From Lentisphaerae bacterium GWF2_57_35 (GTDB lineage: Bacteria > Verrucomicrobiota > Kiritimatiellia > CAIQIC01 > GWF2-57-35): 64,000 nt of DNA. A program made the translations under genes and the position numbers. The stretch lies in the NCBI GenBank assembly GCA_001804865.1, contig MHBK01000061.1, positions 9,547-73,546 of the forward strand. The letters are read 5' to 3'. Of the stretch, positions 1 to 64,000 are shown piece by piece. The notes under the pieces are model-generated. The model did not search any database. It saw only the letters and a list, made by a program, of their open reading frames with translations, and had not been told where the DNA came from. Numbering within the stretch: position 1 is the stretch's first letter; every line of letters starts with the position of its first letter.

Positions 1-650
1 ACCAAGTCGATCAGGTTGCGAACCGGATCGCTGCTCGGCGCCGCATTCGACGATTCCCCGCCGCTCTGCTGTTCGGACGGGGCTGCGCCTTCCTGCTGGG
101 AAGAATTGGGCCGGCCGCCATTGCCGCCGCGCTGACGGAAATGCCGCCGACGGTTCATCGGACGGCCGCGATCTCCACGATCTCCGCCCATACTGCCGCC
201 GCCATTGCCGCCGCTCAGGGCCTTGCGGAACGTAGAAACCCGCAGACTCTGTCCTCCCGATGCCAGCACCTTCGCTTCCAACTGCGCATCCGCCGTAACG
301 ACCACGACCGGCATGCGCCGCGATTCGCTCTTCAGAAGCTTCAGAAGCACATCGTTGACCGATGTGTCCTGTTCGGCAAAATATACTGTAATGCCGTTGT
401 ATTCTCCGCCGTTTTCGACCTCGCGCAGAGGCCGACCTTCGAACACGGCAATCAATCTCACCTTCTCCTGTTCGGCGAACCGCGCCAACTGTTGGAGAAC
501 TTGGACCTGCTCGCGCGGGCCGATGCGACTGCCGTTGGCTTTCTCGTCGGATATCCGGGCGGCATCCAGCAAATAAAGCCGCTTGGCGGCCTGATGCGCA
601 CTCCCGCTTCCCGATGAAAAGAAAGCCTGAATTTTATCTAACAAGCTCAT
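1..650 (-). CDS. NYN-domain (YacP-like) predicted RNA-binding/RNase protein with Gly/Arg-rich C-terminal tail; 3' end runs off the window
   Basis: Reverse-strand ORF starting at ATG 650 with GGGAG RBS 6 nt upstream and open to position 1 (not in the ORF track because it leaves the window). Translation MSLLDKIQAFF...RLYLLDAAR...RLIAVFEG...ITVYFAEQDTSVNDVLLKLL...VVVVTADAQLEAKVL resembles the YacP/NYN architecture. The overlapping + ORF 141..617 has non-protein-like composition. Confidence 0.5.
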   Translation of the reverse strand, partial: MSLLDKIQAFFSSGSGSAHQAAKRLYLLDAARISDEKANGSRIGPREQVQVLQQLARFAEQEKVRLIAVFEGRPLREVENGGEYNGITVYFAEQDTSVNDVLLKLLKSESRRMPVVVVTADAQLEAKVLASGGQSLRVSTFRKALSGGNGGGSMGGDRGDRGRPMNRRRHFRQRGGNGGRPNSSQQEGAAPSEQQSGGESSNAAPSSDPVRNLIDL

Positions 651-784
651 GCATACTCCCAATTTAACTAGAAACCCAACTACTGCTTGCGCCGGGCACG
701 TTACATGACCCGCCCTTCGACTGCAAGAACCGATTTGCGTCGCCCTCGAACGCTGCGGGGGCGCCTTCTGATCCGAGAAGATTT

Positions 785-846
785 GCCCCACGGATGGCAA
801 AGCGGTCCCACGGATCATCAAGTCTGAGATTTAAGGGTCATGCAAC
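785..846. repeat. REP-like dispersed repeat, family A (GCCCCACGGATGGCAAAGCGGTCCCACGG...TCTGAGATTTAAGGGTCATGCA), copy 1
   Basis: The reverse complement recurs at 4273..4335. The core GGGACCGCTTTGCCATCCGTGGGGC also occurs at 979..1005, ~6618..6650 (degenerate) and 6788..6813. The core contains the inverted repeat CCACGG/CCGTGG. Confidence 0.7.
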
Positions 847-880
847 CCGCCTCGAAATGGACCTGAAGGTGGCCCGGTTT

Positions 881-927
881 CTCCCTGCCCGCAACGCTTC
901 GCGTAGCGATGCGCAGGCGGGCTCTTC
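881..927. repeat. REP-like hairpin repeat, family B (CTCCCTGCCCGC-N-GCGGGCAGGGAG palindrome), copy 1
   Basis: Second copy at 32517..32568 in inverted orientation. The stem CTCCCTGCCCGC/GCGGGCAGGGAG is near-perfect in copy 2. Both copies are translated inside spurious ORFs as ...HRYAKRCGQGE... Confidence 0.65.
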
Positions 928-978
928 GTCTTTCTGAAACAGCGATGAAAGGATGACGCTCTGAATACTCTTTTATCC

Positions 979-1005
979 GTGGGACCGCTTTGCCATCCGT
1001 GGGGC
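979..1005. repeat. REP family A core copy (GTGGGACCGCTTTGCCATCCGTGGGGC)
   Basis: Exact or near-exact match to the family A core, in opposite orientation to copy 1. Confidence 0.7.
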
Positions 1006-1033
1006 AAATCTTCTCGGATTAGAAGGCAAAAAA

Positions 1034-1083
1034 TTTTCCAATCCTTGGAAAAATCGGCGTATCGTTTTCCAATCCTTGGAAAA
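1034..1083 (+). promoter_or_regulatory. Two tandem copies of a 19-bp palindrome TTTTCCAATCCTTGGAAAA (1034..1052 and 1065..1083) upstream of the CpXC gene; candidate operator or dimeric TF sites
   Basis: Direct repeat of a self-complementary 19-mer (TTTTCCAA/TTGGAAAA arms). Centres are 31 bp apart. Located 85-135 bp upstream of the ATG at 1168. Confidence 0.3.
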
Positions 1084-1167
1084 ACACCGCCGTTGCGGTT
1101 GACGGTCCCCATCCGACCGTTTAATCTCCAAGGCTTTTACGGAAGAATCTTCGTTGAGGTGGAAAGC

Positions 1168-1872
1168 ATGTCGCAGCAAAGACAATATACGATTTTGTGC
1201 CCGAAGTGCGCCCATGAGCAAACGGTGGAGCTGTACGAATCGATCAACGTGCAAGCTTCTCCGGAGTTGAAGGAGCGGCTCTTGCACAATCGGTTGAATC
1301 TGGTGGAGTGCGGCGGATGCCAGGCCTCCTTCCGCGTCGACAAGCCCCTGCTGTACAGCGACCCGGCCCTCCGCCTCATGATTTATCTGATTCCTTTGAA
1401 GGGCGCGACCGTCGAAGAGGGATGCGCGCAATTCGGCGAGTGCATCAAGCGGGTCAACGAGATCCTGCCGCAGGACATTCCCGTGCCCAGCATTCACCTG
1501 GTGTTCAGCCAGGTGGAATTGGTCGAGCGCATTTTTCTGGTGGAGTCCGGATTGAACGAACGGGTGGTCGAATACATCAAGTATCTGATCTACTCGAAAA
1601 ATGCCGGCAAGCTGGAGCCGGAAGATAAGATCCTGTTGTTCAATGCCGAAGACTCGACGCCCGAAAAGCTTTGTTTTGTCGTGCAGGACGCCAAGACCCG
1701 GCGGCTGGAATCGGTTCTGCATTTCAGCCGGGAAGTCTACCAGGATCTCCTCGATATGTTCGATTCCGACGAACACACGCCGAACCTGCTCGAACTCTTT
1801 CCCGGCCCGTACATCAATGCGCGGCTGGTGCTGCTTAAGGAGTCGGAGACGCCGGAGCCGCCTCCGGAGTGA
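1168..1872 (+). CDS. CpXC domain-containing protein (zinc-ribbon-like CPxC...CGGC pair)
   Basis: MSQQRQYTILCPKCAHEQTV...LVECGGCQASFRVDKP matches the CpXC family motif pair. GGTGGA RBS before ATG 1168. The track ORF 979..1872 extends upstream over REP elements; the internal ATG was chosen. Confidence 0.75.
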   Translation: MSQQRQYTILCPKCAHEQTVELYESINVQASPELKERLLHNRLNLVECGGCQASFRVDKPLLYSDPALRLMIYLIPLKGATVEEGCAQFGECIKRVNEILPQDIPVPSIHLVFSQVELVERIFLVESGLNERVVEYIKYLIYSKNAGKLEPEDKILLFNAEDSTPEKLCFVVQDAKTRRLESVLHFSREVYQDLLDMFDSDEHTPNLLELFPGPYINARLVLLKESETPEPPPE

Positions 1873-2575
1873 CCACGATGGGCGAAGCCGCCGTCGGGGC
1901 GGGCGCCGGAACGGCGCTGGGCGCCAAGGTCCGGGCCTGTTCCAAATAGGTCAATCCCGCTTCGGCTTGCGAAAGCCACGGGCTGGCCGGATTCGCCGCG
2001 ATAAATTCTTCGTAGATGGCTTTGGCTTCGTCGAATTGTCCCGCCTGCTCGTAGGCGCGCGCCTCGCCCAGAATGGCCATGGGCGTCAGGAAATGATCCG
2101 GATGCGCCTTGGCAAACGCCTTGAACGCTTCCGCGGCCGGCGCGGCTTGTCCGACCGCTTCCAGGCATTGGGCCAGCCCCAGTTCGGCCGTGGGGCTCAA
2201 TTCGTGCTTCGGGTAGCGCTGTTGAAACTGGCTGAAGGCGTATTGGGCGGGCTCGTACTGGCCCGCTTCGAAGGCCATGGACGCCGCCGACAGCAGCGCC
2301 AGGGGCGCCGCCTTGGTCGAAGAATACTGCGTGGCAATTTGCTGCAGCTCTTCCGCGTTGCGCGCGCTGAAGAGCATCTCGGACGCTTTTTGCTCGTTCG
2401 ACTGCTTGTAATTCCGGTAGACCGCAAAGCCCAGAAACGCCACGACCGCCACGGTCAGACCGATCAAAACCGGTTGCCCGTACTCGCGGAGAAGATCCTG
2501 AAATTGTTGTACGTTTTGTTCTTCTCCGGCTTTGTTCGTTTCCGGGGCATTGCTTGCAGGTTGTTGCTCATCCAT
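1835..2575 (-). CDS. Tetratricopeptide-repeat membrane-anchored protein (YfgM/UPF0070-like; one TM helix then TPR-like Ala-rich repeats)
   Basis: N-terminal TM segment PVLIGLTVAVVAFLGFAVY after an acidic leader, then TPR-like repeats (AQYAFSQFQQRYP..., EARAYEQAGQFDEAKAIYEEFI). AAGGA RBS upstream. Convergent 38-bp overlap with the CpXC gene 3' end. Confidence 0.6.
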   Translation of the reverse strand: MDEQQPASNAPETNKAGEEQNVQQFQDLLREYGQPVLIGLTVAVVAFLGFAVYRNYKQSNEQKASEMLFSARNAEELQQIATQYSSTKAAPLALLSAASMAFEAGQYEPAQYAFSQFQQRYPKHELSPTAELGLAQCLEAVGQAAPAAEAFKAFAKAHPDHFLTPMAILGEARAYEQAGQFDEAKAIYEEFIAANPASPWLSQAEAGLTYLEQARTLAPSAVPAPAPTAASPIVVTPEAAPASPTP

Positions 2576-2708
2576 GGTTTCATTCCTTATTTATTGAAAA
2601 ATCAGATCGCATTTATCGCTTCGCGGCTGCAAAAACTCAAGCTTTCAATGGAGTTTCTTCTTGTGAGCGCGGTTGGGAGGCGGCTAGGCTGCGTTTAACA
2701 AGGCGGTC

Positions 2709-4001
2709 ATGAACGATTTTTCACATCCCAAATCGGGGTTTCTGCAACGGTCCGAATGGGTGGCGGCAGGGCTGACGGCGTTGGCGGCCGGCCTCGTCTA
2801 CTGGCTGACGCTCTCCCCCTCGATCCCGCCCGCTTACTGCTCCGGACAATTGCTCGTCGCCGCCGATTATTTCGGCGTGGGGCGTCCGCCCGGCTATCCG
2901 GTTTGGACGCTGCTGGCCGGCCTGGCCACGAAAATCTTTCCTTTCCATTATCATGGTTATCCCAATCCGGCGTATGCCGTGAATCTGCTTTCGGCCTTCT
3001 TCGGGGCGTTGACCGCGGGAGAAATCGCGCTGCTCGTTGGTCGCGGCGGACGGCTCTTGTTCTCGTCTGAAACCCGCGGGGCGTCTTTGAATGGCGCCGT
3101 TGCCGGCTTTGCTGCCGGCCTTTGCTTTGCGCTGGGCCGTATCGTTTGGTCGCAGGCGGTAATCGCCGAAACGCACACGTTGACGTCCTTCCTGATCGTC
3201 CTGGTTCTGCTATTCGGTCTGAGGTGGGTGGAAGGTTGGAGCCCGGGCCGGTGGGTTCTCGCTTTTCTTTTCGGATTCGGCGTGGCCGCTACGCCTTTCT
3301 TTGTAGTGATGGGGCCGGTGCTTCTGGCTGTCGCGGCTTGGGTGAGCAAACGAGAATTTCGCGCGTGGATCGCAGCGACTCTTATGTGGGCGATATGGTT
3401 TTGCTGGGGGCGCTATCTGCTTCGGTTCGGGATGAGTCCAACCTTGTGGGGTCTGCTGGCGGTAGCGGTTCTGTTCGGATCGACCGCGATTTTCTCCCGT
3501 TCCAGCCGCCCGGCCGCCGCGATCTTTGGCTTGGTCTTGCTGGGGATGCTGCCCATTCTTTATTTGCCGCTGGCCGCTTCGTTCAATCCTCCCATGAACT
3601 CCGGCGATGCGCGCACCTGGGAGGGCTTTCTCCACGTCATCTCGCGCGGCCAATATGAGCGATTGGTTTTTGTGGATGTGTTTTCGTTGCGCTATCTCCA
3701 GCAACTCGGGGGCTATCTCAACTTGCTGGCTGTTCAATTCACATGGCCGATCGCGTCCATAGGCTTGGTCCCCTGCTTGTTTTTTCCTCGGTTTTCCCCG
3801 CGCGGCCGTCGATGGTTTGGGGTGATGGGGCTGGGCTTTATCGTCGCCTCGGCTGGCGTCATGACCGGCGTGAATCCGTCGCTGGATCTTCAAACCATGC
3901 TGGTCGCACAAGTCTTCTTCATCGCCTCGTTCGTCTACTACGCCGTTTTCATCGGCTGGGGCCTGCTCCTTCTCCTCCATAATCTTAAACATCGTCTTTG
4001 A
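2709..4001 (+). CDS. DUF2723-family polytopic membrane protein (TMEM260-like putative glycosyltransferase)
   Basis: N-terminus LVYWLTLSPSIPP...GVGRPPGYPVWTLL...AYAVNLLSAFFGAL matches the DUF2723 signature (YllTLaPtvsfwD...HPPGYPLf...vNllsA). Many TM helices. AAGG RBS. Confidence 0.7.
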   Translation: MNDFSHPKSGFLQRSEWVAAGLTALAAGLVYWLTLSPSIPPAYCSGQLLVAADYFGVGRPPGYPVWTLLAGLATKIFPFHYHGYPNPAYAVNLLSAFFGALTAGEIALLVGRGGRLLFSSETRGASLNGAVAGFAAGLCFALGRIVWSQAVIAETHTLTSFLIVLVLLFGLRWVEGWSPGRWVLAFLFGFGVAATPFFVVMGPVLLAVAAWVSKREFRAWIAATLMWAIWFCWGRYLLRFGMSPTLWGLLAVAVLFGSTAIFSRSSRPAAAIFGLVLLGMLPILYLPLAASFNPPMNSGDARTWEGFLHVISRGQYERLVFVDVFSLRYLQQLGGYLNLLAVQFTWPIASIGLVPCLFFPRFSPRGRRWFGVMGLGFIVASAGVMTGVNPSLDLQTMLVAQVFFIASFVYYAVFIGWGLLLLLHNLKHRL

Positions 4002-4036
4002 GAGGTCGCGGCCAAAAGAAAGCGACAAAGAGTTTT

Positions 4037-4205
4037 AACGCAAAGCTCGCAAAGCCAAGCCGCGCAAAGGCCGCAAAGAAGTCCAGCCGCAGATGGATGC
4101 GATAAAGAATTTGGAAGCCATAAAAGTCACCTAAACCACAAAAAAGAAGAGCCCCTTCCTCTCCTTTGCGACCTCTGCGCAGCTTGGCTTTGCGAGCTTT
4201 GCGTT
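4037..4205. repeat. Large imperfect hairpin with 24-bp perfect inverted arms (AACGCAAAGCTCGCAAAGCCAAGC / GCTTGGCTTTGCGAGCTTTGCGTT) and tandem GCAAAG motifs; intergenic between convergent genes
   Basis: The left arm carries 4 GCAAAG units at ~10-bp spacing. The right arm carries the complementary CTTTGC units. ~120-bp loop. Lies between the DUF2723 gene stop and the aroK stop. Confidence 0.6.
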
Positions 4206-4272
4206 GAAATTCTTCGTTGTGTTCTTTGGTTCTGGAATTTGTGTATAAAGACTTCAGGTCCGCTTCGAAACG

Positions 4273-4335
4273 GTTGCATGACCCTTAAGTCTCAGACTTG
4301 ACGATCCGTAGGACCGCCTTGCCATCCGTGGGGCC
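4273..4335. repeat. REP family A, full-length copy in opposite orientation to copy 1
   Basis: GTTGCATGACCCTTAAGTCTCAGACTTGACGATCCGTAGGACCGCCTTGCCATCCGTGGGGCC is the near-exact reverse complement of 785..846. Confidence 0.7.
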
Positions 4336-4346
4336 AATCTTTAAGG

Positions 4347-4874
4347 TTACGACTCGATGGCCTTCTCTCGGAACAACTCCAAGATGCGCTCCGCCACTTC
4401 TTCCGGCGACAGCGTCGAGGTGTCCACCCGGTGGGGAATCGCCTCGTATAAAGCCCGTCGCGATTCGAGCAGGCGGACGATGCGTTCGTTTTTTTCGCCC
4501 TGTTCCAGCAGCGGGCGATGGGTTTCCTGGGCGACGCGGCGCAAGATGACGTCGGGCGGCGCCGTCAGGCAGACGATCAACCCGTTCCGGCTGAAATCCG
4601 CGATGTTCTCCGGATTGAGCACGACGCCCCCGCCGGTGGCGATCACCCGATTCGTTTGGGCGGACAACTCCTGCACCAGCGCCCGCTCCAGACGGCGGAA
4701 GACGGGCTCCCCGTCCTGGGCGAAGATGTCCGAAATTTTGCGGCCGGCTCGCTGCTCGATGAGCGCGTCCATGTCGAGAAAGTCGCGCTGTAGTTTTGCG
4801 GCCAGGCACCGGCCTACCGTGCTCTTGCCCGTGCCCATGAAGCCGGTCAAAACGATGTTGGCCTGGGAATTCAT
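4347..4874 (-). CDS. aroK: Shikimate kinase
   Basis: MNSQANIVLTGFMGTGKSTVGRCLA... Walker A motif and overall AroK architecture, ~175 aa. Confidence 0.9.
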   Translation of the reverse strand: MNSQANIVLTGFMGTGKSTVGRCLAAKLQRDFLDMDALIEQRAGRKISDIFAQDGEPVFRRLERALVQELSAQTNRVIATGGGVVLNPENIADFSRNGLIVCLTAPPDVILRRVAQETHRPLLEQGEKNERIVRLLESRRALYEAIPHRVDTSTLSPEEVAERILELFREKAIES

Positions 4875-4879
4875 GCGTT

Positions 4880-4926
4880 AAAAAGAGAAAAGGGGCGCCT
4901 GATCGCCGATCGACAGGACCCCTTTT
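4880..4926 (-). terminator. Rho-independent terminator of the cold-shock gene (AAAAGGGG...CCCCTTTT stem followed by a T-run on the minus strand)
   Basis: Inverted repeat AAAAGGGG(4888-4895)/CCCCTTTT(4919-4926). On the minus strand the hairpin is followed by CTCTTTTTAA. Confidence 0.5.
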
Positions 4927-4941
4927 GCTTCAGCTCTTGAA

Positions 4942-5166
4942 TTAATTACTGACGGCGGCCTCGGCGACGCGAATGACGTCTTTCGCACGAGCGCCCTTGG
5001 TGTCTTCGAAAATTTCGAATTGAACCTTATCCCCTTCGCTCAATGTTTTGAACCCTTCGGATTGAATGGAGGAGTAATGAACAAATACGTCCTTATTCTC
5101 GCCGTCGGGAACAATGAAACCATAACCCTTTTTATCGTTAAACCACTTTACGGTACCACTCGCCAT
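4942..5166 (-). CDS. cspA: Cold-shock protein (CspA family, S1-like cold-shock domain)
   Basis: [34 protein letters not shown]... has the canonical RNP1/RNP2 motifs. GGGAGG RBS. Confidence 0.92.
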
Positions 5167-5294
5167 AGCAACTACCTCCCTTGTACTTATGGAGCGATAT
5201 TTTTGCAGGCGTTGGATGGATTACAAGATAATAAAACCTGTTCGAAAACTTTTTTGTCGTTGGACTGCCGGAGCTTGAGAGAACCGACAGGGGA

Positions 5295-6497
5295 TTATCG
5301 TCCGGCCAGAAATCGCGTGAAGCGTTCGCCCAGCATCGACTCGATGGCCGGTTCGATTTGCCAATATCGCTTTAAATCCAGATATTCTTTCACTGCGCCG
5401 TCGTCGCCCGGCGGCAAACCCCGCTCCGCGCGGATCATCAAATTTTTCGGAGTTGCGTCGGGCGCGACAAATTCCATCGCCTGAACGCGGTAGCCCATGA
5501 TCCGCAAGACCAGCGTGCGCAAGGTATCGGTCAGGAGGTCGGCCAGCCTTTCGCGGAGGATGCCGTGCCGCAGCAGCGGCGCAAACAGCGGGGCCGAGAG
5601 CTGCCGATGCAATTCGTGCTGGCAACAGGGCGCCGCAACGATGCCGCGGCTGTTCCATAGAATGCCGCGGGCGATCGCCTCGTCGGTGGCCGTGTCGCAG
5701 GCGTGCAGGCTGAGCACCAGGTCCGGCTCCGCGCGCGGCTGGTAGTCGGCAATGGCCGCCGCTTCGAACGCGAGATCGCTCCACCCCAGCCGGTCGCGCA
5801 ATGCCTGGCACTTGGCGATGACATCCGATTTAAGATCGACGCCCTCCACCCGCGCGGGCAGGCCGCGCAGGTGATGCAGATAGTGATACAACGAAAACGT
5901 CAGCCACGCGCTGCCGCAGCCGCAATCGACCAGGAACAGGCTCCGATCGGTTTGATCGGCAAACAACGGCGCCAGCAACTCGATGAAGCCGTTCACCTGC
6001 CGGAATTTATTCCGCATGGAGGGCAGGACCTGGCCTTTTTCGTTCTGGATGCCGATGGCCTGGAGAAAAACATTGGGCCGGCCTTCTTCCAGCGCGTAGC
6101 GCCGGACCCGGTCGTGCGTCATGGCCGCCGGCTCGGTCCCCGGGCGCGACGGCGCCGAACGGCTCATCAGAACTTTGCCTTTCCGGGTGATGCGAATGTG
6201 CACATCCCCGGTTTGCTGCTGCAAGTGGAGGCGGGAAAAGGGCAGCGCCAGCGTTTTCTGCAGGCAGGCGCGCAGCTCCCGGGCCTCCAGATTCGCGACG
6301 GCGTTTTGCGTGGGCTTTTCGTAAAGCGCCTGGATGCGCCGGTCGTTGCGGATCATGACGGGACGAAAGCTGATCTTGGTGCAGTCCGTCCTCGTTGTGT
6401 CCGTCGGACCGCTCAGCGTCAGCCGCAGAAACCCGGGATCTTTCTCGACCGCCTGGACGATCAGCTCCTTGTAATCTGCCGTGTCATTCCGATTCAT
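5295..6497 (-). CDS. Class I SAM-dependent methyltransferase (Methyltransf_32-like)
   Basis: Motif I LFLVDCGCGSAWLTFSLYHYL, acidic motif II and a downstream ...SLHACDTATDEAI motif typical of this MTase clade. 400 aa. Confidence 0.65.
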   Translation of the reverse strand: MNRNDTADYKELIVQAVEKDPGFLRLTLSGPTDTTRTDCTKISFRPVMIRNDRRIQALYEKPTQNAVANLEARELRACLQKTLALPFSRLHLQQQTGDVHIRITRKGKVLMSRSAPSRPGTEPAAMTHDRVRRYALEEGRPNVFLQAIGIQNEKGQVLPSMRNKFRQVNGFIELLAPLFADQTDRSLFLVDCGCGSAWLTFSLYHYLHHLRGLPARVEGVDLKSDVIAKCQALRDRLGWSDLAFEAAAIADYQPRAEPDLVLSLHACDTATDEAIARGILWNSRGIVAAPCCQHELHRQLSAPLFAPLLRHGILRERLADLLTDTLRTLVLRIMGYRVQAMEFVAPDATPKNLMIRAERGLPPGDDGAVKEYLDLKRYWQIEPAIESMLGERFTRFLAGR

Positions 6498-6707
6498 GCC
6501 GCCACTTTACATAATCCAACGCGTAAACCTAATCTTATCTGAACGGAGGGCGGACATTCCTGTCCGCCATTCTTTGCCTTGATGCCCGACCATATGCCCC
6601 AAGAGACTGAAAAGATTGGCCCCACGGATGAAGAAAGAGACCGCTCCGGCCATGCGAAATTAAGCTCCCTTTACAAGTCGAAACCCCTTGCGAAGATCCT
6701 CATCCGT

Positions 6708-6735
6708 ATGATCACACTTTGCAAAGTGTGATCAT
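6708..6735. promoter_or_regulatory. 28-bp perfect palindrome ATGATCACACTTTGCAAAGTGTGATCAT; candidate transcription-factor operator (TCACA...TGTGA half-sites)
   Basis: Perfectly self-complementary 28-mer in the 400-bp intergenic region between the divergent methyltransferase (ends 6497) and lipoprotein (starts 6916) genes. Confidence 0.4.
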
Positions 6736-6787
6736 GGGAGTTTGGCGTTGGCGGTGGGGGAAAATAGGTCCAAATCCCGCGAATCGG

Positions 6788-6813
6788 TGGGACCGCTTTG
6801 CCATCCGTGGGCC
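6788..6813. repeat. REP family A core copy
   Basis: GTGGGACCGCTTTGCCATCCGTGGGCC. A degenerate partner lies at ~6618..6650 (GGCCCCACGGATGAAGAAAGAGACCGCT). Confidence 0.6.
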
Positions 6814-6915
6814 ATTCCTCTTTCAAGATGGCTCGCAAACGATCTCCATTTCTTCGAGCTTGTCTTAAGATTCTTGATTGCCTAATCTTCCGGCCATTAA
6901 ATAAAGGAATACACT

Positions 6916-7593
6916 ATGAATTGGACAAAATGGGCTGTTGTGGGTTGCTTGATGGGCGTGCTGTCTTTTCTTCAGGTCGGGTGTGCCACCAATCGGGGCA
7001 TTATCGATGTTCGAGTCGTTCAGCCTCAGAATCCCGCCAATTCACAAGCGGTAAAAATCGTCACGGTCCGCGATTTAAGAGTTTTTGAGCTCAAGCCTGC
7101 GAGCGCATCCATTCCTTCGTTGAAAAACGGCGAGATTAACGATGCAAGCATTACCCATAGAGCCATTGCACGAAAACGCAATGGTTATGGCAAGGCCATG
7201 GGCGACATCCTGCTGCCGGAAGGGCAGACGGTCGAAGGCTTGACGCGCGACGCATTGGCGCGGGCTTTTAAGGAAAAAGGCTATACGGTGCTCGACGCTC
7301 AGGACGCCGGCTATGACCAGGCCGAAGCCGTCGAAGCGGATATCGAACAATTCTGGGCTTGGGTCACGCCGGGCTTCTGGGCGGCCTCCCTTGAATTTGA
7401 AGCCCTCGTGAAGGTTAAAAATCCGACGATTTTTCTTACGCCCGAAGAAGCCGTTCGAGGTTCAGTCTTGCTGCACACGCAAGCGGCCGGAACCAGCGCC
7501 TGGATGAATATCCTCAACAAAGGGCTCGAAGACTTCATTCAAAAAGCGCAGGAAAAGATGAAAGAACCGAAGACCCTTTCTTCCGCCCAATGA
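6916..7593 (+). CDS. Putative lipoprotein (YajG-like); first gene of the locus A operon
   Basis: Signal peptide with lipobox (MNWTKWAVVGCLMGVLSFLQVGC). AAAGGA RBS. 225 aa. Confidence 0.55.
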   Translation: MNWTKWAVVGCLMGVLSFLQVGCATNRGIIDVRVVQPQNPANSQAVKIVTVRDLRVFELKPASASIPSLKNGEINDASITHRAIARKRNGYGKAMGDILLPEGQTVEGLTRDALARAFKEKGYTVLDAQDAGYDQAEAVEADIEQFWAWVTPGFWAASLEFEALVKVKNPTIFLTPEEAVRGSVLLHTQAAGTSAWMNILNKGLEDFIQKAQEKMKEPKTLSSAQ

Positions 7594-7630
7594 GGGATGG
7601 CTCTTCTCAAATGGCCGGCACGATAGTTGT

Positions 7631-8014
7631 ATGCATATTCGTACAGAAATAAAACAGCATATGCGTTCGTTGGATCGTGCCGGCGGTTCTCCTTCGGCCG
7701 ATTTTGTGTTTCCCGGCGCTTTTACGGGTTTCTCGGGGCATTTTCCCGGCCAGCCGGTTTTGCCGGGGGTGTGTTTTATCGAGGCGGCGGTCGCGCTGTT
7801 GGAGGCCTGGCACGGGCGCGAGGCGACGGTGCGGCAGGTCTCCAACGCCAAGTTCAGCCGCATGGTTTTGCCGGATCAGCCGGTCGCGCTCCGTTGCGTG
7901 AAATTCACGAACGACGATCACGGGGGCCGCGCGGCGATCGTGTGCGAACACGATGGCGCCAAGGCGGCGGAATTTGTCCTGGATTACGATCTCGTTCGAG
8001 ATGTGAAATCATGA
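7631..8014 (+). CDS. FabA/FabZ-like hotdog 3-hydroxyacyl-ACP dehydratase (ApeI/ApeP-like)
   Basis: FSGHFPGQPVLPGVCFIEAAVALLEA matches the FabZ HxxxGxxxxP hotdog motif (GHFPxxPVxPGV). Confidence 0.7.
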   Translation: MHIRTEIKQHMRSLDRAGGSPSADFVFPGAFTGFSGHFPGQPVLPGVCFIEAAVALLEAWHGREATVRQVSNAKFSRMVLPDQPVALRCVKFTNDDHGGRAAIVCEHDGAKAAEFVLDYDLVRDVKS

Positions 8015-8496
8015 CGCTATCCCGAAAGAAATTTATTTTTGTTTCGTCGCCGTCGGACCCGCCCCCGATCGTCTGCGAGATTCGCCGCCGCATCTTGTTC
8101 CACGAAGTGGATGTCATGGCGGTCGTCTGGTTCGGCAACTACTGCAAGCTGATCGACGAGGCGGCCTCGCGCCTGAGCCATGTCACGGGCTTGACCTTCG
8201 ACGAGTTCAAACGCGCCGGCATTATGGCGCCGGTGAAGCACATGAACATCGATTACAAGCTCCCCCTGACGATGGGCGAGGAGGTCAGGGTCCGCGCCGC
8301 CATGATCTGGAGCGATGCGCTGCGAATCAACATCGAGTTTACGATGATCAAGGAGGACGGGCGTACGGCCGCCGTCGCCCACATGATCCAACTGTTGATG
8401 GATGCGCATTCGCAGTTGCCCATTTTTGTCGAGCCGCCGTTGTTCGAGGCGTTTCGCGGGCGCTGGCGACGGGGAGAAATTGAGTCGCTTTCATGA
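8011..8496 (+). CDS. 4HBT/YbgC-type acyl-CoA/acyl-ACP thioesterase (ApeK-like)
   Basis: RILFHEVDVMAVVWFGNYCKLIDEAASR is the characteristic hotdog thioesterase N-terminal motif. ATG overlaps the upstream stop (ATGA). Confidence 0.7.
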   Translation: MTLSRKKFIFVSSPSDPPPIVCEIRRRILFHEVDVMAVVWFGNYCKLIDEAASRLSHVTGLTFDEFKRAGIMAPVKHMNIDYKLPLTMGEEVRVRAAMIWSDALRINIEFTMIKEDGRTAAVAHMIQLLMDAHSQLPIFVEPPLFEAFRGRWRRGEIESLS

Positions 8497-10307
8497 ACGT
8501 CGTAGTGGCCGATTACGACATCTTCACAGCGTACGGACACGGCGTCGAATGCTGCTGGAAGGGGTTGATCTCCGGGAAAACGGCGGTCTCCGAAACGGAG
8601 CGCCTGAAGAATCGAAAACCCGGATCTTGGTTTGCGGCGACGAGCGACGAATTGTCGTACGCACACGACGCCTCCCTGGCGGCGCAGATGCTGGAACGCT
8701 TGCTGCCGCCGCTGCACGGACGCCTCCCGCCCGATACGCTCGTGCTGCTGGCCACGACCGCCGGCGAGATCGATCTTCTGGAAAAAAGTTTGCTTAAAGA
8801 AAAGCCGTCCAGGCCTCAGGCGCCCGCGAGTCTTCTGGACGCCGTTACCCGCTGGGTTGGGCTCGAACGCCCGGGACACCTGATCTCGTGCGCCTGCGCC
8901 TCGTCGTCCATGGCGATGACCCTGGCCGCCCATTTAATCTCCCTCGGCCGTGAATCCAGCGTTTTGGTGGCGGCCTGCGACGCGGTGACGGAATTTGTGA
9001 TGGCCGGCTTTGGAACCATGTCGGCCCTTGCGCCTTCGCCGGCGAGACCCTTTCATAAGGACCGCGACGGTTTGAATCTGGGCGATGGCGCCGGCTGGTT
9101 ATGGCTGCTTCGCGAGGATTTCGCTCAAGAACATGCGATCAAGGCAAAAGCCTATCTGACCGGATGGAGCGCGCAGGGCGATTATTACCACATGACGGCG
9201 CCGGACCCCGAGGGGTGCGGACTCAGCCGTGCAATGGATCTCTCTTTGGACATGGCGGGATTGCGTCCGACCCAGGTGGATGCGATTTGCGCGCATGGCA
9301 CGGGAACGCGATATAACGACGACATGGAAATGCACGCCTTCGAACGCGTGCTGGGCCGGCATGCGTGCCCGGTATTTTCGGTCAAAGGCGGCATCGGACA
9401 CACGCTGGGCGCCGCGGGTCTCGTCGAAGCCGCCCTGGCCATCGAGTCGTTGCGTCGCCAACAGGTTCCGCCCAGCATCGGAGCCGATGAGGTGGAGCCT
9501 TTGGGCGGAGGACGGATTTCCAGCAAGGGCCATGATTTATCCAACCCGCGCATCGCCCTGTCCACCAATTCCGGATTTGGAGGAGTCAATACCTCTCTGG
9601 TGGTCGAGCTGCAACGCCCCCAAGAAGTCTCGCCGACCAAAGAGGCCCAGGCCCATTTGATCGCCATGAGCTGGGCCGACGACGAGCAGTGCGGGTTCGT
9701 TCGTCCGGGCTGCGAACCGATGGCGATCTCTCGCGCGCAGGAAAAAGACGGCTCGTTGCTGGCCCGGCCATATAAGAATTGGGGGCGGCTCAGTCCTCTG
9801 TCGAAAAAAATGGTCCACGCCCTGGCGCTGGCCCTGAAAGAAATGGACACGCCTTACAAAATGGGCGGGCCGATTCCGTGGGGGATCGTTAGCGTCAATA
9901 CCTCGGGATGCCAGGCTGACAACGAACGGTATTTCAAGGATTACGCGGAGGCCGGTCGCACCCTAGCCCGCGGGTCGTTGTTTGTCTATACGCTGCCCAC
10001 CAGCCCGATTGCCGAGGCGGCCCTGCATTTTCGCCTGGCCGGTCCGTTGTTTCATGTCGTGCAAGCGCAAGAGGATTACTCGCTCATCCTGAATTGGGCG
10101 GAGAGTTTCTTTGCGGGCGGCGACGCAGAAGGTATGATCGTGGTTTCGACGGAGCAGCCCCGCGTGGTCTGCGGTTTTTTGACGCGAGAAGGGGACGGGA
10201 GGGGCCGCGGTCTCGCGGACCTTGTTCATGGGCCTTTCGCCGCGCGAGAGGCGCCCTTGAATTCCGGAAACGATCGGTTGGAAGCATACTTAAAGCAGTC
10301 TTTATAA
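8493..10307 (+). CDS. Beta-ketoacyl-ACP synthase fused to a C-terminal KS-like domain lacking a catalytic Cys (KS-CLF fusion)
   Basis: N-terminal ~385 aa carry the Cys-His-His triad in canonical motifs (ISCACASS, ICAHGTGT, GIGHTLGAAG). The C-terminal ~215 aa (...IPWGIVSVNTSGCQADNERYF...LPTSPIAEAALHFRLAGPLFHV...) resemble the thiolase-fold CLF-like protein at 39072..39998. ATGA overlap with the thioesterase gene. Confidence 0.75.
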   Translation: MNVVVADYDIFTAYGHGVECCWKGLISGKTAVSETERLKNRKPGSWFAATSDELSYAHDASLAAQMLERLLPPLHGRLPPDTLVLLATTAGEIDLLEKSLLKEKPSRPQAPASLLDAVTRWVGLERPGHLISCACASSSMAMTLAAHLISLGRESSVLVAACDAVTEFVMAGFGTMSALAPSPARPFHKDRDGLNLGDGAGWLWLLREDFAQEHAIKAKAYLTGWSAQGDYYHMTAPDPEGCGLSRAMDLSLDMAGLRPTQVDAICAHGTGTRYNDDMEMHAFERVLGRHACPVFSVKGGIGHTLGAAGLVEAALAIESLRRQQVPPSIGADEVEPLGGGRISSKGHDLSNPRIALSTNSGFGGVNTSLVVELQRPQEVSPTKEAQAHLIAMSWADDEQCGFVRPGCEPMAISRAQEKDGSLLARPYKNWGRLSPLSKKMVHALALALKEMDTPYKMGGPIPWGIVSVNTSGCQADNERYFKDYAEAGRTLARGSLFVYTLPTSPIAEAALHFRLAGPLFHVVQAQEDYSLILNWAESFFAGGDAEGMIVVSTEQPRVVCGFLTREGDGRGRGLADLVHGPFAAREAPLNSGNDRLEAYLKQSL

Positions 10308-10319
10308 AGAGATTCATTT

Positions 10320-11567
10320 GTGAAAATTAAACTCGTCTATCCGCGGTGGCCCAAATTGCCCAATCAACCGGAATTTCATCTGCCGCCGCACGGCCCCGTA
10401 GTTTTTGCCGCGGCGATTCCGCGCGAGCATGAGATTTCGTTTTGCGACGAGCATGTGCAAACGCTGGACTTTGCAGAGTCGGCGGATTTGATTTGCATCT
10501 CCTGCATGCTGACCTGTCAGACGGCCCGGGCCTGGGAGATTGCGGACGCGTATCGGGCGCTGGGGAAGAAGGTGGTCCTTGGCGGCATCGCCACGATGCT
10601 CCACGCGGAGGAAAGCGCGCAGCACGCCGATGCGGTCTTCATCGGCGAAGCGGAGGGTCACTTCGAAAAAGTGTTGGCCGATTTCGAACGGGGCGAGTTG
10701 AAAAAGACCTATAATTTCTTTGGCCAGTGGCCGGACCTGCGCGATGTAGGCCCGGCGCGGCGGGACATTTTAAACCGCGAGGCCTACAACTACCGCGGCG
10801 TGCAAATGGTGGATCTGGTCCATTGCTCCCGCGGCTGCCGCTTCGATTGCTTTCCCTGCTGCGTGGCGTATCTCGGCGGGCAGAAGTTTCGGCCGCGGCC
10901 GTTCGAGCGCGTCATCGAGGAGTTGGAGTCGATCCCGAACAACCGCTTGTTCATTGTAGACAATTCGCTCGCGCAGGACGACGACTGGGAGCGGGAACTT
11001 TTCCGGGCGATCGCGCCGCTGAAGAAAAAATGGGTGTCGCATCCCATCCGCGACAAGGACGATATCCTCGATCTGGCGGCCGAGGCGGGCTGCTGGTATG
11101 TGTATCAGTCCGTCATCGACACCAGCGACTTCATGCGTACGCGCATCAAGAGATATCACGATCGGGGCATCGGCGTGGAGGGCACCATCATTCTCGGCTT
11201 GGACGATCACGACGAAGACTACATCAAGCGCCTGGTCGATTTCCTGCTGGAGTGCCGGCTCGACCTGGCCGAGTTCACGGTCGTGACGCCGTTTCCGCAC
11301 ACGCCCATTCGCGCCAAGATGGAGCGGGAAGGCCGCATCTTGCACAACGACTGGAAGCGTTATACAGCCGGCGAAACCGTCTTTAAACCCGCAAAGATGA
11401 GCGTCGACAAGTTGAACGAAATGTACCAGTACGCGTGGGATACTTTTTATCGCGACGAGCCCAAGGAAATCAAGATGGGCAAGCTGTACCGCCGCGTGCT
11501 GGAAAAGGAAATGGCGGACGGCACGTTCCGGTCCCATCGGGCCACGGGTGGCAAATGGGGCCATTGA
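10320..11567 (+). CDS. B12-binding-domain radical SAM enzyme (class B rSAM)
   Basis: N-terminal Rossmann-like cobalamin-binding region (KIKLVYPRW...DLICISCMLT), then the radical SAM Cx3Cx2C motif (CRFDCFPC). GTG start per the track. Confidence 0.75.
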   Translation: MKIKLVYPRWPKLPNQPEFHLPPHGPVVFAAAIPREHEISFCDEHVQTLDFAESADLICISCMLTCQTARAWEIADAYRALGKKVVLGGIATMLHAEESAQHADAVFIGEAEGHFEKVLADFERGELKKTYNFFGQWPDLRDVGPARRDILNREAYNYRGVQMVDLVHCSRGCRFDCFPCCVAYLGGQKFRPRPFERVIEELESIPNNRLFIVDNSLAQDDDWERELFRAIAPLKKKWVSHPIRDKDDILDLAAEAGCWYVYQSVIDTSDFMRTRIKRYHDRGIGVEGTIILGLDDHDEDYIKRLVDFLLECRLDLAEFTVVTPFPHTPIRAKMEREGRILHNDWKRYTAGETVFKPAKMSVDKLNEMYQYAWDTFYRDEPKEIKMGKLYRRVLEKEMADGTFRSHRATGGKWGH

Positions 11568-11589
11568 CCGTCATGCGGCGGAGCAGGAC

Positions 11590-12957
11590 ATGAAGATCGT
11601 CCTGATTTCAGCCAATCAAACGACGTCGCCCTATCCCGTGTTTCCTCTGGGCGCCTCGGTCGTATCCGCCGCCCTGAAAGCGGCCGGACACGAGGTGCTC
11701 TTCCTCGATGGACTGGCCGATGGAGTCTCGCAGGAAGCGGGTCTGGCGCGCCTGCGCGGACACGATCCCCGGCTGGTTTGCCTTTCGCTTCGCAACATCG
11801 ACAACACCAGCAGCGCCCATGAGGAATGCTATCTGGATGCCGTCGCCGCGCTGGTGGCCGGCGTGCGGACGGTCACACAAGCGCCGATCCTGGTGGGCGG
11901 CGCCGGCTTCTCGTTGATGCCTGAGGCCATCCTGAAACGCCTGGGCGCGGACTACGGCATCGCCGGCGAGGGGGAACGGGCGGTTCTGGAGTTTGTCGCG
12001 CGCCTGGAACGGGGGGAATTTCCGCCTACTTCGATCGTCAGGCCTGCGGCGTTTCTGGCCGAACCGGATATCGGCGCCGCCGATTACGGATTGCCCTGCG
12101 TCGATTATTACGTGGAGCAGGGCGGGGGCATGGTAGGCGTGCAAACCAAGCGCGGTTGTCCGCACGCTTGCGGCTATTGTTCGTATCCGGTCCTTGAAGG
12201 CCGCGCCTTGCGCGCGCGCGATCCCAAAGCCGTGGTGCAGGACATCGAACGTCTGATCGGCGAGCGGGGCATGAAATATTTGTATTTTGTCGATGCCGTC
12301 TTCAACGACTCGCAGGGCCTCTATCGGCAGGTCGTCGAGGAAATGCTGGCCCGCCGCATTCGCATTCCCTGGGTTGCCTTTTTCAAACCGACGCCCATCC
12401 CCGACGATGTCCTGGCCATGATGAAGGCCACCGGCTGGGCGGCCGCGGAAGTCGGTTCGGACGGTACGACCGATGAAACCCTGCGCGGGTTGCACAAGCC
12501 CTTTGCCTGGGCAGACGTGGAGGCCTTTCAAGCGGCCTTGAATCGGCATCGGGTGCCCGTCGCGCATTATTTCATCTTCGGCGGCCCCGGCGAGACGCGG
12601 GCGACCGTGCAGGCCGGCATCGACCATGTCCTGCGCTTGTCCTCCGCCGTACGGTTCGTCTATACCGGCATCCGCGTGCTGCCGGAAACGGATATCGAAC
12701 AAATCGCCCGGCGGGAGGGCTTGCTCGCGCCGGGGCAGTCGCTCTTGGAGCCGGTCTATTATTTCTCGCCGCAGATCGAGCGGGGTTGGCTGGAAAATCT
12801 CCTTCGCGAAAAGCTATCGCCCGATCCGCTGTGCTTTTATCCGCCCGAAAACTTTGCCCTCCGGATTGCCGAGTTTCATCGAAAAGGTTTTATGGGGCCG
12901 TTGTGGGAAATGGCGCTGGGGCATCGACCGCCTCGGAGGATTCGATCCCGTGGATAA
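11590..12957 (+). CDS. B12-binding-domain radical SAM enzyme (second, tandem paralog)
   Basis: MKIVLISANQ... B12-binding fold, then RGCPHACGYCSYP (Cx3Cx2C). GGAG RBS 8 nt before ATG 11590. The track ORF starts at an upstream GTG 11548 overlapping the previous gene. Confidence 0.75.
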   Translation: MKIVLISANQTTSPYPVFPLGASVVSAALKAAGHEVLFLDGLADGVSQEAGLARLRGHDPRLVCLSLRNIDNTSSAHEECYLDAVAALVAGVRTVTQAPILVGGAGFSLMPEAILKRLGADYGIAGEGERAVLEFVARLERGEFPPTSIVRPAAFLAEPDIGAADYGLPCVDYYVEQGGGMVGVQTKRGCPHACGYCSYPVLEGRALRARDPKAVVQDIERLIGERGMKYLYFVDAVFNDSQGLYRQVVEEMLARRIRIPWVAFFKPTPIPDDVLAMMKATGWAAAEVGSDGTTDETLRGLHKPFAWADVEAFQAALNRHRVPVAHYFIFGGPGETRATVQAGIDHVLRLSSAVRFVYTGIRVLPETDIEQIARREGLLAPGQSLLEPVYYFSPQIERGWLENLLREKLSPDPLCFYPPENFALRIAEFHRKGFMGPLWEMALGHRPPRRIRSRG

Positions 12958-13849
12958 CAGTCTTCTAAAAAAACGCGGAAACAATCTGGGCTTCTGGTTT
13001 TTCAAGGCCGCCCTCGATCTCTTTGGGCTGCGCGGCGCTTATGTCCTGCTGGGTTTTGTGGCGGGATACTACTGGCTGTTCGACCGCACCGCGCGACGGA
13101 GCGCGCGCGCCTATTTGCAGCGGCGCTTCCGCGGCCGGTCGGGCTGGGCCGCCCAGCGCGACATCTACCGCCTGTTCTACAGCCAGGGCGTTTCGCTCAT
13201 TGACCGTTACGTCATGGCCATGAAGCCCTCCCTGTTTTCCCTCGGCATTGTGAATTACGAAGCAATCCGCCCGCTCGTGGAAGATCCCCGCCAGGGCTTC
13301 ATCCTGCTGACCTCGCACGTGGGCAACTGGCAGGCCGTGATGCTGGCCCTGGGACGCATGAACCGGCGCGTAAATTTATTGATGCGCACCGAGGAAAACG
13401 AGGCGGTGAATCAATACTTGCGCATTCAGGAAGCCGGCGGGCTCATCGATATCGTCTCGCCGGATTTGCCCTTGGGCGGAGTGCTGGAGTTGACCCAGCG
13501 CATCCAGCGCGCCGAAATCGTCGCCATCATGGGCGACCGGGCTTATACCTCCGACACCGCCGAAATCGTTTTCCTGGGCGACCAAGCCGGCTTTCCGCGC
13601 GGCGCTTTTCATCTGGCCTCGGCCTGGGACTGCCCGGTCGTGGTGATGTTTACCGCCAAAACAGGCCCCTCCGCCTACGACGTCGAAATTGCCGGCGTCA
13701 TCCATCCCGGTCAAACTCCCGGCACCGTCAAGCGCGAGCGCATTTCCCATATGGCGCAGCAGTACGCCGACCTGCTTTCCGCCTATGCCGAGCGACATCC
13801 GTATCAGTTCTATCTTTTTCACGACGTCTGGACTCGCCCGGGCGGATAG
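12950..13849 (+). CDS. LpxL/HtrB-family lipid acyltransferase (LPLAT; ApeJ-like)
   Basis: N-terminal hydrophobic segment, then ILLTSHVGNWQ (HX4D-like acyltransferase motif region) and ...IMGDRAYTSD...VFLGD. GTG start overlapping the upstream stop (GTGGATAA). Start uncertain. Confidence 0.6.
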   Translation: MDNSLLKKRGNNLGFWFFKAALDLFGLRGAYVLLGFVAGYYWLFDRTARRSARAYLQRRFRGRSGWAAQRDIYRLFYSQGVSLIDRYVMAMKPSLFSLGIVNYEAIRPLVEDPRQGFILLTSHVGNWQAVMLALGRMNRRVNLLMRTEENEAVNQYLRIQEAGGLIDIVSPDLPLGGVLELTQRIQRAEIVAIMGDRAYTSDTAEIVFLGDQAGFPRGAFHLASAWDCPVVVMFTAKTGPSAYDVEIAGVIHPGQTPGTVKRERISHMAQQYADLLSAYAERHPYQFYLFHDVWTRPGG

Positions 13850-13869
13850 TTTTGCAGCTTTGAGAGAGA

Positions 13870-13879
13870 GGGGGGGGGG
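13870..13879. repeat. Homopolymeric G10 tract preceded by (GA)4
   Basis: TGAGAGAGAG-GGGGGGGGG-A lies 21 nt downstream of the acyltransferase stop. Confidence 0.8.
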
Positions 13880-13902
13880 AGCTCCAACGCAAGTCCCGCT
13901 TG

Positions 13903-14109
13903 GCCCTTCGACAAGCGCAGGCCAGGCGCATGGGGCAAAACGGGGGCGCGCCATCTTGGTTCATTGGCGGCGTTGGCGCAGGCCGGGCGGACAAAAGTCC
14001 TGCCCGGCCTGCGCCGCCTTGCCACTGAACCAAGCTGACGCGCCCCCGTTTTGGGGCCGATCGGAATCGGCCCGGCCCCATGCGCCTGGCCTGGCTTGTC
14101 GAAGGGCCA
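13903..14109. repeat. ~207-bp long near-perfect inverted repeat (nested arms A/B/C around a GGGCGGACAAAAGTCCTGCCC centre); candidate structured RNA or MITE-like element
   Basis: Arm A 13903-13937 versus 14076-14109 (one indel). Arm B AAAACGGGGGCGCG versus CGCGCCCCCGTTTT (perfect). Arm C ~13951-13988 versus 14006-14039 (imperfect). An additional hairpin CCCCATGcCAGTaaACTGgaCATGGGG lies at 14122-14148. Confidence 0.65.
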
Positions 14110-14176
14110 AGCGACAGCCACCCCATGCCAGTAAACTGGACATGGGGTTCCATTGCGGTAGTTGTTTTCTGTGGAG

Positions 14177-14204
14177 CCGGGGCGACTCGCCCCGGTCTTT
14201 TCTG
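14177..14204 (+). terminator. Rho-independent terminator ending the locus A operon (CCGGGGCG-ACT-CGCCCCGG + TCTTTTCT)
   Basis: Perfect 8-bp GC stem, 3-nt loop, U-rich tail on the + strand. Confidence 0.55.
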
Positions 14205-14253
14205 TCGGAACCTTTTTCTTTCGTAGCCGCCGGCGTAAGCCGGTGGCCTTTCA

Positions 14254-14469
14254 TTAGCCTTGCGCTGACAAGACGTTGCCCAGCAGGCGGCGGTATTCCT
14301 GCACCCATTTTCCGGCCAACACCTTCTTGCCAATCAGATAAAAAGCGTTTCCCAATTCATCCGAGCTTTCCAGCAAAGCCCGCGAATCGTTCAGGGCCAA
14401 CCCTTGGGCGTATTGAGTCTGTTTGGCGTCAATGAAGTCGTCGATGTTCACGATGTCTTGCAAGGTCAT
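14254..14469 (-). CDS. Hypothetical small protein (71 aa)
   Basis: ORF with genome-typical codon usage. No recognisable family. Confidence 0.3.
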   Translation of the reverse strand: MTLQDIVNIDDFIDAKQTQYAQGLALNDSRALLESSDELGNAFYLIGKKVLAGKWVQEYRRLLGNVLSAQG

Positions 14470-14694
14470 AGGTACAGCCTTTGTTGGGTTTCACGCCCGC
14501 GGAGGCGCACTGCGCTTCTCTGGCTGTTCCCAAGCAGGGTAGGCGCCAGTCCTCGTACCTCCAAGGAACCGACGAAAGACGCTTCATCAAGAAAGGTATT
14601 GCCTGCTGCAAAGAAACCTAGTATGCATCTAGCATAAATTTCAAAAAATGAAAAATCAGGAAGTGTTGAACGCATGAAAAGGAGGATGGGTTTG

Positions 14695-17600
14695 ATGAAA
14701 TGGTGCACTAGAGTTGTGATGGGCCTCCTATTTCTGGCGGCGGGAACCCGGCTGGTCGCGGATATTCATTATGTATCGCCGTCCGGGGACAACATTTCGC
14801 CGTATACGAGTTGGGCGACGGCCGCCCGGCTGGTGTCCAATGCCGTCTCCGTTGCCGGCGCGGGCGACACGGTGTTGGTCAGCAATGGGCTCTATTTCGT
14901 CTCCTCCGAAATCCTGCTGAAACAAGACGTTACTTTGCAGAGCGTCCAGGGTCCCGCCGCCACGATCCTGGATGGCAGCAACAAATGCCGGGTGGTTCGC
15001 ATGGCGGCGTCCAACGCCGTTTTGGATGGGTTTACCATTCAGCATGGGTTCGTCAATAACGGCGGGGGGGGCGGAGTTTGTCTCGAAGGAACCGGGGTGG
15101 TTCAAAACTGCGTCATTCGCGAAAACAAGGCTTCATCGGGTTATTATGCCGTAGGCGGGGGCGGGGTCTACTGCAACCGGGGCGGTACGGTCCGTTACTG
15201 CGAGATCCGGGATAACGAGGGCGCCTCCAGCGGCGGAGGGGTTCACTGCTACCTGGGCGGTCTGGTGCAGAATTGCGCGATAATTGGCAACGCCACGACG
15301 CTTTACGGTTCCGACGGCGGCGGCATCTATTTTGCACAAGGGGGCCGCGCGGAGAATTGCACGATCGGGGGAAACACGGCCTATGGCAGCGGAGATGGCA
15401 TCTACTGTTATGTGCAGGGCACGCTGGAAAACTGCATTATTTATCACAATGGCGACGAGAACTGGACGCCGGGGTGGAGCAACCGCATGACCTACTGCTG
15501 TACGACGCCCGCGGTGGGCGGCGCCGGCAATTTTACGAACGACCCGCGATGTCTGGCGCCGGTAGACGGTAATTTCCGGTTGTGCATGGACTCGCCGTGC
15601 CGGGATGCCGGCCTCCAGCGGCCGGAGTATCTCACGGCCCTGGATCTGGACGGCCGGCCCCGCGTGGCGGGGGCGGGCGTGGATCTGGGCGCCTACGAGG
15701 CCGGCCCGCTCCAGGCCGATTTTTCGGCCACTCGGCGGGTGGGGTTGGTTCCCTTGGATGTCGTCTATATGGCGGCGGTCTCGGCCACGAACGTGGACGG
15801 CCTCTGGTATGCCTGGGATCTCGACGGCGACTCGACCGTGGATATGGTCGGCTATGGTCTGGCCTGTGTGACCACGACCTATGAAACCATCGGCTGGCAT
15901 TCGGCCGCGCTGACGGTCGCCAATGCCGCCGGGGAAACCTCCCGCAGCGTAAAGCCGGCGTACTACGTGCAGGCCGGACCGACGGATGTTTACGTGGCGA
16001 CGAATGGCGGTGCGGCGTGGCCCTACGCCGACTGGAGCATGGCGGCGCGTTCGCTCCAGGCGGCGGTGGATGCCGGTGTAACCGGCACGCGGGTTTGGGT
16101 GTCGAATGGGCTGTACGTGCTGAACCAGCCTCTGACCCTTGCTCATGGCATTTATGTGAGCAGCATGAATGGCTTGGAAAGCACAACCCTCACGGGAACG
16201 GGCGGGGTGCGTTGCCTGTACTTGAATCATCCGCAGGCGGCGGTCGATGGGTTCACCATCACGAACGGCTATTCCGCTATGGGCTCGGGCGCCTATTTCG
16301 CGGAAGGCGGAGGCTCCGTGCGCCGTTGCCGGTTGGCCGGAAATCGCTCCTATGGATACGACGGCGGCGGGGCGGTCTATTTTGCGGCCGCCGGGCTGGT
16401 CGAAGATTGCGAGATCGTGGGCAATCGAGCGGAGTACCGGGGCGGGGGCGTAGCCTTCGTTAACGGCGGGATGGTCGATCGGTGCGTGATTTATGGAAAT
16501 CGAAGCTCCCAAGGCGGCGGCATCTATCTTTCCCAAGGAGGCTTGCTGCGAAATTCGCTGGTCTATGGCAATGCGGCTTCCTATGGAGGCGGAGCGTCCT
16601 CTTACAGCGGCGGTTTGATCGAGAATTCAACTCTTTGCCGCAATAGCGCCTCCGTGGTCGGAGGTGGGATTCAGGGGAACTGGGGCGGGATGCTGAGAAA
16701 CTCCATCGTATATTACAACGCGGCGCCGGAAGACGCCAATTGGTCGACGGAGGACAGTGGCCTGAGCTTCACCAATTGCTGCACCTTTCCGACCGCGGAC
16801 GGAGACGGCAACCAAGCCGGACCGCCGGGATTCCTCGATGAAGAGGAGTTCAATTTTGCCCTGATGCCGGACTCGCCTTGCCGCAACGCCGGCCGATACG
16901 AAACTTGGATGGAGGGGGCGACGGATGTGCGCGGTCAGGCGCGAGCGACAGAGAGTGCGGTGGATATGGGCGCCATGGAAACCGGCCCTTTGCAGGTGGA
17001 TATACGCGGCATGAACCTCACGGGACCCGCACCGCTGGCCGCCTGCTTCCAAACGGTTTGCTCGGGGACGAATACGACCATTGTGCGCTACGATTGGGAC
17101 CTGGACGGCGACGGCGTCATGGACTGGAGCGGGGCGGACGGTTCTGTGACGACAAATATTTTTACGACGGCCGGGCATTACGGGGTCATTTGCCAGGCGG
17201 TCAACTCCGCCGGCGAGACCGCGCGAGTCGCGAAGGCTTCCGGTTATGTGAAGGTGGGACCGGCTGCCGCCTACGTGGCCGCGTCGGGGGCGCACGAATA
17301 TCCCTACGACACCTGGGCCAAGGCGGCCACCAACATTCAGGCGGCCATTGGTGTCGGAACCTATGGAACGGTCGTCTGGGTCGCCAATGGAACCTATGTT
17401 TCCGGCGCGCGTCTGGCCGTTACCAATCACGTGACGCTGAAAAGCGTGAATGGGGCGGGTTGCACGATCGTTCAAGGCGAGGGCATGGACTCCTGCGTCT
17501 ACATGGACCAGGCGGAGGCTACGGTAGAGGGCTTCACGATCCAGGGCGGGTCTGGCAACGGCGGCGGCGTGCATATCCAGAGCGGCGGCCGTGTGCGGTA

Positions 17601-20600
17601 CTGCCGGGTGACCGGCAACGAGGCCTACTACGGCGCGGGGATCTACTGTGTGGCGTCCGCGGTGGTGGAGCGTTGTGAGGTTGACGGCAACAAGGCTGCG
17701 CAGGATGGCGGGGGCATCTATACCGAGTGGGGCCATAACCAAATACTGGATTGCGTGATCCGGAACAACGAGGCCGGCTCCTGCGGCGGCGGAGTGTATG
17801 CGGACGAGGGAACCCTTCTGCGCAATTGCGTGCTCGCTCGAAATCGCGGCGGTTATGGCGGCGGCGGATACGTGAAGGATGACGTGCAGGTGGATTCCTG
17901 CACCGTGACGGACAATCAAGGTTCCTACAAAGGCGGCGGCCTTTATTGGGATTCCAAGGTGGAGATTCAGAACTCCATTCTCTATTTCAACCGGTGCGAT
18001 TCCTCGAACGGCGGCTCCAACTATTTTTGCAATAGCTGCCAGTGGGACGGATTGGAATATATTCATATCGCCAACACCTGCCTGGCGCCGGCCCTGGCCG
18101 GCGACGGGAACACCGATGCGGATCCTTTGTTTCTGGATGTGGAAAACGAGGCGTATTCCTTGCAGCCGGGATCTCCTTGCGTCAATGCGGGCGTCCATGA
18201 GGCCTGGATGGTCGGGGGCTATGACATCGAGGGCTACGATCGCGTGATTCAAGGCGCGGTGGACATGGGCGCTTATGAATTTGGTCCTCTGCGCTGCTCG
18301 TTTCGGGCTGACCTCCGCGAGGGGACGGCGCCGATGGCGGTCGTCTTCACGTCCTTCGTTGCCGGAACCAACCTGGCCGGCCTGTACTACAAGTGGGATT
18401 TCAATGGCGATGGCGTGGCGGACCAGGAAGGCTATGGGCTGCAAGAAGTCACCAACCGTTACAACGACTTCGGCACGTTTGCGCCGAGACTCGTCGTGGC
18501 GGGCGCGGACGCCGAGACCCAGTCCTGCGAACTGCCCGGGGCCGGCATTCGTGTCGCTCCGGCCGCTTTGTATGTCGATCCCTCCGGCGCGGCCATTTAT
18601 CCCTACACCAACTGGAGCATGGCGGCGCGCGATATCCAGACGGCGGTGGATCAGAGCGCGCGGGGTTCGTGCGTGTGGGTCTCGAATGGGGTGTATACGC
18701 TGTCGGCGAGCGTGACGATCCCTCGCGCCATGACGGTTCGCAGCCTGAACGGCGCCGAGGCCGCGACGATTCATGGCAACGACGCCGTCCAGTGCGTTTC
18801 CCTGCTCGCCACCGGGGCCACGATCAGCGGATTTACCCTCACGGGTGGGCGGGGCCATTTGGGCGGCGGCGTTTACTGCGGGCGCGGCGCCGTGGTGGAT
18901 CGGTGCCGGGCGATGAGCAACCGCGCCTATCATGCGAGCTCCACGCTCGTATGGGGCGGCGGCGTGTATTGCGAAGGCGGCACGGTGCGCTATTCCGCCA
19001 TCGAAGACAACCGTACGGCCGAGGAAGGGTATGGCGGGGGCGGTTACATAACGAGCAGCGGTTTGGTGGAGCACTGCACGATCCTGCGCAATGAGGGCGG
19101 TTATGGCGGCGGCCTGTATGTAACCGAAGGGTCGGTGGTCCGAAATTCGATCGTGGCCGGAAATCTGGCGCTTAACTCCGACTACAACGAATCGGGCGGG
19201 GGCGGCGTCTATTGTTCGACGGAAAGCGCGATCGAGAATTGCACCATTGTAAATAACCGGGCGAATCGCTCCGGCGCAGGCGTCCTGCTCTACTACAATG
19301 GATACGTTCATAACAGCATCATCTGGTCCAATCAGGGTGCTAATGTCTACATCTTCGGCGGCATGGGATATGTGGACCATACTTGTAGCACCCCGCTGCC
19401 GGCAGGGAATGGAAATATCGCCGCGGACCCGCTGTTCGCCGATCTGGAAACCCTCGATGTCCGACTGCAACCCGGTTCGCCGTGCATCAACGTGGGAACC
19501 AACCAGGCCTGGATGGCGAAGGATACGGATTATCAGGGCTACGACCGGATCATCAACGGGCGCGTAGATCTGGGCGTCTACGAATTCTCGCCGGCCAACA
19601 CCGTGCGCGTGTCTGGTCACACGCCGGCCGGCAACGCGTTGCCGCCGTTGGGCTCGTTGCTGATTCATTTTCAATACGAAATGGACCCCGCCTCGTTTTC
19701 GATCGCGGAGGACATCCTCCGGTTCGAGGGTCCCTCCGGCGCTATCTCGGCAACCCAGGCCGCGTGGCTGTCGAGCCGTACCCTGCAGTTGACGTTTCCG
19801 ACCCAGACGGAATTGGGAAGCTACGAGCTGGTCCTGGGATCGCAAATGTCCGACCGCGAGGGCCGGGGTTTGGATCAGGACGGCGACGGCGTGCCCGGAG
19901 AAAGCCCGGACGACGAATACCTGGCCGCTTTCCGTTTCCCTGCTTTCTGGGTTATGAGCCATGAACCGAATGGCGAACGCACGGAAGCGGTGGACTCCCT
20001 GCGCATCCGTTTCAGTCAACCGGTTCAGCCGGGCGACTGCACCGCCGCCGATGTGACGCTGAACGGTCCGCTGGGATCCATTCCCATCGCCAACGACCCC
20101 CTCCGCGTGAGCAACGATCTTTATGAAGTTGCCTTTCCCCGGCAGGTCGCGGGCGGAACGTATGCGCTGACGGTCGGCCCGGAGATTTGGAGCGCCGACG
20201 GCGAATTGCTGGATCAGGATGGGGACGGCATGCCGGGTGAACCGGAACACGACCGGTACGAAGGATGCTTTACCATCGTGGACAATGCAGGTCCGCGGAT
20301 TGTCAGCGTCCTGCCGGCGTATGCCCGTGCCGCCGTCAGCAACCTGGTGATTCGATTCAGCGAGCCCATGTCGCCGGAACACTTCACCACAGAGGACCTG
20401 ACCCTGTCCGGTCCGGATGACTACATCGTCCTGGAGCAGATAACGGCGATCGCGCCGGACGAATTCCAGGTTTCGTTCCCCGCCGCAACGGACGCCGGAA
20501 CCTATTCGTTTTCCATCGGCCCGGATGTGCGCGATGTGGCGGGCAATATGATGGATCAGGACCAGGATGGACAAAAAGGCGAAGACTACGACGATGTTTA

Positions 20601-23600
20601 TTATGGCGAGTGGGTCCTGGATCGAACCTGTCCGAGGGTGACCTGGGCAAATCCGTCGGCAGGGGAGTTGTTTGACGCGCTTACACGCGTGGACGTTCAA
20701 TTCTCCGAGGAGATGGACTTTTTGCAGATGACGCCCAACCTTGCAACGTGCATCGGCCCATATGGCGTAGTGCAGGCCACGAATATCGTGGCCGTCTCGA
20801 CGGATTCCGCGCGGTTCTATTTCCCTGCAACTGAAGCGAGTGGGGAACTTGTTTTCCGATTGGCGGAAAGTGCGTGCGATCTGGCGGGAAATCCGTTGGA
20901 CCAGAATCAAAACGGAGTGGGCGGGGAGCCCGGGGACGCTTTCAGCCGGACGTACGAACAGAGCCTGCCGGATCTCGTGATCGGCGGCTTGTCCGGTCCG
21001 ACGGAAGCCTGGCCGGAGCAAGCGGTGGACGTGACCTGGATGGCGACCAATGCCGGGCCGGGCTGGGCGGCCGGCCCCTGGCATGACGTGGTTCGCATCT
21101 CCCCCACCGCCCAGCCGGGGCCCAACGACCTCGTACTGGCGTCGCTGGAGTTTGACGGGGAATTGGAGCCGGACGGATCGTATACGCGCGTCTGGTCCGG
21201 ACGCTTGCCGGCCTTGGCGGAAGGCCGCTGGTGGCTTCACGCGACCCTCGATGCCTCCAATCGTCTGGCGGAGGGCGGAGGTTCGTTCAACAATAGACTG
21301 ACGACAACCCATCCCCTCTGGATCACCTCGCGGCCCGGCCCGGATCTGCGCGTGGACGAGCTGGAAGCCGCCGAAGCCATGATCGGCGGCTGGAAGTACC
21401 GGGTGACGTGGCGTGTCGCGAATCATGGAACGGCGGGCACGAGCGCGGCCGGCTGGCAGGATCGCGTTTATCTGTCGCCGCAGCCGGTTTTCGATTCGTC
21501 GCAAGCCGTGGCCGTCAGCCCGCCCATCCGCAATCCGGATTTCCTGGCCTCGGGAGAGTCGTATGAACAGGAGGCCGAGATCGTCATTCCGTTCGATACG
21601 GGATACGGCGACTGGTATTTAATGGTAAGGGCCGACGACCAGAATCAGGTTGAGGAGTTCGGGGCCGAAACCAATAATGCCAAAGGCTTGGCGGTGTCGA
21701 TTACGGGACCCAACGTCAGCGACGAACCCTATCTCTCGGTGGTCTCGATCGAGGCCCCGGCGGTTCTTCGGGCCGGGCAAAGACCCGACATTACGTGGAC
21801 CATCCGCAACACGGGCGGGCAGACCATCCTCAACGGTTGGGCCAGCGGCACGGGTTGGGATGACGGCCTGGCTATATCTCCCGATCCGATTTATGACGCG
21901 AGCGATTACTGGCTCGGTTCGCATAATTACTGGAACGGCTGTCCGCTGGCCCCAGGGGAATCGTATACGACGACCGGCAAGCCGGAGCATCCCATTCCCG
22001 CCTGGGCCGGCTCTTATTACTTGATTGTCGTACCGGACACCCATTTTGGCGCCAATGCCGCATTTGGCGCGAGCATGGTCGATCGAAGCTTCGGCGTATT
22101 CCCCGTTACGATTGAGGCGGGGGGCGGATACTTGGATTTGGTGGTGACGAATATTATTACGCCTCCGTTCTTAAGCCCCGGGCAAACGACGCGGATCGGC
22201 TGGCAGGTACGGAATATCGCCGTGGGCAGCTTGGCCGGCAAGTCGTGGTGCGATCGGATTTTCCTGTCGGACGACGGGTCGTTGAACGGCGCTTTGTTGC
22301 TGGCGGAAAAACAGGGACCCTCCTCCTCCATAGAGGGATATGATGCGTCCGCCGGCATTCAAGTGCCGGCCGATATGGAACCCGGCGCTTACTATCTTGT
22401 GGCGGCGGCCGATGTACGGAACGAGCTGACGGAAACAGACGAGAACAACAATGTGGGCATTTCCACCCAGACGGTTCACGTCGTCCGCCGCGAGGTGGAC
22501 CTGACGATTTCCACCGCCGCCGCGCCTTCCGCGGCGACGTCCGGCGGTCTTCTGAACGTTCAATGGACGACGCTCAATCGCGGCCGGGATGAGCTGGCCG
22601 ACGACGTATGGCAGGATGCCTGGTATCTCTCGACCCATCCCGAATTCCATCCGGTTCAGGCCCGATGCCTGGGACGTTTTAAGCATGAGCAAACGCTGGC
22701 GGCGGGCGGGGAAATGACGAACGCCGCATCCGTTGCCGTTCCTTTCGATGTCGAGGGCGCGTATTACGTCCATGTCGTGTGCGACAGCGCCGGCGCGGTC
22801 TTCGAATATCAGGGCGAGACCAACAACGTGTACCGGCTGCCCGGCTTGCTGACCGTGAATGGGGATGCGGCGGACTTGACCGTGCTGAATATCCAATGCC
22901 CGACCCAAGCAGCAGCAGGTCAAAGCATGAGTATCCTTTGGGGGATCACGAATGCCGGGAATCTCGCGGCGGAAGCGCCTTGGATGGACGCGGTTTATCT
23001 GTCCACCAACGAAGTTTGGAGCCGCCAGAACGCGCGGTTGGTCTGGTGCGGCACGCAGACCAACCGGCTGGCGGCCGGCGGCATGAAGGAGCAAGCGGGC
23101 GTGCTCGTTTCCTTGGCGGACGGCATCTCGGGCCTGTATTACGTTTATGTGGAGACGGACTCCCGCCAGGAGGTCTACGAGCGCGGCGCCGAGCCGAACA
23201 ACATCGTGCGTTCCCTTCAGCCTGTGACGGTGGTCGATTATTTGCCCGACCTGGAAATCGTGTCTTCTTTCGTGACCGGCGAGCCGGCGGCGGGGGAGCT
23301 GGTGAGCGTAAGTTGGACGATAGCCAACCGGGGCGAAGATTATGTGACCGCGCCTTGGGATGAGGCGATCTATCTTTCAACCGATGCGGTTTGGAGTGTG
23401 GAGGAGGACTTGCTGCTGGCGCGTTACACCCACGGCGACGAAGTGGCGGCCGGCGCGACCTCGGCGTGTCCGGTGGAGGCGACGTCGGTTCGTCTGCCCG
23501 CCCGGATCGGCGGCGTGCGATATCTGCTGATCGTAACAGATCCCGATGGGGCGCGGGCGGAGCTGTGCGAAACCAATAACGTGGCCGTTGTCTCGACGCT

Positions 23601-26600
23601 TCAACTCGTTGAAAAATCGCCCAATTTGACGGTGGCCGCTGTGACGGCTCCGCCGGAGGCGCTGGCCGGGAGCGTTATTCCGTTTCAGTGGACGGTCGAT
23701 AACCGGGGCGATCGCGCTGTTGAGTCCGTGGGCTGGCGAGATGCCGTCTATCTTTCCCGTGACGACGTGTTCGAACCGCAAACGGATATCGAAGTGGGTT
23801 CCGTGGAGCGGACGGGTCCTCTGGGAACCGGCGCCGCGTATTCGTCCTCGTGTTCGTTGCCGTTGCGCCAGGATCTGGAAGGGTCGTACCAGGTGTTTGT
23901 GGCGACGGACTCCCGCGGGGAAATCTACGAAGCGGGGCATGAGGCGGACAACGTGTCCACCTCGTTCGTCACGCTGGTCGTCCAAGGATCGCGCGTGGAT
24001 CTTTGCCCCGCGGCCTTCGCAGGCCCGGCGGAGGCGTATGCCGGACAAGAGGCCGCGATCGTCTGGGAGGTGCGGAACCAGGGGCGCGACGCGACGCCGG
24101 CTGTGCGCTGGGAGGATGCGCTCTACCTATCGGAGGACAACCGGTGGGATGCGCAAGATCAACGCCTGGCCAGTGTCGGCTATAACGGCCCGTTGGCGGC
24201 CCGCAGCCAATACCGGCGCGAACATTCGGCGATGCTGCCCGAAAATGCGGCCGGCGACTTTTTCCTGATCCTGAAAACCGATGCGGGTTCTTTCAACGAC
24301 GTTTTCGAATACCAGGCGGAAACCAACAACACGAGGGTTCAACCGATCCACATCGCTCTGCCGCCGCCGGCCGACCTTCAGCCGGTCGGCATCGCGAATG
24401 TCGGCGCGCTCTGGTCGGGCCAGTCGGCTCAGATTGAATGGACCGTCCGCAACAGCGGCCTCGCCGCCGCGGCCGGCCGGGCAGGTTCGTGGTATGACGG
24501 CGTGTATCTGTCGCGCGATCCGTTCCTCGATCGCGACCAGGACATCCGGCTTGGAAGCAGCGAACGGGTTGGCGCGCTGGCGCCGGAGGGGAGTTATGCC
24601 GCGTCCGGCACGTTCCGGTTGCCTCGCGGCATCAGTGGACCCTACTACTTGCTGGTGGCGGTGGACGAGACCGGCGAAGTGCCTGAGCGCGGGGGCGAGG
24701 GGAATAATCTGGGCGTCTCGGCGGCGCCCATTTCCATTTTGATGTTGCCGCCCTCGGATCTGGAGGTCCTCACGCTGGCGTGGAGCACGAATGCGATCGG
24801 GTATGACGACTCGCTGACGCTGACCGGTCTGGCGGCTAACACGTGGAGCGGCGGCGATTCGGCCTTGGGCGTCTGGTGGGACACGCTCTATCTGTCGAGC
24901 GACCGCACTTGGGACTTGGACGATCCCCGCATCGCCCGCCTGCGGCACGAAGGCGAGGTGGCTGCCGGCGAAACCTATTCGCTGGAGCTGGCGACCAACC
25001 TGCCGTCCGTCCTGCTGGGCGATTATTTCGTGATCGCCCGCGCGGACATCTTGAACGACGTGCGCGAACGCAGCGAAACCAACAACCTTTACGTGTCGAC
25101 CGGCGTCGTGACGGTGGTGGGCCGCGAGCTGGTTCTGAATCAGCCGCGTACCAACCGCATCGCGGCCGGACCGGCTCAGATGCATCACCTTGCGGCGTAT
25201 AGCAACGATGAGCGTTGGGTGACCTTGACGCCGGCGGGGGAGGGACGGTTTGAGTTGTACGCGGCTTACGGACGCCTGCCCGGGCGCAGCGATTACGATG
25301 AGCAGGCAACTTCCGAGAATGGCGAAGTCGTCAACCTGCGCATCCCCGCAACCGCCTCGGGAGCGTATTATGTCGCGGTCTATGGGTCCGCTACGGGCGC
25401 CCCGGCGATGTATTACCTCGAAGCCAGGGAGGCCGGATACGCGATTGCGAATTTGAACTTGTCGATGGCAGGCGCTGGAGGACAGGCGACGCTGACGGTC
25501 AAGGGCAGCGGCTTCAAAGCCGGAATGACGGCCCGCCTGGAAAATGCCTCGGGGGTTATCGTTGCCGAGGGACGGCTCCAGTTCCTGAACGCCGGGGAAG
25601 CGGCCGTGACCTTCGATCTTACAACGGCCGCGCCGGGGACGTATGTCCTGATCTTCGAAAATCCGGACGGCACGACCGTGCAGCAGAACTTCACGGTCGT
25701 TCCTCCTTCGTCCGAGGGCCTGTATGTGAATTTGAACCCTCCCGCGTTCGTGCGCGCCAATCGTTCTTACGCGCTCCGTCTGGTCTATGGCAATCGCGGG
25801 AACCGGGACATTCCTGCGCCGATAGTGAAAATAACCGCGGGCGGCGGCGGCCTGATAAGCCTGCGATCGGGCGACCCATTGGAATTTAAATCGTCGGTGC
25901 TGCTGTTGGCCGCGGCGCCGCAGGGGATGGCGGGCATCCTGCCGCCGCATTCGGAGTACACGATGGAATTGCCGCTGTTGGTAAATGGCGACGAGTATGT
26001 TCCCTTCAACATGAATGTCATCGCCTCCACAAATGTCGAAGTCCTGGATTGGCAGAAATATGAAAACACCCTGCGTCCCTCCGAGATGAGCGACCAGGAG
26101 TGGCAGCCCATGTTCGACCGCTTTAAAGCCCGGATGGGTGCAACGTGGGGCTCCTACGATACGCGTCTGGCGCTCGACGCCACGCGTCTGGCCCCGCGCG
26201 GGATCGATGTGGCGGATGTGGATGAATTGCTGGGATACGAAAAGAGTCTGGCCTTGGGCATGGGGCCGGCCGCCGTGGTGGGCACGGTGATAGACGCCGC
26301 GTCCGGCCTGGTCCTGACCGGGATGGTGGTCCAGGCCCTGCAAGATGGCGAATACAGGGGCGACGCGATCAGCGCGTCCAACGGTCTGTTTGTGATTTCG
26401 GCCCTGGAGGCCGGTTCGTATGTCCTGCAAGTGAAAGACGCCCTGCCGGCCGAAGAGGTTCGTGTGGACGTGAGCGCTGCGCAAGATGCCCTGGGCGTCG
26501 TTGTGCGCGCTTCCCGCGGTTACACTCTGACCGGTTCGGTGAGCGACGAACGCGGATGGCCGGTAACGAATGCGCTGGTGTTGTTGTCGGAGCAATCCCG

Positions 26601-29600
26601 TGGTTCGGTTGCGGCCGCTCCGGCTTGGCAACCGGACGGAACGTTTGCCATGAAGGCGCTGGCTCAAGGCTGCTACCGGGTGCAGGCGGCCGCCGGCGGT
26701 TATCTGCCGGCAGTGCAAGAGTCGATCCCGCTCGACGACCAGCACCCCGCGTCCAATCTGGTCTTCCGGCTGGAACGGGGCGCGAGTTTGACGGGCGTGG
26801 TGCGCGATGGATCAACGCTTGCGCCGGTGTCCGGGGCGTTGGTGTGCGCGTTGACGCGCAGCGGAGGCCGGCAATTCGGCCGCACGGATGCCGCCGGCGC
26901 TTATACGCTCAGGGGTTTGTCGGCCGATGGCTGGGAGATCCTGGCGATGGCCGAAGGCTATCTGAAATCGGAAGCGATCGCCGTGGAATTCGAGGCGCAC
27001 GAAACAAAGAACCAGGATTTGACCTTGATGCCGGGGGCGGTCCTCGTAGGACGGTTGGTCGGGCTGTCCGGCGCTCCTGTCACGGGGGTGACGGTCAAGG
27101 CCACGACGGAGACTTCTTCCGGCAGCGCGGCGACCGACGATCAGGGTTGGTATCGTATCGTTGGGTTGGGCGCCGGCATTCATCAACTGACGGCGGGAGG
27201 CACGGGCGGTCTGGCGCCGGCCCGAGCGGAGACGCCTTGTTTGGTTCCCGGCGCCGAAACTCGGTTGCCTGACGTCCGGCTCGTAGAGGGGGGCGTCATC
27301 AGCGGCCGGATTGTAGCCGCCCAGGATTCTTTGCCGATTGCTGGCGCCAGCCTGGCCATCGCAGGTCGGGACGACGGTCCTCAAAGCGTCATCGTTGGCG
27401 CCGACGGCAGGTTTTCCGCTGAAGGCTATCCGGCCGGCAGCTACCTCTTGTCCGCTTCGGCTCCTGACCATGCCGATGTTCAGCGCCTTGTGACGATGCC
27501 CTCCAATCTGGTTTGTGCGGCGACGGAATTGGCGTTGTCCTCTCCCGGCGTTGTGACAGGAACGGTTTGCCATGCGGCGGGCCTGCCGTTGTCGTCCGGC
27601 GTGGTGGTCCGCCTTTACAGTCCGCAAGGCCTCCGGTTGGGCGAAGTGCCGGTGGATGTGCGCGGCGGATTCCGCTACGCGCCGGTCGTGCCGGGCGCCT
27701 ATGTGGCGCTGCCGGCCTCGGACCAGTGGGCCTTTACCGGTCGTACGATCCAGGTGGCGGCCGGTTCCGTCTGTGGCGTTCGGTTCGTCGCCGAGTCGTC
27801 CGGATTAACCGGAACGGTCGTCGATGCGGCGACCGGCGATCCCATCGCCGGCGCTCAGTTGGTCTATCGATCGGAAAGGGAGCCGGCGCAGCTCTGGGAC
27901 GCTCAAACTTCCGCAAATGGCGAATACGAATTTTCCAGCCTGGCGCCCGGGCCGGGCCATCTGACCGTGTCCGCTCCTGGCAAAGGACGTGTCCGGCAAG
28001 CGGTGACCCTGCCGGCGCAGGGGCGAGCCCATTACGCGGCCGCCTTGTCGGCCGGCTACACGATCGACGGCCGCGTAACGGATGCGGCGACCGGCAAGCC
28101 GATCCCGGAGGCCTTGATTCAGGTCGTGGAGCAAAATGCCGGTCTCTGGGGCTGGCGGGTATATGCGGGCGTGGATACGAACGGTTCTTATGAAGTGGCG
28201 GATCTGCCTTCCGGCGAAATGCTGCTGCGCGTCTGCGCGACCGGTTATCCGCTCGTGGAACGGGTCGTGACGCTGAGCAGCGATATCCGGGAAGACGTGG
28301 GGCTGGCGACCAATGGGTATCGGTTGCGGCTCGTGGTGCAAGAGACTCCGGCCCATGCGCCGGTGAGCGGCGTTATGGGCCAATTGTGCCGGGACGGATC
28401 GCCTGTCGCGTCTTTCAAAACCGATGTCTCGGGGACGGCGACGATTGAACCCCTGGCCGCGGCGGTCTACGACATTCGTTGGATTTATCCGGTGGCGGAT
28501 TTGGATTCCGGCCTGTCGGTCACGGGCAACTGCGAGGTAGCGTACAACCTGGACCCGGTGACGGCCGCCCTGTCCCAAGCGGATGCCATGCACTACCGGC
28601 ATGTTCTGGATGAGCTGCCGGAACCCGAGCACTGGTGGCAATATTTGCAGAATGACTACATCCTGGCGATGTCGGAGGAGACGGCCGTCAGCTTGGCTTG
28701 CCGATTCATAGGGACCGTTACCTTCTGGATGCCCGTCAGTTGTAAGCACATGCGCCAGTTCCTGAATCAGTACAGGGAAACGATCTATCATACGCGCGAC
28801 TTTGCGGCTATGCACGTGCAGGCGGATGGGCGTTTTATCAACTTCGGCAAGGAAGTTTCGAAAGAGCTGCTTACGAAATTTCCTCACAACGCCGGTCCCG
28901 GCGCCATGATTCTGGGGCAACCGCTCAATACGCCGATAGACTATGTCGTGCCGTATACCCAGTATCGTCAGACGCATGTTCCCATCTTTTATCAGAATTC
29001 CTTCGACAGCCCGGTGTATACCGGTTTCGGCGGTATCTATTATGACGACCTGAGACTGGCTTATGGAAATGTTGACGAGGTGTTCTACTCCGGCCTCCTG
29101 AGGTACAAAAAAACGGTCGATCTGAACCTGGGACATGAGGTGATGAACGTGACGTACGATTCCTTGCTGGAGTTCACTCTGTGGGACGAATGGAACTTTG
29201 AGAAGGGATTCGGGTTCCCCGAGAATGTATTTGCCCGACTGCAATCGGAATATGGTTACCAGTCGGATTATACCTTGACGCGAACTCCGCTTCAGGTGAA
29301 GGGCACGCTCGTCTTCCCGATGTACTTAGTGCGAGTCTTTACCTCGCCGGACGAAGGCGGAACGGCCAGCGCGGAAATGATTCCGGACACCGGGGAGAAA
29401 GTCGGCGAATACTATACCCTATATTCCCAGATAACGCTAACCGCTCAACCCAAGCCCGGTTATCGTTTCAAGGAGTGGGCCAGCCTTTACCAGTACAAGC
29501 CCAAGGGCAATCCAGCCGTCATCGGCTTGTTCAAGCCCGCCTTGATGATGGCTATTTTCGAGAAAATCAACGAAACGAACAAACCGGACCCGGACCCGGA

Positions 29601-30882
29601 TAACGGCCCGCCCGCCGGCGGAAGCACGCCCATGCAATCCCATGATCCAAACGACAAGCTGGTGGATGTGGGCGTGGGCGACGAGCGCTTCATCACGGAG
29701 GGGCAGTCGTTGCGGTATACGATTCGCTTCGAGAATCAATCCAACGCCACGGCCTCGGCCCAGTTGGTGACCATTACCGATCCGCTGGATGAACGGCTGG
29801 ATTGGAGCACGCTGGAACTGGATGCGATCCAATTCGGCGATCGGGTGGTGGAGGTCCCCTCCGGCCTGCAAGCCTATGACCGCCGGGTGGACTTGCGGCC
29901 GTTCGGCAATGACCTTTTAGTGGATGTCAAAGCGCGGTTCGATCGCGAAACCGGGCGCCTTTCCTGGCTGCTGGAAGCGATCGATCCGGCGACCGGCGAA
30001 TTCACGGAAGATCCCTTTGCCGGGTTTCTCCCGCCGAACGACGCCCTGCACAGCGGCGAAGGCAGCGTCTCGTTCCGGATCAAGCCTCGCGCCGGGCTGG
30101 CCTCCGGCACGGCCATTCCCAACATCGCGAGCATTGTCTTCGATTGGAACGAACCGATTCGCACGCCGCTGGTCAACGTCACCATCGATAGCGGCCTGCC
30201 GTCCAGCCAAGTTGAGGCCCTGCCGACGGAATCGCCCTTGCGATTCATGGTGTCCTGGACCGGCCAGGACGATGTCGGCGGCAGCGGATTGGCCGGCTAT
30301 GACGTTTATGTGTCGACCGATGGCGACCCCTATGCCAAGTGGCTGATCCGGACCGAACAAGCGCGTGCCTGGTTCGAGGGGATCGAAGGCTCGGAATATC
30401 GGTTCGTCGCCTTGGCCTACGATCGGGTCGGCCACGTTGAACCCTGGCCCTCCTCCGCTCCGGATGCCTGGACGCGCGCCCTGGCGATCGCCGGTTCGCC
30501 CGGCGACGAAGATGGCGACGGCATTCCCGACGACTGGGAGCGGGCGGTATTCGGTTCGCCGCTGGCTGCCCAGGCGGTTTCCGATCACGACCGCGATGGC
30601 GTGACCGATCGGGAAGAGTACCTGGCCGGGACCGATGCGCTGAGCGCAGACTCTTCGTTCGTGCTGCATTCGCCGCAACTGGAGCATGCGTTCTCCCCGT
30701 CCTTCGTCTTGAGGTGGGCCAGCGCTACGAATCGGACGTATACGATCGTCAAATTCACCAACGGATTTTCGCAGGGCGTCATCATGACCCAGGGCATGGC
30801 CGGCCTCCCGCCGATCAATGTCTATACCGATGGGCAAGTGAACGGCAGCGCCATCTACGGCATCATGACCGGCCCGCCTTGA
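14695..30882 (+). CDS. Giant secreted multi-repeat surface/adhesin-like protein (~5,395 aa)
   Basis: AGGAGG RBS 9 nt before ATG 14695. Signal peptide MKWCTRVVMGLLFLAAGTRLVA. Four repeated right-handed beta-helix modules (GGG[VI][YH]C motifs), each ending in ...SPC[RV]NAG... plus a PKD-like WDLDGDG segment. Five Ig-like repeats containing LDQDGDG[VM]PGE. About 18 CARDB-like repeats (PDL...AGQ...W.[VT].N.G....W.D.VYLS...E[TP]NN). About 10 carboxypeptidase-regulatory-like beta-sandwich repeats. An uncharacterised ~350-aa globular region. DUF11-like repeats. Thrombospondin-type-3-like Asp-rich Ca-binding motifs (GDEDGDGIPDDWE, DHDRDGVTDREE). A C-terminal ~70-aa domain. The 16.2-kb uninterrupted frame is highly significant in itself. 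Confidence 0.85.
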   Translation: MKWCTRVVMGLLFLAAGTRLVADIHYVSPSGDNISPYTSWATAARLVSNAVSVAGAGDTVLVSNGLYFVSSEILLKQDVTLQSVQGPAATILDGSNKCRVVRMAASNAVLDGFTIQHGFVNNGGGGGVCLEGTGVVQNCVIRENKASSGYYAVGGGGVYCNRGGTVRYCEIRDNEGASSGGGVHCYLGGLVQNCAIIGNATTLYGSDGGGIYFAQGGRAENCTIGGNTAYGSGDGIYCYVQGTLENCIIYHNGDENWTPGWSNRMTYCCTTPAVGGAGNFTNDPRCLAPVDGNFRLCMDSPCRDAGLQRPEYLTALDLDGRPRVAGAGVDLGAYEAGPLQADFSATRRVGLVPLDVVYMAAVSATNVDGLWYAWDLDGDSTVDMVGYGLACVTTTYETIGWHSAALTVANAAGETSRSVKPAYYVQAGPTDVYVATNGGAAWPYADWSMAARSLQAAVDAGVTGTRVWVSNGLYVLNQPLTLAHGIYVSSMNGLESTTLTGTGGVRCLYLNHPQAAVDGFTITNGYSAMGSGAYFAEGGGSVRRCRLAGNRSYGYDGGGAVYFAAAGLVEDCEIVGNRAEYRGGGVAFVNGGMVDRCVIYGNRSSQGGGIYLSQGGLLRNSLVYGNAASYGGGASSYSGGLIENSTLCRNSASVVGGGIQGNWGGMLRNSIVYYNAAPEDANWSTEDSGLSFTNCCTFPTADGDGNQAGPPGFLDEEEFNFALMPDSPCRNAGRYETWMEGATDVRGQARATESAVDMGAMETGPLQVDIRGMNLTGPAPLAACFQTVCSGTNTTIVRYDWDLDGDGVMDWSGADGSVTTNIFTTAGHYGVICQAVNSAGETARVAKASGYVKVGPAAAYVAASGAHEYPYDTWAKAATNIQAAIGVGTYGTVVWVANGTYVSGARLAVTNHVTLKSVNGAGCTIVQGEGMDSCVYMDQAEATVEGFTIQGGSGNGGGVHIQSGGRVRYCRVTGNEAYYGAGIYCVASAVVERCEVDGNKAAQDGGGIYTEWGHNQILDCVIRNNEAGSCGGGVYADEGTLLRNCVLARNRGGYGGGGYVKDDVQVDSCTVTDNQGSYKGGGLYWDSKVEIQNSILYFNRCDSSNGGSNYFCNSCQWDGLEYIHIANTCLAPALAGDGNTDADPLFLDVENEAYSLQPGSPCVNAGVHEAWMVGGYDIEGYDRVIQGAVDMGAYEFGPLRCSFRADLREGTAPMAVVFTSFVAGTNLAGLYYKWDFNGDGVADQEGYGLQEVTNRYNDFGTFAPRLVVAGADAETQSCELPGAGIRVAPAALYVDPSGAAIYPYTNWSMAARDIQTAVDQSARGSCVWVSNGVYTLSASVTIPRAMTVRSLNGAEAATIHGNDAVQCVSLLATGATISGFTLTGGRGHLGGGVYCGRGAVVDRCRAMSNRAYHASSTLVWGGGVYCEGGTVRYSAIEDNRTAEEGYGGGGYITSSGLVEHCTILRNEGGYGGGLYVTEGSVVRNSIVAGNLALNSDYNESGGGGVYCSTESAIENCTIVNNRANRSGAGVLLYYNGYVHNSIIWSNQGANVYIFGGMGYVDHTCSTPLPAGNGNIAADPLFADLETLDVRLQPGSPCINVGTNQAWMAKDTDYQGYDRIINGRVDLGVYEFSPANTVRVSGHTPAGNALPPLGSLLIHFQYEMDPASFSIAEDILRFEGPSGAISATQAAWLSSRTLQLTFPTQTELGSYELVLGSQMSDREGRGLDQDGDGVPGESPDDEYLAAFRFPAFWVMSHEPNGERTEAVDSLRIRFSQPVQPGDCTAADVTLNGPLGSIPIANDPLRVSNDLYEVAFPRQVAGGTYALTVGPEIWSADGELLDQDGDGMPGEPEHDRYEGCFTIVDNAGPRIVSVLPAYARAAVSNLVIRFSEPMSPEHFTTEDLTLSGPDDYIVLEQITAIAPDEFQVSFPAATDAGTYSFSIGPDVRDVAGNMMDQDQDGQKGEDYDDVYYGEWVLDRTCPRVTWANPSAGELFDALTRVDVQFSEEMDFLQMTPNLATCIGPYGVVQATNIVAVSTDSARFYFPATEASGELVFRLAESACDLAGNPLDQNQNGVGGEPGDAFSRTYEQSLPDLVIGGLSGPTEAWPEQAVDVTWMATNAGPGWAAGPWHDVVRISPTAQPGPNDLVLASLEFDGELEPDGSYTRVWSGRLPALAEGRWWLHATLDASNRLAEGGGSFNNRLTTTHPLWITSRPGPDLRVDELEAAEAMIGGWKYRVTWRVANHGTAGTSAAGWQDRVYLSPQPVFDSSQAVAVSPPIRNPDFLASGESYEQEAEIVIPFDTGYGDWYLMVRADDQNQVEEFGAETNNAKGLAVSITGPNVSDEPYLSVVSIEAPAVLRAGQRPDITWTIRNTGGQTILNGWASGTGWDDGLAISPDPIYDASDYWLGSHNYWNGCPLAPGESYTTTGKPEHPIPAWAGSYYLIVVPDTHFGANAAFGASMVDRSFGVFPVTIEAGGGYLDLVVTNIITPPFLSPGQTTRIGWQVRNIAVGSLAGKSWCDRIFLSDDGSLNGALLLAEKQGPSSSIEGYDASAGIQVPADMEPGAYYLVAAADVRNELTETDENNNVGISTQTVHVVRREVDLTISTAAAPSAATSGGLLNVQWTTLNRGRDELADDVWQDAWYLSTHPEFHPVQARCLGRFKHEQTLAAGGEMTNAASVAVPFDVEGAYYVHVVCDSAGAVFEYQGETNNVYRLPGLLTVNGDAADLTVLNIQCPTQAAAGQSMSILWGITNAGNLAAEAPWMDAVYLSTNEVWSRQNARLVWCGTQTNRLAAGGMKEQAGVLVSLADGISGLYYVYVETDSRQEVYERGAEPNNIVRSLQPVTVVDYLPDLEIVSSFVTGEPAAGELVSVSWTIANRGEDYVTAPWDEAIYLSTDAVWSVEEDLLLARYTHGDEVAAGATSACPVEATSVRLPARIGGVRYLLIVTDPDGARAELCETNNVAVVSTLQLVEKSPNLTVAAVTAPPEALAGSVIPFQWTVDNRGDRAVESVGWRDAVYLSRDDVFEPQTDIEVGSVERTGPLGTGAAYSSSCSLPLRQDLEGSYQVFVATDSRGEIYEAGHEADNVSTSFVTLVVQGSRVDLCPAAFAGPAEAYAGQEAAIVWEVRNQGRDATPAVRWEDALYLSEDNRWDAQDQRLASVGYNGPLAARSQYRREHSAMLPENAAGDFFLILKTDAGSFNDVFEYQAETNNTRVQPIHIALPPPADLQPVGIANVGALWSGQSAQIEWTVRNSGLAAAAGRAGSWYDGVYLSRDPFLDRDQDIRLGSSERVGALAPEGSYAASGTFRLPRGISGPYYLLVAVDETGEVPERGGEGNNLGVSAAPISILMLPPSDLEVLTLAWSTNAIGYDDSLTLTGLAANTWSGGDSALGVWWDTLYLSSDRTWDLDDPRIARLRHEGEVAAGETYSLELATNLPSVLLGDYFVIARADILNDVRERSETNNLYVSTGVVTVVGRELVLNQPRTNRIAAGPAQMHHLAAYSNDERWVTLTPAGEGRFELYAAYGRLPGRSDYDEQATSENGEVVNLRIPATASGAYYVAVYGSATGAPAMYYLEAREAGYAIANLNLSMAGAGGQATLTVKGSGFKAGMTARLENASGVIVAEGRLQFLNAGEAAVTFDLTTAAPGTYVLIFENPDGTTVQQNFTVVPPSSEGLYVNLNPPAFVRANRSYALRLVYGNRGNRDIPAPIVKITAGGGGLISLRSGDPLEFKSSVLLLAAAPQGMAGILPPHSEYTMELPLLVNGDEYVPFNMNVIASTNVEVLDWQKYENTLRPSEMSDQEWQPMFDRFKARMGATWGSYDTRLALDATRLAPRGIDVADVDELLGYEKSLALGMGPAAVVGTVIDAASGLVLTGMVVQALQDGEYRGDAISASNGLFVISALEAGSYVLQVKDALPAEEVRVDVSAAQDALGVVVRASRGYTLTGSVSDERGWPVTNALVLLSEQSRGSVAAAPAWQPDGTFAMKALAQGCYRVQAAAGGYLPAVQESIPLDDQHPASNLVFRLERGASLTGVVRDGSTLAPVSGALVCALTRSGGRQFGRTDAAGAYTLRGLSADGWEILAMAEGYLKSEAIAVEFEAHETKNQDLTLMPGAVLVGRLVGLSGAPVTGVTVKATTETSSGSAATDDQGWYRIVGLGAGIHQLTAGGTGGLAPARAETPCLVPGAETRLPDVRLVEGGVISGRIVAAQDSLPIAGASLAIAGRDDGPQSVIVGADGRFSAEGYPAGSYLLSASAPDHADVQRLVTMPSNLVCAATELALSSPGVVTGTVCHAAGLPLSSGVVVRLYSPQGLRLGEVPVDVRGGFRYAPVVPGAYVALPASDQWAFTGRTIQVAAGSVCGVRFVAESSGLTGTVVDAATGDPIAGAQLVYRSEREPAQLWDAQTSANGEYEFSSLAPGPGHLTVSAPGKGRVRQAVTLPAQGRAHYAAALSAGYTIDGRVTDAATGKPIPEALIQVVEQNAGLWGWRVYAGVDTNGSYEVADLPSGEMLLRVCATGYPLVERVVTLSSDIREDVGLATNGYRLRLVVQETPAHAPVSGVMGQLCRDGSPVASFKTDVSGTATIEPLAAAVYDIRWIYPVADLDSGLSVTGNCEVAYNLDPVTAALSQADAMHYRHVLDELPEPEHWWQYLQNDYILAMSEETAVSLACRFIGTVTFWMPVSCKHMRQFLNQYRETIYHTRDFAAMHVQADGRFINFGKEVSKELLTKFPHNAGPGAMILGQPLNTPIDYVVPYTQYRQTHVPIFYQNSFDSPVYTGFGGIYYDDLRLAYGNVDEVFYSGLLRYKKTVDLNLGHEVMNVTYDSLLEFTLWDEWNFEKGFGFPENVFARLQSEYGYQSDYTLTRTPLQVKGTLVFPMYLVRVFTSPDEGGTASAEMIPDTGEKVGEYYTLYSQITLTAQPKPGYRFKEWASLYQYKPKGNPAVIGLFKPALMMAIFEKINETNKPDPDPDNGPPAGGSTPMQSHDPNDKLVDVGVGDERFITEGQSLRYTIRFENQSNATASAQLVTITDPLDERLDWSTLELDAIQFGDRVVEVPSGLQAYDRRVDLRPFGNDLLVDVKARFDRETGRLSWLLEAIDPATGEFTEDPFAGFLPPNDALHSGEGSVSFRIKPRAGLASGTAIPNIASIVFDWNEPIRTPLVNVTIDSGLPSSQVEALPTESPLRFMVSWTGQDDVGGSGLAGYDVYVSTDGDPYAKWLIRTEQARAWFEGIEGSEYRFVALAYDRVGHVEPWPSSAPDAWTRALAIAGSPGDEDGDGIPDDWERAVFGSPLAAQAVSDHDRDGVTDREEYLAGTDALSADSSFVLHSPQLEHAFSPSFVLRWASATNRTYTIVKFTNGFSQGVIMTQGMAGLPPINVYTDGQVNGSAIYGIMTGPP

Positions 30883-30903
30883 GGGGCTGCGGTTCTCTTT
30901 TCA

Positions 30904-30925
30904 GGAGCCGCTCCGAAGCGGCTCC
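30904..30925 (+). terminator. Stem-loop (GGAGCCGCT-ccga-AGCGGCTCC) 22 nt after the giant gene stop; possible terminator without a clear U-tract
   Basis: Perfect 9-bp stem. No T-run follows, so assignment as a terminator is tentative. Confidence 0.3.
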
Positions 30926-30977
30926 GTCGATTCGGGGTGCATCTCGACACGGCCGCAGATTGTATGGGGAAAAGAAA

Positions 30978-31043
30978 GCGCTCAGCGGAGTGAGCGCCCT
31001 ACCAACGGCAAGAAAAGGTAGGGACGGCGCTCCGCCGCCGTCC
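30978..31043. repeat. REP-like repeat, family C (three consecutive hairpins: GCGCTCAGCGGAGTGAGCGC / CCCTACC...GGTAGGG / GACGGCGCTCCGCCGCCGTC), copy 1
   Basis: Near-identical copy at 34002..34067. A partial rearranged copy lies at 38929..38985. Translated inside spurious ORF extensions as ...ALSGVSALPTA(R/K)(K/N)GRDGAP... Confidence 0.75.
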
Positions 31044-31205
31044 GCTGTTGCGGCCGTGTCAGGATGCACCCGCCGATTCGCCCCTCATCACTTCGGAATC
31101 GACATGCGAACTGGCATGGGACAATATCCCCGCTCCGATCAGGAGGGGGCCGGTTGCATCGATCGTCGAATCGTGAGCGCCAGAGTTAAGCGTGAGGAAT
31201 CCAAC

Positions 31206-32264
31206 ATGCTGGGAAAGCGTTTTGAATATAATGGCCGGTCTTGGCTGCCGTTGAATCAACTGCAGTCGGAGTTGCGCGCGCAGATTGAAGGCAAACTCAA
31301 GGACGGGATTTACCGCTTCGAGGATGTCCCCTGTTGCATCTGCGATGGGCGGGATTTCGAAGCCTTGTCGACGCGCGATCGGTACGGGCTGTATATGCCC
31401 GTAGTCATCTGCCGACAATGCGGCTTGATTCAAACCAACCCGCGAATGACGCAGGAATCGTACAGCGAATTCTACAATGCCGAATATCTTCAGTTGTACA
31501 TGGGGGAGGAAATTCCCCGCCCATACTTCTTCGCAAGCCAGCTCGAAAAGGGCCGCCGGATCTTTGCGTATCTCTCGACCCAGCCTCTTTCCAAGCCCCT
31601 GGCGACGATGTCGGTCCTGGAGGTGGGCTGCGGCGCCGGCGGCATTTTGCATTACTTCAAGCAGCAGGGCTGTTCTGTGCAAGGGATCGATCTGGGAGCG
31701 GAAAATGTGGCTTTCGGACGGGAACGATACGGCCTGAATCTGTCCCGCGGGACCATCGCGGACGTTCGATGGGATGTCCCCCCCGATCTCATCATCTACT
31801 CTCATGTGCTTGAACATGTTCTTCAGCCTAACAATGAGTTGCAGCAGGTGCGTAGAATCCTGCCGGATGACGGCGTGTTGTACGTTGAACTGCCGGGCGT
31901 GAAAGACGTCCGCAAGAGCTGCGACCGGGAGTTTCTCCGCTATCTGCAGAACGCCCACACGTATCATTTTACGTTGACGAGTTTGAAGAATCTGCTGCAA
32001 CGAAACGGATTCGAGCTCATCGCCGGTTCCGAGAGCATTAATAGCGTGTTCCGAAAACGGAAGGGGGAAGCCTCCCCCGCCATCGTCAATGACTGCCCTG
32101 ATGCGATGTCGTATCTGCGTTCCAACGAATTCCGTCGCAAGCTCCGCCCCCCGTCAGCCTCCGAACTCAATCGATGGAGCCGTTCGGCGGTTCTGGCCGC
32201 ATTGAAAACGATCGGTCTCGATCGTGCCGCAAAAGCCCGATACGAGGCGTGGAAACGGCGTTAA
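31206..32264 (+). CDS. Class I SAM-dependent methyltransferase with N-terminal CxxC...CxxC zinc-ribbon
   Basis: PCCICDG...CRQCG, then SAM motif I VLEVGCGAGGILHYF and an acidic motif II. GAGGAA RBS. The track ORF 30714..32264 was trimmed to the internal ATG because its upstream part is REP-derived. Confidence 0.7.
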   Translation: MLGKRFEYNGRSWLPLNQLQSELRAQIEGKLKDGIYRFEDVPCCICDGRDFEALSTRDRYGLYMPVVICRQCGLIQTNPRMTQESYSEFYNAEYLQLYMGEEIPRPYFFASQLEKGRRIFAYLSTQPLSKPLATMSVLEVGCGAGGILHYFKQQGCSVQGIDLGAENVAFGRERYGLNLSRGTIADVRWDVPPDLIIYSHVLEHVLQPNNELQQVRRILPDDGVLYVELPGVKDVRKSCDREFLRYLQNAHTYHFTLTSLKNLLQRNGFELIAGSESINSVFRKRKGEASPAIVNDCPDAMSYLRSNEFRRKLRPPSASELNRWSRSAVLAALKTIGLDRAAKARYEAWKRR

Positions 32265-32516
32265 GCGCGAAGAACGATTCGGTTTGCTTGGCGGCTATTT
32301 TCGCATCTTTATCGCCCGGAAGATCGGAATCGACCCCCAACAGTACGATCAGCAATGCTCCCGCATGTTCCCCAAGTGCGGAACAAAACAGCAGCAGAAG
32401 CAACGGAAGCGTTATTCGGTGTATCCATCTTCCCTCAGAACAAGCCGGCCTTGTTCTACAATCCGCACTAAAACGCCGGTTCACAGCAGCCATTGTAATT
32501 ATGAACCCAAAAGGTG

Positions 32517-32568
32517 GCCCGGCTTCTCCCTGCCCGCATCGCTACGCGAAGCGTTGCGGGCAGGGAGA
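32517..32568. repeat. REP family B, copy 2
   Basis: GGCTTCTCCCTGCCCGCATCGCTACGCGAAGCGTTGCGGGCAGGGAGAA; perfect 12-bp stem. Confidence 0.65.
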
Positions 32569-32644
32569 ACGCGGTCCACAGGGACTTCAACGCCTTTCCC
32601 CAAGCGATGACGGGGTCGATCATGGCGTTTCGCGGATAATGACC

Positions 32645-32869
32645 TTAGCGAGCTGTCTTCGTCCTGATCCTCCAAACGCACCAGGTCGCGAGCAGGATAA
32701 CCGTGAGCACGTAAGCCGGGATGTACGGCATTATAAGCGAAACCCATTCGCCCTGCGCATGACCGTGCAACGCTCGTTCTGTGGTGACGATGATTCCGAC
32801 CACGAGGCCACTGGGCACGCCCACCGAACCCAGAAAGGTGTCTTCAAGATGTTTGCCAGAATTCTGCAT
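32645..32869 (-). CDS. Hypothetical small membrane protein (74 aa, two predicted TM helices)
   Basis: GAGG RBS before ATG 32869. Hydrophobic segments LVVGIIVTT and IPAYVLTVILLATWCVW. Weak evidence only. Confidence 0.3.
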   Translation of the reverse strand: MQNSGKHLEDTFLGSVGVPSGLVVGIIVTTERALHGHAQGEWVSLIMPYIPAYVLTVILLATWCVWRIRTKTAR

Positions 32870-32960
32870 GTTCGCCTCGTCTTTGCTCTATCGGCGTCCT
32901 CCGTGTCCGCTTGAGGTCGCAATTTGCGACCAAGAAATTCGCCAGGCGCGAAGGTCTGGC

Positions 32961-33944
32961 CTACAAATTCGTCAAGGGATTGCCGCTCGACTCGTCGGAC
33001 CCCGACGGCTCTTCGAACTGTCGCTTCAGGCTGTGCAGCCGCGTGCGTAGGAGCGGCTGAAGCGCTCGCAGCAAAACCATCCGAATCGGCACCATGACGA
33101 CGATGAGGGGGATGAACAACGCAAGGAACAGGCCGAGAACGATCCGTCTTCGCCAGGAGCCCGCCGGGCCGGCATGGGCGAGGGCGCGTCCGAAGAAACG
33201 CAGGAAAGCATGGCCGATTTTTTCGCTGGCGATCAAGCGGGGGTCCACCTTTACGGCGCCCAAGCCTCGCAGGTAGGGCCGTTGGCTGGGCCAGGTGGGT
33301 TGGCGGAGCGCAGTCAAAAGTGCGTCTCCAAATCGGGAGCACCGCTGGATTTCATCGGGATGAATGCCGGCGGGCGGGAACAGCCCGAGCCAGGCGCCTT
33401 TGTTTCCGGTCAGCATCCAGCGAACGGTCGTGACGATTGAGGCGACGGCATTGCCTTGATCCACCACGGCTACGTGGTCCGTTAAAACCCCTTGCGCTTT
33501 TTCGAGGCCGCGCTTGATTTGTTCCTGGGCCATGATCCACATGCCCCGGCAGGCGGCCACGGTGACGACCGGTTTGCCGCGAAAGAGTTTTTGGGCGGGC
33601 TCCGAGGCGAGAAAGGCCTGGATGGGCGGAGCGGGCCGCAAGAACCACGCTGGGTAGCCTAAAATAATCAGATCCCACGAGACGGCCGTATCCGCTTTGA
33701 GCGGCATGACTTTTTGAACGGTTGAATCGATGCAATCGGGCAAGGCGTCGAAAAACGAACTCAGGGTCCAGGGAAACGGATACGGGCGCTCCGGAACGAG
33801 TTCTTCAAAAACAACGTCCACATCAGGGGCCTTCAGGAGGGGTTGCACAAGATGGCCAAGAACATTTCTTAGTTGGCCGGTTTGAGAATAGTAAACGACG
33901 AGTACCTTGGTTTTTTCCTTTGAGCCCATGCGATTGACATTCAT
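32961..33944 (-). CDS. darA: DarA-like dialkylresorcinol-condensing-enzyme family protein (flavodoxin-like N-terminus)
   Basis: KVLVVYYSQTGQLRNV... flavodoxin-like start and ~320-aa length with a C-terminal hydrophobic segment, as in the DarA family. Divergent to the adjacent KAS III-like gene. Confidence 0.6.
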   Translation of the reverse strand: MNVNRMGSKEKTKVLVVYYSQTGQLRNVLGHLVQPLLKAPDVDVVFEELVPERPYPFPWTLSSFFDALPDCIDSTVQKVMPLKADTAVSWDLIILGYPAWFLRPAPPIQAFLASEPAQKLFRGKPVVTVAACRGMWIMAQEQIKRGLEKAQGVLTDHVAVVDQGNAVASIVTTVRWMLTGNKGAWLGLFPPAGIHPDEIQRCSRFGDALLTALRQPTWPSQRPYLRGLGAVKVDPRLIASEKIGHAFLRFFGRALAHAGPAGSWRRRIVLGLFLALFIPLIVVMVPIRMVLLRALQPLLRTRLHSLKRQFEEPSGSDESSGNPLTNL

Positions 33945-34001
33945 TTACCGCTCACTAAAATGCAAGCAGGATTTGCCTCTGACGAAATCCGGGAAAACAA
34001 G

Positions 34002-34067
34002 GCGCTCAGCGGAGTGAGCGCCCTACCCACGGCAAAGAACGGTAGGGACGGCGCTCCGTCGCCGTCC
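34002..34067. repeat. REP family C, copy 2 (between divergent darA and darB)
   Basis: GCGCTCAGCGGAGTGAGCGCCCTACCCACGGCAAAGAACGGTAGGGACGGCGCTCCGTCGCCGTCC. Confidence 0.75.
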
Positions 34068-34115
34068 GATGTTCAATTTGTCGCGGGAGAGGGGATAGGA
34101 ACGCAGATATTACGA

Positions 34116-35261
34116 ATGAAGACTGTTTATATTAATGAAGTGGCTTCCTTTCTCCCCAATGACGCCGTAGCCAACGACGATATGGATCGGTTGCTGGGCA
34201 ACGAAACCGCCGCCAAAAAGCGAATCCGCCATATCATTCTTAGTCGTAATGGGATACAGTCGAGGCATTACGCGATCGATCCGGCTACGGGCGCGTTCAA
34301 TTATACCAATGCGGCCCTGACGGCCGAGGCCGTTCGCCGGTTGCCTCAGGCGGCCGGGCAGCCGCTCGAATGTTTGTGCTGCGGCACATCCTCTCCGGAT
34401 CAATCGTTGCCGGGCCATGCGCTCATGGTGCAGGGGGAGTTGAAAATGGGCCCGTGCGAGACGGCGAGCTTTTCGGGGATTTGCGGCTCGGGGATGTCGG
34501 CGCTCAAGTACGCGTTTCTGAATGTGGCCTCTTCCCAGTCGGCTACGGCGGTGGCGACCGGGTCCGAGTTGTCGTCCATCATGTTTCGATTTGCCGATCA
34601 ATGGTCCGAGGAGGCAAATCCGGACGAACTGGAGCGCCAGCCCGGCTCGCAGTTTCATTCCCAATTCCTGCGCTGGATGTTATCCGATGGAGCCGGAGCG
34701 GTCTGGATGTCCGGCGCACCCAATAAGAATGGACTTTCCCTGCGCGTGGATTGGGTCGATCAGGTTTCCTATGCCCATGAGCTGGAGCCTTGCATGTATA
34801 TGGATGCAGCCAAGGATGACGCCGGCCAATTGACGGGCTGGCGCCGGATGGTCTGCGACGATAAATCCGACCCGCGAGGCCCGGCCTGTTTGCGGCTGCA
34901 GCAGGATGTGAAGCTGTTGAACCGGTTTATTGTCGAGTATGCCGTGGACCGAGCGCTTAGAACCATGGCCGCGAGACGCGAGTTGGACGTGAGCCGGATC
35001 GATTGGTTCCTTCCGCATTACTCGTCGGAATATTTCCGCAAGCCTCTGTTCGAACGCCTAAAGCAGGCCGGCTATGAAATTCCCGAGAACAAATGGTTCA
35101 CCAATCTTTCCGAGAAGGGGAACACGGGCGCGGCCTCGATGTATATCATGCTGGAAGAACTCTTCCATTCGGGGCGATTGAAGCCGGGACAGAAGCTTCT
35201 TTGCTTTGTACCGGAAAGCGGGCGGTTTGCTTTCTTCTATATGATGTTGACGGTGGTTTGA
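34116..35261 (+). CDS. darB: KAS III (FabH)-like ketosynthase, DarB-type (2,5-dialkylresorcinol-forming)
   Basis: MKTVYINEVASFLPN... FabH-like start. Thiolase-fold core with a Cys in the SFSGICGSGMSAL region and C-terminal ...NTGAASMYIMLEEL. Confidence 0.65.
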   Translation: MKTVYINEVASFLPNDAVANDDMDRLLGNETAAKKRIRHIILSRNGIQSRHYAIDPATGAFNYTNAALTAEAVRRLPQAAGQPLECLCCGTSSPDQSLPGHALMVQGELKMGPCETASFSGICGSGMSALKYAFLNVASSQSATAVATGSELSSIMFRFADQWSEEANPDELERQPGSQFHSQFLRWMLSDGAGAVWMSGAPNKNGLSLRVDWVDQVSYAHELEPCMYMDAAKDDAGQLTGWRRMVCDDKSDPRGPACLRLQQDVKLLNRFIVEYAVDRALRTMAARRELDVSRIDWFLPHYSSEYFRKPLFERLKQAGYEIPENKWFTNLSEKGNTGAASMYIMLEELFHSGRLKPGQKLLCFVPESGRFAFFYMMLTVV

Positions 35262-35275
35262 ATTCAAGGGGCTCT

Positions 35276-35686
35276 GTGAAAGACAAAGATGTAGCGCAGG
35301 AACAAGGCCTATATGGCGGCGAACGCGTCGTTAGATACGCGGTGGATGAAACCGGGCGTTACGTGAAAGTCTTGAGCAAGGGCTGGGCGCCGGCAAATGT
35401 GGCCAACGAGATGGCGATCGCTTCCTATGAAGACGAAGCCGAAAAGCAGCGGCGCCTGGTCTTGCAGGGGCAGGCCAGTCCCCTGGCCTTTCGCATGGCG
35501 CAAGCCAAGATGGATGAAGCGCTGCTGTCCGAATACGCGGGATTTTCCCGGCGAAAAGTCCGCCGCCATCTGACGCCGGAAGGCTTTCGGGCGCTTTCGG
35601 CAGAAGAGCTGGATCGGTATGCGCGGGCGTTGGGTCTCGCCCGCGAACAACTGATGAGCGCTCCCGAGGGCAAAACGACCGTATGA
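35276..35686 (+). CDS. Hypothetical protein (~136 aa) in the dar/ABC operon
   Basis: In-frame continuation of ORF 35093..35686, trimmed to the first start (GTG 35276) after the darB stop. No recognisable family. Start uncertain (alternative ATG 35411). Confidence 0.35.
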   Translation: MKDKDVAQEQGLYGGERVVRYAVDETGRYVKVLSKGWAPANVANEMAIASYEDEAEKQRRLVLQGQASPLAFRMAQAKMDEALLSEYAGFSRRKVRRHLTPEGFRALSAEELDRYARALGLAREQLMSAPEGKTTV

Positions 35687-36711
35687 CGACCGAAATTCCA
35701 TTTCCGCACGTTCAAGCGGCGCACTGCGAGAGCGGCGTCATATCTTCTCTCTTGCGCCATCGCGGCATCCCGATCGACGAACCCATGGCCTTTGGGATCG
35801 GCGCGGGCTTGTTTTTCGGCCATTTCCCGTTCGTCAAAATCGACCGGTGCCCCCTGACGACTTTTCGAATGCCTCCCGGCTTCATCATCGGCCAGTTATG
35901 CCGGGCCTTGCGGGTGAAGATCAAAAGCGAACGCTTTCAGGATCAGGCCACGGCGATGGCCGCGCTGGACAAAGCTTTAGGCGAAGGCATTCCCGTGGGC
36001 TTGCAGGTGGGCGTGTTCTGGCTGCCGTTCATGCCTCCGCCGATGAGATTTCATTTCAATGCCCATAATCTCGTGGTCTATGGCCGCAACGGAAACGATT
36101 ACCTGATCAGCGATCCTTGTTTCGAACATCCGGTGCTCTGCGAGGCCGCCGCCCTGGCCAAGGCCCGTTTTGCCAAAGGGCCGCTCGCGCCTCGCGGCCG
36201 CATGTATTATCTGCCTCCGGGGGCCGCGCCTTCGACGCCTGTGGGACCCGCGATGATCCGCGGCGCCCGACGGACCAGTTTCCTAATGATCCGGCAACCT
36301 ATTCCGTTTGTGGGTTGTCCCGGCATCGGATTTTTGGCGCGCCGCATGGAACAGTGGCCGCGCCGCGTGGGCTCCATGACGGCGGCCCGGTACATGGCCC
36401 AAGTCATCCGGATGCTGGAAGAGATCGGCACGGGAGGCTCCGGTTTCCGATTCCTGTTCGCGGCGTATTTGCGGACCATGGCCGGCTGCGTCGAGCCGGC
36501 GAAGGAATTGAAAATCCTATCGGACGAACTGACGGACATCGGCGACCGATGGATGGAGTTTGCCGTGGTCGGCGCCCGCATCTGCAAGGATCGCCTTCAG
36601 GACGAGGCGGCCTACGCCCAGGCGGCGGAAATCCTGAGGGACTGCGCCGTGCGGGAAAAAACCGCTTTCCGGCGTTTGGCAAAACTACCCCTTAAGGCGA
36701 TTCGCTCGTGA
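35683..36711 (+). CDS. BtrH_N/DUF4872-family protein (papain-like fold proteins found in acyl-transfer biosynthetic contexts)
   Basis: MTTEIPFPHVQAAHCESGVISSLLRHRGIP... matches the BtrH N-terminal domain signature (conserved Cys near the N-terminus). ATGA overlap upstream. Confidence 0.5.
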   Translation: MTTEIPFPHVQAAHCESGVISSLLRHRGIPIDEPMAFGIGAGLFFGHFPFVKIDRCPLTTFRMPPGFIIGQLCRALRVKIKSERFQDQATAMAALDKALGEGIPVGLQVGVFWLPFMPPPMRFHFNAHNLVVYGRNGNDYLISDPCFEHPVLCEAAALAKARFAKGPLAPRGRMYYLPPGAAPSTPVGPAMIRGARRTSFLMIRQPIPFVGCPGIGFLARRMEQWPRRVGSMTAARYMAQVIRMLEEIGTGGSGFRFLFAAYLRTMAGCVEPAKELKILSDELTDIGDRWMEFAVVGARICKDRLQDEAAYAQAAEILRDCAVREKTAFRRLAKLPLKAIRS

Positions 36712-37469
36712 GCCTTCCTTCCTCAACGGCCTTGGCCATCGAACTCCAGAACGTGCGGAAGAGCTATCGAAATAGCGATTCGCCGGCGTTGGATTTGGCT
36801 TCGTTGAATATCGCGCGGAACGAATTTTTTGGCCTGCTGGGGCCCAACGGAGCCGGGAAAACGACGTTGATCTCCATTCTCTACGGCATTCTCCGGGCGG
36901 ACGAGGGCTCGGTCAAGGTGCTGGGCGCTTCTCCCGACAACCGATCCATTCGCAGCCTGATGGGCTACGTTCCTCAAAACCTTGCGATCTACGAGGGGCT
37001 CACCGGCCGGGAGAATCTGCATTTCTTCGGACGGTTGTACGGCCTGAAAAAAGACGTCTTGCAGGAGAAAACAGAGCGGTTGCTGTCGCGTTTGGGCTTG
37101 GTCGATTGCGCCGATCGGCGGGTCAGCGCGTATTCCGGGGGAATGAAGCGGTTGATTAATCTGGGCGCGGGCATTCTGCATGAGCCGCCGTTGATCGTTC
37201 TCGACGAGCCGACCGTCGGCATCGATACCCATACAAGGCGATTTATTCTGGAGCTGCTCAAAGAACTCCACGCCGCCGGGGCGACCTTGTTTTTCACGAC
37301 CCATTACATCGACGAAGCCGAGCTGGGTTGTTCGCGGATTGCCATTATCGAGCACGGGAAAATCCTCGCGGAGGGAGCGTCGGGCGATCTATGCCGAAAA
37401 GCCCACTGCGAGACCCTGGAACAATTCTTTCTTTCCATAACCAAGAAAACCGCGGAAGGCTCTCCATGA
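36708..37469 (+). CDS. ABC transporter ATP-binding protein
   Basis: Walker A GPNGAGKTT, signature YSGGMKRL, Walker B LIVLDEPTVGID. Confidence 0.9.
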   Translation: MSLPSSTALAIELQNVRKSYRNSDSPALDLASLNIARNEFFGLLGPNGAGKTTLISILYGILRADEGSVKVLGASPDNRSIRSLMGYVPQNLAIYEGLTGRENLHFFGRLYGLKKDVLQEKTERLLSRLGLVDCADRRVSAYSGGMKRLINLGAGILHEPPLIVLDEPTVGIDTHTRRFILELLKELHAAGATLFFTTHYIDEAELGCSRIAIIEHGKILAEGASGDLCRKAHCETLEQFFLSITKKTAEGSP

Positions 37470-38668
37470 ACAGATGGCTGGCCCTTTTCAGCAAAGATTT
37501 AAAGCTCCTCCTTCGAGACCGGGCCGGGCTCGCGGTGCTGTTCCTCATGCCGCTGGCCTTGGTGATCGTCATCTCGATCGTGCATGACGCCGCCTTGAAG
37601 TCGCTCGAATTCAAGGCGCTTCGGGTGGCGGTGGCCATCGACCCCGCGGACCCTTTGAGCGGGCCCATTAAAAAAGCGCTGACCGAAGCGCCTGCTCTGG
37701 ATGTGGAGGAGGGGGCTGTGGACATGGAAGCCGCCATTCGGAGCGGGCGATTCAAGGCGGGCATTATCTTTCCGAAGAATTTTTCGGAAGGGATGAAGAG
37801 CTATTTGGCCGGCGCGCAGCCGGCGCCGGTCATTCAGGTGTTGTACGATCCGGCCCTGCCGGCCTCCTTCCGTCAGCTCGTGTCGCTGTCGGTGGAAAAG
37901 ACGATGACGGCGATAGAGGCGAATGTGCTCAAGGCCGCGCTGATGGGAGAGCAGCTTGAGAGCAACGACGAGCGGCTGGCCGAGCCATCCGGCGTCGCGG
38001 TCATAACCCGGCCGGACAGCGAGAAACAAGTTTACCCGACCTCCACTCAGCAGAACGTCCCGGCCTGGACCCTGTTCGCCTTGTTCTTTATCGCGCTGCC
38101 GTTGTCGGGCGCCCTTCTCGCGGAACGCCACAGCGGAATTCTAACGCGCCTGATGGTTTCGCCGGCGGCCTTCGGCGAATATTTAGGCGCCAAAGTGGCG
38201 GTCTACTGTCTCGTAGGGCTCATTCAGTTTGCGTTTATGCTGTGGGTCGGAATATGGATTCTCCCCCTGCTGGGCTTGCCGGCCTTGCAGCTGGGGACGG
38301 GATTTTTCAGGCTGTTTCTCATCGCGTTGTCTTCCTCCTTGGCCGCCGTGGGCTATGGGGTGGCCGTGGGAACCATTGCCGGCAGCCACCAGCAGGCCTC
38401 CATGTTTGGGGCCACGAGTATTGTCATCGCGGCTGCTCTGGGCGGGGTGATGGTGCCCGTCTTTGCCATGCCTCCGGGGCTTCGGCTGTTGAGCGACTTC
38501 TCGCCGCTGACTTGGGGGCTTAATGCCTATGTGGACGTTTTTTTGCGGGACAGCTCCCTCTTGGAAATTTTGCCCAATGTGGGACGGCTGCTTTGTTTTT
38601 CCTTGGTATCCACGGCCGTGGCGATCGGCTGTCATAAATACAAAAGGCTATTGCAGCATGATGCTTGA
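37466..38668 (+). CDS. ABC-2 type transporter permease
   Basis: ATGA overlap with the ATPase gene. MNRWLALFSKDLKLLLRDR... then six hydrophobic segments in the ABC-2 arrangement. Confidence 0.8.
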   Translation: MNRWLALFSKDLKLLLRDRAGLAVLFLMPLALVIVISIVHDAALKSLEFKALRVAVAIDPADPLSGPIKKALTEAPALDVEEGAVDMEAAIRSGRFKAGIIFPKNFSEGMKSYLAGAQPAPVIQVLYDPALPASFRQLVSLSVEKTMTAIEANVLKAALMGEQLESNDERLAEPSGVAVITRPDSEKQVYPTSTQQNVPAWTLFALFFIALPLSGALLAERHSGILTRLMVSPAAFGEYLGAKVAVYCLVGLIQFAFMLWVGIWILPLLGLPALQLGTGFFRLFLIALSSSLAAVGYGVAVGTIAGSHQQASMFGATSIVIAAALGGVMVPVFAMPPGLRLLSDFSPLTWGLNAYVDVFLRDSSLLEILPNVGRLLCFSLVSTAVAIGCHKYKRLLQHDA

Positions 38669-38933
38669 AGACCAACTTAAACAATTTCTCTGGCAGCAAC
38701 TGAACATTACCACGACGCCGCCGGACCTCTGGCCGAACGAAGCGCCTCTCTTTGACGGCGCCCTGGGCTTGGATTCCCTGGATGCCGTGGAGGTCGTCCT
38801 GGTCCTGAAAAAACACTACGGCATCCGGCTCCAAAACAGAAATCAGGCGCGCGATATTTTTTATTCCATCCAGACGCTGGCCGAGTTTGTCCGTCAGAAG
38901 CAGGCGTCCGGCGAGGCGATGGTTGTTGGGTAG
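38658..38933 (+). CDS. Acyl carrier protein
   Basis: LGLDSLDAVEVV phosphopantetheine-attachment motif. 91 aa. Overlaps the permease 3' end. Confidence 0.85.
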   Translation: MMLEDQLKQFLWQQLNITTTPPDLWPNEAPLFDGALGLDSLDAVEVVLVLKKHYGIRLQNRNQARDIFYSIQTLAEFVRQKQASGEAMVVG

Positions 38934-38985
38934 GGACGGCGCTCCGTCGCCGTCCGCGGCCCGCTACGGAGAGCGGGCCCTACCT
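38929..38985. repeat. REP family C, partial/rearranged copy between convergent operons
   Basis: GGTAGGGACGGCGCTCCGTCGCCGTCC is shared with copies 1 and 2, then a GGGCCCGCT-acggag-AGCGGGCCC hairpin. Confidence 0.6.
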
Positions 38986-39071
38986 TGAAGAGAATGAAGA
39001 AGAAAACATCGAACATCCAACATCGAACGCTGAACATCGAATTGCGGTCGGCCCTCTCGCCCTTCAGCGCT

Positions 39072-39998
39072 TCATCGTTCCAATAGCATGGCCGGGATGG
39101 CCGACGATTTGTCCACGCACAACACCTTCTGCACCTCTGGCGTTAGCTTCAAGGCGGCGCAGGCCAGACTGAATATATAGCCGGTGGGCATTTTGCCCCA
39201 AAGATGACTGTAGGATGCTCCGGTTGCGACGGCTTGGGTTTGATGGGGCGTAGGAAGCGGGATGATGCTGCTGTCGTCGACCAGGCATAAATCGGCTTCC
39301 ACGCCGCTACGCATGGGTTGGATGGAAGCTAAGCGAGACGAGGCCGGGCCGGACCGGCTCAAGAGCAAGAACGCCGAACCCTCTCCGGGAATGCGATCGG
39401 TCTTGTCGATCAATTGGCCTTCATGGAAAATGTAGAGCATCAGCTCGCCGATTTCGTCCACCGCGCCGAGCAAGACGTAATCGACCCGGCCGGAATCCAA
39501 CCATGCTTTCGCCACTTGCAGGGCCTGTCCTACCGCGGACTGAAAATGAGTGATCGTCGTGGCGGGGCCGTGCGTCTTGAGCATGTTGGATACGTAGGCG
39601 GCCGCCGAGTTGTGAACCGAATGGGAAAAGTGCGTGGGCGAGCCCTGATCCAGGCCGTACTGAATCAACCCTCCGCTGAACTCCATGTTGGAGGCATGCG
39701 GGCCCAAGCCGGTAGCCAGGACGATGCCCACCCGATCCAAAGGAGGCGGCAAGCTGCTTTCAAGGCAATCGGCTGCGGCCAGCATCGCCATTTTCCCAAA
39801 ACGATTTGCCCGGCGGGCCGCCCGGATGGCGGGAATGTCGAATAGATCGTCCGGTATCGAGTAGACCGGCGTCGAGATTTCCTGGCGATGGGGCAAGCGA
39901 TAGGTCGAAGGTGGAGCCACGCCGTTGCTCAGGGCGTCCTTCAACGCGCCCATTCCCTTGCCAAAGTGTGCGACCAAACCTATGCCTAAAATATCCAT
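39072..39998 (-). CDS. KS-like chain-length-factor (CLF) type protein lacking a catalytic cysteine (ApeC-like)
   Basis: Thiolase-fold similarity (VGIVLATGLGP...SHSVHNSAAAYVS...) without a Cys in the active-site position. 8-nt gap to the upstream KS gene. Confidence 0.65.
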   Translation of the reverse strand: MDILGIGLVAHFGKGMGALKDALSNGVAPPSTYRLPHRQEISTPVYSIPDDLFDIPAIRAARRANRFGKMAMLAAADCLESSLPPPLDRVGIVLATGLGPHASNMEFSGGLIQYGLDQGSPTHFSHSVHNSAAAYVSNMLKTHGPATTITHFQSAVGQALQVAKAWLDSGRVDYVLLGAVDEIGELMLYIFHEGQLIDKTDRIPGEGSAFLLLSRSGPASSRLASIQPMRSGVEADLCLVDDSSIIPLPTPHQTQAVATGASYSHLWGKMPTGYIFSLACAALKLTPEVQKVLCVDKSSAIPAMLLER

Positions 39999-40006
39999 AA
40001 GCCCGT

Positions 40007-41179
40007 TTATATTTTTCCCAGGATCAGGGCCGCATTGCTGCCGCCGAAGGCCAGGGAGGTCGACAGGGCAAACTTTCCGTCGACCGTTGTGGTTTGCCGG
40101 GGCGGTGTAATTGGAATATCGGGGTCCTGTTCTTCAAATCCCACATTGGCGGGAATCCATCCTTCTTCCAGGCCGATGGCCGTAAATACGGCCTCCATCC
40201 CGCCGACGCCTCCCAACGCGTGGCCGGTATATCCCTTGGTGGAAACCACCGGCGTCGACGCGCCAAAAATGCGGGCCAGCGTGCAGCCTTCGATGCGGTC
40301 GTTGTCCGGCGTGGCGGTTCCGTGGGCATTGATGAAGCCCATGTCCCGTTCTTCGAGTTGTGCGCCAGCAAGGGCGGTGCGAATGGCCCGTTCCAATCCC
40401 AAGCCATCGGGATGGGGCGCCGTCATGTGATGGGCATCGCTGGCCGAGCCGTAGCCTGCGACAAATAACCGCGGCGAAATGCCGCGGGCTCTGGCGGCGG
40501 GTTCGCGCTCCAGCACCAGCACGCCCGACCCTTCTCCCAAGTTCAACCCTTGTCGGTTCTTGTCGAAGGGACGGCAGGGCTCGGGACTCAACACGCCCAA
40601 GGAGTGGAACCCGCCATAGGAAACCAGGCTGAGTTCATCCGCTCCGCCGGCCAGGGCGATATCGCACAGGCCGCTGCGCAAGTAATCCAGCGCCAGGCCC
40701 ATGGCATCCGTTCCGGAGGCGCAGGCATTGGTCACGGTGACGCGCGGGCCCGCTGCGACGCCCAGCCGACGCCCCATGCGGTCCGCCAGATTGCCGGCAA
40801 AAAAACGCGTTGGAGAGACCGGAGAGAACGGCCCTCCGGTATAAAATCCCCGCTGAAATTCAAGATCGTTCAATTGGCAGGCGGTGGTCGTGCCGAGAAA
40901 AATGCCCAGGACCGATCGGGTAGGCAGCGTCTCCAGTCCGGCCTGGCTCAAGGCCTCCGATACGGCCTTCCACGCCAGCTTGAAAACCCGCATTTCATCG
41001 GCGGAGGCGGCATAGGCCGGATTGGAAACCTCATAGACAGGTCCCTCGAACGGAGCGGTAAACCACGAAGGTTTTTGGCAGGCGCGTTGGCCGGCCCTCA
41101 AGGAATCACGGTGTTGAGGCAGATCGTTTCCAGCCGCAGACAGGCAGCCCATTCCCGTTATGACAATACGCTCAGACAT
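40007..41179 (-). CDS. Beta-ketoacyl-ACP synthase (KS; ApeO/FabF-like)
   Basis: VTNACASGTDAM (Cys), FINAHGTATPDND (His), GYTGHALGGVGG (His). Confidence 0.9.
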   Translation of the reverse strand: MSERIVITGMGCLSAAGNDLPQHRDSLRAGQRACQKPSWFTAPFEGPVYEVSNPAYAASADEMRVFKLAWKAVSEALSQAGLETLPTRSVLGIFLGTTTACQLNDLEFQRGFYTGGPFSPVSPTRFFAGNLADRMGRRLGVAAGPRVTVTNACASGTDAMGLALDYLRSGLCDIALAGGADELSLVSYGGFHSLGVLSPEPCRPFDKNRQGLNLGEGSGVLVLEREPAARARGISPRLFVAGYGSASDAHHMTAPHPDGLGLERAIRTALAGAQLEERDMGFINAHGTATPDNDRIEGCTLARIFGASTPVVSTKGYTGHALGGVGGMEAVFTAIGLEEGWIPANVGFEEQDPDIPITPPRQTTTVDGKFALSTSLAFGGSNAALILGKI

Positions 41180-41209
41180 CTGCGTTCTCGGGCTAATGGG
41201 GCCGCCTGT

Positions 41210-41482
41210 CTACTTTGTCCGGTTGACTTTAATGTAATCCGCCAAGGTGTCGATCGACTGAAAAACCTGGCGCCCCATGGCGGCGTCTTGCAGCGTGATG
41301 CCGTAATGCCGCTGCAACAGCACCACGATTTCCACCGCATCCAAAGAATCGAGGCCCAGTCCTTCGCCAAACAAAGGCGCAGCGTCCACGATGTCTTCGG
41401 GGCGAACGTCGACCAGCGACAACTGCGCCACCAACAATTCCTTCAACTGAGTCTTCAACGCGCTTACATCTTGTTCGGACAT
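41210..41482 (-). CDS. Acyl carrier protein
   Basis: LGLDSLDAVEIVVLLQRHYG DSL motif. 90 aa. Confidence 0.85.
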   Translation of the reverse strand: MSEQDVSALKTQLKELLVAQLSLVDVRPEDIVDAAPLFGEGLGLDSLDAVEIVVLLQRHYGITLQDAAMGRQVFQSIDTLADYIKVNRTK

Positions 41483-41514
41483 ATTACCTCGAATGATTCG
41501 TTATGCGAGATGAC

Positions 41515-42099
41515 CTAGATCTCTTTGAGAATGGCGTCTTTTCGCGTCTTGTATTCGTTTTCGTCGATCAAGCCCTTCTCAAAGAGCTCCTGCAACTTTT
41601 GGAGTCGTTCTTCCACGGTTTGCTGAGCGGGAGTTTCGGCGGCGGGAGCAGCAGCGGGGGCGGTTGCGGCGGGCTGCACGGATGAATCGACGGTGCTGCC
41701 AGCAATGCCTCCGGCTTTCTTGGCTAAAATTTTCTTGTCGATATGAGCCCGTAGATTCTGCACCCAACGGTGGTAACTCGCATGAATCTGAGTTCCATCA
41801 TACTCCAAATTCTCGCTGTCCTTGTACGAGATGGTATATTTTTTTGTGTCGTATTTGATGTCGACGACGACTTTGAATTGTCGAACCAGAAGCGTGCCGA
41901 CCATATGGCCCGGCTCCTTTTTCTCCATGCCCCAGCCCGTGATGGCGGCGGCGCCCCCTATAATGCACGCTTCTACATCCGCCAGGGTGGGTAAATCTGT
42001 TGGAGACGAGAATTCCTGAATCGGCGCCAAGCGACCAGCTTGAACATTCAACGCAACCAAAGTCATTAGGGCAAACGCAGATATCCAACGCATTTTCAT
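41515..42099 (-). CDS. Secreted/periplasmic protein with C-terminal SHOCT domain
   Basis: Signal peptide MKMRWISAFALMTLVALNVQA from the internal ATG at 42099 (the track ORF extends to 42273). C-terminal LQKLQELFEKGLIDENEYKTRKDAILKEI is a SHOCT-type motif. Confidence 0.55.
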   Translation of the reverse strand: MKMRWISAFALMTLVALNVQAGRLAPIQEFSSPTDLPTLADVEACIIGGAAAITGWGMEKKEPGHMVGTLLVRQFKVVVDIKYDTKKYTISYKDSENLEYDGTQIHASYHRWVQNLRAHIDKKILAKKAGGIAGSTVDSSVQPAATAPAAAPAAETPAQQTVEERLQKLQELFEKGLIDENEYKTRKDAILKEI

Positions 42100-42302
42100 T
42101 TTATAACCCTTTCTTGAAACCACCATTTTCTTGTTATTCCATGTACCGGTTCGACCCCGTCGTACGCCGCCGAATCGATGTGGCCTTATAGCATGACGGT
42201 AAGCCGGAAGTCCATTCCCGGATGAACGATTTTCCTGCTGGAGACGGGACCGCCTGGCCTGTCTTTTATACACATTTCATTTGAGCAACTTCTTGCGTCT
42301 CG

Positions 42303-42851
42303 TCAGTTGCCGGGCGTGAAGGGTTTGGCGGCCAGGTTGAGCTTCGGACGCGTTGGGGGTTCCACCGGGCCCGTCAGGGTGGGATCTCTCTGGGATTCGC
42401 GCAGCGCCCACAAGATCGTATCCTTGACTTCATCGTCGGTACGGGCCAGCCGTTGGGCCAGCTCGCGGGCCATGCCGCGATACACTTTGAGCCCCAGCAT
42501 GGGTTCGTCCTGCACCAATCGGTCAAACGCATCGCGTTCGAATTCGACCAGAACGGCCTGCGACAAGGCCACCACGCTCGCCGACCGAAAAATGACGCCC
42601 AAAAAGCCGACTTCCCCCAGCAAATCGCAGGCGCCCAACTCGACCAGCTTGCGATGTTTGCCGTCGCCGAGATTCTTGCGTACCTCGACCCTCCCGGAGA
42701 TGACCAGAAAAAACGAGGAGCCCGTCTGCCCCTCGTGGATGATGAAGTCGCCCCGCTGGTATTTGCGCACTTTGCCAATACTTTCCACACGGCTGATTTC
42801 CGTCGGCGTCAGATCGTCGAAAAACATATCGTCTCCATGTTTCAGGCGCAT
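42303..42851 (-). CDS. Cyclic-nucleotide-binding (cNMP/Crp-like effector) domain protein without an obvious DNA-binding domain
   Basis: Beta-roll with GEVGFLG...RSASVVA signature. Start uncertain (ATG 42851 or 42827). Confidence 0.7.
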   Translation of the reverse strand: MRLKHGDDMFFDDLTPTEISRVESIGKVRKYQRGDFIIHEGQTGSSFFLVISGRVEVRKNLGDGKHRKLVELGACDLLGEVGFLGVIFRSASVVALSQAVLVEFERDAFDRLVQDEPMLGLKVYRGMARELAQRLARTDDEVKDTILWALRESQRDPTLTGPVEPPTRPKLNLAAKPFTPGN

Positions 42852-42881
42852 AGTATAACGCAAAGAGAAGTCCGGCGGCAA

Positions 42882-43545
42882 CTCTAAGGAATTGGGAAGG
42901 ATCTTTGAGCGTTTGCTGCACCAGGTCGGACTGATGCGGCGGCAGGGTCAGAGCGAAATTCGACCGTGCCTTGCCATGCCGGGCGTGAGCCTGCGCTTCG
43001 ATCTGCATAGCCAGAATGTTCCGGCTCCAGCCGTTGGCGAGAGTCTTTTCCATGTACCAGCGGCGGGCAGCAAGGTCTTTAACCTTCTCCATTAGGACGA
43101 CATGGTGAAACCATGGAATAGCCCACAGAAGTGAATTGGACATTTGTGCCGCAGCTTGCGGCACTTTTACGAGGGGCTGCAATTGTGCCGCAGGTTGCGG
43201 CATCATTGAGCGTTCCGTTAATTTCGCCGCCGCTTGTGGCAAAACTGCGGTTGGATCAGGGTATTCCCGATAAAAAGCCAACATACGCTTGATATTCCGC
43301 TCGGAAAAACCCTTCAATTCCGGCATTTCGTTCCTCAGTTCGGTCGCCAACCTGGGAATGACGCCCGCGCCCCAACCTTCACGTTTCTGGCGTATATCGA
43401 TCGTCTGGCCAATGTCCCAATAAAGACGAACCAGCTCCGAATTGACGGCCAAAACCGCGCGGGTCTGGGCGATCTGAATACGTTGCTTCACGTCGATCAG
43501 CAGCGCGGTAAATTCTTTTCTATCGACGCTCCCTTTATTTGCCAT
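42882..43545 (-). pseudogene. Truncated YhcG/DUF1016-family protein (N-terminal domain of a PDDEXK-nuclease family protein), probable remnant
   Basis: GGAGGA RBS before ATG 43545. KEFTALLIDVKQRIQIAQTRAVLAVNSELVRLYWDIGQTI...EGWGAGVIPRLATELRNEMPELKGFSERNIKRMLAFY matches the DUF1016 N-terminus. No C-terminal nuclease domain. The frame instead reads through 350 bp into the cNMP gene (track ORF 42523..43746). Confidence 0.55.
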
Positions 43546-43761
43546 GGTCGATATCCTCCAAGTTGGCCCAGATGAGTTAGTCGAGTTTGACGGCTTGTTT
43601 GGTTTGTTCGAACAGATCGTCGAAAAACATATAGTCTCCCTTTCCGGACGCCTATCATAGCGCAACGCGTCCCTGTTCGCAACTCCGACGCTCATCGCAA
43701 AATCGCTCTTGGAGACCCTGCGGTTTGCTGATATAGACAAAGGCATTCAAGGAGGTAGATT

Positions 43762-44298
43762 ATGAATTGTCCAGCTTGCAAAAAAGGTCCTTTGGAATCC
43801 AGCGAGCATGTCGAGCTTCCCAAAACGTTGCTATGCCCCTATTGCCAGGGCCAATGGATACAGGCGTCCAGATATTGGAGCTGGGTTGAACAGCATGGCG
43901 CCAATCTGCCCGAGAAGCCGGCGCCCGAACAAGTCTGGCAGCCCATCGACAGCCATCGCATTCTTCTGTGCCCGGAATGCGGCGCCTTGATGATGCGGTT
44001 CAAAGTGGGTCATGGCGTCGGGTTTTCCATCGATCATTGCAGCGCCTGCGGCGGCATCTGGTTCGATCGGAACGAGCTGGAGGCTTTGAAGGATCGCAAC
44101 CTGCACGACGACATCCATTTCATCTTCAGCCAGGCTTGGCAACACCAAGTACAATCGCAGCAAAACAACGCACTCTACCAGAAGCGAATGGAGCAGTTGT
44201 TGGGCGCGGAAGACTTCCTGGAAGCCAAGCGGATCAAGGGCTGGTTGTCCCAACATCCGAAGCGCTCGATCATCCAGGCGTATTTAACGAACAAATAA
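43762..44298 (+). CDS. Protein with two TFIIB-type zinc-ribbon domains
   Basis: CPACKKG...CPYCQGQW and CPECGA...CSACGGIWFDRNELEAL. Confidence 0.6.
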   Translation: MNCPACKKGPLESSEHVELPKTLLCPYCQGQWIQASRYWSWVEQHGANLPEKPAPEQVWQPIDSHRILLCPECGALMMRFKVGHGVGFSIDHCSACGGIWFDRNELEALKDRNLHDDIHFIFSQAWQHQVQSQQNNALYQKRMEQLLGAEDFLEAKRIKGWLSQHPKRSIIQAYLTNK

Positions 44299-44312
44299 GG
44301 AGTCCAGTCCCC

Positions 44313-45365
44313 ATGAAACATTCGATTCTCGCCTGTCTCTCGTTATGCCTGGGTACGGCGTATGCTGGTACGGCGCCGTTGGTGATTGACCATACCTGCA
44401 CGGACATCTCGCAGATTCCCGCCGCCTGGATTGCGGCGGTCAAATCCAATGTGGTCTGGCACTACGCGCATACCTCCCATGGCAGTCAGCTCAACAGCGG
44501 CTTGGCGGTGCTGAACAATCAGGATGCGCGGTTCGGTTTCGCGCGCGGCTACTGTTCGCTGCCCTCCACGCCCAATGCCTTGCGCATGTACGACGGACAG
44601 ATCGACAACGACTATATTTCTCCCGATCTTTACTGGGAGGGCTCCTCCGGGATCGCGCTTACCCAGCAGGTCCTGAGCAACAATCCCTCGCTGAATGTCT
44701 CCATGTGGGCTTGGTGTGGGCAGGCCGGCTATTACAACTCCACGCAAATATCGAATTATCTCCACCAGATGTCCGCGTTCGAGACGCAGTTCCCCAACGT
44801 GACCTTCGTCTATATGACCGGTCATCTGGACGGCAGCGGCGTGAATGGAACCCTGAACCGGCAAAACAACATGATCCGCGAGTACTGCCGCAAGAACAAC
44901 AAGGTCCTTTTCGATTTTGCCGACATCGAAAGTTACGATCCGAGCGGAAACGAATTTATGAGTCGCGACGCTACAGACGAATGCGATTATTCGGGCGGCA
45001 ACTGGGCGGTCGAATGGTGCGCCGCCCATCCGGGCAGTCCCTTGTGCGATTACTGCGATTGCGCGCACTCTCAGCCGGTGAACTGCAACCAAAAAGGCCG
45101 TGCGGCGTGGTGGATGTTTGCCCGGCTGGCCGGCTGGCCGGGAGCTCCTTCCGGAGCTTCCTCCCAACTCCAGCCTGGAGGCGGCCTGGAGTTGGGCTGG
45201 GATAATCTCTGCTCCGGCACGGTGTATCAAGTAAGTCAGACCACCGGCTTGACGAACCAGGCGTGGGTAGCCGAAACCATTTTCACGAATCGAGGCTTCC
45301 AGCAAATCTGGACCAACTCCAATCCGACTCATCCGGCGGCTTTTTACCGACTCGAGCGCAGGTAG
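44313..45365 (+). CDS. Secreted Cys-rich hypothetical protein
   Basis: AAGGAG RBS. Signal peptide MKHSILACLSLCLGTAYA. No family recognised. C-terminal Cys cluster. Confidence 0.55.
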   Translation: MKHSILACLSLCLGTAYAGTAPLVIDHTCTDISQIPAAWIAAVKSNVVWHYAHTSHGSQLNSGLAVLNNQDARFGFARGYCSLPSTPNALRMYDGQIDNDYISPDLYWEGSSGIALTQQVLSNNPSLNVSMWAWCGQAGYYNSTQISNYLHQMSAFETQFPNVTFVYMTGHLDGSGVNGTLNRQNNMIREYCRKNNKVLFDFADIESYDPSGNEFMSRDATDECDYSGGNWAVEWCAAHPGSPLCDYCDCAHSQPVNCNQKGRAAWWMFARLAGWPGAPSGASSQLQPGGGLELGWDNLCSGTVYQVSQTTGLTNQAWVAETIFTNRGFQQIWTNSNPTHPAAFYRLERR

Positions 45366-45509
45366 CAACTCCTCATGATAATGGTTGCTGTTGAACTATA
45401 CAGAGAACTTGTTTGACGCATATGTTAAAGAGAAAAAATCTCTCAAAAGTATTGTAATTTTTGGAAAGATAGTAAATAATTGATTTCTAAAGAGAAAAGG
45501 TCTCCTAAA

Positions 45510-46880
45510 ATGTTGATTAACTTTCGGTTTGGAAATTATCTTTCATTTCGGGACGAGGTTGAGTTCACATGTTTAGCATCACGTGAGAAACAGCATGCTG
45601 AACGAGTGTTTCGTTCTCCGAGGCTTAAATTTCGGATACTTCCCTTAGCGACGATTTGGGGTGCAAACGGATCTGGGAAATCTAATTTTTACTATGCTAT
45701 TCAATTTGCTCGCCGGTTTATAGTGCGAGGAAAATCACGACCTGAAGATAGGATCGATGTTGAACCGTTTAAGCTAGATCCTGCGTATTTGGCGTTGCCG
45801 ACATCGTTTGGCTTTGATCTTCTGATTAACGATCATATTTATAGCTATCAATTTTCTGTAACTCGAGAGCGTGTAGTCAGTGAGTCATTGGATGAAGTAA
45901 AAGGTGAAAAAAGGACACGTATATACTCAAGAGGCTGGACTGACTCTGGAACTCCTGTTTGGGACATTGAATACTTCCGCAAACTGGATATGTCCGAAGA
46001 TGATAAGCAATTCATTGAATTTAAGACGCGAGATACTCTTCCCAACCAACTCTTTTTAAGTGAATTGAGAGGAAAAAAAATTCCGATTCTTGACAATGTG
46101 GGCGAATGGTTTCGACGTAACCTCGTGTTGCTAGATCCGAACGCTGTTTTTAAACCTATTGAGCTTAGTCTTCAGCAAGTCGAAGAATTCCGTAGATATG
46201 CAGCCGATCTGCTGCAAAAAGCAGGAACTGGGATTTATTCATTGGAAAATGAGATGGTTGCCATTGAGTCTCTTCCTTTATCTGAGCCGCAGAAGGCAGA
46301 AATTACGAAAATGCTATCCGCGTCTGGAGACAAGGCCATGTTCCAAGTTGAAGGACCAGAACGTCGTCGTTTTCTCGTCTTTCGTGAAGGAAACGAAACT
46401 AAAGCCATGAAGCTCGTAGCAAATCACAACGACTGCAATGCCAGGCGTGTAGCGTTTGAAATGACAGATGAATCTGAAGGAACTCAAAGATTGATCGATC
46501 TTTTATCTGCATTCTATGAACTCAGTAATCCAACTACTGAGAAAGTATTTGTCATCGATGAATTGGATCGCAGTCTGCACACATTGCTCACTCGTTCGTT
46601 AGTAGAGAGTTTTCTGTCCGTACGACAGTCCTCATCGCGAGGACAATTGATTTTCACAACGCATGATGGGCTACTTCTGGATCAGAATCTTATGCGGAGA
46701 GATGAAGTTTGGTTCATTGATAAGAATGCACAGGGCGCATCAGCGCTGTCATCACTGAGTGATTTTGATGTGAGGTATGATAAGGACATCAGAAAGAGTT
46801 ACCTGCAAGGACGCTTCGGCGGTATTCCAAATATATGGGGATTGCCAAAACAAGCCTTAAATGCGAAGAAAGAAGACTAA
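45510..46880 (+). CDS. AAA_21/AAA_15-type ABC-like ATPase (RloA/AbiLi-like) in the low-GC island
   Basis: Walker A GANGSGKSNF, Walker B VFVIDELDRSLH, and LIFTTHD motif. AAAAGG RBS. Alternative upstream ATG 45480. Local GC ~40% against ~63% in the flanks. Confidence 0.8.
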   Translation: MLINFRFGNYLSFRDEVEFTCLASREKQHAERVFRSPRLKFRILPLATIWGANGSGKSNFYYAIQFARRFIVRGKSRPEDRIDVEPFKLDPAYLALPTSFGFDLLINDHIYSYQFSVTRERVVSESLDEVKGEKRTRIYSRGWTDSGTPVWDIEYFRKLDMSEDDKQFIEFKTRDTLPNQLFLSELRGKKIPILDNVGEWFRRNLVLLDPNAVFKPIELSLQQVEEFRRYAADLLQKAGTGIYSLENEMVAIESLPLSEPQKAEITKMLSASGDKAMFQVEGPERRRFLVFREGNETKAMKLVANHNDCNARRVAFEMTDESEGTQRLIDLLSAFYELSNPTTEKVFVIDELDRSLHTLLTRSLVESFLSVRQSSSRGQLIFTTHDGLLLDQNLMRRDEVWFIDKNAQGASALSSLSDFDVRYDKDIRKSYLQGRFGGIPNIWGLPKQALNAKKED

Positions 46881-46882
46881 TC

Positions 46883-47485
46883 ATGTCTCCTCGTTGTGAT
46901 GGATTCCGTCGGCAAATAGGCTATAGAAAGCCCAAGAAGCACTTTCATATAGCGACGGAAGGAAATGAAACAGAGCCTCGCTATTTCGAACTGTTTAAAA
47001 CAACGCGTGAGGATGAGATTCAGCTTAAAATTATTCCTAGCAAACACAAATCTAGACCGTTACAGGTTTTGGAGCATCTAAAACTGCATGTTGCAAAGAA
47101 TGGACGTAAAGGAGATGAAGCTTGGTTGGTCATTGATCGCGATGCTTGGGATGAAGCCGAATTGAACGATGTATTCAGAGAGGCTCAATCTTATGGATAT
47201 GAGGTGGCTCTTAGCAATCCGTGCTTTGAATTATGGCTGTATCTTCACATGAGAGACAATCGGTTGTTTGCAAATAGACATCAATGCCAAGATATGCTCC
47301 AGGATGTTTTAGATGGATATGATCCTAATAAGAAATCTACATATAAAACTGAGTGTCTCTTGCCAAATGTAGATATGGCTATTCAGCGCGCACAAGGATT
47401 AGACCTGCATCCCAATGATTTGTGGCCTCGAAACCAAGCAACTCGGGTATACAAACTAATTCATCGCATACGAAGAAATCTTTAG
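46883..47485 (+). CDS. RloB-like (AbiLii-like) protein, partner of the upstream ATPase
   Basis: HIATEGNETEPRYFELF resembles the RloB-family N-terminal motif (CEGEKTEPNYF). Starts 2 nt after the ATPase stop. ~200 aa. Confidence 0.65.
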   Translation: MSPRCDGFRRQIGYRKPKKHFHIATEGNETEPRYFELFKTTREDEIQLKIIPSKHKSRPLQVLEHLKLHVAKNGRKGDEAWLVIDRDAWDEAELNDVFREAQSYGYEVALSNPCFELWLYLHMRDNRLFANRHQCQDMLQDVLDGYDPNKKSTYKTECLLPNVDMAIQRAQGLDLHPNDLWPRNQATRVYKLIHRIRRNL

Positions 47486-47522
47486 CAGGGAGAGTGACTG
47501 AAGGATGGAATGCTGCTAATCC

Positions 47523-49007
47523 TTAATTCTGTTGTAAAGACTTGCTTTTATCTGGCGGTGTTCCCCACCGCCTATTGCTGAAGGCGAAGGAGAGAAAGGC
47601 TTTCAGATTCTTCAGGAAGCGGAGCCAACTGTCGGGGGATTGCCAGAGCATGGCGACATAGCCGAGCAGGATGCGGGTGCGGGTGAAGTGGCGTTTGTAA
47701 AACTCCTGGAACAACGCTTGCAGGCGGTCGAGCCGGATGCCTTCCGGAACGAACAGAAAATGCATGCAGTCCATTTTTTCCCAGTTCTCGTCGAAGCGTC
47801 CGCGCTCATGGATGCCGGCGTACAACGGCGTGCCGGGGAAGGGGGTGAACTTGGCGATGTTGAGGTCGTTCAAGGGCAGGGATAAAACGTAGTCCATGCT
47901 TTTTCGGATGGAGGTTTCCGTTTCGCCGGGCAGACCGAGCATGACGAGCCCTTTGACGCGAAGGCCGGCGCGTTTGATCTCGCGGATCTTGTCCCGCAGC
48001 ATGCTTAAGTCGCTTTGCTTTCGGTGCTGCGACAGAAGTTCCGGGTCGCCGGTTTCGATGCCGAGGCTGATCATCCAGGCGCCCGCCTGCTTCATCAGGG
48101 CCAGCAAGGCCGGGTCGAGCTTTTCGGCGCGGGCGGCGCAGTTGAAGGTCATGCCCAGGGGACGGTCGATCAGCTTTTTCATGAGTTCTTCCACCCGCCC
48201 CCGATGCAGGGTGAATTGGTCGTCGTAAAAGTTCAGGTGGCGGATGCCAAATCGCCGGCGCAGGTAGGACATGTGTTCATAAACGTAGCCGGGCGAATTG
48301 AAGCGGAAGGTTCGCCCGAAGACCGAGCGGTCGCAATAACTGCATTCGTAAGGACAGCCCCGGCTGGATATGCAACTGGCGTTGGGCGTTCTGGGATAGC
48401 TGAAAATCGGCAGCGTGTAGCGGTCCGGATACCCCGGCAGTTTTTCGTACGCTGGGAAAGGCAGGTCGTCGAGCGGAAGCTGCTCGGTACGGAAGCCGTT
48501 GAAACGGACCTGGCCGTCCTGTCGATAGGCAAGGCCTTTCACGGAGGCCCAGGCGTCGGCGTCCCCTTCGGTTTTCATGAGTTCGGCCATAACCGCTTCG
48601 CCTTCTCCGATGACGGAGGCCTCCATGTCGGTAAACTTTTCCAGGAGCGCCGGGCCCAGCGCCGATACGTGCGGGCCGCCGAAAACGGTGCGCGTTTCCG
48701 GCTGCAAAGTTTTGATGTTGGCGGCCAGCCTTATGCCGTCCAGGAAGGAGGCCGTGGTGCAACTGAAACCGACCAGGGAAGGGCGATGCTCTCGGAGATA
48801 CTCCGGCAGGAGCCGGGCGGCGTCCGGATCGGCATTGAAGTCGAGGAGATCGGCTTTGAATCCCTCGCGTTCGAGATACGCCGCGATGCAGGCCAGCCCC
48901 AGCGGCGGCATGAGGTTCGCTTTGCGCGCGATGTCGCTCGCCGCCATGCCCGCCCCGGCGCCGAGCGGATGAACCAGTAATATTCGTTTGTAATCCAATG
49001 ACGGCAT
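47523..49007 (-). CDS. B12-binding-domain radical SAM enzyme (third paralog; last gene of the locus C operon)
   Basis: N-terminal B12-binding fold (RILLVHPLG...GFSCTTASFLD), then SRGCPYECSYC (Cx3Cx2C). AGGAAA RBS. Confidence 0.75.
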   Translation of the reverse strand: MPSLDYKRILLVHPLGAGAGMAASDIARKANLMPPLGLACIAAYLEREGFKADLLDFNADPDAARLLPEYLREHRPSLVGFSCTTASFLDGIRLAANIKTLQPETRTVFGGPHVSALGPALLEKFTDMEASVIGEGEAVMAELMKTEGDADAWASVKGLAYRQDGQVRFNGFRTEQLPLDDLPFPAYEKLPGYPDRYTLPIFSYPRTPNASCISSRGCPYECSYCDRSVFGRTFRFNSPGYVYEHMSYLRRRFGIRHLNFYDDQFTLHRGRVEELMKKLIDRPLGMTFNCAARAEKLDPALLALMKQAGAWMISLGIETGDPELLSQHRKQSDLSMLRDKIREIKRAGLRVKGLVMLGLPGETETSIRKSMDYVLSLPLNDLNIAKFTPFPGTPLYAGIHERGRFDENWEKMDCMHFLFVPEGIRLDRLQALFQEFYKRHFTRTRILLGYVAMLWQSPDSWLRFLKNLKAFLSFAFSNRRWGTPPDKSKSLQQN

Positions 49008-49018
49008 GCGTCTATTTC

Positions 49019-49648
49019 CTAATCGGCCTGCAAGCGCGATCTTCGCAACTTCGGTTTAAGAAACAACCGATAACCCGAACTGAAATTTTCAATGACGATG
49101 GGCGTCGCTTCGTCGGAAAACCGGATACGGCTGACTCGCCGGGCGTTTTCGAAAAATTCTTTTTGCAGGAGGGCGCCGGTGAAGGCGTCGAATTCATAGC
49201 GAATCCGTACACCGCAAAGCTCTTGCTCCACGCTCCATCGGCCGCGCCGGCTGATCCAGCCGTCGGGGATGGTCGAGGCGGGCGGCTCCCGTAGAAACTT
49301 CAAGTCCTTCCAGGCCGCGGCGGAAAAGGTCTCCAGGCGTTCTCGGGACTGCGGAATATAAACGGCTTTGTGAACAAGATTCGATCCGCCGCGGGCCTCG
49401 AAGATTTTGATGCCTGCCGGGCTTAAGGCGGCGATGGCCAAGGCCTGTTCTGTTTGCTCAACGTATAAGATCAGGGCGATGGACCGGAACCAGATTTTTA
49501 CGCGGGTGCTGTAAACGGCGCTGAGGTTGGCGGGTTGCTGCACGTAATGGCTCCAAACTTCGGCCGGCGTCATGAGCGGTTTGTCCGGGAGCGTGGAGCA
49601 ACTGCATTCAAGCAGCAGCCATAAAAGCGGTATGAAGCGTTTAAGCAT
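49019..49648 (-). CDS. Putative lipoprotein (possibly DUF3261-like, a family recurrent in aryl-polyene clusters)
   Basis: MLKRFIPLLWLLLECSCS signal/lipobox-like N-terminus. 8-nt overlap with the MMPL gene end. Confidence 0.4.
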   Translation of the reverse strand: MLKRFIPLLWLLLECSCSTLPDKPLMTPAEVWSHYVQQPANLSAVYSTRVKIWFRSIALILYVEQTEQALAIAALSPAGIKIFEARGGSNLVHKAVYIPQSRERLETFSAAAWKDLKFLREPPASTIPDGWISRRGRWSVEQELCGVRIRYEFDAFTGALLQKEFFENARRVSRIRFSDEATPIVIENFSSGYRLFLKPKLRRSRLQAD

Positions 49649-52019
49649 GGGCTTTCTCCTTCCCCAGTCCGAGCGCGCGGGCCGCGGGTTCCAGGACCCA
49701 GAGCGCTATGAAAAAACCGCAAGCGAGGCCGCCCGACAAGGTCAACCCAAAGGAAAAAAGGGCGGGATGATGAGCCGCCAATAGGGGCAGGGCGCCCGCC
49801 ATGGTGGTCAGCCACGAGAGCAGGATGCCTTGCTCCAAAAACGGCTGCCGGCCGAGCAGGGCTTCGATTTTAAACACCGCATAGTCGAGGGTGAGTCCGA
49901 TCACGAGCACCAGGGCCATCATGCCCGAGGCATTCAGCCGCTGGCCCGTGAGGGCGAGCAGGGCCAGGGCGCCCGCGATGGCCCCCGCGGCGGTTATCGC
50001 CAGCAGCAAAAGCGCCCTCAGGTTTCTCAGAATGGCCCCTGCCGCCAAGGCAATGCCGAGAAGCCCCAGGAAGGCCAGTCGGCGAATTTCCCGGGTCATG
50101 CCGGAGGCAAACAGTTCGCGCAGTTTGCTTCGGGACACAACCGCCGATGAAGCCGGCAGCTCCGGCATGTTTTGCAGGGCTGCCTGCACCGGCGGCGTCT
50201 CCGGAAAATACGAGAGCGCCATGTGCCCATATTCGTTGCTTCGAACATACGGCGCGGCCAGTTGATCGAAGAACCGCCGGCCCTGCGGGGCGGGGCCGGC
50301 CTCGGCGCCTTCAAAAATGGAATTCATGAAAGGATCGAAAGCCGTTTCGGAAAACCCCTGGGCGGCGCCCAGGCGCCGAAAGGCGTCGCGCAATGGTTCC
50401 TGACGCGCGCTCCAAAACTCGGTCCAACGTTTTGCATTATTTTTCCGAATCGCCTGCGAGGGCCAAACGGCCGACCAGCTTTGCCATGCATTGGAAAGGC
50501 CCCGGTCGGTCATATGCGCATAGGCCAGGTCGTTGGCGGCCAGCGCATCTTCCAGTTGGGGCGCCCAGACGGCAAAAATACCCATATCTTTCATGCCGGC
50601 GCCCCATTGGCGGAAGAAGTCGTCTTCATATTGTTTAATGGCGGGGGCCGTGCCGTCCAGGCGGCTGAAATCGGATTCGACCGTCACGCGGGAGGCCAGG
50701 AGCAGGGCAGCGAGAAAAAACACTGTAAAAATCACGAGAACGAGCGGCCCCTTTTTTGCGGTCCAGCCGAATACGTTGGGCGCGAGGGCTGCCGTCTTGA
50801 TGCGCCGTTCGCCCAACAGGAGCGGCAGGAGCCAGAGCGAAAGGGCGAGGGCCAAAATCAGCGTCGCGGCGGCCAGCAGGCCGAGTTGCCGATAACCCGG
50901 CGCGCTTGAAAACATAAAAGCTAAAAAGGCGGCGATGGTGGTGGCCGCGCTGGTCAGCAGGGGCGCACGAATCCGCCGGATAGCCGCCATCGGCGCTTCA
51001 CGCTCTAGCCGGTGGGCGACGGCAAGAAAGGCATGGATGCCGTAATCGACCGCGATGCCGGCGATCAAACCGGTCAGCCCGATCACGATCAACGCAGGGG
51101 TAAAACCGAGCAGTGTAACGAACGCAAGGGCCGGCAGAATGCACGCCGGCGGAATGGCAAAGATGAGCGCCGCCCGCAAATCGCGGAACAGCAGGAAAAA
51201 CAGAACGAGCAGCGCGCCCGCGCTCATGAACCCCGCCACGCCGATATCCCGTTTGATGACCGCCTGGTTGCTCAAGGTATGCAGATGGCCGCAGATGACG
51301 CCGGCTTTCATGCCCGAAGGCAGCGCGCGCATACGCTCGTTCAAAAAGTCCAGCAGCGCCTGCGAGCGCGCATGGTCCATGATGGCCGCCGGGGTTTCCA
51401 AGACGATCATGGCGGAAGAGCCGTCTTCGGAAGTAAAATGCCCGCCCTGGATCGCAATCTGGTAGCCCAGCGCTTCGCCCAGCCGCTCCAGAGGCTTCAG
51501 GGCCATCGCCCGTACGCCGAGGGGGTCGCGTCGAAAAATTTCGGCCGAGACCAAGCTCTGTGGCGAGAGCATTTCGCGGCGAATATTTTTCAATGCATTG
51601 GAGATGCTTTCATCCGTCAGCTTGCGTTCGACGATTTCGTAATCGGCCGGCCGCAGCAATTGGGGCGCCGAGGTCATGAAGAAACCCAAGTCCTCCTTGG
51701 AGGGAAACATGTTCTGCGCCGTAATGACCCGTGAAATCAGCGGCGACGACAGCGATTGGGCGAAGTTATCCAACGATTGGAAAAACACATCGTCCGGCGT
51801 CTGCCGCGGATCGCGTTGCACCCAGACGATGACCTTGCCGGAGATTTGGGCGGCGTTTAAGAGGCGCAGGGAGGATCGCAAGGCTCCGCCCTCGGGAATC
51901 ATCGATTCGAGAGAGTCGTCGAAGGCAACCCGGGACACGGTCCAGCCGGCGGCCAGCAGCAGTACGCCCAGCAGCGCGATCAAGCCCCAGCGGAGGGGGA
52001 ATGGAGCGGGACCTTTCAT
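49641..52019 (-). CDS. MMPL-family (RND-superfamily) lipid/pigment exporter (ApeM-like)
   Basis: ~790 aa with ~12 TM helices in two 6-TM bundles and a large periplasmic loop. Start set at ATG 52019, which overlaps the LolA stop as ATGA. The track ORF starts at 52037. Confidence 0.75.
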   Translation of the reverse strand: MKGPAPFPLRWGLIALLGVLLLAAGWTVSRVAFDDSLESMIPEGGALRSSLRLLNAAQISGKVIVWVQRDPRQTPDDVFFQSLDNFAQSLSSPLISRVITAQNMFPSKEDLGFFMTSAPQLLRPADYEIVERKLTDESISNALKNIRREMLSPQSLVSAEIFRRDPLGVRAMALKPLERLGEALGYQIAIQGGHFTSEDGSSAMIVLETPAAIMDHARSQALLDFLNERMRALPSGMKAGVICGHLHTLSNQAVIKRDIGVAGFMSAGALLVLFFLLFRDLRAALIFAIPPACILPALAFVTLLGFTPALIVIGLTGLIAGIAVDYGIHAFLAVAHRLEREAPMAAIRRIRAPLLTSAATTIAAFLAFMFSSAPGYRQLGLLAAATLILALALSLWLLPLLLGERRIKTAALAPNVFGWTAKKGPLVLVIFTVFFLAALLLASRVTVESDFSRLDGTAPAIKQYEDDFFRQWGAGMKDMGIFAVWAPQLEDALAANDLAYAHMTDRGLSNAWQSWSAVWPSQAIRKNNAKRWTEFWSARQEPLRDAFRRLGAAQGFSETAFDPFMNSIFEGAEAGPAPQGRRFFDQLAAPYVRSNEYGHMALSYFPETPPVQAALQNMPELPASSAVVSRSKLRELFASGMTREIRRLAFLGLLGIALAAGAILRNLRALLLLAITAAGAIAGALALLALTGQRLNASGMMALVLVIGLTLDYAVFKIEALLGRQPFLEQGILLSWLTTMAGALPLLAAHHPALFSFGLTLSGGLACGFFIALWVLEPAARALGLGKEKAHA

Positions 52020-52762
52020 GGGCGGACACGAGTCCAAAAAGCAGGATCGATAACAGGATTGAGTTGCGTGTCGAGGAAGGAAATGGAGGTTTCGTCGCCC
52101 GAGGCATCGACGATTTCGATGCGGGAGAGATATTGCGCGTCGTCGCGGAGCCGGAGGACGATGGTGTGGATGTACGAGCGCATGGCCGACGATTCGAGCG
52201 GCGAGAACTCAATGGCGATGGGGTTCGAACCGAGCAGCCGGGCGTTGTAGGTATTCGTCAGGGTCGTAAACGAACCGGACAGCCAGGCGGACATCTGCTC
52301 GTAGATGGCGCCGACGACGGGATTTTTGCCGCGGGACAAGACCTGCACGCGGTCGGTCTCTTCGTCCCATTGGCTGATCTGGTCGCCGTTGACGAGCAAT
52401 TTGTAGCGCATCGGGCTGAAGACTTCCCAGGCAAAATGACCGGCATGATCGGCGGTCATTCGGCCTTCCATGCGCAACGTGTCCCGGAAGAGGGCCATCT
52501 TTTTTTCCTGCACGAACCGGCTGGAGACCGACGTGACCTGGCGCAGGTTTTCCTGCCACGCGGCCAGCGCGCGCGAAAGATCGGTGTTGTCGCTTGCGCC
52601 ATCGGAAAAGGAGGGAACGCTCAATCCGGTAAAAATGAGCAGGACCATCAGTCGCCGAGAAATTAGCCAGAACGCCGCGTCCTTACGGACGCGGCTATGT
52701 AGCCGCCGGCGTAAGCCGGTGGATTCTGGCGGTGCGGCAGGATCTATGAGCGATTGGCTCAT
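52016..52762 (-). CDS. LolA-like outer-membrane lipoprotein carrier family protein (ApeL-like)
   Basis: Signal sequence ...RRLMVLLIFTGLSVPSFS. ~200-aa LolA-fold-sized mature part. ATGA overlap with the ammonia-lyase stop. Confidence 0.55.
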   Translation of the reverse strand: MSQSLIDPAAPPESTGLRRRLHSRVRKDAAFWLISRRLMVLLIFTGLSVPSFSDGASDNTDLSRALAAWQENLRQVTSVSSRFVQEKKMALFRDTLRMEGRMTADHAGHFAWEVFSPMRYKLLVNGDQISQWDEETDRVQVLSRGKNPVVGAIYEQMSAWLSGSFTTLTNTYNARLLGSNPIAIEFSPLESSAMRSYIHTIVLRLRDDAQYLSRIEIVDASGDETSISFLDTQLNPVIDPAFWTRVRP

Positions 52763-54378
52763 GTTTCTTCCGGGGGCAAAAACGCATCGAGGCTGTCGAG
52801 CAGCGGGCTGGAAAAAAGTTGCCGGCGCAGGGCCGTCAAATCGTCGTGAAACACGCGTTGATTGTCGTAGACGCTAAACCCGGGGGCCAGCTCCGCATGA
52901 AAGCGTCCGGTGCCGAAACCCAGGCCGGTCGTTTTTTTCAGAGCCAGCGCCTGCAAGTCGGCCAGGGTTTCCAGGGTCAAAACATGCTTGGCATTGCGCA
53001 CGAGGCGGAAGGTTTTGCGGGCGGCGATGGTGCCCATGCTGACGACATCCTGGTTGGAGGCGTTGCAGGAGATGGAGTGAATGCTCATGGGATTGGCCAG
53101 GTGGCGCGTTTCCGCTGTCGAAGAGGTGGCCAGGTATTGCGCGCCCATGAAGCCCATGACCAGGCCGGCCGGCCCGGCAATGAGATGCTCCGGCAGGCCT
53201 TCGTTCAGGTGTTTATCCAGCAGCTTGTTGATCCGGCGTTCGGAGAGATTGCTCAATGTGCAGATCGCAATGCCCAGCATATCCATAGCAAACGACAGGC
53301 TCTGTCCGTGGAAGTTGCCGCCGTGCAGGATCAAGCCCTCGTCCGGGACAATGACGGGGTTGTCGTTGACGCCGTTTGCCTCGATCTCGACGGTCTTGAT
53401 CGCGGCCGCGATAGTCTCGACGACCGGTGCGAGAATCTGGGCGGTGCAGCGGATGGAATAGACATCCTGCACGTTGATATTGGTTTGATAGACCATCTGC
53501 TCGTTGTCGCGGGCCGAATTGATCCGTTCGTGAATCCGGCTGCGCGGGGTAATGTTCGCCGAGCCTTGGTACAGCCGTCGGATGATCGCTGCGGCTTCGA
53601 CCTGGCCGGGGTGAGGCTTCAGCGCGTGCAAATGGGGATCGAAGGCGTCGTCGATGCCGCCGAAAATTTCCATGACGAAGGCCGCATTGAGGTAGGCCAG
53701 CCGCAGCAGTTTTTCCGCGCCGAAGAGCGCGAACGCCGCCAGGGCGGTCATGGCGGAGGTGCCGTTCATCAGCGCGAGGCCTTCCTTGTAGCTCAGGGCA
53801 ATCGGGTGGAGTCCGGCTTGCGCCAGGGCCGCCCGGGCGGAAACCAGTTGGCCGCGCCGGTACACCTGGCCTTCGCCGATGATCGCCAACGCCGCGTGCG
53901 CGAGATGCACGAGATCCCCCGAAGCGCCCACGCTGCCGCTTTCGGGAATGTAGGGGGCGATGCCCGCGTTGATCATGTCGCGCATGAGTTCCAGCAATTC
54001 GATGCGCACGCCGGAGTAGCCTTTCACCAGGGCATTCAGGCGAAGCGTCAGCGTGGCCAGGGCGATGTAGGGCGGCAGCGGATCGCCCAGTCCGGCCGCG
54101 TGACTGCGAATCAGGTTGGCTTGCAGCGTTTCGATGTCCGCGTCGCGGATGATCTTGTTGCACATCGGGCCGAAGGAGGTGTTGACCCCGTAGATGATTT
54201 TGCCGGTCTTGAGTTCCTGTTCCAGGAAATTCCGGGAGGCGCGGCAGCGGTCGAGGCTTTGCGGAGAAAGAGCTACGCGCTTGTCGCCGACCCCGATGGC
54301 CACGATGTCTTCTATCGTTAAATGCTCGCCGGTCAGGACGACTTCCGGCTTTTCCGATGCTTCGTTTGTATTTTTCAT
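52759..54378 (-). CDS. Aromatic amino acid ammonia-lyase (MIO-dependent HAL/TAL/PAL family)
   Basis: MIO triad Ala-Ser-Gly in GSVGASGDL. Overall close resemblance to HutH, including YGVNTSFG and ...NLIRSHAAGLGDPL (Ser-His at the substrate-selectivity position). Tight operon linkage to the ligase, dehydratase and LolA genes. Confidence 0.85.
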   Translation of the reverse strand: MKNTNEASEKPEVVLTGEHLTIEDIVAIGVGDKRVALSPQSLDRCRASRNFLEQELKTGKIIYGVNTSFGPMCNKIIRDADIETLQANLIRSHAAGLGDPLPPYIALATLTLRLNALVKGYSGVRIELLELMRDMINAGIAPYIPESGSVGASGDLVHLAHAALAIIGEGQVYRRGQLVSARAALAQAGLHPIALSYKEGLALMNGTSAMTALAAFALFGAEKLLRLAYLNAAFVMEIFGGIDDAFDPHLHALKPHPGQVEAAAIIRRLYQGSANITPRSRIHERINSARDNEQMVYQTNINVQDVYSIRCTAQILAPVVETIAAAIKTVEIEANGVNDNPVIVPDEGLILHGGNFHGQSLSFAMDMLGIAICTLSNLSERRINKLLDKHLNEGLPEHLIAGPAGLVMGFMGAQYLATSSTAETRHLANPMSIHSISCNASNQDVVSMGTIAARKTFRLVRNAKHVLTLETLADLQALALKKTTGLGFGTGRFHAELAPGFSVYDNQRVFHDDLTALRRQLFSSPLLDSLDAFLPPEET

Positions 54379-54382
54379 CGTA

Positions 54383-54820
54383 TTACTCGTGCCAAAATTT
54401 CAGTTCCGCTTCGGCGAGGCATTCTTCGCCCCGGAGAATCCGGCCTTCCATGATTGCAAAATTCCCGAAATCGGCGGTGCGAATCGCGTGAATGGCCAAG
54501 ACGTCGCCGACGCGCGCGCGGCCTTTCACGGTATATTTTCTCACCCCGACCAACAAGCCCTTCACCGGCCCGCTGCCGGGATGCGGACGGGTCAGCCGTT
54601 CGTGGGCGGCCGCGGCCTGGGCCATCATTTCGATGCCCGATATGGGATCCCAGCTTCCATCGGCCCGGACAAACCAGGCCTCCGCCGGAACGGTCAGGCG
54701 GACGGCGCCGGAGGTTGGGCTGTACGCCAGCACCTCTTCGATGGCCAGCATGGGTTTTTCATGCGGTATAAAAGCGGCTGCCGGAAAAGGGCAGGCCATA
54801 TCATGTGTGCAATCTGTCAT
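54383..54820 (-). CDS. Hotdog-fold dehydratase (ApeI/ApeP-like)
   Basis: ~145 aa hotdog-sized ...PMLAIEEVLAY...GIEMMAQAAAAHE... Start uncertain (alternative ATG 54799). Confidence 0.55.
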   Translation of the reverse strand: MTDCTHDMACPFPAAAFIPHEKPMLAIEEVLAYSPTSGAVRLTVPAEAWFVRADGSWDPISGIEMMAQAAAAHERLTRPHPGSGPVKGLLVGVRKYTVKGRARVGDVLAIHAIRTADFGNFAIMEGRILRGEECLAEAELKFWHE

Positions 54821-56102
54821 GTCTTCGATCCATCCAGCGTACGGGTTTCCGGCTGTCCGGGGGATAAACCAGCGCCCGCATGGTTTCCGGCGTTTCCTCG
54901 ATCACCTCGGGGGCGGCGCGCAGCCGCGACCGGAGCCGGTCGCGAATCGCATCCAGCCCGCTTGCGCCGCCTTTAAATGATGTATGAATCACCAGGGCAT
55001 CGCAACCCTTTTCGACCGTGCGCACTTCCACGCAGTATTCCTGGATGTCTTCGATTTCGTCCAACGCGGCAAAAACGGCGGGCGGATAAAGCGTGGTGCC
55101 CTTGAACTTCAGCATTTGCGATTTGCGCCCGAGAATGGGGCCAAGCCGCACAGAGGTGCGTCCGCAGGCGCACGGTTCGTCGGCCAGGAAGCCGATGTCG
55201 CCGGTTTTGAAGCGCAGCAGCGGCATGGCCTCGACGCCCAGCGGGGTCAGGGTGACTTCGCCCACGGCGCCTGCGGGCAGGGGGCGGTCGTGTTCGTCCA
55301 GTATTTCCACAAGGGCCAATTCCGGCAGCAGATGCCCTCCGCATTGCGCTTCGCATTCGCAAAACGAGGTGACGGTTTCGCTGGAGGCGTAGGTGGAATA
55401 CACGCGCGTCGCCCATGTCTGCTCGATACGGACGGCGGCCGGCAGGGGCTTCCAGGTCTTGTCGCGCAGGGGTTCGCCGATGGCCGCCATCAGGCGTACG
55501 CCGGCGGTGAAGGGGGGAATGCCCATTTGCTCCAGCGCGCCGCCGAGTTTGTTCAGGAAGGACGGCACGCCGACAATCACGGAGGGCTGCCAGCGTTGTA
55601 TGATGTCGGCCAGGCCGCCCAGCGGCGAGTGCCCGGCGCGGATCACGGCGGCGCCGATTTTGCGGAGGCCCAGGTAGTAGGCCAGCCCGGCGACAAAGCA
55701 ACGATCCATCGTGCAGGTCAGCAAGACCACATCGCTGCGGCGGATGCCGCAACCGGAGAGCGCGAGTTGCTCGTTGACGGCCAGCCGGTCGAGATCCGCC
55801 GCCGTATAAGCCACGCGGGTGGGCGTGCCGGTCGTACCCGAGGATTGGACGATGTCCGCGAGTTGAGCCGGCGGGACCGCGAGAAAGTCGTCGTTGTGCA
55901 GGGCGAATTCGCTTTTGGTCGTGACGGGCAGGTCGGTCAGGGCCAGGCCGCCGGCCTTTCGCCCGATATGCCGTTCGGTTCCCATCAGCTTCCGGTAATA
56001 CGGCGAGTGAAGGAGGCAGTGCCGGACGTGCTTATGCAGCAGGCGTTGCTGGACTTTTTCCTGGTCCTGGCGGCCGGCGAACGAGAGCCCTTTTTTCAGC
56101 AT
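54801..56102 (-). CDS. PaaK/F390-synthetase-like adenylate-forming acid-CoA (or -ACP) ligase
   Basis: SSGTTGTPTRVAYT (adenylation motif), ...YASSETV..., and a PaaK-like C-terminal domain. 433 aa. Confidence 0.7.
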   Translation of the reverse strand: MLKKGLSFAGRQDQEKVQQRLLHKHVRHCLLHSPYYRKLMGTERHIGRKAGGLALTDLPVTTKSEFALHNDDFLAVPPAQLADIVQSSGTTGTPTRVAYTAADLDRLAVNEQLALSGCGIRRSDVVLLTCTMDRCFVAGLAYYLGLRKIGAAVIRAGHSPLGGLADIIQRWQPSVIVGVPSFLNKLGGALEQMGIPPFTAGVRLMAAIGEPLRDKTWKPLPAAVRIEQTWATRVYSTYASSETVTSFCECEAQCGGHLLPELALVEILDEHDRPLPAGAVGEVTLTPLGVEAMPLLRFKTGDIGFLADEPCACGRTSVRLGPILGRKSQMLKFKGTTLYPPAVFAALDEIEDIQEYCVEVRTVEKGCDALVIHTSFKGGASGLDAIRDRLRSRLRAAPEVIEETPETMRALVYPPDSRKPVRWMDRRHDRLHT

Positions 56103-56845
56103 GATTCCAGCTCCTTATCCATGACGGCCAATTCCGCCGACATCGCATCCCGGATTCTGTTTTTCAGCGCAAAAGCCGACCAGCCGTTGTACTGCTCCGG
56201 CGTCCATTCCTTCAACTTGTGCAAGAGAATCACGCCGGGCTCCATCCAGAGGGAGCCCCGCCGGGGGATGCGTTCGGTGCCCGCGATGCACAGGGGCACA
56301 ATTGGCGTCTGGGCCTGCATGGCCAGGCGAAAAGCCGCGCTGTAGAAAACGTTCATCTGCCGGTCGCCGGAGCGGGTTCCTTCCGGGAAGAACACGATGG
56401 CCTGGCCCTTCCGCAGCACGGACAGGGCCTGCTCCATCAGGTCCTCGGGCGAAAGGTCGGTTACGCACAGATATCCCGCCCGCTGGGCCATAAAGCCCAG
56501 CAAGGGAATCCGCAGCACCCAGCGCTTGAAGACCTGGATGCCGTCAAAAGACAGCCGCGCCATCAGGAAGGCGTCCGAAGAAGACCGGTGATTGCAGACG
56601 AACACGCAGGCCCCCTTGGCGTAGGCGGGGAAGCGATCCCGGTATTTGATCCGGATGAACGGATAGGGCAGGGCCAGAATAAGGCGGCCGAAAACCTTCA
56701 CGGCCCTTCTGGTCAGATCGGCGTACCGGGCTTTCGGGATTAGCGGCGAACACGCCGCCAAAAGACACGACCCGGGAAGGATCAGAAAAAGAAAAGCCAG
56801 ACTCGTAATGAGCAAAAGCCATGCATTGAACAGCAAATGCATCAT
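56096..56845 (-). CDS. PlsC-type lysophospholipid/1-acyl-glycerol-3-phosphate acyltransferase family protein
   Basis: NHRSSSD (HX4D) and FPEGTRS motifs. N-terminal TM helix. Confidence 0.8.
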   Translation of the reverse strand: MMHLLFNAWLLLITSLAFLFLILPGSCLLAACSPLIPKARYADLTRRAVKVFGRLILALPYPFIRIKYRDRFPAYAKGACVFVCNHRSSSDAFLMARLSFDGIQVFKRWVLRIPLLGFMAQRAGYLCVTDLSPEDLMEQALSVLRKGQAIVFFPEGTRSGDRQMNVFYSAAFRLAMQAQTPIVPLCIAGTERIPRRGSLWMEPGVILLHKLKEWTPEQYNGWSAFALKNRIRDAMSAELAVMDKELESC

Positions 56846-57114
56846 GGGGCAGTGGGGGTGTTCATCTCCTGTTGAACGGCGGCAATGAACGAGTAGATGC
56901 TCTGAAGAGTGCCCAGTTGCCGAATCCGCTCGTCATCCCGAATCGTCACGTCGAATTCCTTTTGCAGCGCGACGATCAAATCCACGGTATCCAGGCTGTC
57001 GAGTCCGAAATCCTGGAAGATATGCGCGGTGGGAACGAGGCGTTCCTGTTCGATCTCAAAGTATTCGACAAGCACTTTGTTGGTTCGTTGAACGATTTCT
57101 GCCTCGGTAAACAT
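56842..57114 (-). CDS. Acyl carrier protein
   Basis: FGLDSLDTVDLIVALQ DSL motif. Internal ATG at 57114 chosen. Confidence 0.8.
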   Translation of the reverse strand: MFTEAEIVQRTNKVLVEYFEIEQERLVPTAHIFQDFGLDSLDTVDLIVALQKEFDVTIRDDERIRQLGTLQSIYSFIAAVQQEMNTPTAP

Positions 57115-57133
57115 AGAACTAATCCCTTTTTTA

Positions 57134-58369
57134 TTATGTCCGGTCGTTAAAACGATAAAGGAGTGTGGCATTGATGCCGCCAAAAGCAAAGCCGTTCTTT
57201 AAAAGAGTGCGCGTTCGGGCCTCGCGCGTTTCGACGACGTGATCGATGCCCGCGCAATCCGGATCGAGATTTTTCAAGTTGTGCGTGGGGAACAGCCGGT
57301 TGCGCCGCGCCATCTCCACGCAAACAATGCTTTCCAAAGCGCCGGCGGCTCCGAGCGTGTGCCCGAGATGCCCCTTGAAACTGCTGACCGGGGTGCGGCT
57401 TCCAAAGATTGTTCGGATGGCCTCGGCCTCGGCGCAGTCGCCCTGCGGCGTGGCGGTGGCATGCGCGTTGACGTAATCCACTTCGGACGCCTTTACGCCC
57501 GCCTTGTTCAGGGCGGTCGTCATGCATTGAATCATCGCCGCGCTGTTCGACTGGCTGATCTGATCGCCCGTGCTGCACGTGTGGTAGCCGATGACTTCGC
57601 CGAAGATGGGGGCGTTGCGCTTTTGCGCGTGCTCCAGCTCCTCGAGCAGCAAAATGCCGGCGCCTTCGCCGCAGACCAGGCCGTCGCGGTCCCGGTCGAA
57701 AGGCCGGGGCGTTTGCTGCGGGCGGTCGTTGAAGCCCTTGGAGGCGGCGTACAGCACGTCGAACGAGCCCGTCACCATGGGATGAAGCTCTTCCGCGCCG
57801 CCGCAGAGGACCCTATCCTGTTCGCCCCAGCGGATCAAATCGTAGCCCATGCCGATGGATTGCATGCTCGAAGCGCAGGCGGCGGAAGGGCTATAGACCA
57901 TGCCGCGGATTGTAAGATGGTTCGCCACATTCAGCGCCGCCGTGTGCGAGATGCACTGGAAAAACTCCATCGTGGTGACTTTCGAGATGTCGTAATCGGG
58001 GAGCAGTTTTTCGATGGACGAGGCCAGGGTGTTGGTGCTGCCGATGGTGGAGCTGATCACGCAGCCGGTTCGCTCGCTCTGCACTTGCGCATCCGACAAC
58101 CCGGCGGCCGCGATGGCCTGTTTGGCCGCCAGCGCGGAATAGATGCTCATCTTGCTCATCGACCGGCGGTCCTGCCGGGGAATGATTTTTTCGTCCACGC
58201 CCAGGACCGGCGCGGCCACCTTGCTGCGGAGCATCGGATATTTCTGCCATTCCTCGATAATACGCGTCGCGCATTGGCCTGCGGCCACCGCATCGACCAT
58301 GGAGCCCACCTCGTTGCCCAAAGGGGAGATGGCGCCCATGCCGGTAATGACTACTCGTCGGAATTCCAT
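57134..58369 (-). CDS. Beta-ketoacyl-ACP synthase II-like KS
   Basis: SAACASSMQS (Cys), VNAHATATPQGD (His), GHLGHTLGAAG (His). GAGGA RBS before ATG 58369. Confidence 0.9.
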   Translation of the reverse strand: MEFRRVVITGMGAISPLGNEVGSMVDAVAAGQCATRIIEEWQKYPMLRSKVAAPVLGVDEKIIPRQDRRSMSKMSIYSALAAKQAIAAAGLSDAQVQSERTGCVISSTIGSTNTLASSIEKLLPDYDISKVTTMEFFQCISHTAALNVANHLTIRGMVYSPSAACASSMQSIGMGYDLIRWGEQDRVLCGGAEELHPMVTGSFDVLYAASKGFNDRPQQTPRPFDRDRDGLVCGEGAGILLLEELEHAQKRNAPIFGEVIGYHTCSTGDQISQSNSAAMIQCMTTALNKAGVKASEVDYVNAHATATPQGDCAEAEAIRTIFGSRTPVSSFKGHLGHTLGAAGALESIVCVEMARRNRLFPTHNLKNLDPDCAGIDHVVETREARTRTLLKNGFAFGGINATLLYRFNDRT

Positions 58370-58426
58370 CTCGTCCTCGCTGTTGTTCCGCCACGACAAA
58401 TTTCCATCGCTCCGCCGTTCCCTTTC

Positions 58427-59161
58427 TTACGACATGGCCAGTCCGCCGTTGACGCTGAACACCTGGCCTTGGATGTACGACGCTTCGTCGGAGCAAAGAT
58501 AGTTGACCAGCGACGCCACCTCGTCCGCCGTGCCCACCCGTTGCAGCGGGATGTGCGGAACGATGTCCTTCACCGGCAGATGCCCGATCATCTCGGTTTC
58601 GATGAGGCCGGGCGATACGGCATTGACCAGAATGTTCTTCTTTCCAACCTCCCGGGCCAACGCTTTCACGGTGCCGATCAGCCCCGCCTTGGACGCGGCA
58701 TAATTGACCTGTCCCGCCTGCCCGACTTCGCCGGAAACGGACGTGATGGCAACGATCCGTCCGCGCTTTTCCCTCAACATGGGAAAGAGCACCGCCTTGA
58801 CGACATTAAAAAAGCCGTTGAGATTGACGTTGATGACGTCGTTCCATTCGCCGGGCGTCATCCAGACCATCAAATTGTCCTTGGCGATGCCGGCATTGTA
58901 AACCACGGCATGGGGAGGAGTGGCGTCCGCCTTCTGGCTCAGGGCGTCGTGCGTGGCTTGGTAGTCGGCCACGTCGAAAGCGAACAGCTCGCAGTCCCGG
59001 CCCAGTGCATGAATCTCGCCTTGAAGGCTTTGGGCCTCCTCGTGGCGGCTTTTGTACGTCAGCCAGATATCGAAGCCGCTACGGGCCAACCGTAGCGCTA
59101 TGGCTCTTCCAATGCCCCTGCTTCCCCCCGCGACCAGTGCAATACGTCGTAAGTCGTTCAT
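58427..59161 (-). CDS. fabG: 3-oxoacyl-ACP reductase (SDR family, FabG/ApeQ-like)
   Basis: ALVAGGSRGIGRAIA (TGxxxGxG-like), NAG, YxxxK in ...NYAASKAG... Confidence 0.85.
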   Translation of the reverse strand: MNDLRRIALVAGGSRGIGRAIALRLARSGFDIWLTYKSRHEEAQSLQGEIHALGRDCELFAFDVADYQATHDALSQKADATPPHAVVYNAGIAKDNLMVWMTPGEWNDVINVNLNGFFNVVKAVLFPMLREKRGRIVAITSVSGEVGQAGQVNYAASKAGLIGTVKALAREVGKKNILVNAVSPGLIETEMIGHLPVKDIVPHIPLQRVGTADEVASLVNYLCSDEASYIQGQVFSVNGGLAMS

Positions 59162-59199
59162 CCAAAACAGTTGATTGCCAAAGTTTTATTAAAGCTGAG

Positions 59200-59214
59200 C
59201 ACGAAAATTTCGTG
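59200..59214. promoter_or_regulatory. 15-bp perfect palindrome CACGAAAATTTCGTG in the AT-rich leader upstream of the fabG-led operon; candidate repressor operator
   Basis: Lies 39-53 bp upstream of the fabG start codon (minus strand) in the only AT-rich stretch of that intergenic region. Confidence 0.3.
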
Positions 59215-59389
59215 CGGTTATATGGACGAGATATAGTTGAATAATCCGACCGCAAGCAAGCTCAAAGTCGGAAGAGCGCCGATTTCAGGCGAATCCTGCT
59301 GCGGTGGGCTCCTTTTGGAGCTGGGCTGCCCTCAAGCGCCCTTGCTCACAAGCAGTTCTTGCAGGTAGGATATCTGCATGAGGGAGGGA

Positions 59390-59970
59390 ATGCCCAATCG
59401 GCAGAGCATCCGGAAGGAGGGGTGGGATTACACCGCGCCGGGCTGGTATTTCGTGACGTGCAATACGCAGGAAAACCGACCCTTGTTCGGGGCTGTCGTG
59501 AATGGGCGGATCGTCTTGAGCGAGGCGGGAAGGGTGGCCGAGGAATGTTGGAGGGAGATCCCGGCGCATTTTTCTGGTACGCACATTGACGAATTCGTGA
59601 TCATGCCCGACCACCTGCATGGCCTGTTCCGGGCGAAGCGATTCTCTCCGGTTTTCTTTCGCCCATGGAGCGGGCCGTTTTTAAGGCGAGTTTGGAACAC
59701 AAACGGCCCACGATTTGGGTGAAGCCGTGGGGACTGACGGAGGGCGTGGCCGCGCCCCCCATTCGCCGGGCCCTTGCAGAAGGCCGCTTGCTTCTTCTCT
59801 CGCCTTTCGATGACCGGACCGATGTTCCCAGCGTCCGCCGCGCGGTTTGGTGCAATCAATATGTGCTGGCGCGCTGCGACCGCGCCGTGGTCGGGCGACT
59901 CGCTCCCGGCGGAATGCTGGCCTGTATTTTATCCGAAGCGGACCCTGAGATGGAGATCGCGTATTTGTGA
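59390..59970 (+). mobile_element. REP-associated tyrosine transposase (RAYT/TnpA_REP, IS200-like fold); apparently degenerate or frameshifted
   Basis: GAGGGAGGGA RBS before ATG 59390. MPNRQSIRKEGWDYTAPGWYFVTCNTQENRPLFG...IDEFVIMPDHLHGLF contains the RAYT YxVT-like N-terminal motif and the HxH motif. The frame terminates at 59722 and a different frame (59665..59970) continues. No catalytic-Tyr motif (YxYxNP) is seen in either frame. Confidence 0.6.
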
Positions 59971-60096
59971 TCGTGGCCTCGCGGCCCAGAGCCATAATGC
60001 GAATTGCTGGTTGAATTTCGGGTGGTATATAGTTGAGGGGTGATTGCACAATAGCCTGGATGAATTTTTCGAAGCGGCCAACAGGAAAGTGAAGCC

Positions 60097-61275
60097 ATGA
60101 AGAAGATATGGATTGGGATCATCGCGCTCGTGTTGCTGGGATCGATCGGCTGGCGCGTCTGGCAGAAGGTCGAAGAAGCCCGCGGCCGGGAGCGGCGGGG
60201 CGGGGCGCGGCCCGTGCCGGTCGTGGTCGAGCCGGTGCGCCGGGAAGCCATCCGGGACGTGAGCGAATTCACAGGAACGCTATTGCCGCGCGCCCAGTTT
60301 ATGGCGGCGCCGAAAATTCCGGGACGGTTGGAACGGCTGCTGGTTCATATCGGCGATGTCGTGACGAATGGAACGTTGATTGCGGTTCTGGACAGCGAGG
60401 AATACGAGCAGCAGGTGCTGCAGGCTCGCGCCGAACTCGATGTCGGCCGCGCAATGCTGGCGGAGGCGCGCAGCGCGCTGAACATTGCCGGCCGCGAACT
60501 TCAACGCGTCAAGGAGTTGCGAGTCCAACAGGTAGCCTCGGAAGCCGAACTCGACGAGGCCGATTCCCGCCATCGGGCCGCCCAGGCCAAGGTGCAGGTG
60601 GCCGAGGCGCAGATCGAGCAGCGGGCCGCGGCTTTGCGAACTGCCGAGGTGCGCCTTTCGTACAGCCGCATTCATGTCTCCTGGGAAAACGGGGACGGAC
60701 GACGGCTGATTTCTGAGCGGTTTGTCGACGAGGGCGCCTTGCTGAAGGCGAACGATGCGATTGTGTCGGTGGTGGACGTGGACGTTGTGCTGGCGGTCAT
60801 TTATGTTATCGAACAGGATTTTCCTGAAATTCGTCTGGGGCAGGAGGCGGAGATTTTTACCGATGCCTATCCTGGCCGCGCGTTTTCCGGCCGCGTGGTG
60901 CGCCGCGCCCCCGTGCTGCGGGAGGAAACGCGCCAGGCGCGGGTGGAGATCGAATTGCCCAATGAAGAGCGGCTGTTGGCGCCCGGCATGTTCGTCCGGG
61001 CGCGCATTCAGTTCGCACAGAGCGAACAGGCGCAAGTCATTCCCATCACGGCGCTGGTCCGGCGCAACGAGCAGCAGGGCGTTTTCGCGGCGGACCTCGA
61101 AACGAAAAAAGCCCGCTTTGTGCCTGTCCGGCTGGGGATCGTCAGCGCCGATTCCGCAGAAGTGCTGGAACCGGCCCTGGACGGCCTGGTCGTGACCATC
61201 GGCCAGCATTTGCTGAGCGACGGCGCGGCGATTGCGCTGCCGGCTCCGGCCGGCAGCCAGGGGAAGCAGCCATGA
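60097..61275 (+). CDS. RND efflux membrane fusion protein (periplasmic adaptor, HlyD/AcrA family)
   Basis: N-terminal TM anchor, coiled-coil hairpin (...QARAELDVGRAMLAEARSAL...), then beta-barrel/MP domains. Confidence 0.85.
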   Translation: MKKIWIGIIALVLLGSIGWRVWQKVEEARGRERRGGARPVPVVVEPVRREAIRDVSEFTGTLLPRAQFMAAPKIPGRLERLLVHIGDVVTNGTLIAVLDSEEYEQQVLQARAELDVGRAMLAEARSALNIAGRELQRVKELRVQQVASEAELDEADSRHRAAQAKVQVAEAQIEQRAAALRTAEVRLSYSRIHVSWENGDGRRLISERFVDEGALLKANDAIVSVVDVDVVLAVIYVIEQDFPEIRLGQEAEIFTDAYPGRAFSGRVVRRAPVLREETRQARVEIELPNEERLLAPGMFVRARIQFAQSEQAQVIPITALVRRNEQQGVFAADLETKKARFVPVRLGIVSADSAEVLEPALDGLVVTIGQHLLSDGAAIALPAPAGSQGKQP

Positions 61276-64000
61276 GCATCGCCCGGTTTTCGGTTCATCG
61301 CCCCGTATTTGTCACGATGGCGGCGCTGATCGTCATTATCCTTGGGGCGATTTCGCTCCTTCGCATACCGGTCGATCTCATGCCGGATATCACCGATCCG
61401 ACCATCAGCATCTCCACGACCTACGAGAATGCCAGCCCGGAAGAGATTGAGGAACTGGTCACGCGTCCCATCGAGGAAGCCATGAGCGCCGTGCCGGGAG
61501 TCCAGGAGGTGGCGTCCTCCTCCTCCGAGGGGCGCAGCGTCGTGCGAGTCACCTTCGCCTGGGGTACGGATCTCGACGCGGGCGTCAACGATATCCGCGA
61601 CCGCCTGGATCGGGTCATTCCCGTCCTGCCGGAAGAGGCCGACCGGCCGGCCCTGCGCAAGTTCGATCTGGCGAGCTTTCCCATTCTTATCCTTGGCGCC
61701 GTCAGCGACCTCGATCCCGTCCGGATGCGTTTTCTGATCGACCACGACATCAAGAACCGGATCGAGCGCGTACCGGGCGTGGCCGCCATGGATGTCCGGG
61801 GCGGAGTGGAACGGGAGATTCAGGTCAATCTTCATGCCGACAAGCTTAACGCCATCGGCATTCCCATCGACCAGTTGGTGGCGCGCATTCGGACCGCGAA
61901 CGTTACGTTGCCGGCGGGTTCCATCGAGGCGGGCAACTACGAACTCATCCTGCGCACGCCGGGAGATTATACCAACCTCGAGCAAATCCGGGACACCGCG
62001 ATTGCGATTCGTAACGGCGTGCCCGTGCGTCTGGGCGACGTGGCCGACATCGAGGACAAGTGGCAGCGCATCACGCGTTTTGTCCGGGTGAACGACCGGC
62101 CCGGCGTCCGGCTGGCGGTCAACAAGCAGTCCGGCGCGAACACCGTCGAGGTGGCGGAGCAGGTGCTGGCCGAAATCGAGCGGATCAACGAGGACTTCCA
62201 ACAGATTCGGATTGTCCCGATCATCGATACGTCGGATTACATCCGCCGCTCGATCGGGAATGTGGGGTCCTCTATTATGCGGGGCGGTGCTTTTGCCGTG
62301 CTGGTGCTGCTTCTGTTCCTTCGGAATATCCGGAGCACGGCGGTCATCTCCCTGTCCATTCCCATTTCCATCGTCGCCACCTTCAGCCTGATCTATTTCG
62401 GCGGCTTTACCCTCAATCTTATGACGCTGGGCGGCCTGGCGTTAGGCGTTGGAATGCTGGTGGACAATGCCGTGGTGGTTCTTGAAAACATTTACCGGTT
62501 GCGCGAAGAGGGGCAGGCCGCCGAAGAAGCCGCCGTGCGGGGGACCGGCGAGGTTACGGCCGCCATCGTCGCCAGCACGATCACCACGCTGGTCGTTTTT
62601 CTGCCGATGATTTTCGTGCGGGGCATGGCAGGCGTCATGTTCCGGCAGCTCGCTTATGTGGTCAGCTTCTCGCTCATTTGCGCGCTGTTCGTCTCCTTGA
62701 CGCTCATCCCGATGCTGGCCTCGCGGTACATCCGCCCCACGGCGTTCGATCCCAACGAAAAAGAATCCTGGCTGCACAAGCTGTACCGCCTCAGCGGCGC
62801 CGGCCTGACGCGGCTGGACGATAACTATAAGCGCCTGCTGCATTACGCCCTCTCGCATCGGGCACTGGTGCTGATGGCGGTGGCCTTGCTCTTCGGCGCC
62901 AGCCTCCTGCTCGCGCCTCTCATCGGCAGCGAGCTGATGCCGCAAAGCGACGAAGGCGAAGTGCGCGTCAATCTGGAGATGGAAGTGGGCTCCCGGGTGT
63001 CCGTGACCGAGCAGGCGATGGCGCAGGTGGAGCGGATTGTTGCCCGGGAAGTGCCGGAAATTGTCAGCGTCGTAACCACCGTCGGCGGCTCCGGGTTCCA
63101 GGGCGGGGGCACGCACGAAGGCGAGATGCGTCTTGCCCTTGGGCCCCGGTCGCAGCGACAGCGTTCGAGCGAGGACGTGGCGGCGGCGCTCCGGAAGAAG
63201 CTTGCCGCCATCCCCGGCGCGACAATCCGCACGCGCGCCGGTCAGGGCTTGTTCATCCTGCGGCGGGTCAGCGGGGGCGCCGAAGCGGTGGAAATAGAAA
63301 TTCGGGGCTTCGATTTGGAGTCCGGAGACGCCCTGTCCCGGCAGGTCAAGGCCCTGGTGGAGGACATCCCGGGCGTGACCGATGCGCAAATCAGCCGCCA
63401 GCTCGGATCGCCCGAACGCATCGTCGCCATCGATCGCGCCAAGGCCGAAGCCTTGAAGCTTAGTGTTCGGCAGGTGGCGGAGGTCCTCCAGACGCTGGTC
63501 GCCGGCGCCCAGGCCGGCAACTACCGGGAGAGCGGCGACGAATACACGATTCGCGTCCGGCTCAAGGACGCCGAGTCGATGTCGCTGCGTGAAATCCTGG
63601 ATTTGACCCTGACCAATGCGGACGGCCAGCCCGTCGTGCTGAGGAATATCGTTTCCCTCGCGCCCCGTTCCGGCCCGGCCGCCATCGAGCGTAAACGGCA
63701 GGAGCGGCTGGTCACGGTGCGGGCCAACATCCAGGGCCGCGATTTGGGTTCGGTGATCGCCGACGCGCGGGAGCGGCTGCGGTCGCTTCCCGTGCCGGCG
63801 GGTTTTTCCATCGGCTTTGGCGGCAATTACGAGGATCAGCAAAAGTCGTTTCGGGAATTGGGCCTCGGCCTGGCGCTCGCGCTGCTGCTGGTCTACATGG
63901 TCATGGCTTGCCTGTACGAATCGTTGCGCGATCCCCTGGTCGTGATGTTTTCCGTGCCGCTGGCCGTCATCGGCGTGATCCTGACGCTCTTCCTGACCAA
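61272..64000 (+). CDS. RND efflux permease (AcrB/HAE1 family); 3' end beyond the window
   Basis: ATGA overlap with the adaptor gene. MSIARFSVHRPVFVTMAALIVIILGAISLLRIPVDLMPDITDP... is a typical AcrB N-terminus. The frame stays open to the window end. Confidence 0.85.
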   Translation, partial: MSIARFSVHRPVFVTMAALIVIILGAISLLRIPVDLMPDITDPTISISTTYENASPEEIEELVTRPIEEAMSAVPGVQEVASSSSEGRSVVRVTFAWGTDLDAGVNDIRDRLDRVIPVLPEEADRPALRKFDLASFPILILGAVSDLDPVRMRFLIDHDIKNRIERVPGVAAMDVRGGVEREIQVNLHADKLNAIGIPIDQLVARIRTANVTLPAGSIEAGNYELILRTPGDYTNLEQIRDTAIAIRNGVPVRLGDVADIEDKWQRITRFVRVNDRPGVRLAVNKQSGANTVEVAEQVLAEIERINEDFQQIRIVPIIDTSDYIRRSIGNVGSSIMRGGAFAVLVLLLFLRNIRSTAVISLSIPISIVATFSLIYFGGFTLNLMTLGGLALGVGMLVDNAVVVLENIYRLREEGQAAEEAAVRGTGEVTAAIVASTITTLVVFLPMIFVRGMAGVMFRQLAYVVSFSLICALFVSLTLIPMLASRYIRPTAFDPNEKESWLHKLYRLSGAGLTRLDDNYKRLLHYALSHRALVLMAVALLFGASLLLAPLIGSELMPQSDEGEVRVNLEMEVGSRVSVTEQAMAQVERIVAREVPEIVSVVTTVGGSGFQGGGTHEGEMRLALGPRSQRQRSSEDVAAALRKKLAAIPGATIRTRAGQGLFILRRVSGGAEAVEIEIRGFDLESGDALSRQVKALVEDIPGVTDAQISRQLGSPERIVAIDRAKAEALKLSVRQVAEVLQTLVAGAQAGNYRESGDEYTIRVRLKDAESMSLREILDLTLTNADGQPVVLRNIVSLAPRSGPAAIERKRQERLVTVRANIQGRDLGSVIADARERLRSLPVPAGFSIGFGGNYEDQQKSFRELGLGLALALLLVYMVMACLYESLRDPLVVMFSVPLAVIGVILTLFLT

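What the first reader, a model, noticed from the sequence alone, without database searches (positions are those of the whole stretch)
14695..30882. 16.2-kb gene for a ~5,400-aa secreted repeat protein wedged between the pigment loci
The uninterrupted frame encodes a signal peptide. It is followed by four beta-helix modules with PKD-like segments and five Ig-like repeats bearing Ca-binding-like DxDGDG motifs. Then come ~18 CARDB-like repeats, ~10 carboxypeptidase-regulatory-like repeats and an unassigned ~350-aa globular region. DUF11-like repeats, thrombospondin-type-3-like Asp boxes and a small C-terminal domain follow. Proteins of this size are rare. They usually act as adhesins, S-layer or biofilm matrix components, or as secretion-system-dependent cell-surface proteins. 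Its position inside an outer-membrane lipid/pigment export neighbourhood (LolA, MMPL, ABC, RND) is notable. A G8 run in the coding region (15064..15071, encoding Gly5) and a G10 run nearby (13870..13879) could be slippage-prone.
Basis: seen in the sequence. Interest (0 to 1): 0.7.

Follow-up and report, generated by a model that had tools for sequence, protein, structure and literature searches.

The report
Giant secreted repeat protein, Lentisphaerae
This is a real, intact 16.2-kb gene in an uncultivated groundwater Lentisphaerae bacterium that encodes a roughly 40-domain, probably cell-surface fibre protein, an ordinary kind of giant protein for this phylum apart from one 264-residue domain with no detectable relative anywhere.

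Summary
The open reading frame is real: 14695..30882 on the + strand, 5395 aa, with an AGGAGG ribosome-binding site 9 nt upstream. Three assemblies agree exactly over the parts I could compare, and the gene has no near-identical DNA repeats, so it is not an assembly artefact. The source is Lentisphaerae bacterium GWF2_57_35, where NCBI lists the protein as "hypothetical protein".

- 4 beta-helix heads, 3 of them followed by PKD
- 4 Big_5 repeats, not 5
- 12 CARDB-like repeats, not ~18
- 8 to 9 CarboxypepD_reg repeats, not ~10
- one DUF7619 domain, one FN3 domain and 2 TSP3 Asp boxes

The unassigned region is 264 aa (4620-4883). It had no homolog in an exhaustive HMMER scan of 1.84 billion cluster representatives.

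The C-terminal ~75 aa match no known sorting signal. They belong to an uncurated FN3-like tail family ("...FYRVGVQ") found at the extreme C-terminus of many ~550-aa signal-peptide/beta-helix proteins of the Planctomycetes-Verrucomicrobia-Chlamydiae (PVC) group. The giant protein looks like one of those proteins with about 4,600 aa inserted between head and tail.

The most likely function is a Sec-exported, calcium-binding surface fibre or adhesin. The G runs occur no more often than chance, and the position inside the aryl-polyene cluster looks incidental. This is a new member of a known kind, of modest interest.

The parts
14680..14685 (+). Shine-Dalgarno sequence AGGAGG, 9 nt upstream of ATG 14695
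   Evidence: Read directly from the sequence.
14695..30882 (+). Giant gene: 5395 codons plus the stop codon
   Evidence: The same product is called in ENA, JGI and NCBI records.
14695..14757 (+). Sec-type signal-peptide-like N-terminus, MKWCTRVVMGLLFLAAGTRLVA|DI (aa 1-21). There is no lipobox after the hydrophobic region.
   Evidence: Sequence features and a crude hydropathy rule. SignalP was not available.
14758..15723 (+). Beta-helix head 1 (aa 22-343): PbH1/NosD-like repeats with a choice-of-anchor Q cap
15724..15960 (+). PKD domain 1 (aa 344-422)
15961..17004 (+). Beta-helix head 2 (aa 423-770)
17005..17241 (+). PKD domain 2 (aa 771-849)
   Evidence: (best PKD stretch at aa 779-846).
17242..18303 (+). 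Beta-helix head 3 (aa 850-1203)
18304..18540 (+). PKD domain 3 (aa 1204-1282)
18541..19611 (+). Beta-helix head 4 (aa 1283-1639), not followed by PKD
   Evidence: (best choice-of-anchor Q stretch at aa 1586-1631).
19612..20979 (+). Four Big_5 Ig-like repeats (aa 1640-2095). Each ends in a D-x-[DN]-x-[DN]-G Ca-binding-like motif (aa 1727, 1840, 1954, 2069).
21082..25527 (+). Twelve CARDB-like repeats (aa 2130-3611). The last one is divergent and has a weak PPC-like signature.
   Evidence: (CARDB E = 2.2e-74).
25528..26247 (+). Poorly assigned middle segment (aa 3612-3851): a TIG-like beta-sandwich, a CARDB-like module and a short helical stretch
   Evidence: Only sub-threshold hits. The segment description comes from reading the sequence.
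26248..28551 (+). Eight CarboxypepD_reg repeats (aa 3852-4531) plus one degenerate ninth repeat (aa 4532-4619)
   Evidence: (E = 1.5e-77). The ninth rests on weak hits and the strand pattern of a low-confidence model.
28552..29343 (+). Orphan domain (aa 4620-4883), rich in F, Y, H, K and M. No detectable homolog.
   Evidence: No Pfam or NCBIfam hit at E <= 1. Only the protein itself in an exhaustive HMMER scan of 1.84e9 representatives. No PDB hit. No metagenome relative. GC3 of 0.69 is close to native genes.
29344..29499 (+). Divergent InlB B-repeat (Flg_new_2) (aa 4884-4935)
   Evidence: E = 9.8e-6, 25.9 bits against a cutoff of 23.6.
29638..30189 (+). DUF7619 domain (aa 4982-5165)
   Evidence: 73.5-74.1 bits against a cutoff of 27. 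44 homologs, many of which carry a T9SS sorting domain somewhere in the protein.
30190..30489 (+). FN3-like domain (aa 5166-5265)
   Evidence: Conserved together with DUF7619 in homologs. Weak match to titin FN3.
30490..30654 (+). Linker with two TSP3-type Asp boxes (aa 5266-5320; DEDGDG at 5271, DHDRDG at 5297)
   Evidence: TSP3_bac 21 bits, below the cutoff of 25. EF-hand-like weak hits.
30655..30879 (+). C-terminal FN3-like beta-sandwich (aa 5321-5395), a divergent member of the uncurated 'FYRVGVQ' tail family
15064..15071 (+). G8 run inside the coding region. A one-base deletion or insertion would stop translation at aa 153 or 174.
   Evidence: Not above chance. Invariant in the assemblies.
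14176..14247 (+). Two terminator-like hairpins between the upstream lipid operon and the giant gene
   Evidence: consensus scan only.

Best explanation
**What it is.** The gene encodes a Sec-exported, calcium-binding, extracytoplasmic fibre protein. It is most likely displayed on or released from the cell surface of a Lentisphaerae bacterium and acts as an adhesin or binding protein.

**How it evolved.** It appears to be an elongated version of a common ~500-600-aa PVC protein type with the layout signal peptide, right-handed beta-helix head, TSP3 Ca-binding linker, FN3-like C-terminal tail. In the giant protein the head is present four times. About 35 further modules sit between head and tail: Big_5, CARDB, CarboxypepD_reg, the orphan domain, an InlB B-repeat, DUF7619 and FN3.

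**Inferred mechanism.**
- The C-terminal DUF7619-FN3-TSP3-tail end is proximal to the cell.
- The acidic stalk of beta-sandwich repeats, stiffened by Ca2+, holds the four beta-helix heads away from the cell, perhaps on the order of 100 nm.
- The heads bind a ligand such as a polysaccharide, another cell or a mineral or particle surface.

**Shown:** the intact gene, the domain architecture, and head and tail homology to the small proteins.

**Inferred:** export across the outer membrane, orientation, fibre length and ligand binding.
For: - **Intact gene.** The ORF is intact and the assemblies agree.
- **Export signal.** The N-terminus has a positive n-region, a hydrophobic core and an LVA|D cleavage-like site.
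- **Surface-type heads.** Choice-of-anchor Q matches four times (122 bits, cutoff 25). As I recall, that family is defined by occurring with alternative surface anchors.
- **Head relatives.** 303 relatives of the head were found. The 120 listed are mostly 400-700-aa proteins, named where a name exists as beta-helix repeat, choice-of-anchor Q or 'predicted outer membrane repeat' proteins from Kiritimatiellia, Lentisphaerota and Planctomycetota.
- **Tail family.** 54 of 167 fetched proteins carry the tail. In 47 of them it ends within 15 aa of the C-terminus.
- **Tail partners look exported.** 30 of 38 complete tail-bearing proteins look signal-peptide-bearing. They share the mature N-terminal motif YV..N...P.PPYTSWATAA with the giant protein.
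- **Membership holds up.** The leave-one-out profile score is 37.7 bits, against 8.0 for the best of 2000 shuffles.
- **Paralog.** P0089 in the same genome has both the head and the tail.
- **DUF7619 in T9SS cargo.** About 24 of the 44 DUF7619 homologs also carry a T9SS sorting domain in their precomputed Pfam lists, and three are named T9SS sorting-domain proteins. By definition that domain is C-terminal.
- **Extracellular-type composition.** Acidic residues D+E make up 11.5% and K only 1.1%. Cys is enriched in the heads. There are six DxDxDG-type motifs in the stalk and tail.
- **Literature.** Surface attachment or recognition proteins are the second largest class of bacterial proteins over 5000 aa, and Lentisphaerae is enriched in such proteins (PMC11573180).
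Against: - There is no experimental localisation.
- No recognised outer-membrane translocation or anchoring signal was found, and the outer-membrane route is unknown.
- The tail has a generic FN3 fold and could simply be one more spacer domain.
- The heads could be enzymes rather than binding modules.
- The orphan domain's role is unknown.
- Orientation and fibre length are inference only.
Confidence: 0.6

Rival explanations
1. It is a cell-attached multi-enzyme. The four beta-helix heads, and perhaps the orphan domain, are carbohydrate-active catalytic modules (lyase or esterase type), and the repeats act only as spacers. This would fit a polysaccharide-degrading PVC lifestyle.
For: - The heads give NosD/CASH-type beta-helix hits.
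- The head profile has a marginal match to pectinesterase 1xg2 (E = 0.0098) and to a xylosidase (E = 0.27).
- The FN3-like tail most resembles the FN3 modules of C. thermocellum cellulosomal enzymes.
- From my own knowledge, Kiritimatiellia and Lentisphaerae are known glycan degraders.
Against: - No Pfam or NCBIfam hit to any pectate lyase, glycoside hydrolase or esterase family.
- No significant sequence match in the PDB.
- The invariant head columns are structural: the Asn/Gly/Cys ladder and the cap motif SPC...D..G..R...D.GAYE.
- Head relatives include Chlamydia-Pmp-type repeat proteins, which are adhesins.
Confidence: 0.2
2. It is a structural S-layer or biofilm-matrix protein that forms a lattice or extracellular mesh rather than a discrete adhesin.
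For: - Its CarboxypepD_reg repeats resemble those of the anammox S-layer glycoprotein Kustd1514 (NF052345, E = 1.5e-25).
- It is highly acidic and has Ca-binding motifs.
Against: - The NF052345 score is 88.8 bits against a cutoff of 1400, so only the repeats match.
- From my own knowledge, S-layer proteins are usually much smaller and highly expressed.
- The head-stalk-tail polarity and the homology to small single-head proteins fit a fibre better than a lattice.
Confidence: 0.1
3. The protein is functionally linked to the surrounding aryl-polyene lipid pathway, for example as an outer-membrane partner or carrier of the pigment.
For: It lies between two halves of the cluster. Upstream are KS, thioesterase, ApeI-like, B12-rSAM and LpxL-type acyltransferase genes. 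Downstream are methyltransferase, KASIII, BtrH_N, ABC, ACP and KS genes, with MMPL, LolA and an aromatic amino-acid lyase further on.
Against: - Terminator-like hairpins and a divergent small ORF separate it from the upstream operon.
- No domain of the protein matches a lipid-handling family.
- The head/tail relatives sampled lie in eight unrelated contexts.
- The same cluster is also interrupted by an AbiL/PDC-S02 defence islet, so insertions into it occur.
- Synteny in relatives could not be tested because no syntenic cluster was found.
Confidence: 0.05
4. It is a phase-variable contingency gene switched on and off by slippage of the G8 tract, or it is an assembly artefact or pseudogene.
For: - G8 lies in the coding region at codons 124-126, and a one-base slip truncates the product at aa 153 or 174.
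- Surface proteins are typical phase-variation targets (my own knowledge).
Against: - Runs of 8 or more G are not above chance.
- The assemblies are identical at both runs.
- G10 lies outside the gene and behind terminator-like hairpins.
- The gene has no repeat structure that would cause collapse or expansion.
- The frame stays open for 5395 codons.
Confidence: 0.05

Closest known systems
Single-module 'choice-of-anchor Q' / right-handed beta-helix proteins of PVC bacteria (NF041518; some annotated 'predicted outer membrane repeat protein' with Chlam_PMP repeats)
   Same: - The signal peptide and the mature N-terminal motif match.
- The beta-helix head is 27-43% identical.
- The cap motif is the same.
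- In many of them the TSP3 linker and the FN3-like 'FYRVGVQ' tail are also the same.
- One such protein, P0089, is a paralog in the same genome.
   Different: - Those proteins are 400-700 aa with a single head.
- The giant protein has four heads and about 4,600 aa of extra modules between head and tail.
- Its tail ending is divergent (AIYGIMTGPP, with Arg replaced by Gly).
Giant T9SS-secreted adhesins of Bacteroidota (e.g. SprB of Flavobacterium johnsoniae; from my own knowledge) and DUF7619 proteins carrying a T9SS sorting domain
   Same: - An N-terminal Sec signal.
- A very long array of beta-sandwich repeats.
- A small beta-sandwich domain at the extreme C-terminus.
- About 24 of the 44 DUF7619 homologs also carry a T9SS sorting domain.
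   Different: - No match of the C-terminal tail to T9SS type A or type B sorting-domain models at E <= 1.
- The tail's structural neighbours are generic FN3 domains.
- T9SS is not known outside the FCB group (my own knowledge).
RTX / type-1-secreted giant adhesins (LapA, SiiE, MpIBP; from my own knowledge)
   Same: A Ca2+-stiffened stalk of Ig-like repeats, with functional modules at one end.
   Different: - This protein has a Sec signal peptide.
- It has no RTX (HemolysinCabind) repeats and no T1SS C-terminal signal.
Kustd1514-family anammox S-layer glycoprotein (NF052345)
   Same: It comes from the PVC superphylum and has CarboxypepD_reg-like repeats.
   Different: The score is 88.8 bits against a cutoff of 1400. 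Only the repeat units match.
'Huge proteins' (>5000 aa) of PVC bacteria as surveyed in PMC11573180
   Same: - The size class matches.
- Lentisphaerae is listed as enriched in such proteins.
- The surface-protein functional class matches.
- The paper notes that these proteins are poorly characterised.
   Different: The survey describes no specific family. The orphan domain and the tail family found here are not covered in it.

Membership tests
Choice-of-anchor Q domain proteins (NF041518) | Match to the NCBIfam domain model above its cutoff | tested here: met
   122.4 bits against a cutoff of 25, in 4 stretches, one per beta-helix head.
T9SS cargo | A C-terminal type A (TIGR04183/PF18962) or type B sorting domain at the extreme C-terminus | tested here: not met
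   No hit in the last 216 or 96 aa at E <= 1. The only TIGR04183 hit is internal, at aa ~3626-3663, with 16.8 bits against a cutoff of 23. Fold neighbours of the tail are generic FN3 domains.
PEP-CTERM / exosortase and LPXTG / sortase substrates | A C-terminal motif, then a transmembrane helix, then a basic tail | tested here: not met
   No LPXTG motif. The only PEP is at aa 4642. No hydrophobic segment near the C-terminus. No NCBIfam hit.
RTX / T1SS adhesins | C-terminal RTX nonapeptide repeats and no Sec signal peptide | tested here: not met
   No HemolysinCabind hit. A signal-peptide-like N-terminus is present.
Type V autotransporters / chlamydial Pmp | A C-terminal beta-barrel translocator domain | tested here: not met
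   No autotransporter barrel hit. Only the relatives' heads show Chlam_PMP repeats.
Kustd1514 S-layer glycoprotein family (NF052345) | Full-length match above the cutoff of 1400 bits | tested here: not met
   88.8 bits, on the repeats only.
DUF7619 (PF24595) | Pfam match above the gathering score | tested here: met
   73.5-74.1 bits against a cutoff of 27. 44 homologs align over aa 4937-5314.
'FYRVGVQ' TSP3 + FN3-like C-terminal tail (uncurated family defined here) | Sequence match to a profile built without the query | tested here: met
   The leave-one-out HMM scores 37.7 bits over aa 5292-5386. The best of 2000 shuffles scores 8.0 bits.
'FYRVGVQ' TSP3 + FN3-like C-terminal tail (uncurated family defined here) | Position at the extreme C-terminus, preceded by a TSP3 Asp box, on a protein with a signal peptide and a beta-helix head | tested here: met
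   The domain ends at the last residue. Asp boxes are at aa 5271 and 5297, and the heads are at the N-terminus.
'FYRVGVQ' TSP3 + FN3-like C-terminal tail (uncurated family defined here) | Conserved terminal strand with the aromatic-Y-R-[VI] ending | tested here: inconclusive
   The giant protein has I-Y-G-I. The Tyr is kept, but the Arg that is conserved in at least 90% of members is replaced by Gly.
Aryl-polyene (APE) biosynthesis/export cluster component | Homology to a known Ape protein, or co-transcription and conserved synteny with the cluster | tested here: inconclusive
   There is no homology to lipid-pathway families, and terminator-like hairpins lie upstream. Synteny in relatives could not be tested because no syntenic locus was found.
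Phase-variable contingency locus | Tract-length variation between reads or strains | not testable with these tools
   Only assemblies were available. All show G8 and G10. Tract frequency is not above chance.

The most novel reading that the evidence does not exclude
The TSP3 + FN3-like 'FYRVGVQ' tail may be a previously undescribed, PVC-wide C-terminal sorting or surface-attachment tag. It would be functionally analogous to the T9SS C-terminal domain but unrelated to it in sequence. The giant protein would be its largest known cargo, and its 264-aa orphan domain would be a lineage-specific effector or binding module with a new fold.
Probability: 0.12. Interest if true: 0.65.

Novelty: new member of a known kind. 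Interest (0 to 1): 0.3.

Why it matters
Giant surface proteins are common in PVC bacteria but almost entirely uncharacterised. This example gives a clean, artefact-free architecture. It also shows how such a giant can arise: a small head-plus-tail secreted protein expands by multiplying its head and inserting a long stalk.

Two by-products could be useful.
- A recurrent, uncurated C-terminal tail family could be turned into a curated model. It could then be tested as a localisation signal in Verrucomicrobia, Planctomycetes and Lentisphaerae.
- A 264-aa domain has no detectable relative among roughly 15 billion predicted proteins.

Neither overturns current understanding. The finding mainly improves the annotation of a "hypothetical protein".

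Tried and rejected
- **AF2 on the orphan region without an alignment** (aa 4532-4890) gave pLDDT 35.5, which is unusable. No homologs exist from which to build an alignment.
- **Word-indexed search with the C-terminal 130 aa** found nothing. The tail family surfaced only indirectly, through relatives of the head.
- **Genome-contig scan with the adjacent B12-rSAM gene** returned 80 loci. All were paralogous rSAM genes at 18-34% identity with no shared cluster organisation, so synteny could not be tested. The source genome itself did not appear in that collection.
- **Metagenome scan with the orphan domain** found no relatives.
- **The Amuc_1099 'pilus-like system' lead was rejected.** 22 of 30 tails match NF042425, but in the three tails checked the match falls only on the TSP3-like linker (tail residues 14-60) and stays below the cutoff (about 20-22 bits against 50). 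The giant protein's own tail does not match at all.
- **Link between the tail and T2SS or type-IV-pilus machinery.** Only 2 of 8 sampled contexts were adjacent to such genes, so there is no consistent association.
- **Foreign origin of the orphan domain was rejected.** Its low GC (0.53) comes from its amino-acid composition, and its GC3 (0.69) is close to that of native genes.
- **The weak hits from the exhaustive search explain nothing.** P0046 and P0048 match only the flanking repeat, and P0047 is noise.
- **RNA genes.** No tRNA gene and no Rfam family was found in the window.
Full report
**1. Observation**

A single open frame runs from 14674 to 30882 on the + strand. It gives 5395 aa. Public records call the same gene as 5395, 5402 or 5387 aa, depending on which ATG they use.

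The gene contains no tandem repeat. No direct DNA repeat is longer than 67 nt, and non-reference copies are at most 84% identical. The protein's internal repeats are only 23-50% identical to each other. This is not the kind of repeat structure that collapses or expands during assembly.

Three assemblies carry the locus: ENA ERZ28564009 scaffold_747, ENA ERZ909592 (a MEGAHIT assembly) and NCBI GCA_003489865.1. They are 100% identical to the window over 14695-24469 and 25683-30882. They are probably built from the same sample. I could not cross-check 24470-25682. The only difference between assemblies is a 20-nt indel in an intergenic palindrome at 14054-14097.

The G10 run (13870-13879) and the G8 run (15064-15071) both exist. 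Runs of 8 or more G are not over-represented: 4 overlapping matches against 5.97 expected from dinucleotide-preserving shuffles.

**2. Source**

The protein is in NCBI as OGV41902.1 (MAG: Lentisphaerae bacterium GWF2_57_35) and as HBA86345.1 (Verrucomicrobia bacterium MAG). Both are annotated "hypothetical protein". The ENA record labels the sample a groundwater metagenome. The organism is therefore an uncultivated member of the PVC superphylum.

**3. Architecture**

Residues are numbered from the Met at 14695.

| Residues | Module |
|---|---|
| 1-21 | Signal-peptide-like region, MKWCTRVVMGLLFLAAGTRLVA\|DI, with no lipobox after the hydrophobic core |
| 22-1639 | Four right-handed beta-helix heads. 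Each ends in a choice-of-anchor Q cap (NF041518, 122 bits against a cutoff of 25, four stretches). The first three are each followed by a PKD domain. |
| 1640-2095 | Four Big_5 repeats, each ending in a D-x-[DN]-x-[DN]-G motif |
| 2130-3611 | Twelve CARDB-like repeats. The last is divergent, with a sub-threshold PPC signature. |
| 3612-3851 | Poorly assigned segment |
| 3852-4531 | Eight CarboxypepD_reg repeats, plus a degenerate ninth at 4532-4619 |
| 4620-4883 | Orphan region |
| 4884-4935 | Divergent InlB B-repeat |
| 4936-4981 | Pro/Asp-rich linker |
| 4982-5165 | DUF7619 |
| 5166-5265 | FN3-like domain |
| 5266-5320 | Two TSP3-type Asp boxes |
| 5321-5395 | Final ~75-aa domain |

The protein is strongly acidic. 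D+E make up 11.5% and K only 1.1%. Cys is concentrated in the heads.

**4. The orphan domain**

Residues 4620-4883 gave no Pfam or NCBIfam hit even at E <= 1. There was no PDB sequence match. No relative turned up in a metagenome-contig scan.

In an exhaustive HMMER scan of 1.84 billion cluster representatives, standing for about 15 billion proteins, the region matched only the protein itself. The three weak extra hits fall on the flanking CarboxypepD_reg-like repeat or are noise. That library hides relatives above 50% identity, but the 90% cluster holds only this genome's copies.

The region's low GC (0.53) reflects a different amino-acid composition, with more F, Y, H, K and M and less G and A. 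Its GC3 (0.69) is close to that of native genes, so there is no sign of recent foreign origin.

AF2 without an alignment failed, with pLDDT 35.5. The function of this domain stays unknown.

**5. The C-terminus**

- No T9SS type A or B, PEP-CTERM or LPXTG model matches the tail at E <= 1.
- There is no LPXTG motif and no terminal hydrophobic helix.

A direct search with the last 130 aa also found nothing. The tail family emerged from the head instead. Relatives of the head are mostly 400-700-aa proteins from Kiritimatiellia, Lentisphaerota and Planctomycetota, and many end in the same TSP3 linker plus ~75-aa domain.

- An iterative profile finds the module in 54 of the 167 proteins fetched. In 47 of them it ends within 15 aa of the C-terminus, with the consensus ending "...GPFFYRVGVQ".
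- The giant protein's tail aligns along its whole length.
- It scores 37.7 bits against a profile built without it. The best of 2000 shuffles scores 8.0 bits.
- Its last strand is divergent (AIYGIMTGPP).

Pfam recognises only the TSP3 linker. The NCBIfam Amuc_1099 similarity also sits only on the linker, in the three tails checked, and is below the family cutoff.

Of the 38 tail-bearing proteins that start with Met, 30 have a signal-peptide-like N-terminus. They share the mature N-terminal motif YV..N...P.PPYTSWATAA with the giant protein. A 594-aa paralog in the same genome, P0089, has both the head and the tail.

The simplest reading is that the giant protein is a member of this small-protein family that expanded. 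Its head was quadrupled, and about 4,600 aa of stalk and accessory modules were inserted between head and tail.

Eight genomic contexts of tail-bearing proteins are heterogeneous. Only two lie next to T2SS or type-IV-pilus genes. No dedicated machinery can be inferred.

**6. DUF7619 relatives**

All 44 relatives of the C-terminal third align only to aa 4937-5314, which is DUF7619 plus FN3. About 24 of them, many from Bacteroidota, also carry a T9SS sorting domain. By definition that domain is C-terminal, so it lies beyond this module. This is consistent with, but does not prove, the C-terminal end being the cell-proximal end.

The two closest relatives, P0001 and P0002, carry the same modules in a permuted order: DUF7619-FN3 first, then the beta-helix heads. 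This shows that modules have been shuffled within the family.

**7. Function**

The best-supported explanation is a Sec-exported, Ca2+-binding, surface-displayed or released fibre with four distal beta-helix heads. That is an adhesin-like protein (confidence about 0.6).

The main rival is that the heads are carbohydrate-active enzymes. Only marginal evidence supports it: pectinesterase at E = 0.0098 with the head profile. No CAZyme family hit was found. Other rivals are listed in the rival-explanations section with their evidence.

**8. Neighbourhood**

The flanks form an aryl-polyene-type lipid cluster.
- Upstream: ApeI/FabA-like, 4HBT thioesterase, a ketosynthase, two B12-binding radical SAM genes and an LpxL-type acyltransferase.
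- Downstream: a methyltransferase, KASIII, BtrH_N, an ABC-2 transporter, ACPs and a KS/CLF pair.
- Further downstream: a third B12-rSAM gene, DUF3261, MMPL (marginal), a LolA-like gene and an aromatic amino-acid ammonia-lyase.

A functional link is not supported, for three reasons.
- Two terminator-like hairpins (14176-14247) and a divergent 71-aa ORF separate the giant gene from the upstream operon.
- The protein has no lipid-related domain.
- The cluster is also interrupted at 42.5-47.5 kb by a low-GC islet. It encodes an AbiLi/AbiLii abortive-infection pair and a PDC-S02/DUF1016 gene.

Synteny in relatives could not be tested.

**9. G runs**

A one-base slip in G8 would truncate the protein at aa 153 or 174, so phase variation is mechanistically possible. 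There is no evidence for it: tract frequency is at chance level, and the assemblies are invariant. G10 is intergenic, 21 nt after the acyltransferase stop codon and 816 nt upstream of the giant gene's start. It lies ahead of a large palindrome and the terminator-like hairpins.

**10. Novelty and verdict**

Bacterial proteins over 5000 aa are uncommon overall. They are specifically enriched in Lentisphaerae and other PVC phyla, and surface attachment or recognition proteins are their second largest functional class in bacteria (PMC11573180).

This gene is a well-supported new member of that known kind. The orphan domain and the uncurated tail family are worth recording but do not change the picture. 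Interest is 0.3.

Noticed in passing
window 13897-14113: A nested palindrome of about 217 nt (four arm pairs, 91-100% complementary) lies in the intergenic region just after the G10 run. It is the only place where independent assemblies disagree: one has a right arm 20 nt shorter, at 14054-14097.
   Followed up: partly
window 42523-47485: A low-GC islet (GC 0.46-0.55) interrupts the aryl-polyene cluster. It encodes a PDC-S02/DUF1016 nuclease-like gene (42523-43746, - strand) and an AbiLi/AbiLii abortive-infection pair (45480-46880 and 46835-47485; E = 4e-83 and 8e-24).
   Followed up: partly
window 10320-11567, 11590-12957, 47523-49007: Three B12-binding radical SAM genes are embedded in an aryl-polyene-type cluster that also has an aromatic amino-acid ammonia-lyase (52759-54378). 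From my own knowledge this is an unusual complement for canonical APE clusters. The nearest relative of the 455-aa rSAM in the species-representative genome collection is only 34% identical.
   Followed up: partly
window 14254-14469 (- strand): A 71-aa ORF lies divergently upstream of the giant gene. Public annotations call it as a gene and it has no family hit. Its function is unknown.
   Followed up: no
P0001 and P0002 (JGI metagenome proteins, 1003 and 1378 aa): These are the closest relatives of the DUF7619-FN3 module (52-60% identical). They carry the same modules in permuted order, DUF7619-FN3 first and then beta-helix heads, and they end in repeated 'N.GQLK' motifs rather than the FYRVGVQ tail.
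   Followed up: partly
L092 1-9392 (ENA ERZ18242372 NODE_98): A tail-bearing beta-helix protein (P0169) is the last gene of a T2SS/type-IV-pilus-like operon (T2SSE, T2SSF, two N-methyl pseudopilins, PilM). The giant protein's paralog P0089 also lies between TadE and T2SSE genes (L088). Six other contexts show no such link.
   Followed up: partly
window 54984-56345, 57239-59095, 61008-62201 (-), 62442-63842 (-), 43968-45365: Five sizeable ORFs (397-618 aa) have no Pfam or PADLOC hit at all.
   Followed up: no

Follow-up and report, generated by a model that had tools for sequence, protein, structure and literature searches.

A low-GC two-gene islet with an AbiL-type ATPase and RloB-family protein inside an aryl-polyene-type gene cluster of a Lentisphaerae bacterium

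The 64 kb window analysed here (the whole 64,000-nucleotide stretch from Lentisphaerae bacterium GWF2_57_35) carries a pigment gene cluster, inside which lies a short segment of markedly lower GC content. The segment (45366–47522, 2.2 kb; hereafter, the islet) has a GC content of 0.414 against roughly 0.60 around it, corresponding to z = −7.9 relative to 1151 islet-sized segments elsewhere in the 64 kb (mean 0.602, sd 0.024, minimum 0.536). Every 300-nt step between about 45400 and 47500 lies at 0.36–0.45, whereas both flanks lie at 0.55–0.65, and the cumulative deviation of GC places change points at 45362 and at about 47553. As originally predicted, the drop is confined to exactly two genes: the islet contains one AT-rich leader and two open reading frames, both on the forward strand and separated by 2 nt, and nothing else. 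GC at third codon positions (GC3) is 0.37 and 0.35 for the first and second gene, compared with 0.60–0.79 for 13 neighbouring genes. The left border coincides with the stop of an upstream forward-strand gene at 45365 and the right border with the stop of a downstream, reverse-strand radical SAM gene at 47523; GC recovers at about 47553, some 30 nt into the 3' end of the latter. The main features are as follows.

41483–45365, no strand assigned: remainder of a mosaic of non-cluster genes, with SHOCT lipoprotein-like, cNMP-binding, DUF1016_N pseudogene remnant, Zn-ribbon and signal-peptide-like N-terminus genes
45366–45509, forward: AT-rich leader, GC 0.20–0.37 in 30-nt steps, with a purine-rich stretch ahead of the ATG
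45510–46880, forward: abiLi-like gene, 456 aa, ABC-type AAA_21 ATPase
46883–47485, forward: abiLii-like gene, 200 aa, RloB family, starting 2 nt past the ATPase stop
47486–47522, no strand assigned: 37-nt spacer between the convergent stops of the RloB and radical SAM genes

Low GC was also considered as a trait of the gene family itself; this was rejected because homologous pairs elsewhere have GC contents of 0.47–0.58. Owing to the 2-nt gap, the two genes are probably co-transcribed and translationally coupled. The leader contains a sigma-70-like sequence, TTGTAA-17-AATAAT, at 45452–45480, which is regarded only as a candidate promoter because such sites are no commoner than in shuffled sequence; the number of promoter and terminator sites in the scan did not exceed the chance expectation, and no terminator-like site was reported in the spacer. 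An imperfect direct repeat of 23 nt is also present in the leader (copies at 45426–45448 and 45488–45510). The leader has no Rfam match, and its predicted RNA folding is no better than that of shuffled sequence (z = 0.20).

The first gene starts at the ATG at 45510, with a TTG at 45480 as an alternative. Its product matches Pfam AAA_21 above the gathering score (6.5e-32) and the PADLOC model for AbiLi (6e-82); the PADLOC AriA model matches as well (3.1e-31), although the AbiLi score is far better. Both of the nucleotide-binding motifs that had been read from the sequence are present.

45660–45689, forward: Walker A motif GANGSGKSNF, ATPase residues 51–60
46545–46580, forward: Walker B motif and D-loop, VFVIDELDRSLH, ATPase residues 346–357, including VIDELDRSLH

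Invariant positions among 30 homologues include G51, N53, G56 and K57 of Walker A, E321, S322, G324 and R327 of the signature, D350 and E351 of Walker B and H385 of the H-loop, while the Q-loop residue Q180 reaches at least 90% conservation. As judged from this alignment, all ABC ATPase motifs are intact. A search of PDB by sequence returned no match for the ATPase. The AlphaFold2 (AF2) model (pLDDT 89) was compared with PDB structures using Foldseek, and hits were returned for PtuA, Thermus OLD and the heads of Rad50/SbcC at E ~1e-9. The top hit was PtuA (PDB code: 8sux; E 9.9e-10); Thermus OLD (PDB code: 6p74) was matched at E 1.5e-9.

The product of the second gene aligns with positions 2–195 of the 195 in the Pfam RloB profile (1.9e-38) and matches the PADLOC AbiLii model (3.6e-23); no model other than RloB/AbiLii, and in particular no AriB, was matched even at E <= 10. 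None of the NCBIfam models matches either product, and in public records both proteins are labelled simply 'hypothetical protein'. Overall, the profile matches, the order of the genes and the 2-nt gap support the two-gene AbiL-type architecture of the original prediction, and on the evidence of these profiles both proteins are members of the respective families. Two motifs in the RloB protein are of potential catalytic interest.

46949–46987, forward: IATEGNETEPRYF, RloB protein residues 23–35, the predicted RloB-family N-terminal motif, holding the candidate catalytic Glu
47111–47155, forward: GDEAWLVIDRDAWDE, RloB protein residues 77–91, candidate DxD metal site

The invariant columns among 42 homologues include E31, D78, D85, S111, N112, P113, E116 and H122, with E26 and D87 at least 90% conserved; the conserved acidic residues are intact in the islet protein. 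The local pattern of IATEGNETEPRYF matches that of Toprim segments of P2 Old ('LLVEGKTE'), GajA ('LLIEGPSE') and Thermus OLD ('LLVEGYGD'), and GDEAWLVIDRDAWDE is comparable with 'ILADCD' of P2 Old and 'IIKTDND' of GajA. The AF2 model of the protein (pLDDT 92.8) has a beta-alpha-beta layout in which E26 directly follows strand 1 (residues 19–25) and D85-x-D87 ends strand 3 (residues 79–85). The model thus shows the layout expected of a Toprim/OLD-type nuclease fold, a four-stranded parallel sheet in which a conserved Glu follows strand 1 and strand 3 terminates in a DxD. Structural and profile comparisons did not reproduce a link to the Toprim nucleases. Foldseek searches of PDB returned unrelated alpha/beta folds at a non-significant best E of 0.019, and the sole significant match in BFVD was a phage RloB-like protein. 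Profile alignment with hhalign was non-significant, with a probability of 0.1% for P2 Old by itself and of 1.5%, out of register, for a nine-sequence OLD Toprim profile built from P2 Old and eight plasmid OLD proteins; the RloB profile searched against PDB sequences gave a chance match only (E = 0.96). Because neither hhalign comparison was significant, the Toprim fold is treated as a candidate. The link of the RloB protein to the Toprim nucleases of OLD and PARIS is drawn from motif, topology and the literature, in which RloB was related to OLD_TOPRIM by HHpred (PMC10440598) and AbiL was grouped with systems composed of an ABC ATPase and TOPRIM protein (PMC11464382).

The pair may be compared with several known systems. 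The AbiL abortive-infection system (AbiLi/AbiLii) of Lactococcus lactis plasmid pND861, which is modelled in both PADLOC and DefenseFinder, likewise has an AAA_21 ABC ATPase gene first and a gene of the RloB family for about 200 aa second, and both PADLOC models match. A lactococcal prophage pair aligns with both islet proteins, with identity of only ~28–29%. The islet differs in its host, a Gram-negative bacterium of the PVC group (Lentisphaerae), and in being a chromosomal copy within a pigment gene cluster. RloA/RloB (Pfam PF13707), the restriction-linked ORFs of the type I R-M loci of Campylobacter jejuni, share the Pfam family of the second protein and its pairing with an ATPase, whereas the islet lies neither within nor beside hsd genes. 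In PARIS, an ABC ATPase (AriA) and a DUF4435 Toprim tRNase (AriB) form a similarly split layout of ATPase and small nuclease, but the effector of the islet is an RloB protein, to which no AriB model matched. The hhh-E-G-x-x-E and h-h-D-x-D Toprim motifs of the OLD/GajA group (P2 Old, Thermus scotoductus OLD, Gabija) recur in the RloB protein; class 1 OLD and GajA are, however, single polypeptides, whereas the islet divides the functions between two genes, and the OLD Toprim domain and the RloB protein have no significant sequence-profile or Foldseek match. Septu (PtuA/PtuB) provides the closest structural match to the ATPase through PtuA, but uses an HNH nuclease as effector in place of an RloB protein.

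The nearest homologues of the islet proteins are at most 59–60% identical. All four of the nearest metagenomic contexts share the pair, with the order of ATPase then RloB seen in L027/L028, L029/L030 and L031. The pair is also encoded on a plasmid of Geminocystis, with the partner gene assigned there to the RloB family, and in the Lactococcus prophage proPhi7, whose two genes both carry the annotation of abortive phage resistance proteins. Searches with the ATPase using tblastn returned 101 plasmid records (E <= 1e-10) and 10 phage records (E <= 1e-5). The same ATPase clade also includes relatives of about 640 aa with an unassigned domain at the C-terminus and an LmuB-like partner downstream. 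These were considered as ATPase–RloB fusions and rejected, the C-terminal part having neither an RloB match nor similarity to AbiLii; they may represent an undescribed variant of the defence system that arose through partner swapping.

The surroundings of the islet bear on its arrival. The pigment cluster is of the aryl-polyene type, with genes for FabG, KS, acyltransferase, AMP-ligase, ApeP-like, aromatic amino acid lyase, LolA, MMPL-like, DUF3261 and B12 radical SAM proteins, followed by ACP, KS and CLF. Gene content agrees with the predicted location inside the pigment region, between a secreted-protein gene and the radical SAM gene. Non-cluster genes form a 6-kb mosaic (41483–47522) that splits the cluster, and the islet lies at one of its ends. 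The remaining genes of the mosaic have a host-like GC3 of 0.60–0.76 and have homologues in none of 24 related loci, and one of them, of the DUF1016/YhcG type, is truncated with its C-terminal half missing. The pigment operon was probably interrupted already before the pair arrived. The 24 loci are those with a homologous radical SAM gene and are distant, at 51–62% identity; L025 (a fragmented match) and L026 (25%) fall outside this range. In none of the 24 is the pair found, and in 11 of them the corresponding position holds ~2.1–5.2 kb of other DNA. Neither outcome named beforehand as refuting the original reading, a failure to assign the AAA_21 and RloB domains or conservation of the island in relatives, was thus observed. 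The scan of genome contigs with the radical SAM protein yielded neither an empty site nor a close relative, and a scan of metagenome contigs with the upstream gene returned at best 54% identity, with no synteny. The marks of a site-specific integration island (repeats, a tRNA target, an integrase or transposase) are not seen here. When the islet borders were inspected for direct repeats or integrase remnants, as originally proposed, they had no word of at least 7 nt in common and showed neither target-site duplication nor terminal inverted repeats; there is no tRNA in the 64 kb, and the genes of the 6-kb gap encode no integrase or recombinase domain. Recent horizontal insertion, as first suggested, is indicated by composition and by absence from the 24 distant loci; no border repeat, integrase, empty site or close relative was found to accompany it.

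Taken together, the islet is likely to have been acquired horizontally and to be a self-contained anti-phage module of two genes, of the AbiL type (AbiLi/AbiLii, RloA/RloB-like) and with an AT-rich leader of its own. The most serious competing account is that the pair serves mainly as a selfish toxin-antitoxin addiction module, in which the AAA ATPase is the antitoxin to a toxic RloB protein, and that it stabilises the DNA around it and plays no part in phage defence. In the NetFlax analysis, an AAA ATPase (node D29) with RloB-like/TOPRIM_OLD partners falls within a network of type II toxin-antitoxin systems, and toxicity and neutralisation were validated for AAA/Toprim pairs (PMC10440598); the minimal islet, two genes with no further cargo, would fit such a module. 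However, addiction and defence are not exclusive, since PARIS does both (PMC13064643), and a phage-resistance phenotype is what defined the prototype AbiL (Deng et al. 1999, as cited in PMC13064643). Other defence genes also adjoin homologues: an HSDR_N-domain gene follows the pair in L029, and AbiEii adjoins an OLD gene, near a homologue, in L048. A role confined to addiction is therefore considered improbable.

That the pair is a decaying, non-functional relic of a former defence island is suggested by the truncated DUF1016/YhcG-type gene in the surrounding mosaic, but both reading frames are full length (456 aa against 450–459 aa, and 200 aa against ~200–210 aa, in homologues), every invariant residue is kept and no frameshift or internal stop is present, making decay very unlikely. 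An accessory function in type I restriction-modification, as in the Campylobacter hsd loci, is less probable still. The Pfam family takes its name from the restriction-linked ORF RloB, and the HSDR_N-domain gene in L029 follows a close homologous pair; against this, most of the homologous pairs examined stand alone, and the genes examined on both sides of the islet (~35.7–59.2 kb) comprise the pigment cluster, ABC transporter genes and unrelated small genes, with no hsd-like gene among them. As this copy has no type I restriction genes next to it, the term 'restriction-linked' is inapplicable to this copy and that element of the original prediction is not upheld. Finally, the metagenome-assembled origin of this uncultured host's genome and the abrupt shift in composition might suggest a chimera in which DNA of an AT-richer organism was joined to the Lentisphaerae contig, but the chance of this is slight, given that this protein recurs, its neighbours largely unchanged, on 6 contigs of 20–200 kb (NCBI, JGI, ENA, Logan), that the junctions lie exactly at gene ends with host-like DNA on either side in one contig, and that a related pair (L027) is similarly AT-shifted inside a 418-kb contig.

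For a defence module of the AbiL type, the best mechanistic template is PARIS, in which the effector is sequestered by a sensor ATPase until a trigger sets it free (PMC11464382, PMC12409363). AAA/Toprim pairs act as antitoxin and toxin (PMC10440598), and AriB and P2 OLD are tRNases (PMC12409363, PMC12445682). By analogy with PARIS, P2 OLD and the AAA/Toprim pairs, the AbiLi-like ABC ATPase would be the sensor or regulator subunit, and the AbiLii-like protein a putative metal-dependent nuclease effector. AbiLi would oligomerise and keep the small nuclease-like AbiLii in check, and a phage-derived cue would shift the state of the ATPase such that AbiLii is released or activated. AbiLii would then cleave nucleic acid through its E / DxD metal site, with tRNA as the leading candidate target and DNA as the alternative, and the cut would arrest translation or replication and abort the infection. 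The more specific proposal that AbiLii is a minimal, 200-residue Toprim-like tRNase, held by AbiLi and freed when a phage protein is sensed, is offered tentatively, and the odds are against it. If it is correct, the pair would represent a PARIS-like mechanism with an unrelated and much smaller effector family. As the mechanism of AbiL was unsolved as of 2026 (PMC13064643), well-behaved homologues are possible experimental handles; a well-folded pair from the PVC clade could then be a tractable model for the AbiL/RloAB mechanism.

The islet is an ordinary further example of a catalogued defence system and leaves current understanding unchanged. With it, the catalogue gains an AbiL-type module that is clean and intact and comes from an uncultured member of the Lentisphaerae. 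Minimal two-gene defence islets can, on this example, enter a biosynthetic gene cluster without recognisable mobility genes, and composition alone suffices to find them.

The GC content of the window drops to 0.36–0.45 between about 45400 and 47500, compared with 0.55–0.65 before and 0.53–0.63 after (300-nt windows). Taken from flanking stop codon to flanking stop codon, this islet (45366–47522) has a GC content of 0.414, which lies 7.9 sd under the mean of equal-length windows from the rest of the 64 kb (n = 1151, mean 0.602, sd 0.024, minimum 0.536). The cumulative deviation has change points at 45362 and about 47553, and the sharp fall over two genes described in the original prediction is borne out. 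Third codon positions carry the strongest part of the signal, with GC3 of 0.37 and 0.35 in genes 1 and 2 versus 0.60–0.79 in 13 neighbouring genes. As homologous pairs in other loci have a GC content of 0.47–0.58, and one of them (locus L027) is likewise AT-shifted (0.47 versus 0.63 in its flanks), the low GC reflects transfer and is not inherent to the family.

The islet contains only two open reading frames, arranged with the 2-nt spacing that had been anticipated:

45510-46880, + strand, gene 1, abiLi-like, 456 aa from ATG, with an alternative upstream start (TTG) at 45480
46883-47485, + strand, gene 2, abiLii-like, 200 aa, starting 2 nt past the stop codon of gene 1

The motifs quoted in the original prediction are located at residues 51–60 and 346–357 of protein 1 and residues 23–35 of protein 2. 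The gene 1 leader holds a 23-nt imperfect direct repeat (TAAAGAGAAAA..TCTC..AAAA) at 45426–45448 and 45488–45510. The two copies are 83% identical and 62 nt apart, both hold a GAGA-N5-TCTC palindrome, and copy 2 overlaps the start codon. This repeat may serve as an operator or in translational control, or may have arisen by chance in AT-rich DNA.

Protein 1 matches Pfam AAA_21, the family first proposed for it, at 6.5e-32 (112 bits against a gathering score of 27) and PADLOC AbiLi at 6e-82, with AriA as the runner-up model (3.1e-31). All residues invariant in an alignment with 29 homologues are present in the Walker A motif (G51, N53, G56, K57), the signature (E321, S322, G324, R327), the Walker B motif (D350, E351) and the H-loop (H385), as is Q180 of the Q-loop, for which conservation in the alignment is at least 90%. 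The AlphaFold2 model (pLDDT 89) matches PtuA of Septu, Thermus scotoductus OLD, and the heads of Rad50/SbcC and SMC proteins with E values of about 1e-9 and probability 1.00. With its motifs intact and these model matches, protein 1 thus has the appearance of a catalytically competent ABC ATPase of the OLD/PtuA/Rad50 kind. AAA_21 is also matched (7.4e-16) by the ABC transporter ATPase encoded at 35683–38668 (+ strand), together with a BtrH_N/DUF4872 protein and an ABC-2 permease, just upstream of CLF/KS/ACP genes; a match to AAA_21 by itself therefore does not single out defence ATPases.

Protein 2 covers the whole Pfam RloB profile (1.9e-38), in agreement with its predicted assignment, and matches PADLOC AbiLii at 3.6e-23; families other than RloB/AbiLii were not found, even at E <= 10. 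Columns invariant among 42 RloB family members are G27, E31, Y34, P59, D78, W81, I84, D85, S111, N112, P113, F115, E116, W118 and H122, and conservation at E26 and D87 is at least 90%. In the confident model (pLDDT 92.8), strands and helices alternate, with E26 immediately past strand 1 (19–25) and D85-x-D87 ending strand 3 (79–85). The Toprim Glu and DxD are positioned after strand 1 and at the end of strand 3. The segments 'IATEGNETE' and 'LVIDRD' are similar to 'LLVEGKTE' and 'ILADCD' in P2 Old and to the corresponding segments of GajA and Thermus OLD. Foldseek comparison of the model with the PDB returned only weak matches to unrelated alpha/beta proteins (best E = 0.019), and the RloB profile found none among PDB sequences. 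The hhalign probability for RloB was 0.1% against P2 Old and 1.5%, out of register, against a Toprim profile built from nine class 1 OLD proteins. Since these fold and profile searches returned no link to Toprim, the putative assignment rests on motif and topology and on published work, in which HHpred relates RloB to OLD_TOPRIM (PMC10440598) and AbiL is counted among ABC ATPase plus TOPRIM systems (PMC11464382, PMC12409363).

Identity to the nearest homologues is 59% for the ATPase and 60% for RloB, and the RloB gene directly follows the ATPase gene in the four nearest contexts (L028, L029/L030, L031 and L027). The RloB gene of L027 (a 418-kb contig) is absent from the JGI calls but intact at 9379–9993 and 100% identical to P0122; the gene upstream of this pair carries HATPase_c and Topo-VIb_trans domains. 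A Geminocystis plasmid has the same architecture (39.5% and 38% identity), with the partner annotated as an RloB family protein, and in the Lactococcus prophage proPhi7 the same pair occupies a moron position after the lysin gene, both genes being annotated as abortive phage resistance proteins. Searching with the ATPase by tblastn returned 101 plasmid records (E <= 1e-10) and 10 phage records (E <= 1e-5), and a phage RloB-like protein in BFVD has a TM of 0.73 to the protein 2 model. Named relatives belong to Puniceicoccaceae, Opitutales, Kiritimatiellia and Oleiharenicola, which share the PVC superphylum with the host, and to Deltaproteobacteria, Myxococcales, Balneolaceae and Chloroflexota. 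The ATPase–RloB pairing is conserved and horizontally mobile.

Several relatives of the ATPase (P0055, P0064, P0066, P0068, P0077 and the L032 copy; 43–47% identity) reach about 633–647 aa through a C-terminal extension of about 180 aa that has neither a Pfam match nor similarity to RloB. At L032 (Oleiharenicola lentus, 6001–9975), the gene after the ATPase encodes 687 aa and matches PADLOC LmuB (2.9e-16), and neighbouring genes bear TIR_2 and Prok-E2/ThiF/JAB domains. The arrangement resembles a defence island in which an AbiLi-clade ATPase has exchanged its partner, and it may represent an undescribed variant.

The islet has aryl-polyene-type genes on both sides, confirming the predicted pigment-region context:

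59161 down to 47523, - strand, aryl-polyene-type cluster: FabG, KS, ACP, acyltransferase, AMP-ligase, ApeP-like, aromatic amino acid lyase, LolA, MMPL-like exporter, DUF3261 and B12-binding radical SAM
41483-47522, gap: SHOCT, cNMP-binding, DUF1016_N remnant, Zn-ribbon, protein with signal-peptide-like N-terminus, AbiL pair
41482-39072, ACP, KS and CLF, beyond the gap from the radical SAM gene

The comparison set comprised 24 loci with a radical SAM homologue, 22 at 51–62% identity, together with L025 (a fragmented match) and L026 (a 25% match). An ACP/KS/CLF run lies on the same strand about 2.1–5.2 kb downstream of the radical SAM gene in 11 of the 24, and in the two loci read through (L003 and L024) a gap of about 2.2 kb contains GT2 glycosyltransferase and lipid-A-type acyltransferase genes. 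Both are absent from the gap in the window, which measures 6.0 kb. No homologues of the gap genes were found in the 24 loci, the AbiL pair being absent from every one, in line with the insertion originally proposed. GC3 is host-like (0.60–0.76) in the rest of the gap genes; because the AbiL pair alone is compositionally foreign, it is probably the latest layer in an already remodelled spot.

Within the same 6-kb gap, a DUF1016/YhcG-type remnant (42900–43560, - strand), not called as a gene in the public record, retains a complete N-terminal domain (DUF1016_N 1.2e-38). A match to the C-terminal nuclease domain was not found and the frame runs into the cNMP-binding gene, which points to earlier gene decay. 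A lipid-A-type acyltransferase homologue lies about 30 kb from the pigment cluster (12626–13849, + strand; 34% identical to the L003 copy between the radical SAM and ACP genes), and a search of the window for GT2 homologues was negative at E <= 1e-3. Compared with its relatives, GWF2_57_35 appears to have a rearranged aryl-polyene cluster. A single 5402-aa ORF (14674–30882, + strand), with a PKD domain in its N-terminal 1500 aa and at least six CarboxypepD_reg repeats plus DUF7619 in its C-terminal 1500 aa, probably encodes a giant surface or adhesin-like protein.

Border repeats or integrase remnants, suggested as possible traces of insertion, were not seen: the islet borders share no word of at least 7 nt, direct or inverted, and no recombinase is present among the gap genes. 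No tRNA gene is present in the 64 kb, and an empty site in a closer relative was not found in the genome or metagenome scans. GC recovers (at about 47553) roughly 30 nt inside the 3' end of the radical SAM gene, whose terminal 30 nt (47523–47553) have a GC content of 0.40. The C-terminal tail that it encodes (TPPDKSKSLQQN) is unmatched in relatives, where tail length varies between 0 and about 20 residues. The insertion may therefore have rewritten the final codons of this gene at its right junction.

What is established for the pair is an intact ATPase and RloB protein, tight coupling of their genes, and a conserved, mobile pairing; the mechanism proposed here comes from the best-studied relatives. 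GajA of Gabija cuts DNA. In PARIS, the AriA hexamer sequesters AriB, phage proteins trigger its release, and AriB cleaves tRNA (PMC11464382, PMC12409363); P2 OLD is likewise a tRNase (PMC12445682), and AAA/Toprim pairs act as antitoxin and toxin (PMC10440598). Because these systems behave in this manner, AbiLi would by analogy be a sensor and restraint, and AbiLii a metal-dependent nuclease released or activated upon infection, for which tRNA would be the leading candidate target. According to a 2026 review, PARIS-like working of AbiL and RloAB is still to be determined (PMC13064643).

The same architecture would fit a purely selfish toxin–antitoxin pair, and such a role does not preclude one in defence. 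Support for a restriction-linked role is lacking, since there are no hsd genes nearby. The pair is found on 6 contigs of 20–200 kb with mostly shared neighbouring genes; their agreement and the gene-exact junctions make an assembly chimera improbable. Full-length ORFs in which every invariant residue is retained contradict the idea of a decayed relic.

The identical public proteins (A2X46_17870 and A2X46_17875, from the MAG 'Lentisphaerae bacterium GWF2_57_35') are labelled hypothetical proteins. Both the observation and the interpretation of the original prediction hold, and the AbiL pair adds a new, hitherto unnamed member to a known, catalogued defence family. The islet is tidy but unremarkable, and the wider question is the mechanism of AbiL generally, rather than the GWF2_57_35 locus.

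Follow-up and report, generated by a model that had tools for sequence, protein, structure and literature searches.

Does the ammonia-lyase of a bacterial polyene operon deaminate histidine, as the residues at its so-called selectivity switch might suggest, or tyrosine, as expected of a pathway that starts from 4-coumarate? The question is raised by one gene in the window, that is, the whole stretch of 64,000 nucleotides of contig MHBK01000061.1 from Lentisphaerae bacterium GWF2_57_35 that was analysed here. An earlier note had placed a MIO-dependent ammonia-lyase at 52759-54378, which our analysis reproduces with the minus strand as the coding one, and had pointed to Ser-His at the switch, the state of histidine ammonia-lyase (HAL). 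From this it proposed either a tyrosine ammonia-lyase (TAL) with non-canonical selectivity residues or a pathway primed with a urocanate-like starter. The underlying premise was that TALs of flexirubin clusters carry His-Leu at these positions, which is wrong, because the literature gives S/H for both FlxA and FjTAL (PMC3992019, PMC9321829).

In the flexirubin pathway of C. pinensis, FlxA combines HAL-like residues at the Watts motif with the Gln of TALs and phenylalanine ammonia-lyases (PALs) at the second motif (Schoener et al. 2014, PMC3992019). The enzyme acts on Tyr with a kcat/KM of 7728 M-1 s-1 and on Phe about 1000-fold more poorly, i.e. with weak PAL activity, and shows no activity on His; FlxY of the same pathway is a characterised 4-coumarate-CoA ligase (PMC3992019). 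Brack et al. (2022, PMC9321829) accept S/H as one of four TAL signatures, with an S/H branch that holds FjTAL together with the TAL of C. pinensis, and find the discriminator between TAL and HAL at positions 435/436, which are N/Q in the former versus Q/E or T/E in the latter. According to the same study, tyrosine aminomutases (TAMs) and TALs are alike at both 89/90 and 435/436 and cannot be told apart with certainty by sequence, a hydrogen bond between the position-90 His and the para-hydroxyl group is reported for S/H-class TALs, and PALs typically have Phe-Leu. Since Ser-His is thus found in HALs, TALs and TAMs, it does not discriminate between them, and the step from Ser-His to a histidine substrate is not supported: FlxA and FjTAL are Ser-His yet tyrosine-specific, and the tyrosine aminomutases are Ser-His too.

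Sequence signatures of the ammonia-lyase

The gene starts with ATG at 54378-54376 and stops with TGA at 52761-52759, and its product matches PF00221 (Lyase_aromatic) with E = 5.7e-167 and 556.5 bits, above the Pfam gathering score. The gene and the positions that bear on its specificity are as follows.

52759..54378, minus strand: MIO-dependent aromatic amino acid ammonia-lyase, predicted TAL of the Ser-His/Asn-Gln class, 539 aa (ORF and translation, PF00221, alignment, tree)
54163..54174, minus strand: inner loop Phe69-Gly70-Pro71-Met72, the FGPM of FjTAL; SgTAM has YGEM, with Glu at the Pro position
54100..54105, minus strand: Ser92-His93, the "selectivity switch" (RsTAL 89/90), in 120 of 120 close homologues and in the same state in FjTAL, SgTAM and P. 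putida HAL
53917..53925, minus strand: Ala152-Ser153-Gly154, from which the MIO prosthetic group forms, ASG in 120 of 120 close homologues
53050..53055, minus strand: Asn442-Gln443 (RsTAL N435/Q436; P. putida HAL Q413/E414), the state of TAL, PAL and TAM and not of HAL, within NQD(V/I)VSM in 120 of 120 homologues

For the alignment, P. putida HAL and RsTAL were represented by the sequences of their PDB entries, save for C273A in the top HAL chain 1GKM, and the FjTAL reference was checked by its score on the FlxA model (902.2 bits). The SgTAM and AdmH references are fragments taken from the PDB alignments, in which the MIO placeholder was put back to ASG.

The alignment shows that the catalytic residues of the superfamily are kept (Tyr63, Asn205, Tyr307 and Arg310). 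The motif NLIRSHAAGLGDPL at 54076-54117, quoted in the earlier note, contains Ser92-His93, and in the MAFFT columns this pair falls on His89-Leu90 of RsTAL and on Ser-His of P. putida HAL (S82/H83; His83 in the published numbering). The assignment of Ser-His to the switch columns therefore stands, its presence in all 120 homologues shows that it is no chance substitution, and the alignment check that the note had called for returned Ser-His and not the His-Leu of the RsTAL/Sam8 class. At the second site, the glutamate that histidine ammonia-lyases require (P. putida E414) is replaced by Gln (Gln443 in the window protein) throughout the 120 homologues; since it is absent, the protein most likely serves as an ordinary starter enzyme that turns tyrosine into coumarate. 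Of the two readings first proposed, that of a TAL lacking His-Leu is thus supported, whereas "non-canonical" does not fit: S/H together with N/Q is the canonical signature for a flexirubin-type pathway and not an anomaly.

The inner loop follows the pattern (F/Y)GPM in 118 of the 120 close homologues, the remaining two not matching it. A Tyr is also present at the position of SgTAM Tyr415, but Glu-type (HAL-like) sequences commonly have Tyr in this column as well, so we dropped it as an argument for a tyrosine substrate.

Model scores and phylogeny

The protein lies under every NCBIfam equivalog cut-off. It reaches 474.6 bits on TIGR01225 (hutH), for which the cut-off is 539.15, and 498.7 bits on the HAL subfamily NF006871, which is its top-scoring NCBIfam model yet has a cut-off of 524. 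Such scores do not indicate HAL function, because FjTAL, a proven TAL, scores nearly as high on the same HAL models (437-442 bits). On the FlxA equivalog NF053541 the score is 451.1 bits against a cut-off of 700, hence the protein is not a FlxA orthologue by the NCBI standard and belongs only to the same functional class; on the TAM model TIGR03832 it is 436.5 bits against 501. Among PDB structures, tyrosine aminomutase (SgTAM, 1.9e-91), AdmH and RsTAL match best, all ahead of HAL. Likewise, the identity to P. putida HAL is 36%, versus 38-39% to FjTAL, RsTAL, SgTAM and AdmH, which contradicts the impression that the sequence tracks HutH closely.

The close homologues form a tight clade, with 63-75% identity across several phyla, mostly of anaerobic bacteria, and an isolated one, which yields a single representative at 50% clustering and has its next cluster at only 44% identity. 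Cultured bacteria that carry the gene include Desulfuromonas soudanensis (P0013), Geomonas and Desulfamplus magnetovallimortis. Public annotations label this clade histidine ammonia-lyase. Among the nine best-scoring full-length representatives of the 50% clustering, N/Q is present in all nine and S/H in seven; Ser-His is the majority state among HAL-type and aromatic-type neighbours alike.

Neighbour-joining trees with 100 bootstraps were built from representatives clustered at 50% identity. In the smallest clade that joins the window protein with FjTAL, each of the 13 members is S/H-N/Q. This clade is free of Glu-type sequences in 100/100 bootstraps and of SgTAM in 88/100, and it is purely S/H-N/Q in 68/100, a moderate support for the sister relation. 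By its sequence, the group to which the window protein belongs is most probably a new clade inside the known Ser-His TAL class.

Gene context

The lyase gene is part of a minus-strand operon, the layout of which agrees with the co-transcription suggested at first. The dehydratase stop is followed by TACG and then by the lyase ATG, i.e. by a 4-nt gap, the lyase stop and the LolA-like start share ATGA, and 20 nt are common to the ligase gene (54801-56102) and the dehydratase gene.

58427..59161, minus strand: ketoreductase, FabG-like (NF004200.0 FabG, 294.2 bits, above the cut-off of 273) and also near FlxB (NF053542 FlxB_rubin_SDR, 287.6 bits, below 340)
57134..58369, minus strand: beta-ketoacyl-ACP synthase (PF00109, PF02801)
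56842..57114, minus strand: acyl carrier protein (PF00550)
56096..56845, minus strand: lysophospholipid-type acyltransferase (PF01553)
54801..56102, minus strand: PaaK-type adenylating ligase, best match NF053551 FlxY_rubin (7e-127, 423.7 bits, below the cut-off of 520)
54383..54820, minus strand: ApeP-like (hot-dog) dehydratase (PF22817, weak, 21.3 bits against a cut-off of 27)
52016..52762, minus strand: LolA-like carrier (PF03548; best NCBIfam match LolA2_flexi, 87.6 bits, below the cut-off of 125)
49641..52019, minus strand: MMPL/RND-type exporter, 792 aa (PF03176 at threshold)
49019..49648, minus strand: DUF3261-like protein in an ApeN-like position (PF11659, 22.7 bits)
47523..49007, minus strand: B12-binding radical SAM enzyme, whose gene closes the operon (PF02310, PF04055), at most 63% identity in related loci

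Two further groups of genes lie on the plus strand of the window. One points to the dialkylresorcinol branch, and the other is a second, detached block that belongs to the same system, with the gene order found in contiguous clusters (L003, L085).

33960..35261, plus strand: ketosynthase of the StlD/DarB family, dialkylresorcinol branch of flexirubin-type pathways (NF005293, 501.4 bits, above the cut-off of 450)
35683..36711, plus strand: DarH, BtrH-related acyltransferase (NF053550, 412.8 bits, above the cut-off of 300)
7627..12957, plus strand: the detached second block as a whole
7627-8496, plus strand: 4HBT thioesterase
8493-10307, plus strand: KS-like protein
10320-11567 and 11548-12957, plus strand: two B12-radical SAM enzymes

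DarA was not found, the ORFs adjoining darB giving only a weak flavodoxin-like match. The B12-radical SAM enzymes of the cluster include a member of TIGR04072, and methyltransferases are present as well. An ORF of 5402 aa (14674-30882) was considered as an NRPS/PKS partner and rejected, as its product is a surface protein rich in repeats, in which PKD, CARDB and CarboxypepD_reg domains are present.

In related loci, a FlxY-like ligase lies directly upstream of the lyase gene in 40 of 70, and cluster genes accompany it in 39 of the 45 that have at least 5 kb on both sides; fusions of the lyase with an ApeP-type dehydratase also exist among the homologues (P0047, P0109). In some phyla, e.g. Fibrobacterota, the lyase gene is solitary and away from polyketide-type genes. 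No hut gene for urocanase or imidazolonepropionase turned up, either among the scanned ORFs of the window or in the homologue neighbourhoods examined, and the initial remark that hutU and hutI are missing nearby is thus borne out by the Pfam matches. The literature searched on aryl-polyene clusters of Geobacter and sulfate reducers offered nothing specific that links them with an ammonia-lyase, and the ammonia-lyases named in the Pelobacter genome paper are those for ethanolamine and aspartate only.

Substrate and reaction

From the signatures, their conservation, the phylogeny and the gene context we infer that the gene encodes, with good probability, a Ser-His/Asn-Gln TAL of the class of FlxA and FjTAL that makes 4-coumarate for an aryl-polyene-type pathway. 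Its most likely role, judged by these data, is to supply the 4-coumarate starter of a flexirubin/aryl-polyene-like pathway.

Three other readings were weighed against this one. The protein might be a lyase for another aromatic amino acid, such as Phe, DOPA or a methylated or halogenated Tyr, and so provide a different cinnamate-type starter. The clade is at most 39% identical to characterised enzymes, the B12-radical SAM enzymes and methyltransferases of the cluster could act before or after deamination, and FlxA itself has weak PAL activity (PMC3992019). However, the position-90 His is the residue reported to hold the para-hydroxyl in S/H-class TALs, PALs typically carry Phe-Leu (PMC9321829), and the characterised S/H lyases are strongly Tyr-selective (PMC3992019), which leaves such a substrate unlikely.

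Somewhat less probable again is a tyrosine 2,3-aminomutase, which would give beta-tyrosine instead of 4-coumarate. The best PDB matches are SgTAM entries, an E71A variant of SgTAM among them, and the window protein has S/H, N/Q and the Tyr at the Tyr415 position in common with SgTAM. The last of these is not diagnostic, being common in Glu-type sequences too. Glu71 of SgTAM matters for mutase activity, but the window protein has Pro71 at this place, in a loop that equals that of FjTAL and resembles that of RsTAL and not YGEM. The TAM model score falls short of its cut-off, and SgTAM stays outside the clade of the window protein and FjTAL in 88 of the 100 bootstraps. The surrounding genes, among them that of the FlxY-like ligase, belong to a polyene system of the FAS/PKS-II-like kind and not to an NRPS or enediyne one. 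The likeness of TAMs and TALs at 89/90 and 435/436 (Brack et al., PMC9321829) is compatible with either reaction.

A true histidine ammonia-lyase priming the pathway with urocanate (imidazole-acrylate) is highly improbable, for although Ser-His at 89/90 is as in P. putida HAL, the HAL subfamily is the top NCBIfam model (498.7 bits) and public annotations say the same, Ser-His does not discriminate, Gln443 stands for the HAL Glu in every homologue, both HAL cut-offs are missed while FjTAL scores almost as high, 0/100 bootstraps group the protein with Glu-type sequences, and the adjacent ligase is FlxY-like (4-coumarate-type) with no hutU or hutI found nearby. The urocanate starter offered as the second option of the earlier note is thus very unlikely: the HAL glutamate is absent, the score is below the hutH cut-off, the clustering is of the FjTAL type, the ligase is FlxY-like, and we found no positive support.

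Proposed pathway and its significance

With tyrosine as the preferred substrate, the MIO group formed from Ala152-Ser153-Gly154 would take ammonia off L-tyrosine to give 4-coumarate, which the FlxY-like ligase encoded just upstream would activate. The ACP, ketosynthase, ketoreductase and dehydratase might then extend it to an aryl-polyene-type acyl chain, and the acyltransferase, LolA-like and MMPL proteins may attach and export the product. DarB and DarH, encoded elsewhere in the window, suggest that the partner is a dialkylresorcinol, as it is in flexirubin.

The main value of the analysis lies in correcting a misreading. A HAL is not identified by Ser-His at the Watts "selectivity switch", though public records label the clade so, and it is the Glu/Gln site (P. 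putida E414) that is informative. A tight Ser-His TAL-like clade appears, by its signatures and neighbours, to be the entry point of an aryl-polyene/dialkylresorcinol-type pathway with B12-radical SAM enzymes. In antiSMASH surveys, B12-radical-SAM clusters of non-anammox phyla are labelled "ladderane" without a known product, and an aryl starter derived from tyrosine would speak against products of the ladderane type wherever a cluster is built as in the window. There is a small chance that the enzyme, or the whole isolated clade, takes histidine or another non-tyrosine substrate or acts as an aminomutase; if so, an unprecedented head group, e.g. imidazole-acrylate or beta-tyrosine, would prime the flexirubin or "ladderane-like" lipid clusters found in anaerobic Verrucomicrobiota, Desulfobacterota, Planctomycetota and further phyla.

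Comparison with known enzymes

HutH of P. putida (PDB 1B8F/1GKM) has in common with the window protein the fold, the MIO triad, Ser-His and the superfamily-wide catalytic Tyr, Asn, Tyr, Arg and Phe, whereas it differs in Gln-Glu (E414) versus Asn-Gln, in the loop, in an identity of 36% and in its hut operon, of which no counterpart was found in the window. SgTAM/SgcC4 (PDB 2OHY, 2RJR) is alike in S/H, N/Q and the Tyr at the Tyr415 position, but has Glu71 where the window protein has Pro71, and its pathway context differs. With the RsTAL/Sam8-type enzymes (PDB 2O6Y) the protein has in common N/Q at 435/436 and the GP(L/M) loop, and 4-coumarate is the product expected of both; these enzymes have His-Leu in place of Ser-His, and in the window protein the phenol-binding His would be found one position further on. 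The closest counterpart is FlxA/FjTAL (NF053541), FjTAL being the nearest characterised relative in the tree. The window protein equals this type in S/H at 89/90, N/Q at 435/436, the FGPM loop and the ASG triad, and it occurs in the same flexirubin/aryl-polyene-type setting, with a FlxY-type ligase, KS, KR, ACP, dehydratase, LolA and MMPL proteins and with DarB/DarH elsewhere in the window; yet it is only 39% identical to FjTAL and stands in a tight clade of its own.

The MIO gene and its operon

The 539-aa MIO enzyme is encoded at 52759-54378, where the earlier note had placed it, on the minus strand, with ATG at 54378 and TGA at 52759-52761, and it matches the Pfam aromatic amino acid lyase family (PF00221) with E = 5.7e-167. 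The Ser-His motif that had been read in it, NLIRSHAAGLGDPL, is confirmed. Gene order and junctions agree with the proposed single operon with ligase, dehydratase and LolA genes: the TAA of the ApeP-like dehydratase gene is followed by TACG, which is the claimed 4-nt gap, and then by the MIO ATG, and the MIO stop shares the claimed ATGA overlap with the LolA-like start.

Operon genes, in order, and sites within the MIO gene
58427-59161, minus, ketoreductase (gene 1)
57134-58369, minus, ketosynthase (gene 2)
56842-57114, minus, ACP (gene 3)
56096-56845, minus, acyltransferase (gene 4)
54801-56102, minus, AMP-ligase (gene 5)
54383-54820, minus, ApeP-like dehydratase (gene 6)
52759-54378, minus, MIO enzyme (gene 7)
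52016-52762, minus, LolA-like protein (gene 8)
49641-52019, minus, MMPL exporter (gene 9)
49019-49648, minus, DUF3261-like protein (gene 10)
47523-49007, minus, B12-binding radical SAM enzyme (gene 11)
54076-54117, minus, motif NLIRSHAAGLGDPL
54100-54105, minus, Ser92-His93 within this motif
53917-53925, minus, MIO-forming triad Ala152-Ser153-Gly154

Among NCBI models, the best match of the AMP-ligase, whose gene is two genes upstream of the MIO gene with the small dehydratase gene between, is FlxY (7e-127, 423.7 bits vs cut-off 520), a 4-coumarate-CoA ligase (PMC3992019), and that of the LolA-like protein is LolA2_flexi. The ketoreductase matches FabG best (294.2 bits), with FlxB at 287.6 bits, below its cut-off of 340.

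Divergent to the operon and upstream of it is an RND efflux pair (60097-64000, plus), namely a membrane-fusion protein and an ACR_tran permease running past the window end, with a spacer of ~1 kb that holds two small hypothetical ORFs. The radical SAM end adjoins a defence-system-like module of an AAA_21 ATPase (45480-46880, plus) and an RloB-like protein (46835-47485, plus); 42523-43746 (minus) codes for a DUF1016 protein.

Active site compared with characterised enzymes

The window protein was aligned with CHARACTERISED enzymes: P. putida HAL, R. sphaeroides TAL (RsTAL), F. johnsoniae TAL (FjTAL), the S. globisporus tyrosine aminomutase SgTAM and the phenylalanine aminomutase AdmH. The HAL and RsTAL references match their PDB entries, save for C273A in the top-matching HAL chain; the FjTAL reference scores 902 bits on the NCBI FlxA model (cut-off 700), and SgTAM and AdmH are fragments from PDB alignments.

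Identity to the window protein; positions 89/90 (RsTAL numbering); inner loop; positions 435/436
Window protein: Ser-His; FGPM; Asn-Gln
FjTAL: 39%; Ser-His; FGPM; Asn-Gln
SgTAM: 39%; Ser-His; YGEM; Asn-Gln
RsTAL: 38%; His-Leu; FGPL; Asn-Gln
AdmH: 38%
HAL: 36%; Ser-His; FGLL; Gln-Glu

The selectivity residues are Ser-His, not His-Leu, as the earlier note had read them, but its remark that the protein tracks HutH closely does not hold, HAL being the least identical of the five compared. The window protein thus equals the flexirubin enzyme FjTAL at every discriminating site. It lacks the HAL Glu (E414 in published numbering) by which literature alignments part HALs from aromatic enzymes.

Ser-His had been thought anomalous on the premise that flexirubin TALs carry His-Leu, which is incorrect because published FlxA and FjTAL are S/H (PMC3992019, PMC9321829). 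FlxA of the Chitinophaga pinensis flexirubin cluster resembles HAL at the Watts motif and has Gln, as TAL and PAL do, at the second motif; it converts Tyr to 4-coumarate with kcat/KM of 7728 M-1 s-1, is ~1000-fold lower on Phe and has no activity on His, and the switch alone was stated to be unable to predict specificity (Schoener et al. 2014, PMC3992019). TALs are reported with H/L, Y/H, F/H or S/H at 89/90, the S/H branch holding FjTAL and the C. pinensis TAL, and 435/436 is N/Q in TAL/PAL and Q/E or T/E in HAL; tyrosine aminomutases show the same states as TALs (Brack et al. 2022, PMC9321829). Ser-His is the normal state for TALs of flexirubin-type pathways, and the anomaly was already explained, as an S/H flexirubin-type TAL has been in print since 2014.

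Conserved residues and phylogenetic position

A word-indexed search gave 6757 relatives, and in the best 120 of them (65-100% identical to the window protein) SH, NQ and ASG each occur in 120/120 and the (F/Y)GPM loop in 118/120. An exhaustive HMMER search over representatives clustered at 50% identity shows a tight and isolated clade, with the top representative at 747 bits and the next at 467 bits and 44% identity. All nine best-scoring full-length representatives have N/Q, seven with S/H as well, and Glu-type sequences rank after them. Most sequences of the N/Q and Glu-type groups alike have Ser-His, which is thus uninformative. The window protein falls under every NCBI curated cut-off tested (HAL subfamily, 498.7 vs 524; hutH, 474.6 vs 539; FlxA, 451 vs 700; TAM, 436.5 vs 501), and its near-HAL score is typical of S/H-class TALs, since the proven TAL FjTAL reaches 437-442 on HAL models.

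In neighbour-joining trees, the smallest clade to include both FjTAL and the window protein comprises 13 sequences, every one of them S/H-N/Q. In 100 bootstraps this clade never took in Glu-type sequences, excluded SgTAM in 88 and RsTAL in 77, and was purely S/H-N/Q in 68; with moderate support, the window clade is sister to the FlxA-type TALs. The phyla to which its MAGs and genomes are assigned include Verrucomicrobiota, Desulfobacterota, Fibrobacterota, Planctomycetota, Lentisphaerota, Calditrichota and Gemmatimonadota. What is new here is of modest extent: a tightly conserved clade of putative TALs, sister to the FlxA type.

Related loci

We compared 81 related loci from named genomes. Of the 70 with enough upstream sequence, 40 have an FlxY-like ligase gene immediately upstream of the MIO gene; of the 45 flanked by 5 kb or more on each side, 39 carry cluster genes. 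In two homologues (P0047 and P0109, 678 aa) an ApeP-like dehydratase is fused to the C-terminus of the MIO enzyme. Across phyla (loci L003-L083) the median identity of the MIO protein is 67%, far above that of its partners (ligase 41%, ACP 40%, ApeP-like 32%, acyltransferase 30%, MMPL 27%, LolA 26%).

No homologues of the operon genes were detected around the MIO gene in the other six of these 45 loci, which are Fibrobacterota, Victivallales and Chitinivibrionales MAGs with MIO proteins ~67% identical to the window's. Loci lacking them include L021, L030, L031, L050, L055, L065 and a Fibrobacterota contig, L084 (8653-11584). In the gene calls of L084 the MIO gene adjoins a SAM synthetase gene, and genes for KS, ACP or ligase are absent within 10 kb. 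As the earlier note had said of hutU/hutI, no hut genes occur among the window ORFs scanned, nor in the homologue neighbourhoods examined.

Other biosynthetic genes in the window

Additional genes in the window fit a flexirubin/aryl-polyene-type system; they include one for an ABC-2 transporter and the following.

33960-35261, plus, StlD/DarB-family ketosynthase (501 bits, above cut-off 450)
35683-36711, plus, DarH acyltransferase (413 bits, above cut-off 300)
39072-41179, KS and KS-like (possible CLF) pair
7.6-13 kb, plus, thioesterase, KS-like protein and two further B12-radical SAM enzymes

DarB and DarH belong to the dialkylresorcinol branch of flexirubin; the genome that carries them here is termed a Verrucomicrobia MAG by its source. 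A search for DarA gave no clear candidate: the neighbouring ORF (32961-33944, minus), which is divergent, is only weakly flavodoxin-like (E = 8e-4).

The 7.6-13 kb gene order is that of contiguous clusters in Desulfuromonas soudanensis (L003) and a metagenomic contig (L085), so the biosynthetic system is split across the window; in both clusters the thioesterase/KS/radical-SAM block adjoins the KR-to-MMPL block, whereas the two are apart here. At least three blocks lie in the 64 kb (7627-13849, plus; 30714-41179, both strands; 47523-59161, minus), parted by a giant surface-protein gene and defence-like genes. The former, a 5402-aa ORF (14674-30882, plus) with PKD, Big_5, CARDB, CarboxypepD_reg (7 copies) and DUF7619 domains, is no synthetase; its product is a giant protein rich in repeats, of surface or adhesin-like type. 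The 604-aa KS-like ORF (8493-10307, plus) matches ketosynthases over residues 3-372, followed by ~230 extra residues; related clusters have two genes at its position, one for a KS and the other for a short KS-N/CLF-like protein, and the ORF may be either a true KS-CLF fusion or two genes merged in calling.

Proposed function

Given the observed signatures, conservation, tree position and gene context, we infer that the MIO enzyme is most probably a tyrosine ammonia-lyase. It would convert L-Tyr to 4-coumarate by MIO-dependent ammonia elimination; the FlxY-like ligase would activate 4-coumarate for loading onto the ACP, and KS, KR and dehydratase would lengthen it in repeated cycles, giving an aryl-polyene acyl chain. 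Transfer or esterification of this chain would follow, perhaps onto a dialkylresorcinol from DarB and DarH; the LolA-like and MMPL proteins would export the product, and B12-radical SAM enzymes and methyltransferases would tailor it.

There is a slight chance that the substrate is another aromatic amino acid. A tyrosine aminomutase, which would share the Ser-His and Asn-Gln states, is somewhat less probable still, considering Pro71 where SgTAM has Glu, the TAM score below cut-off, the placing of SgTAM outside the window-FjTAL clade in most bootstraps, and the gene context. Of the two options in the earlier note, a TAL with a non-His-Leu switch is supported, with S/H and N/Q as in FjTAL, while a true HAL providing a urocanate starter, to which Ser-His had pointed, is highly improbable in view of Gln443 in place of Glu, HAL-subfamily and hutH scores under cut-off, no grouping with Glu-type sequences, the FlxY-like ligase and the lack of hut genes in the ORFs and neighbourhoods covered.

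Comparison with 'ladderane' clusters

Three B12-binding radical SAM enzymes lie beside flexirubin/aryl-polyene-like genes (10320-11567, plus; 11548-12957, plus; 47523-49007, minus). The product of 11548-12957 is a full member (530 bits vs cut-off 360) of TIGR04072, the 'lipid biosynthesis B12-binding/radical SAM protein' (rSAM_ladder_B12). Clusters of anammox bacteria, Desulfotalea and Geobacter join radical SAM enzymes, phytoene-desaturase-like proteins and a 'phenylacetyl-CoA ligase' (Rattray 2009, PMC2649909), and BGCs that antiSMASH surveys class as 'ladderane', with no known product, occur in Desulfobacterota, Verrucomicrobiota, Fibrobacterota and Planctomycetota (PMC9902471). If the starter is indeed an aryl unit made from Tyr, this would favour an aryl lipid over a ladderane in similarly built clusters.
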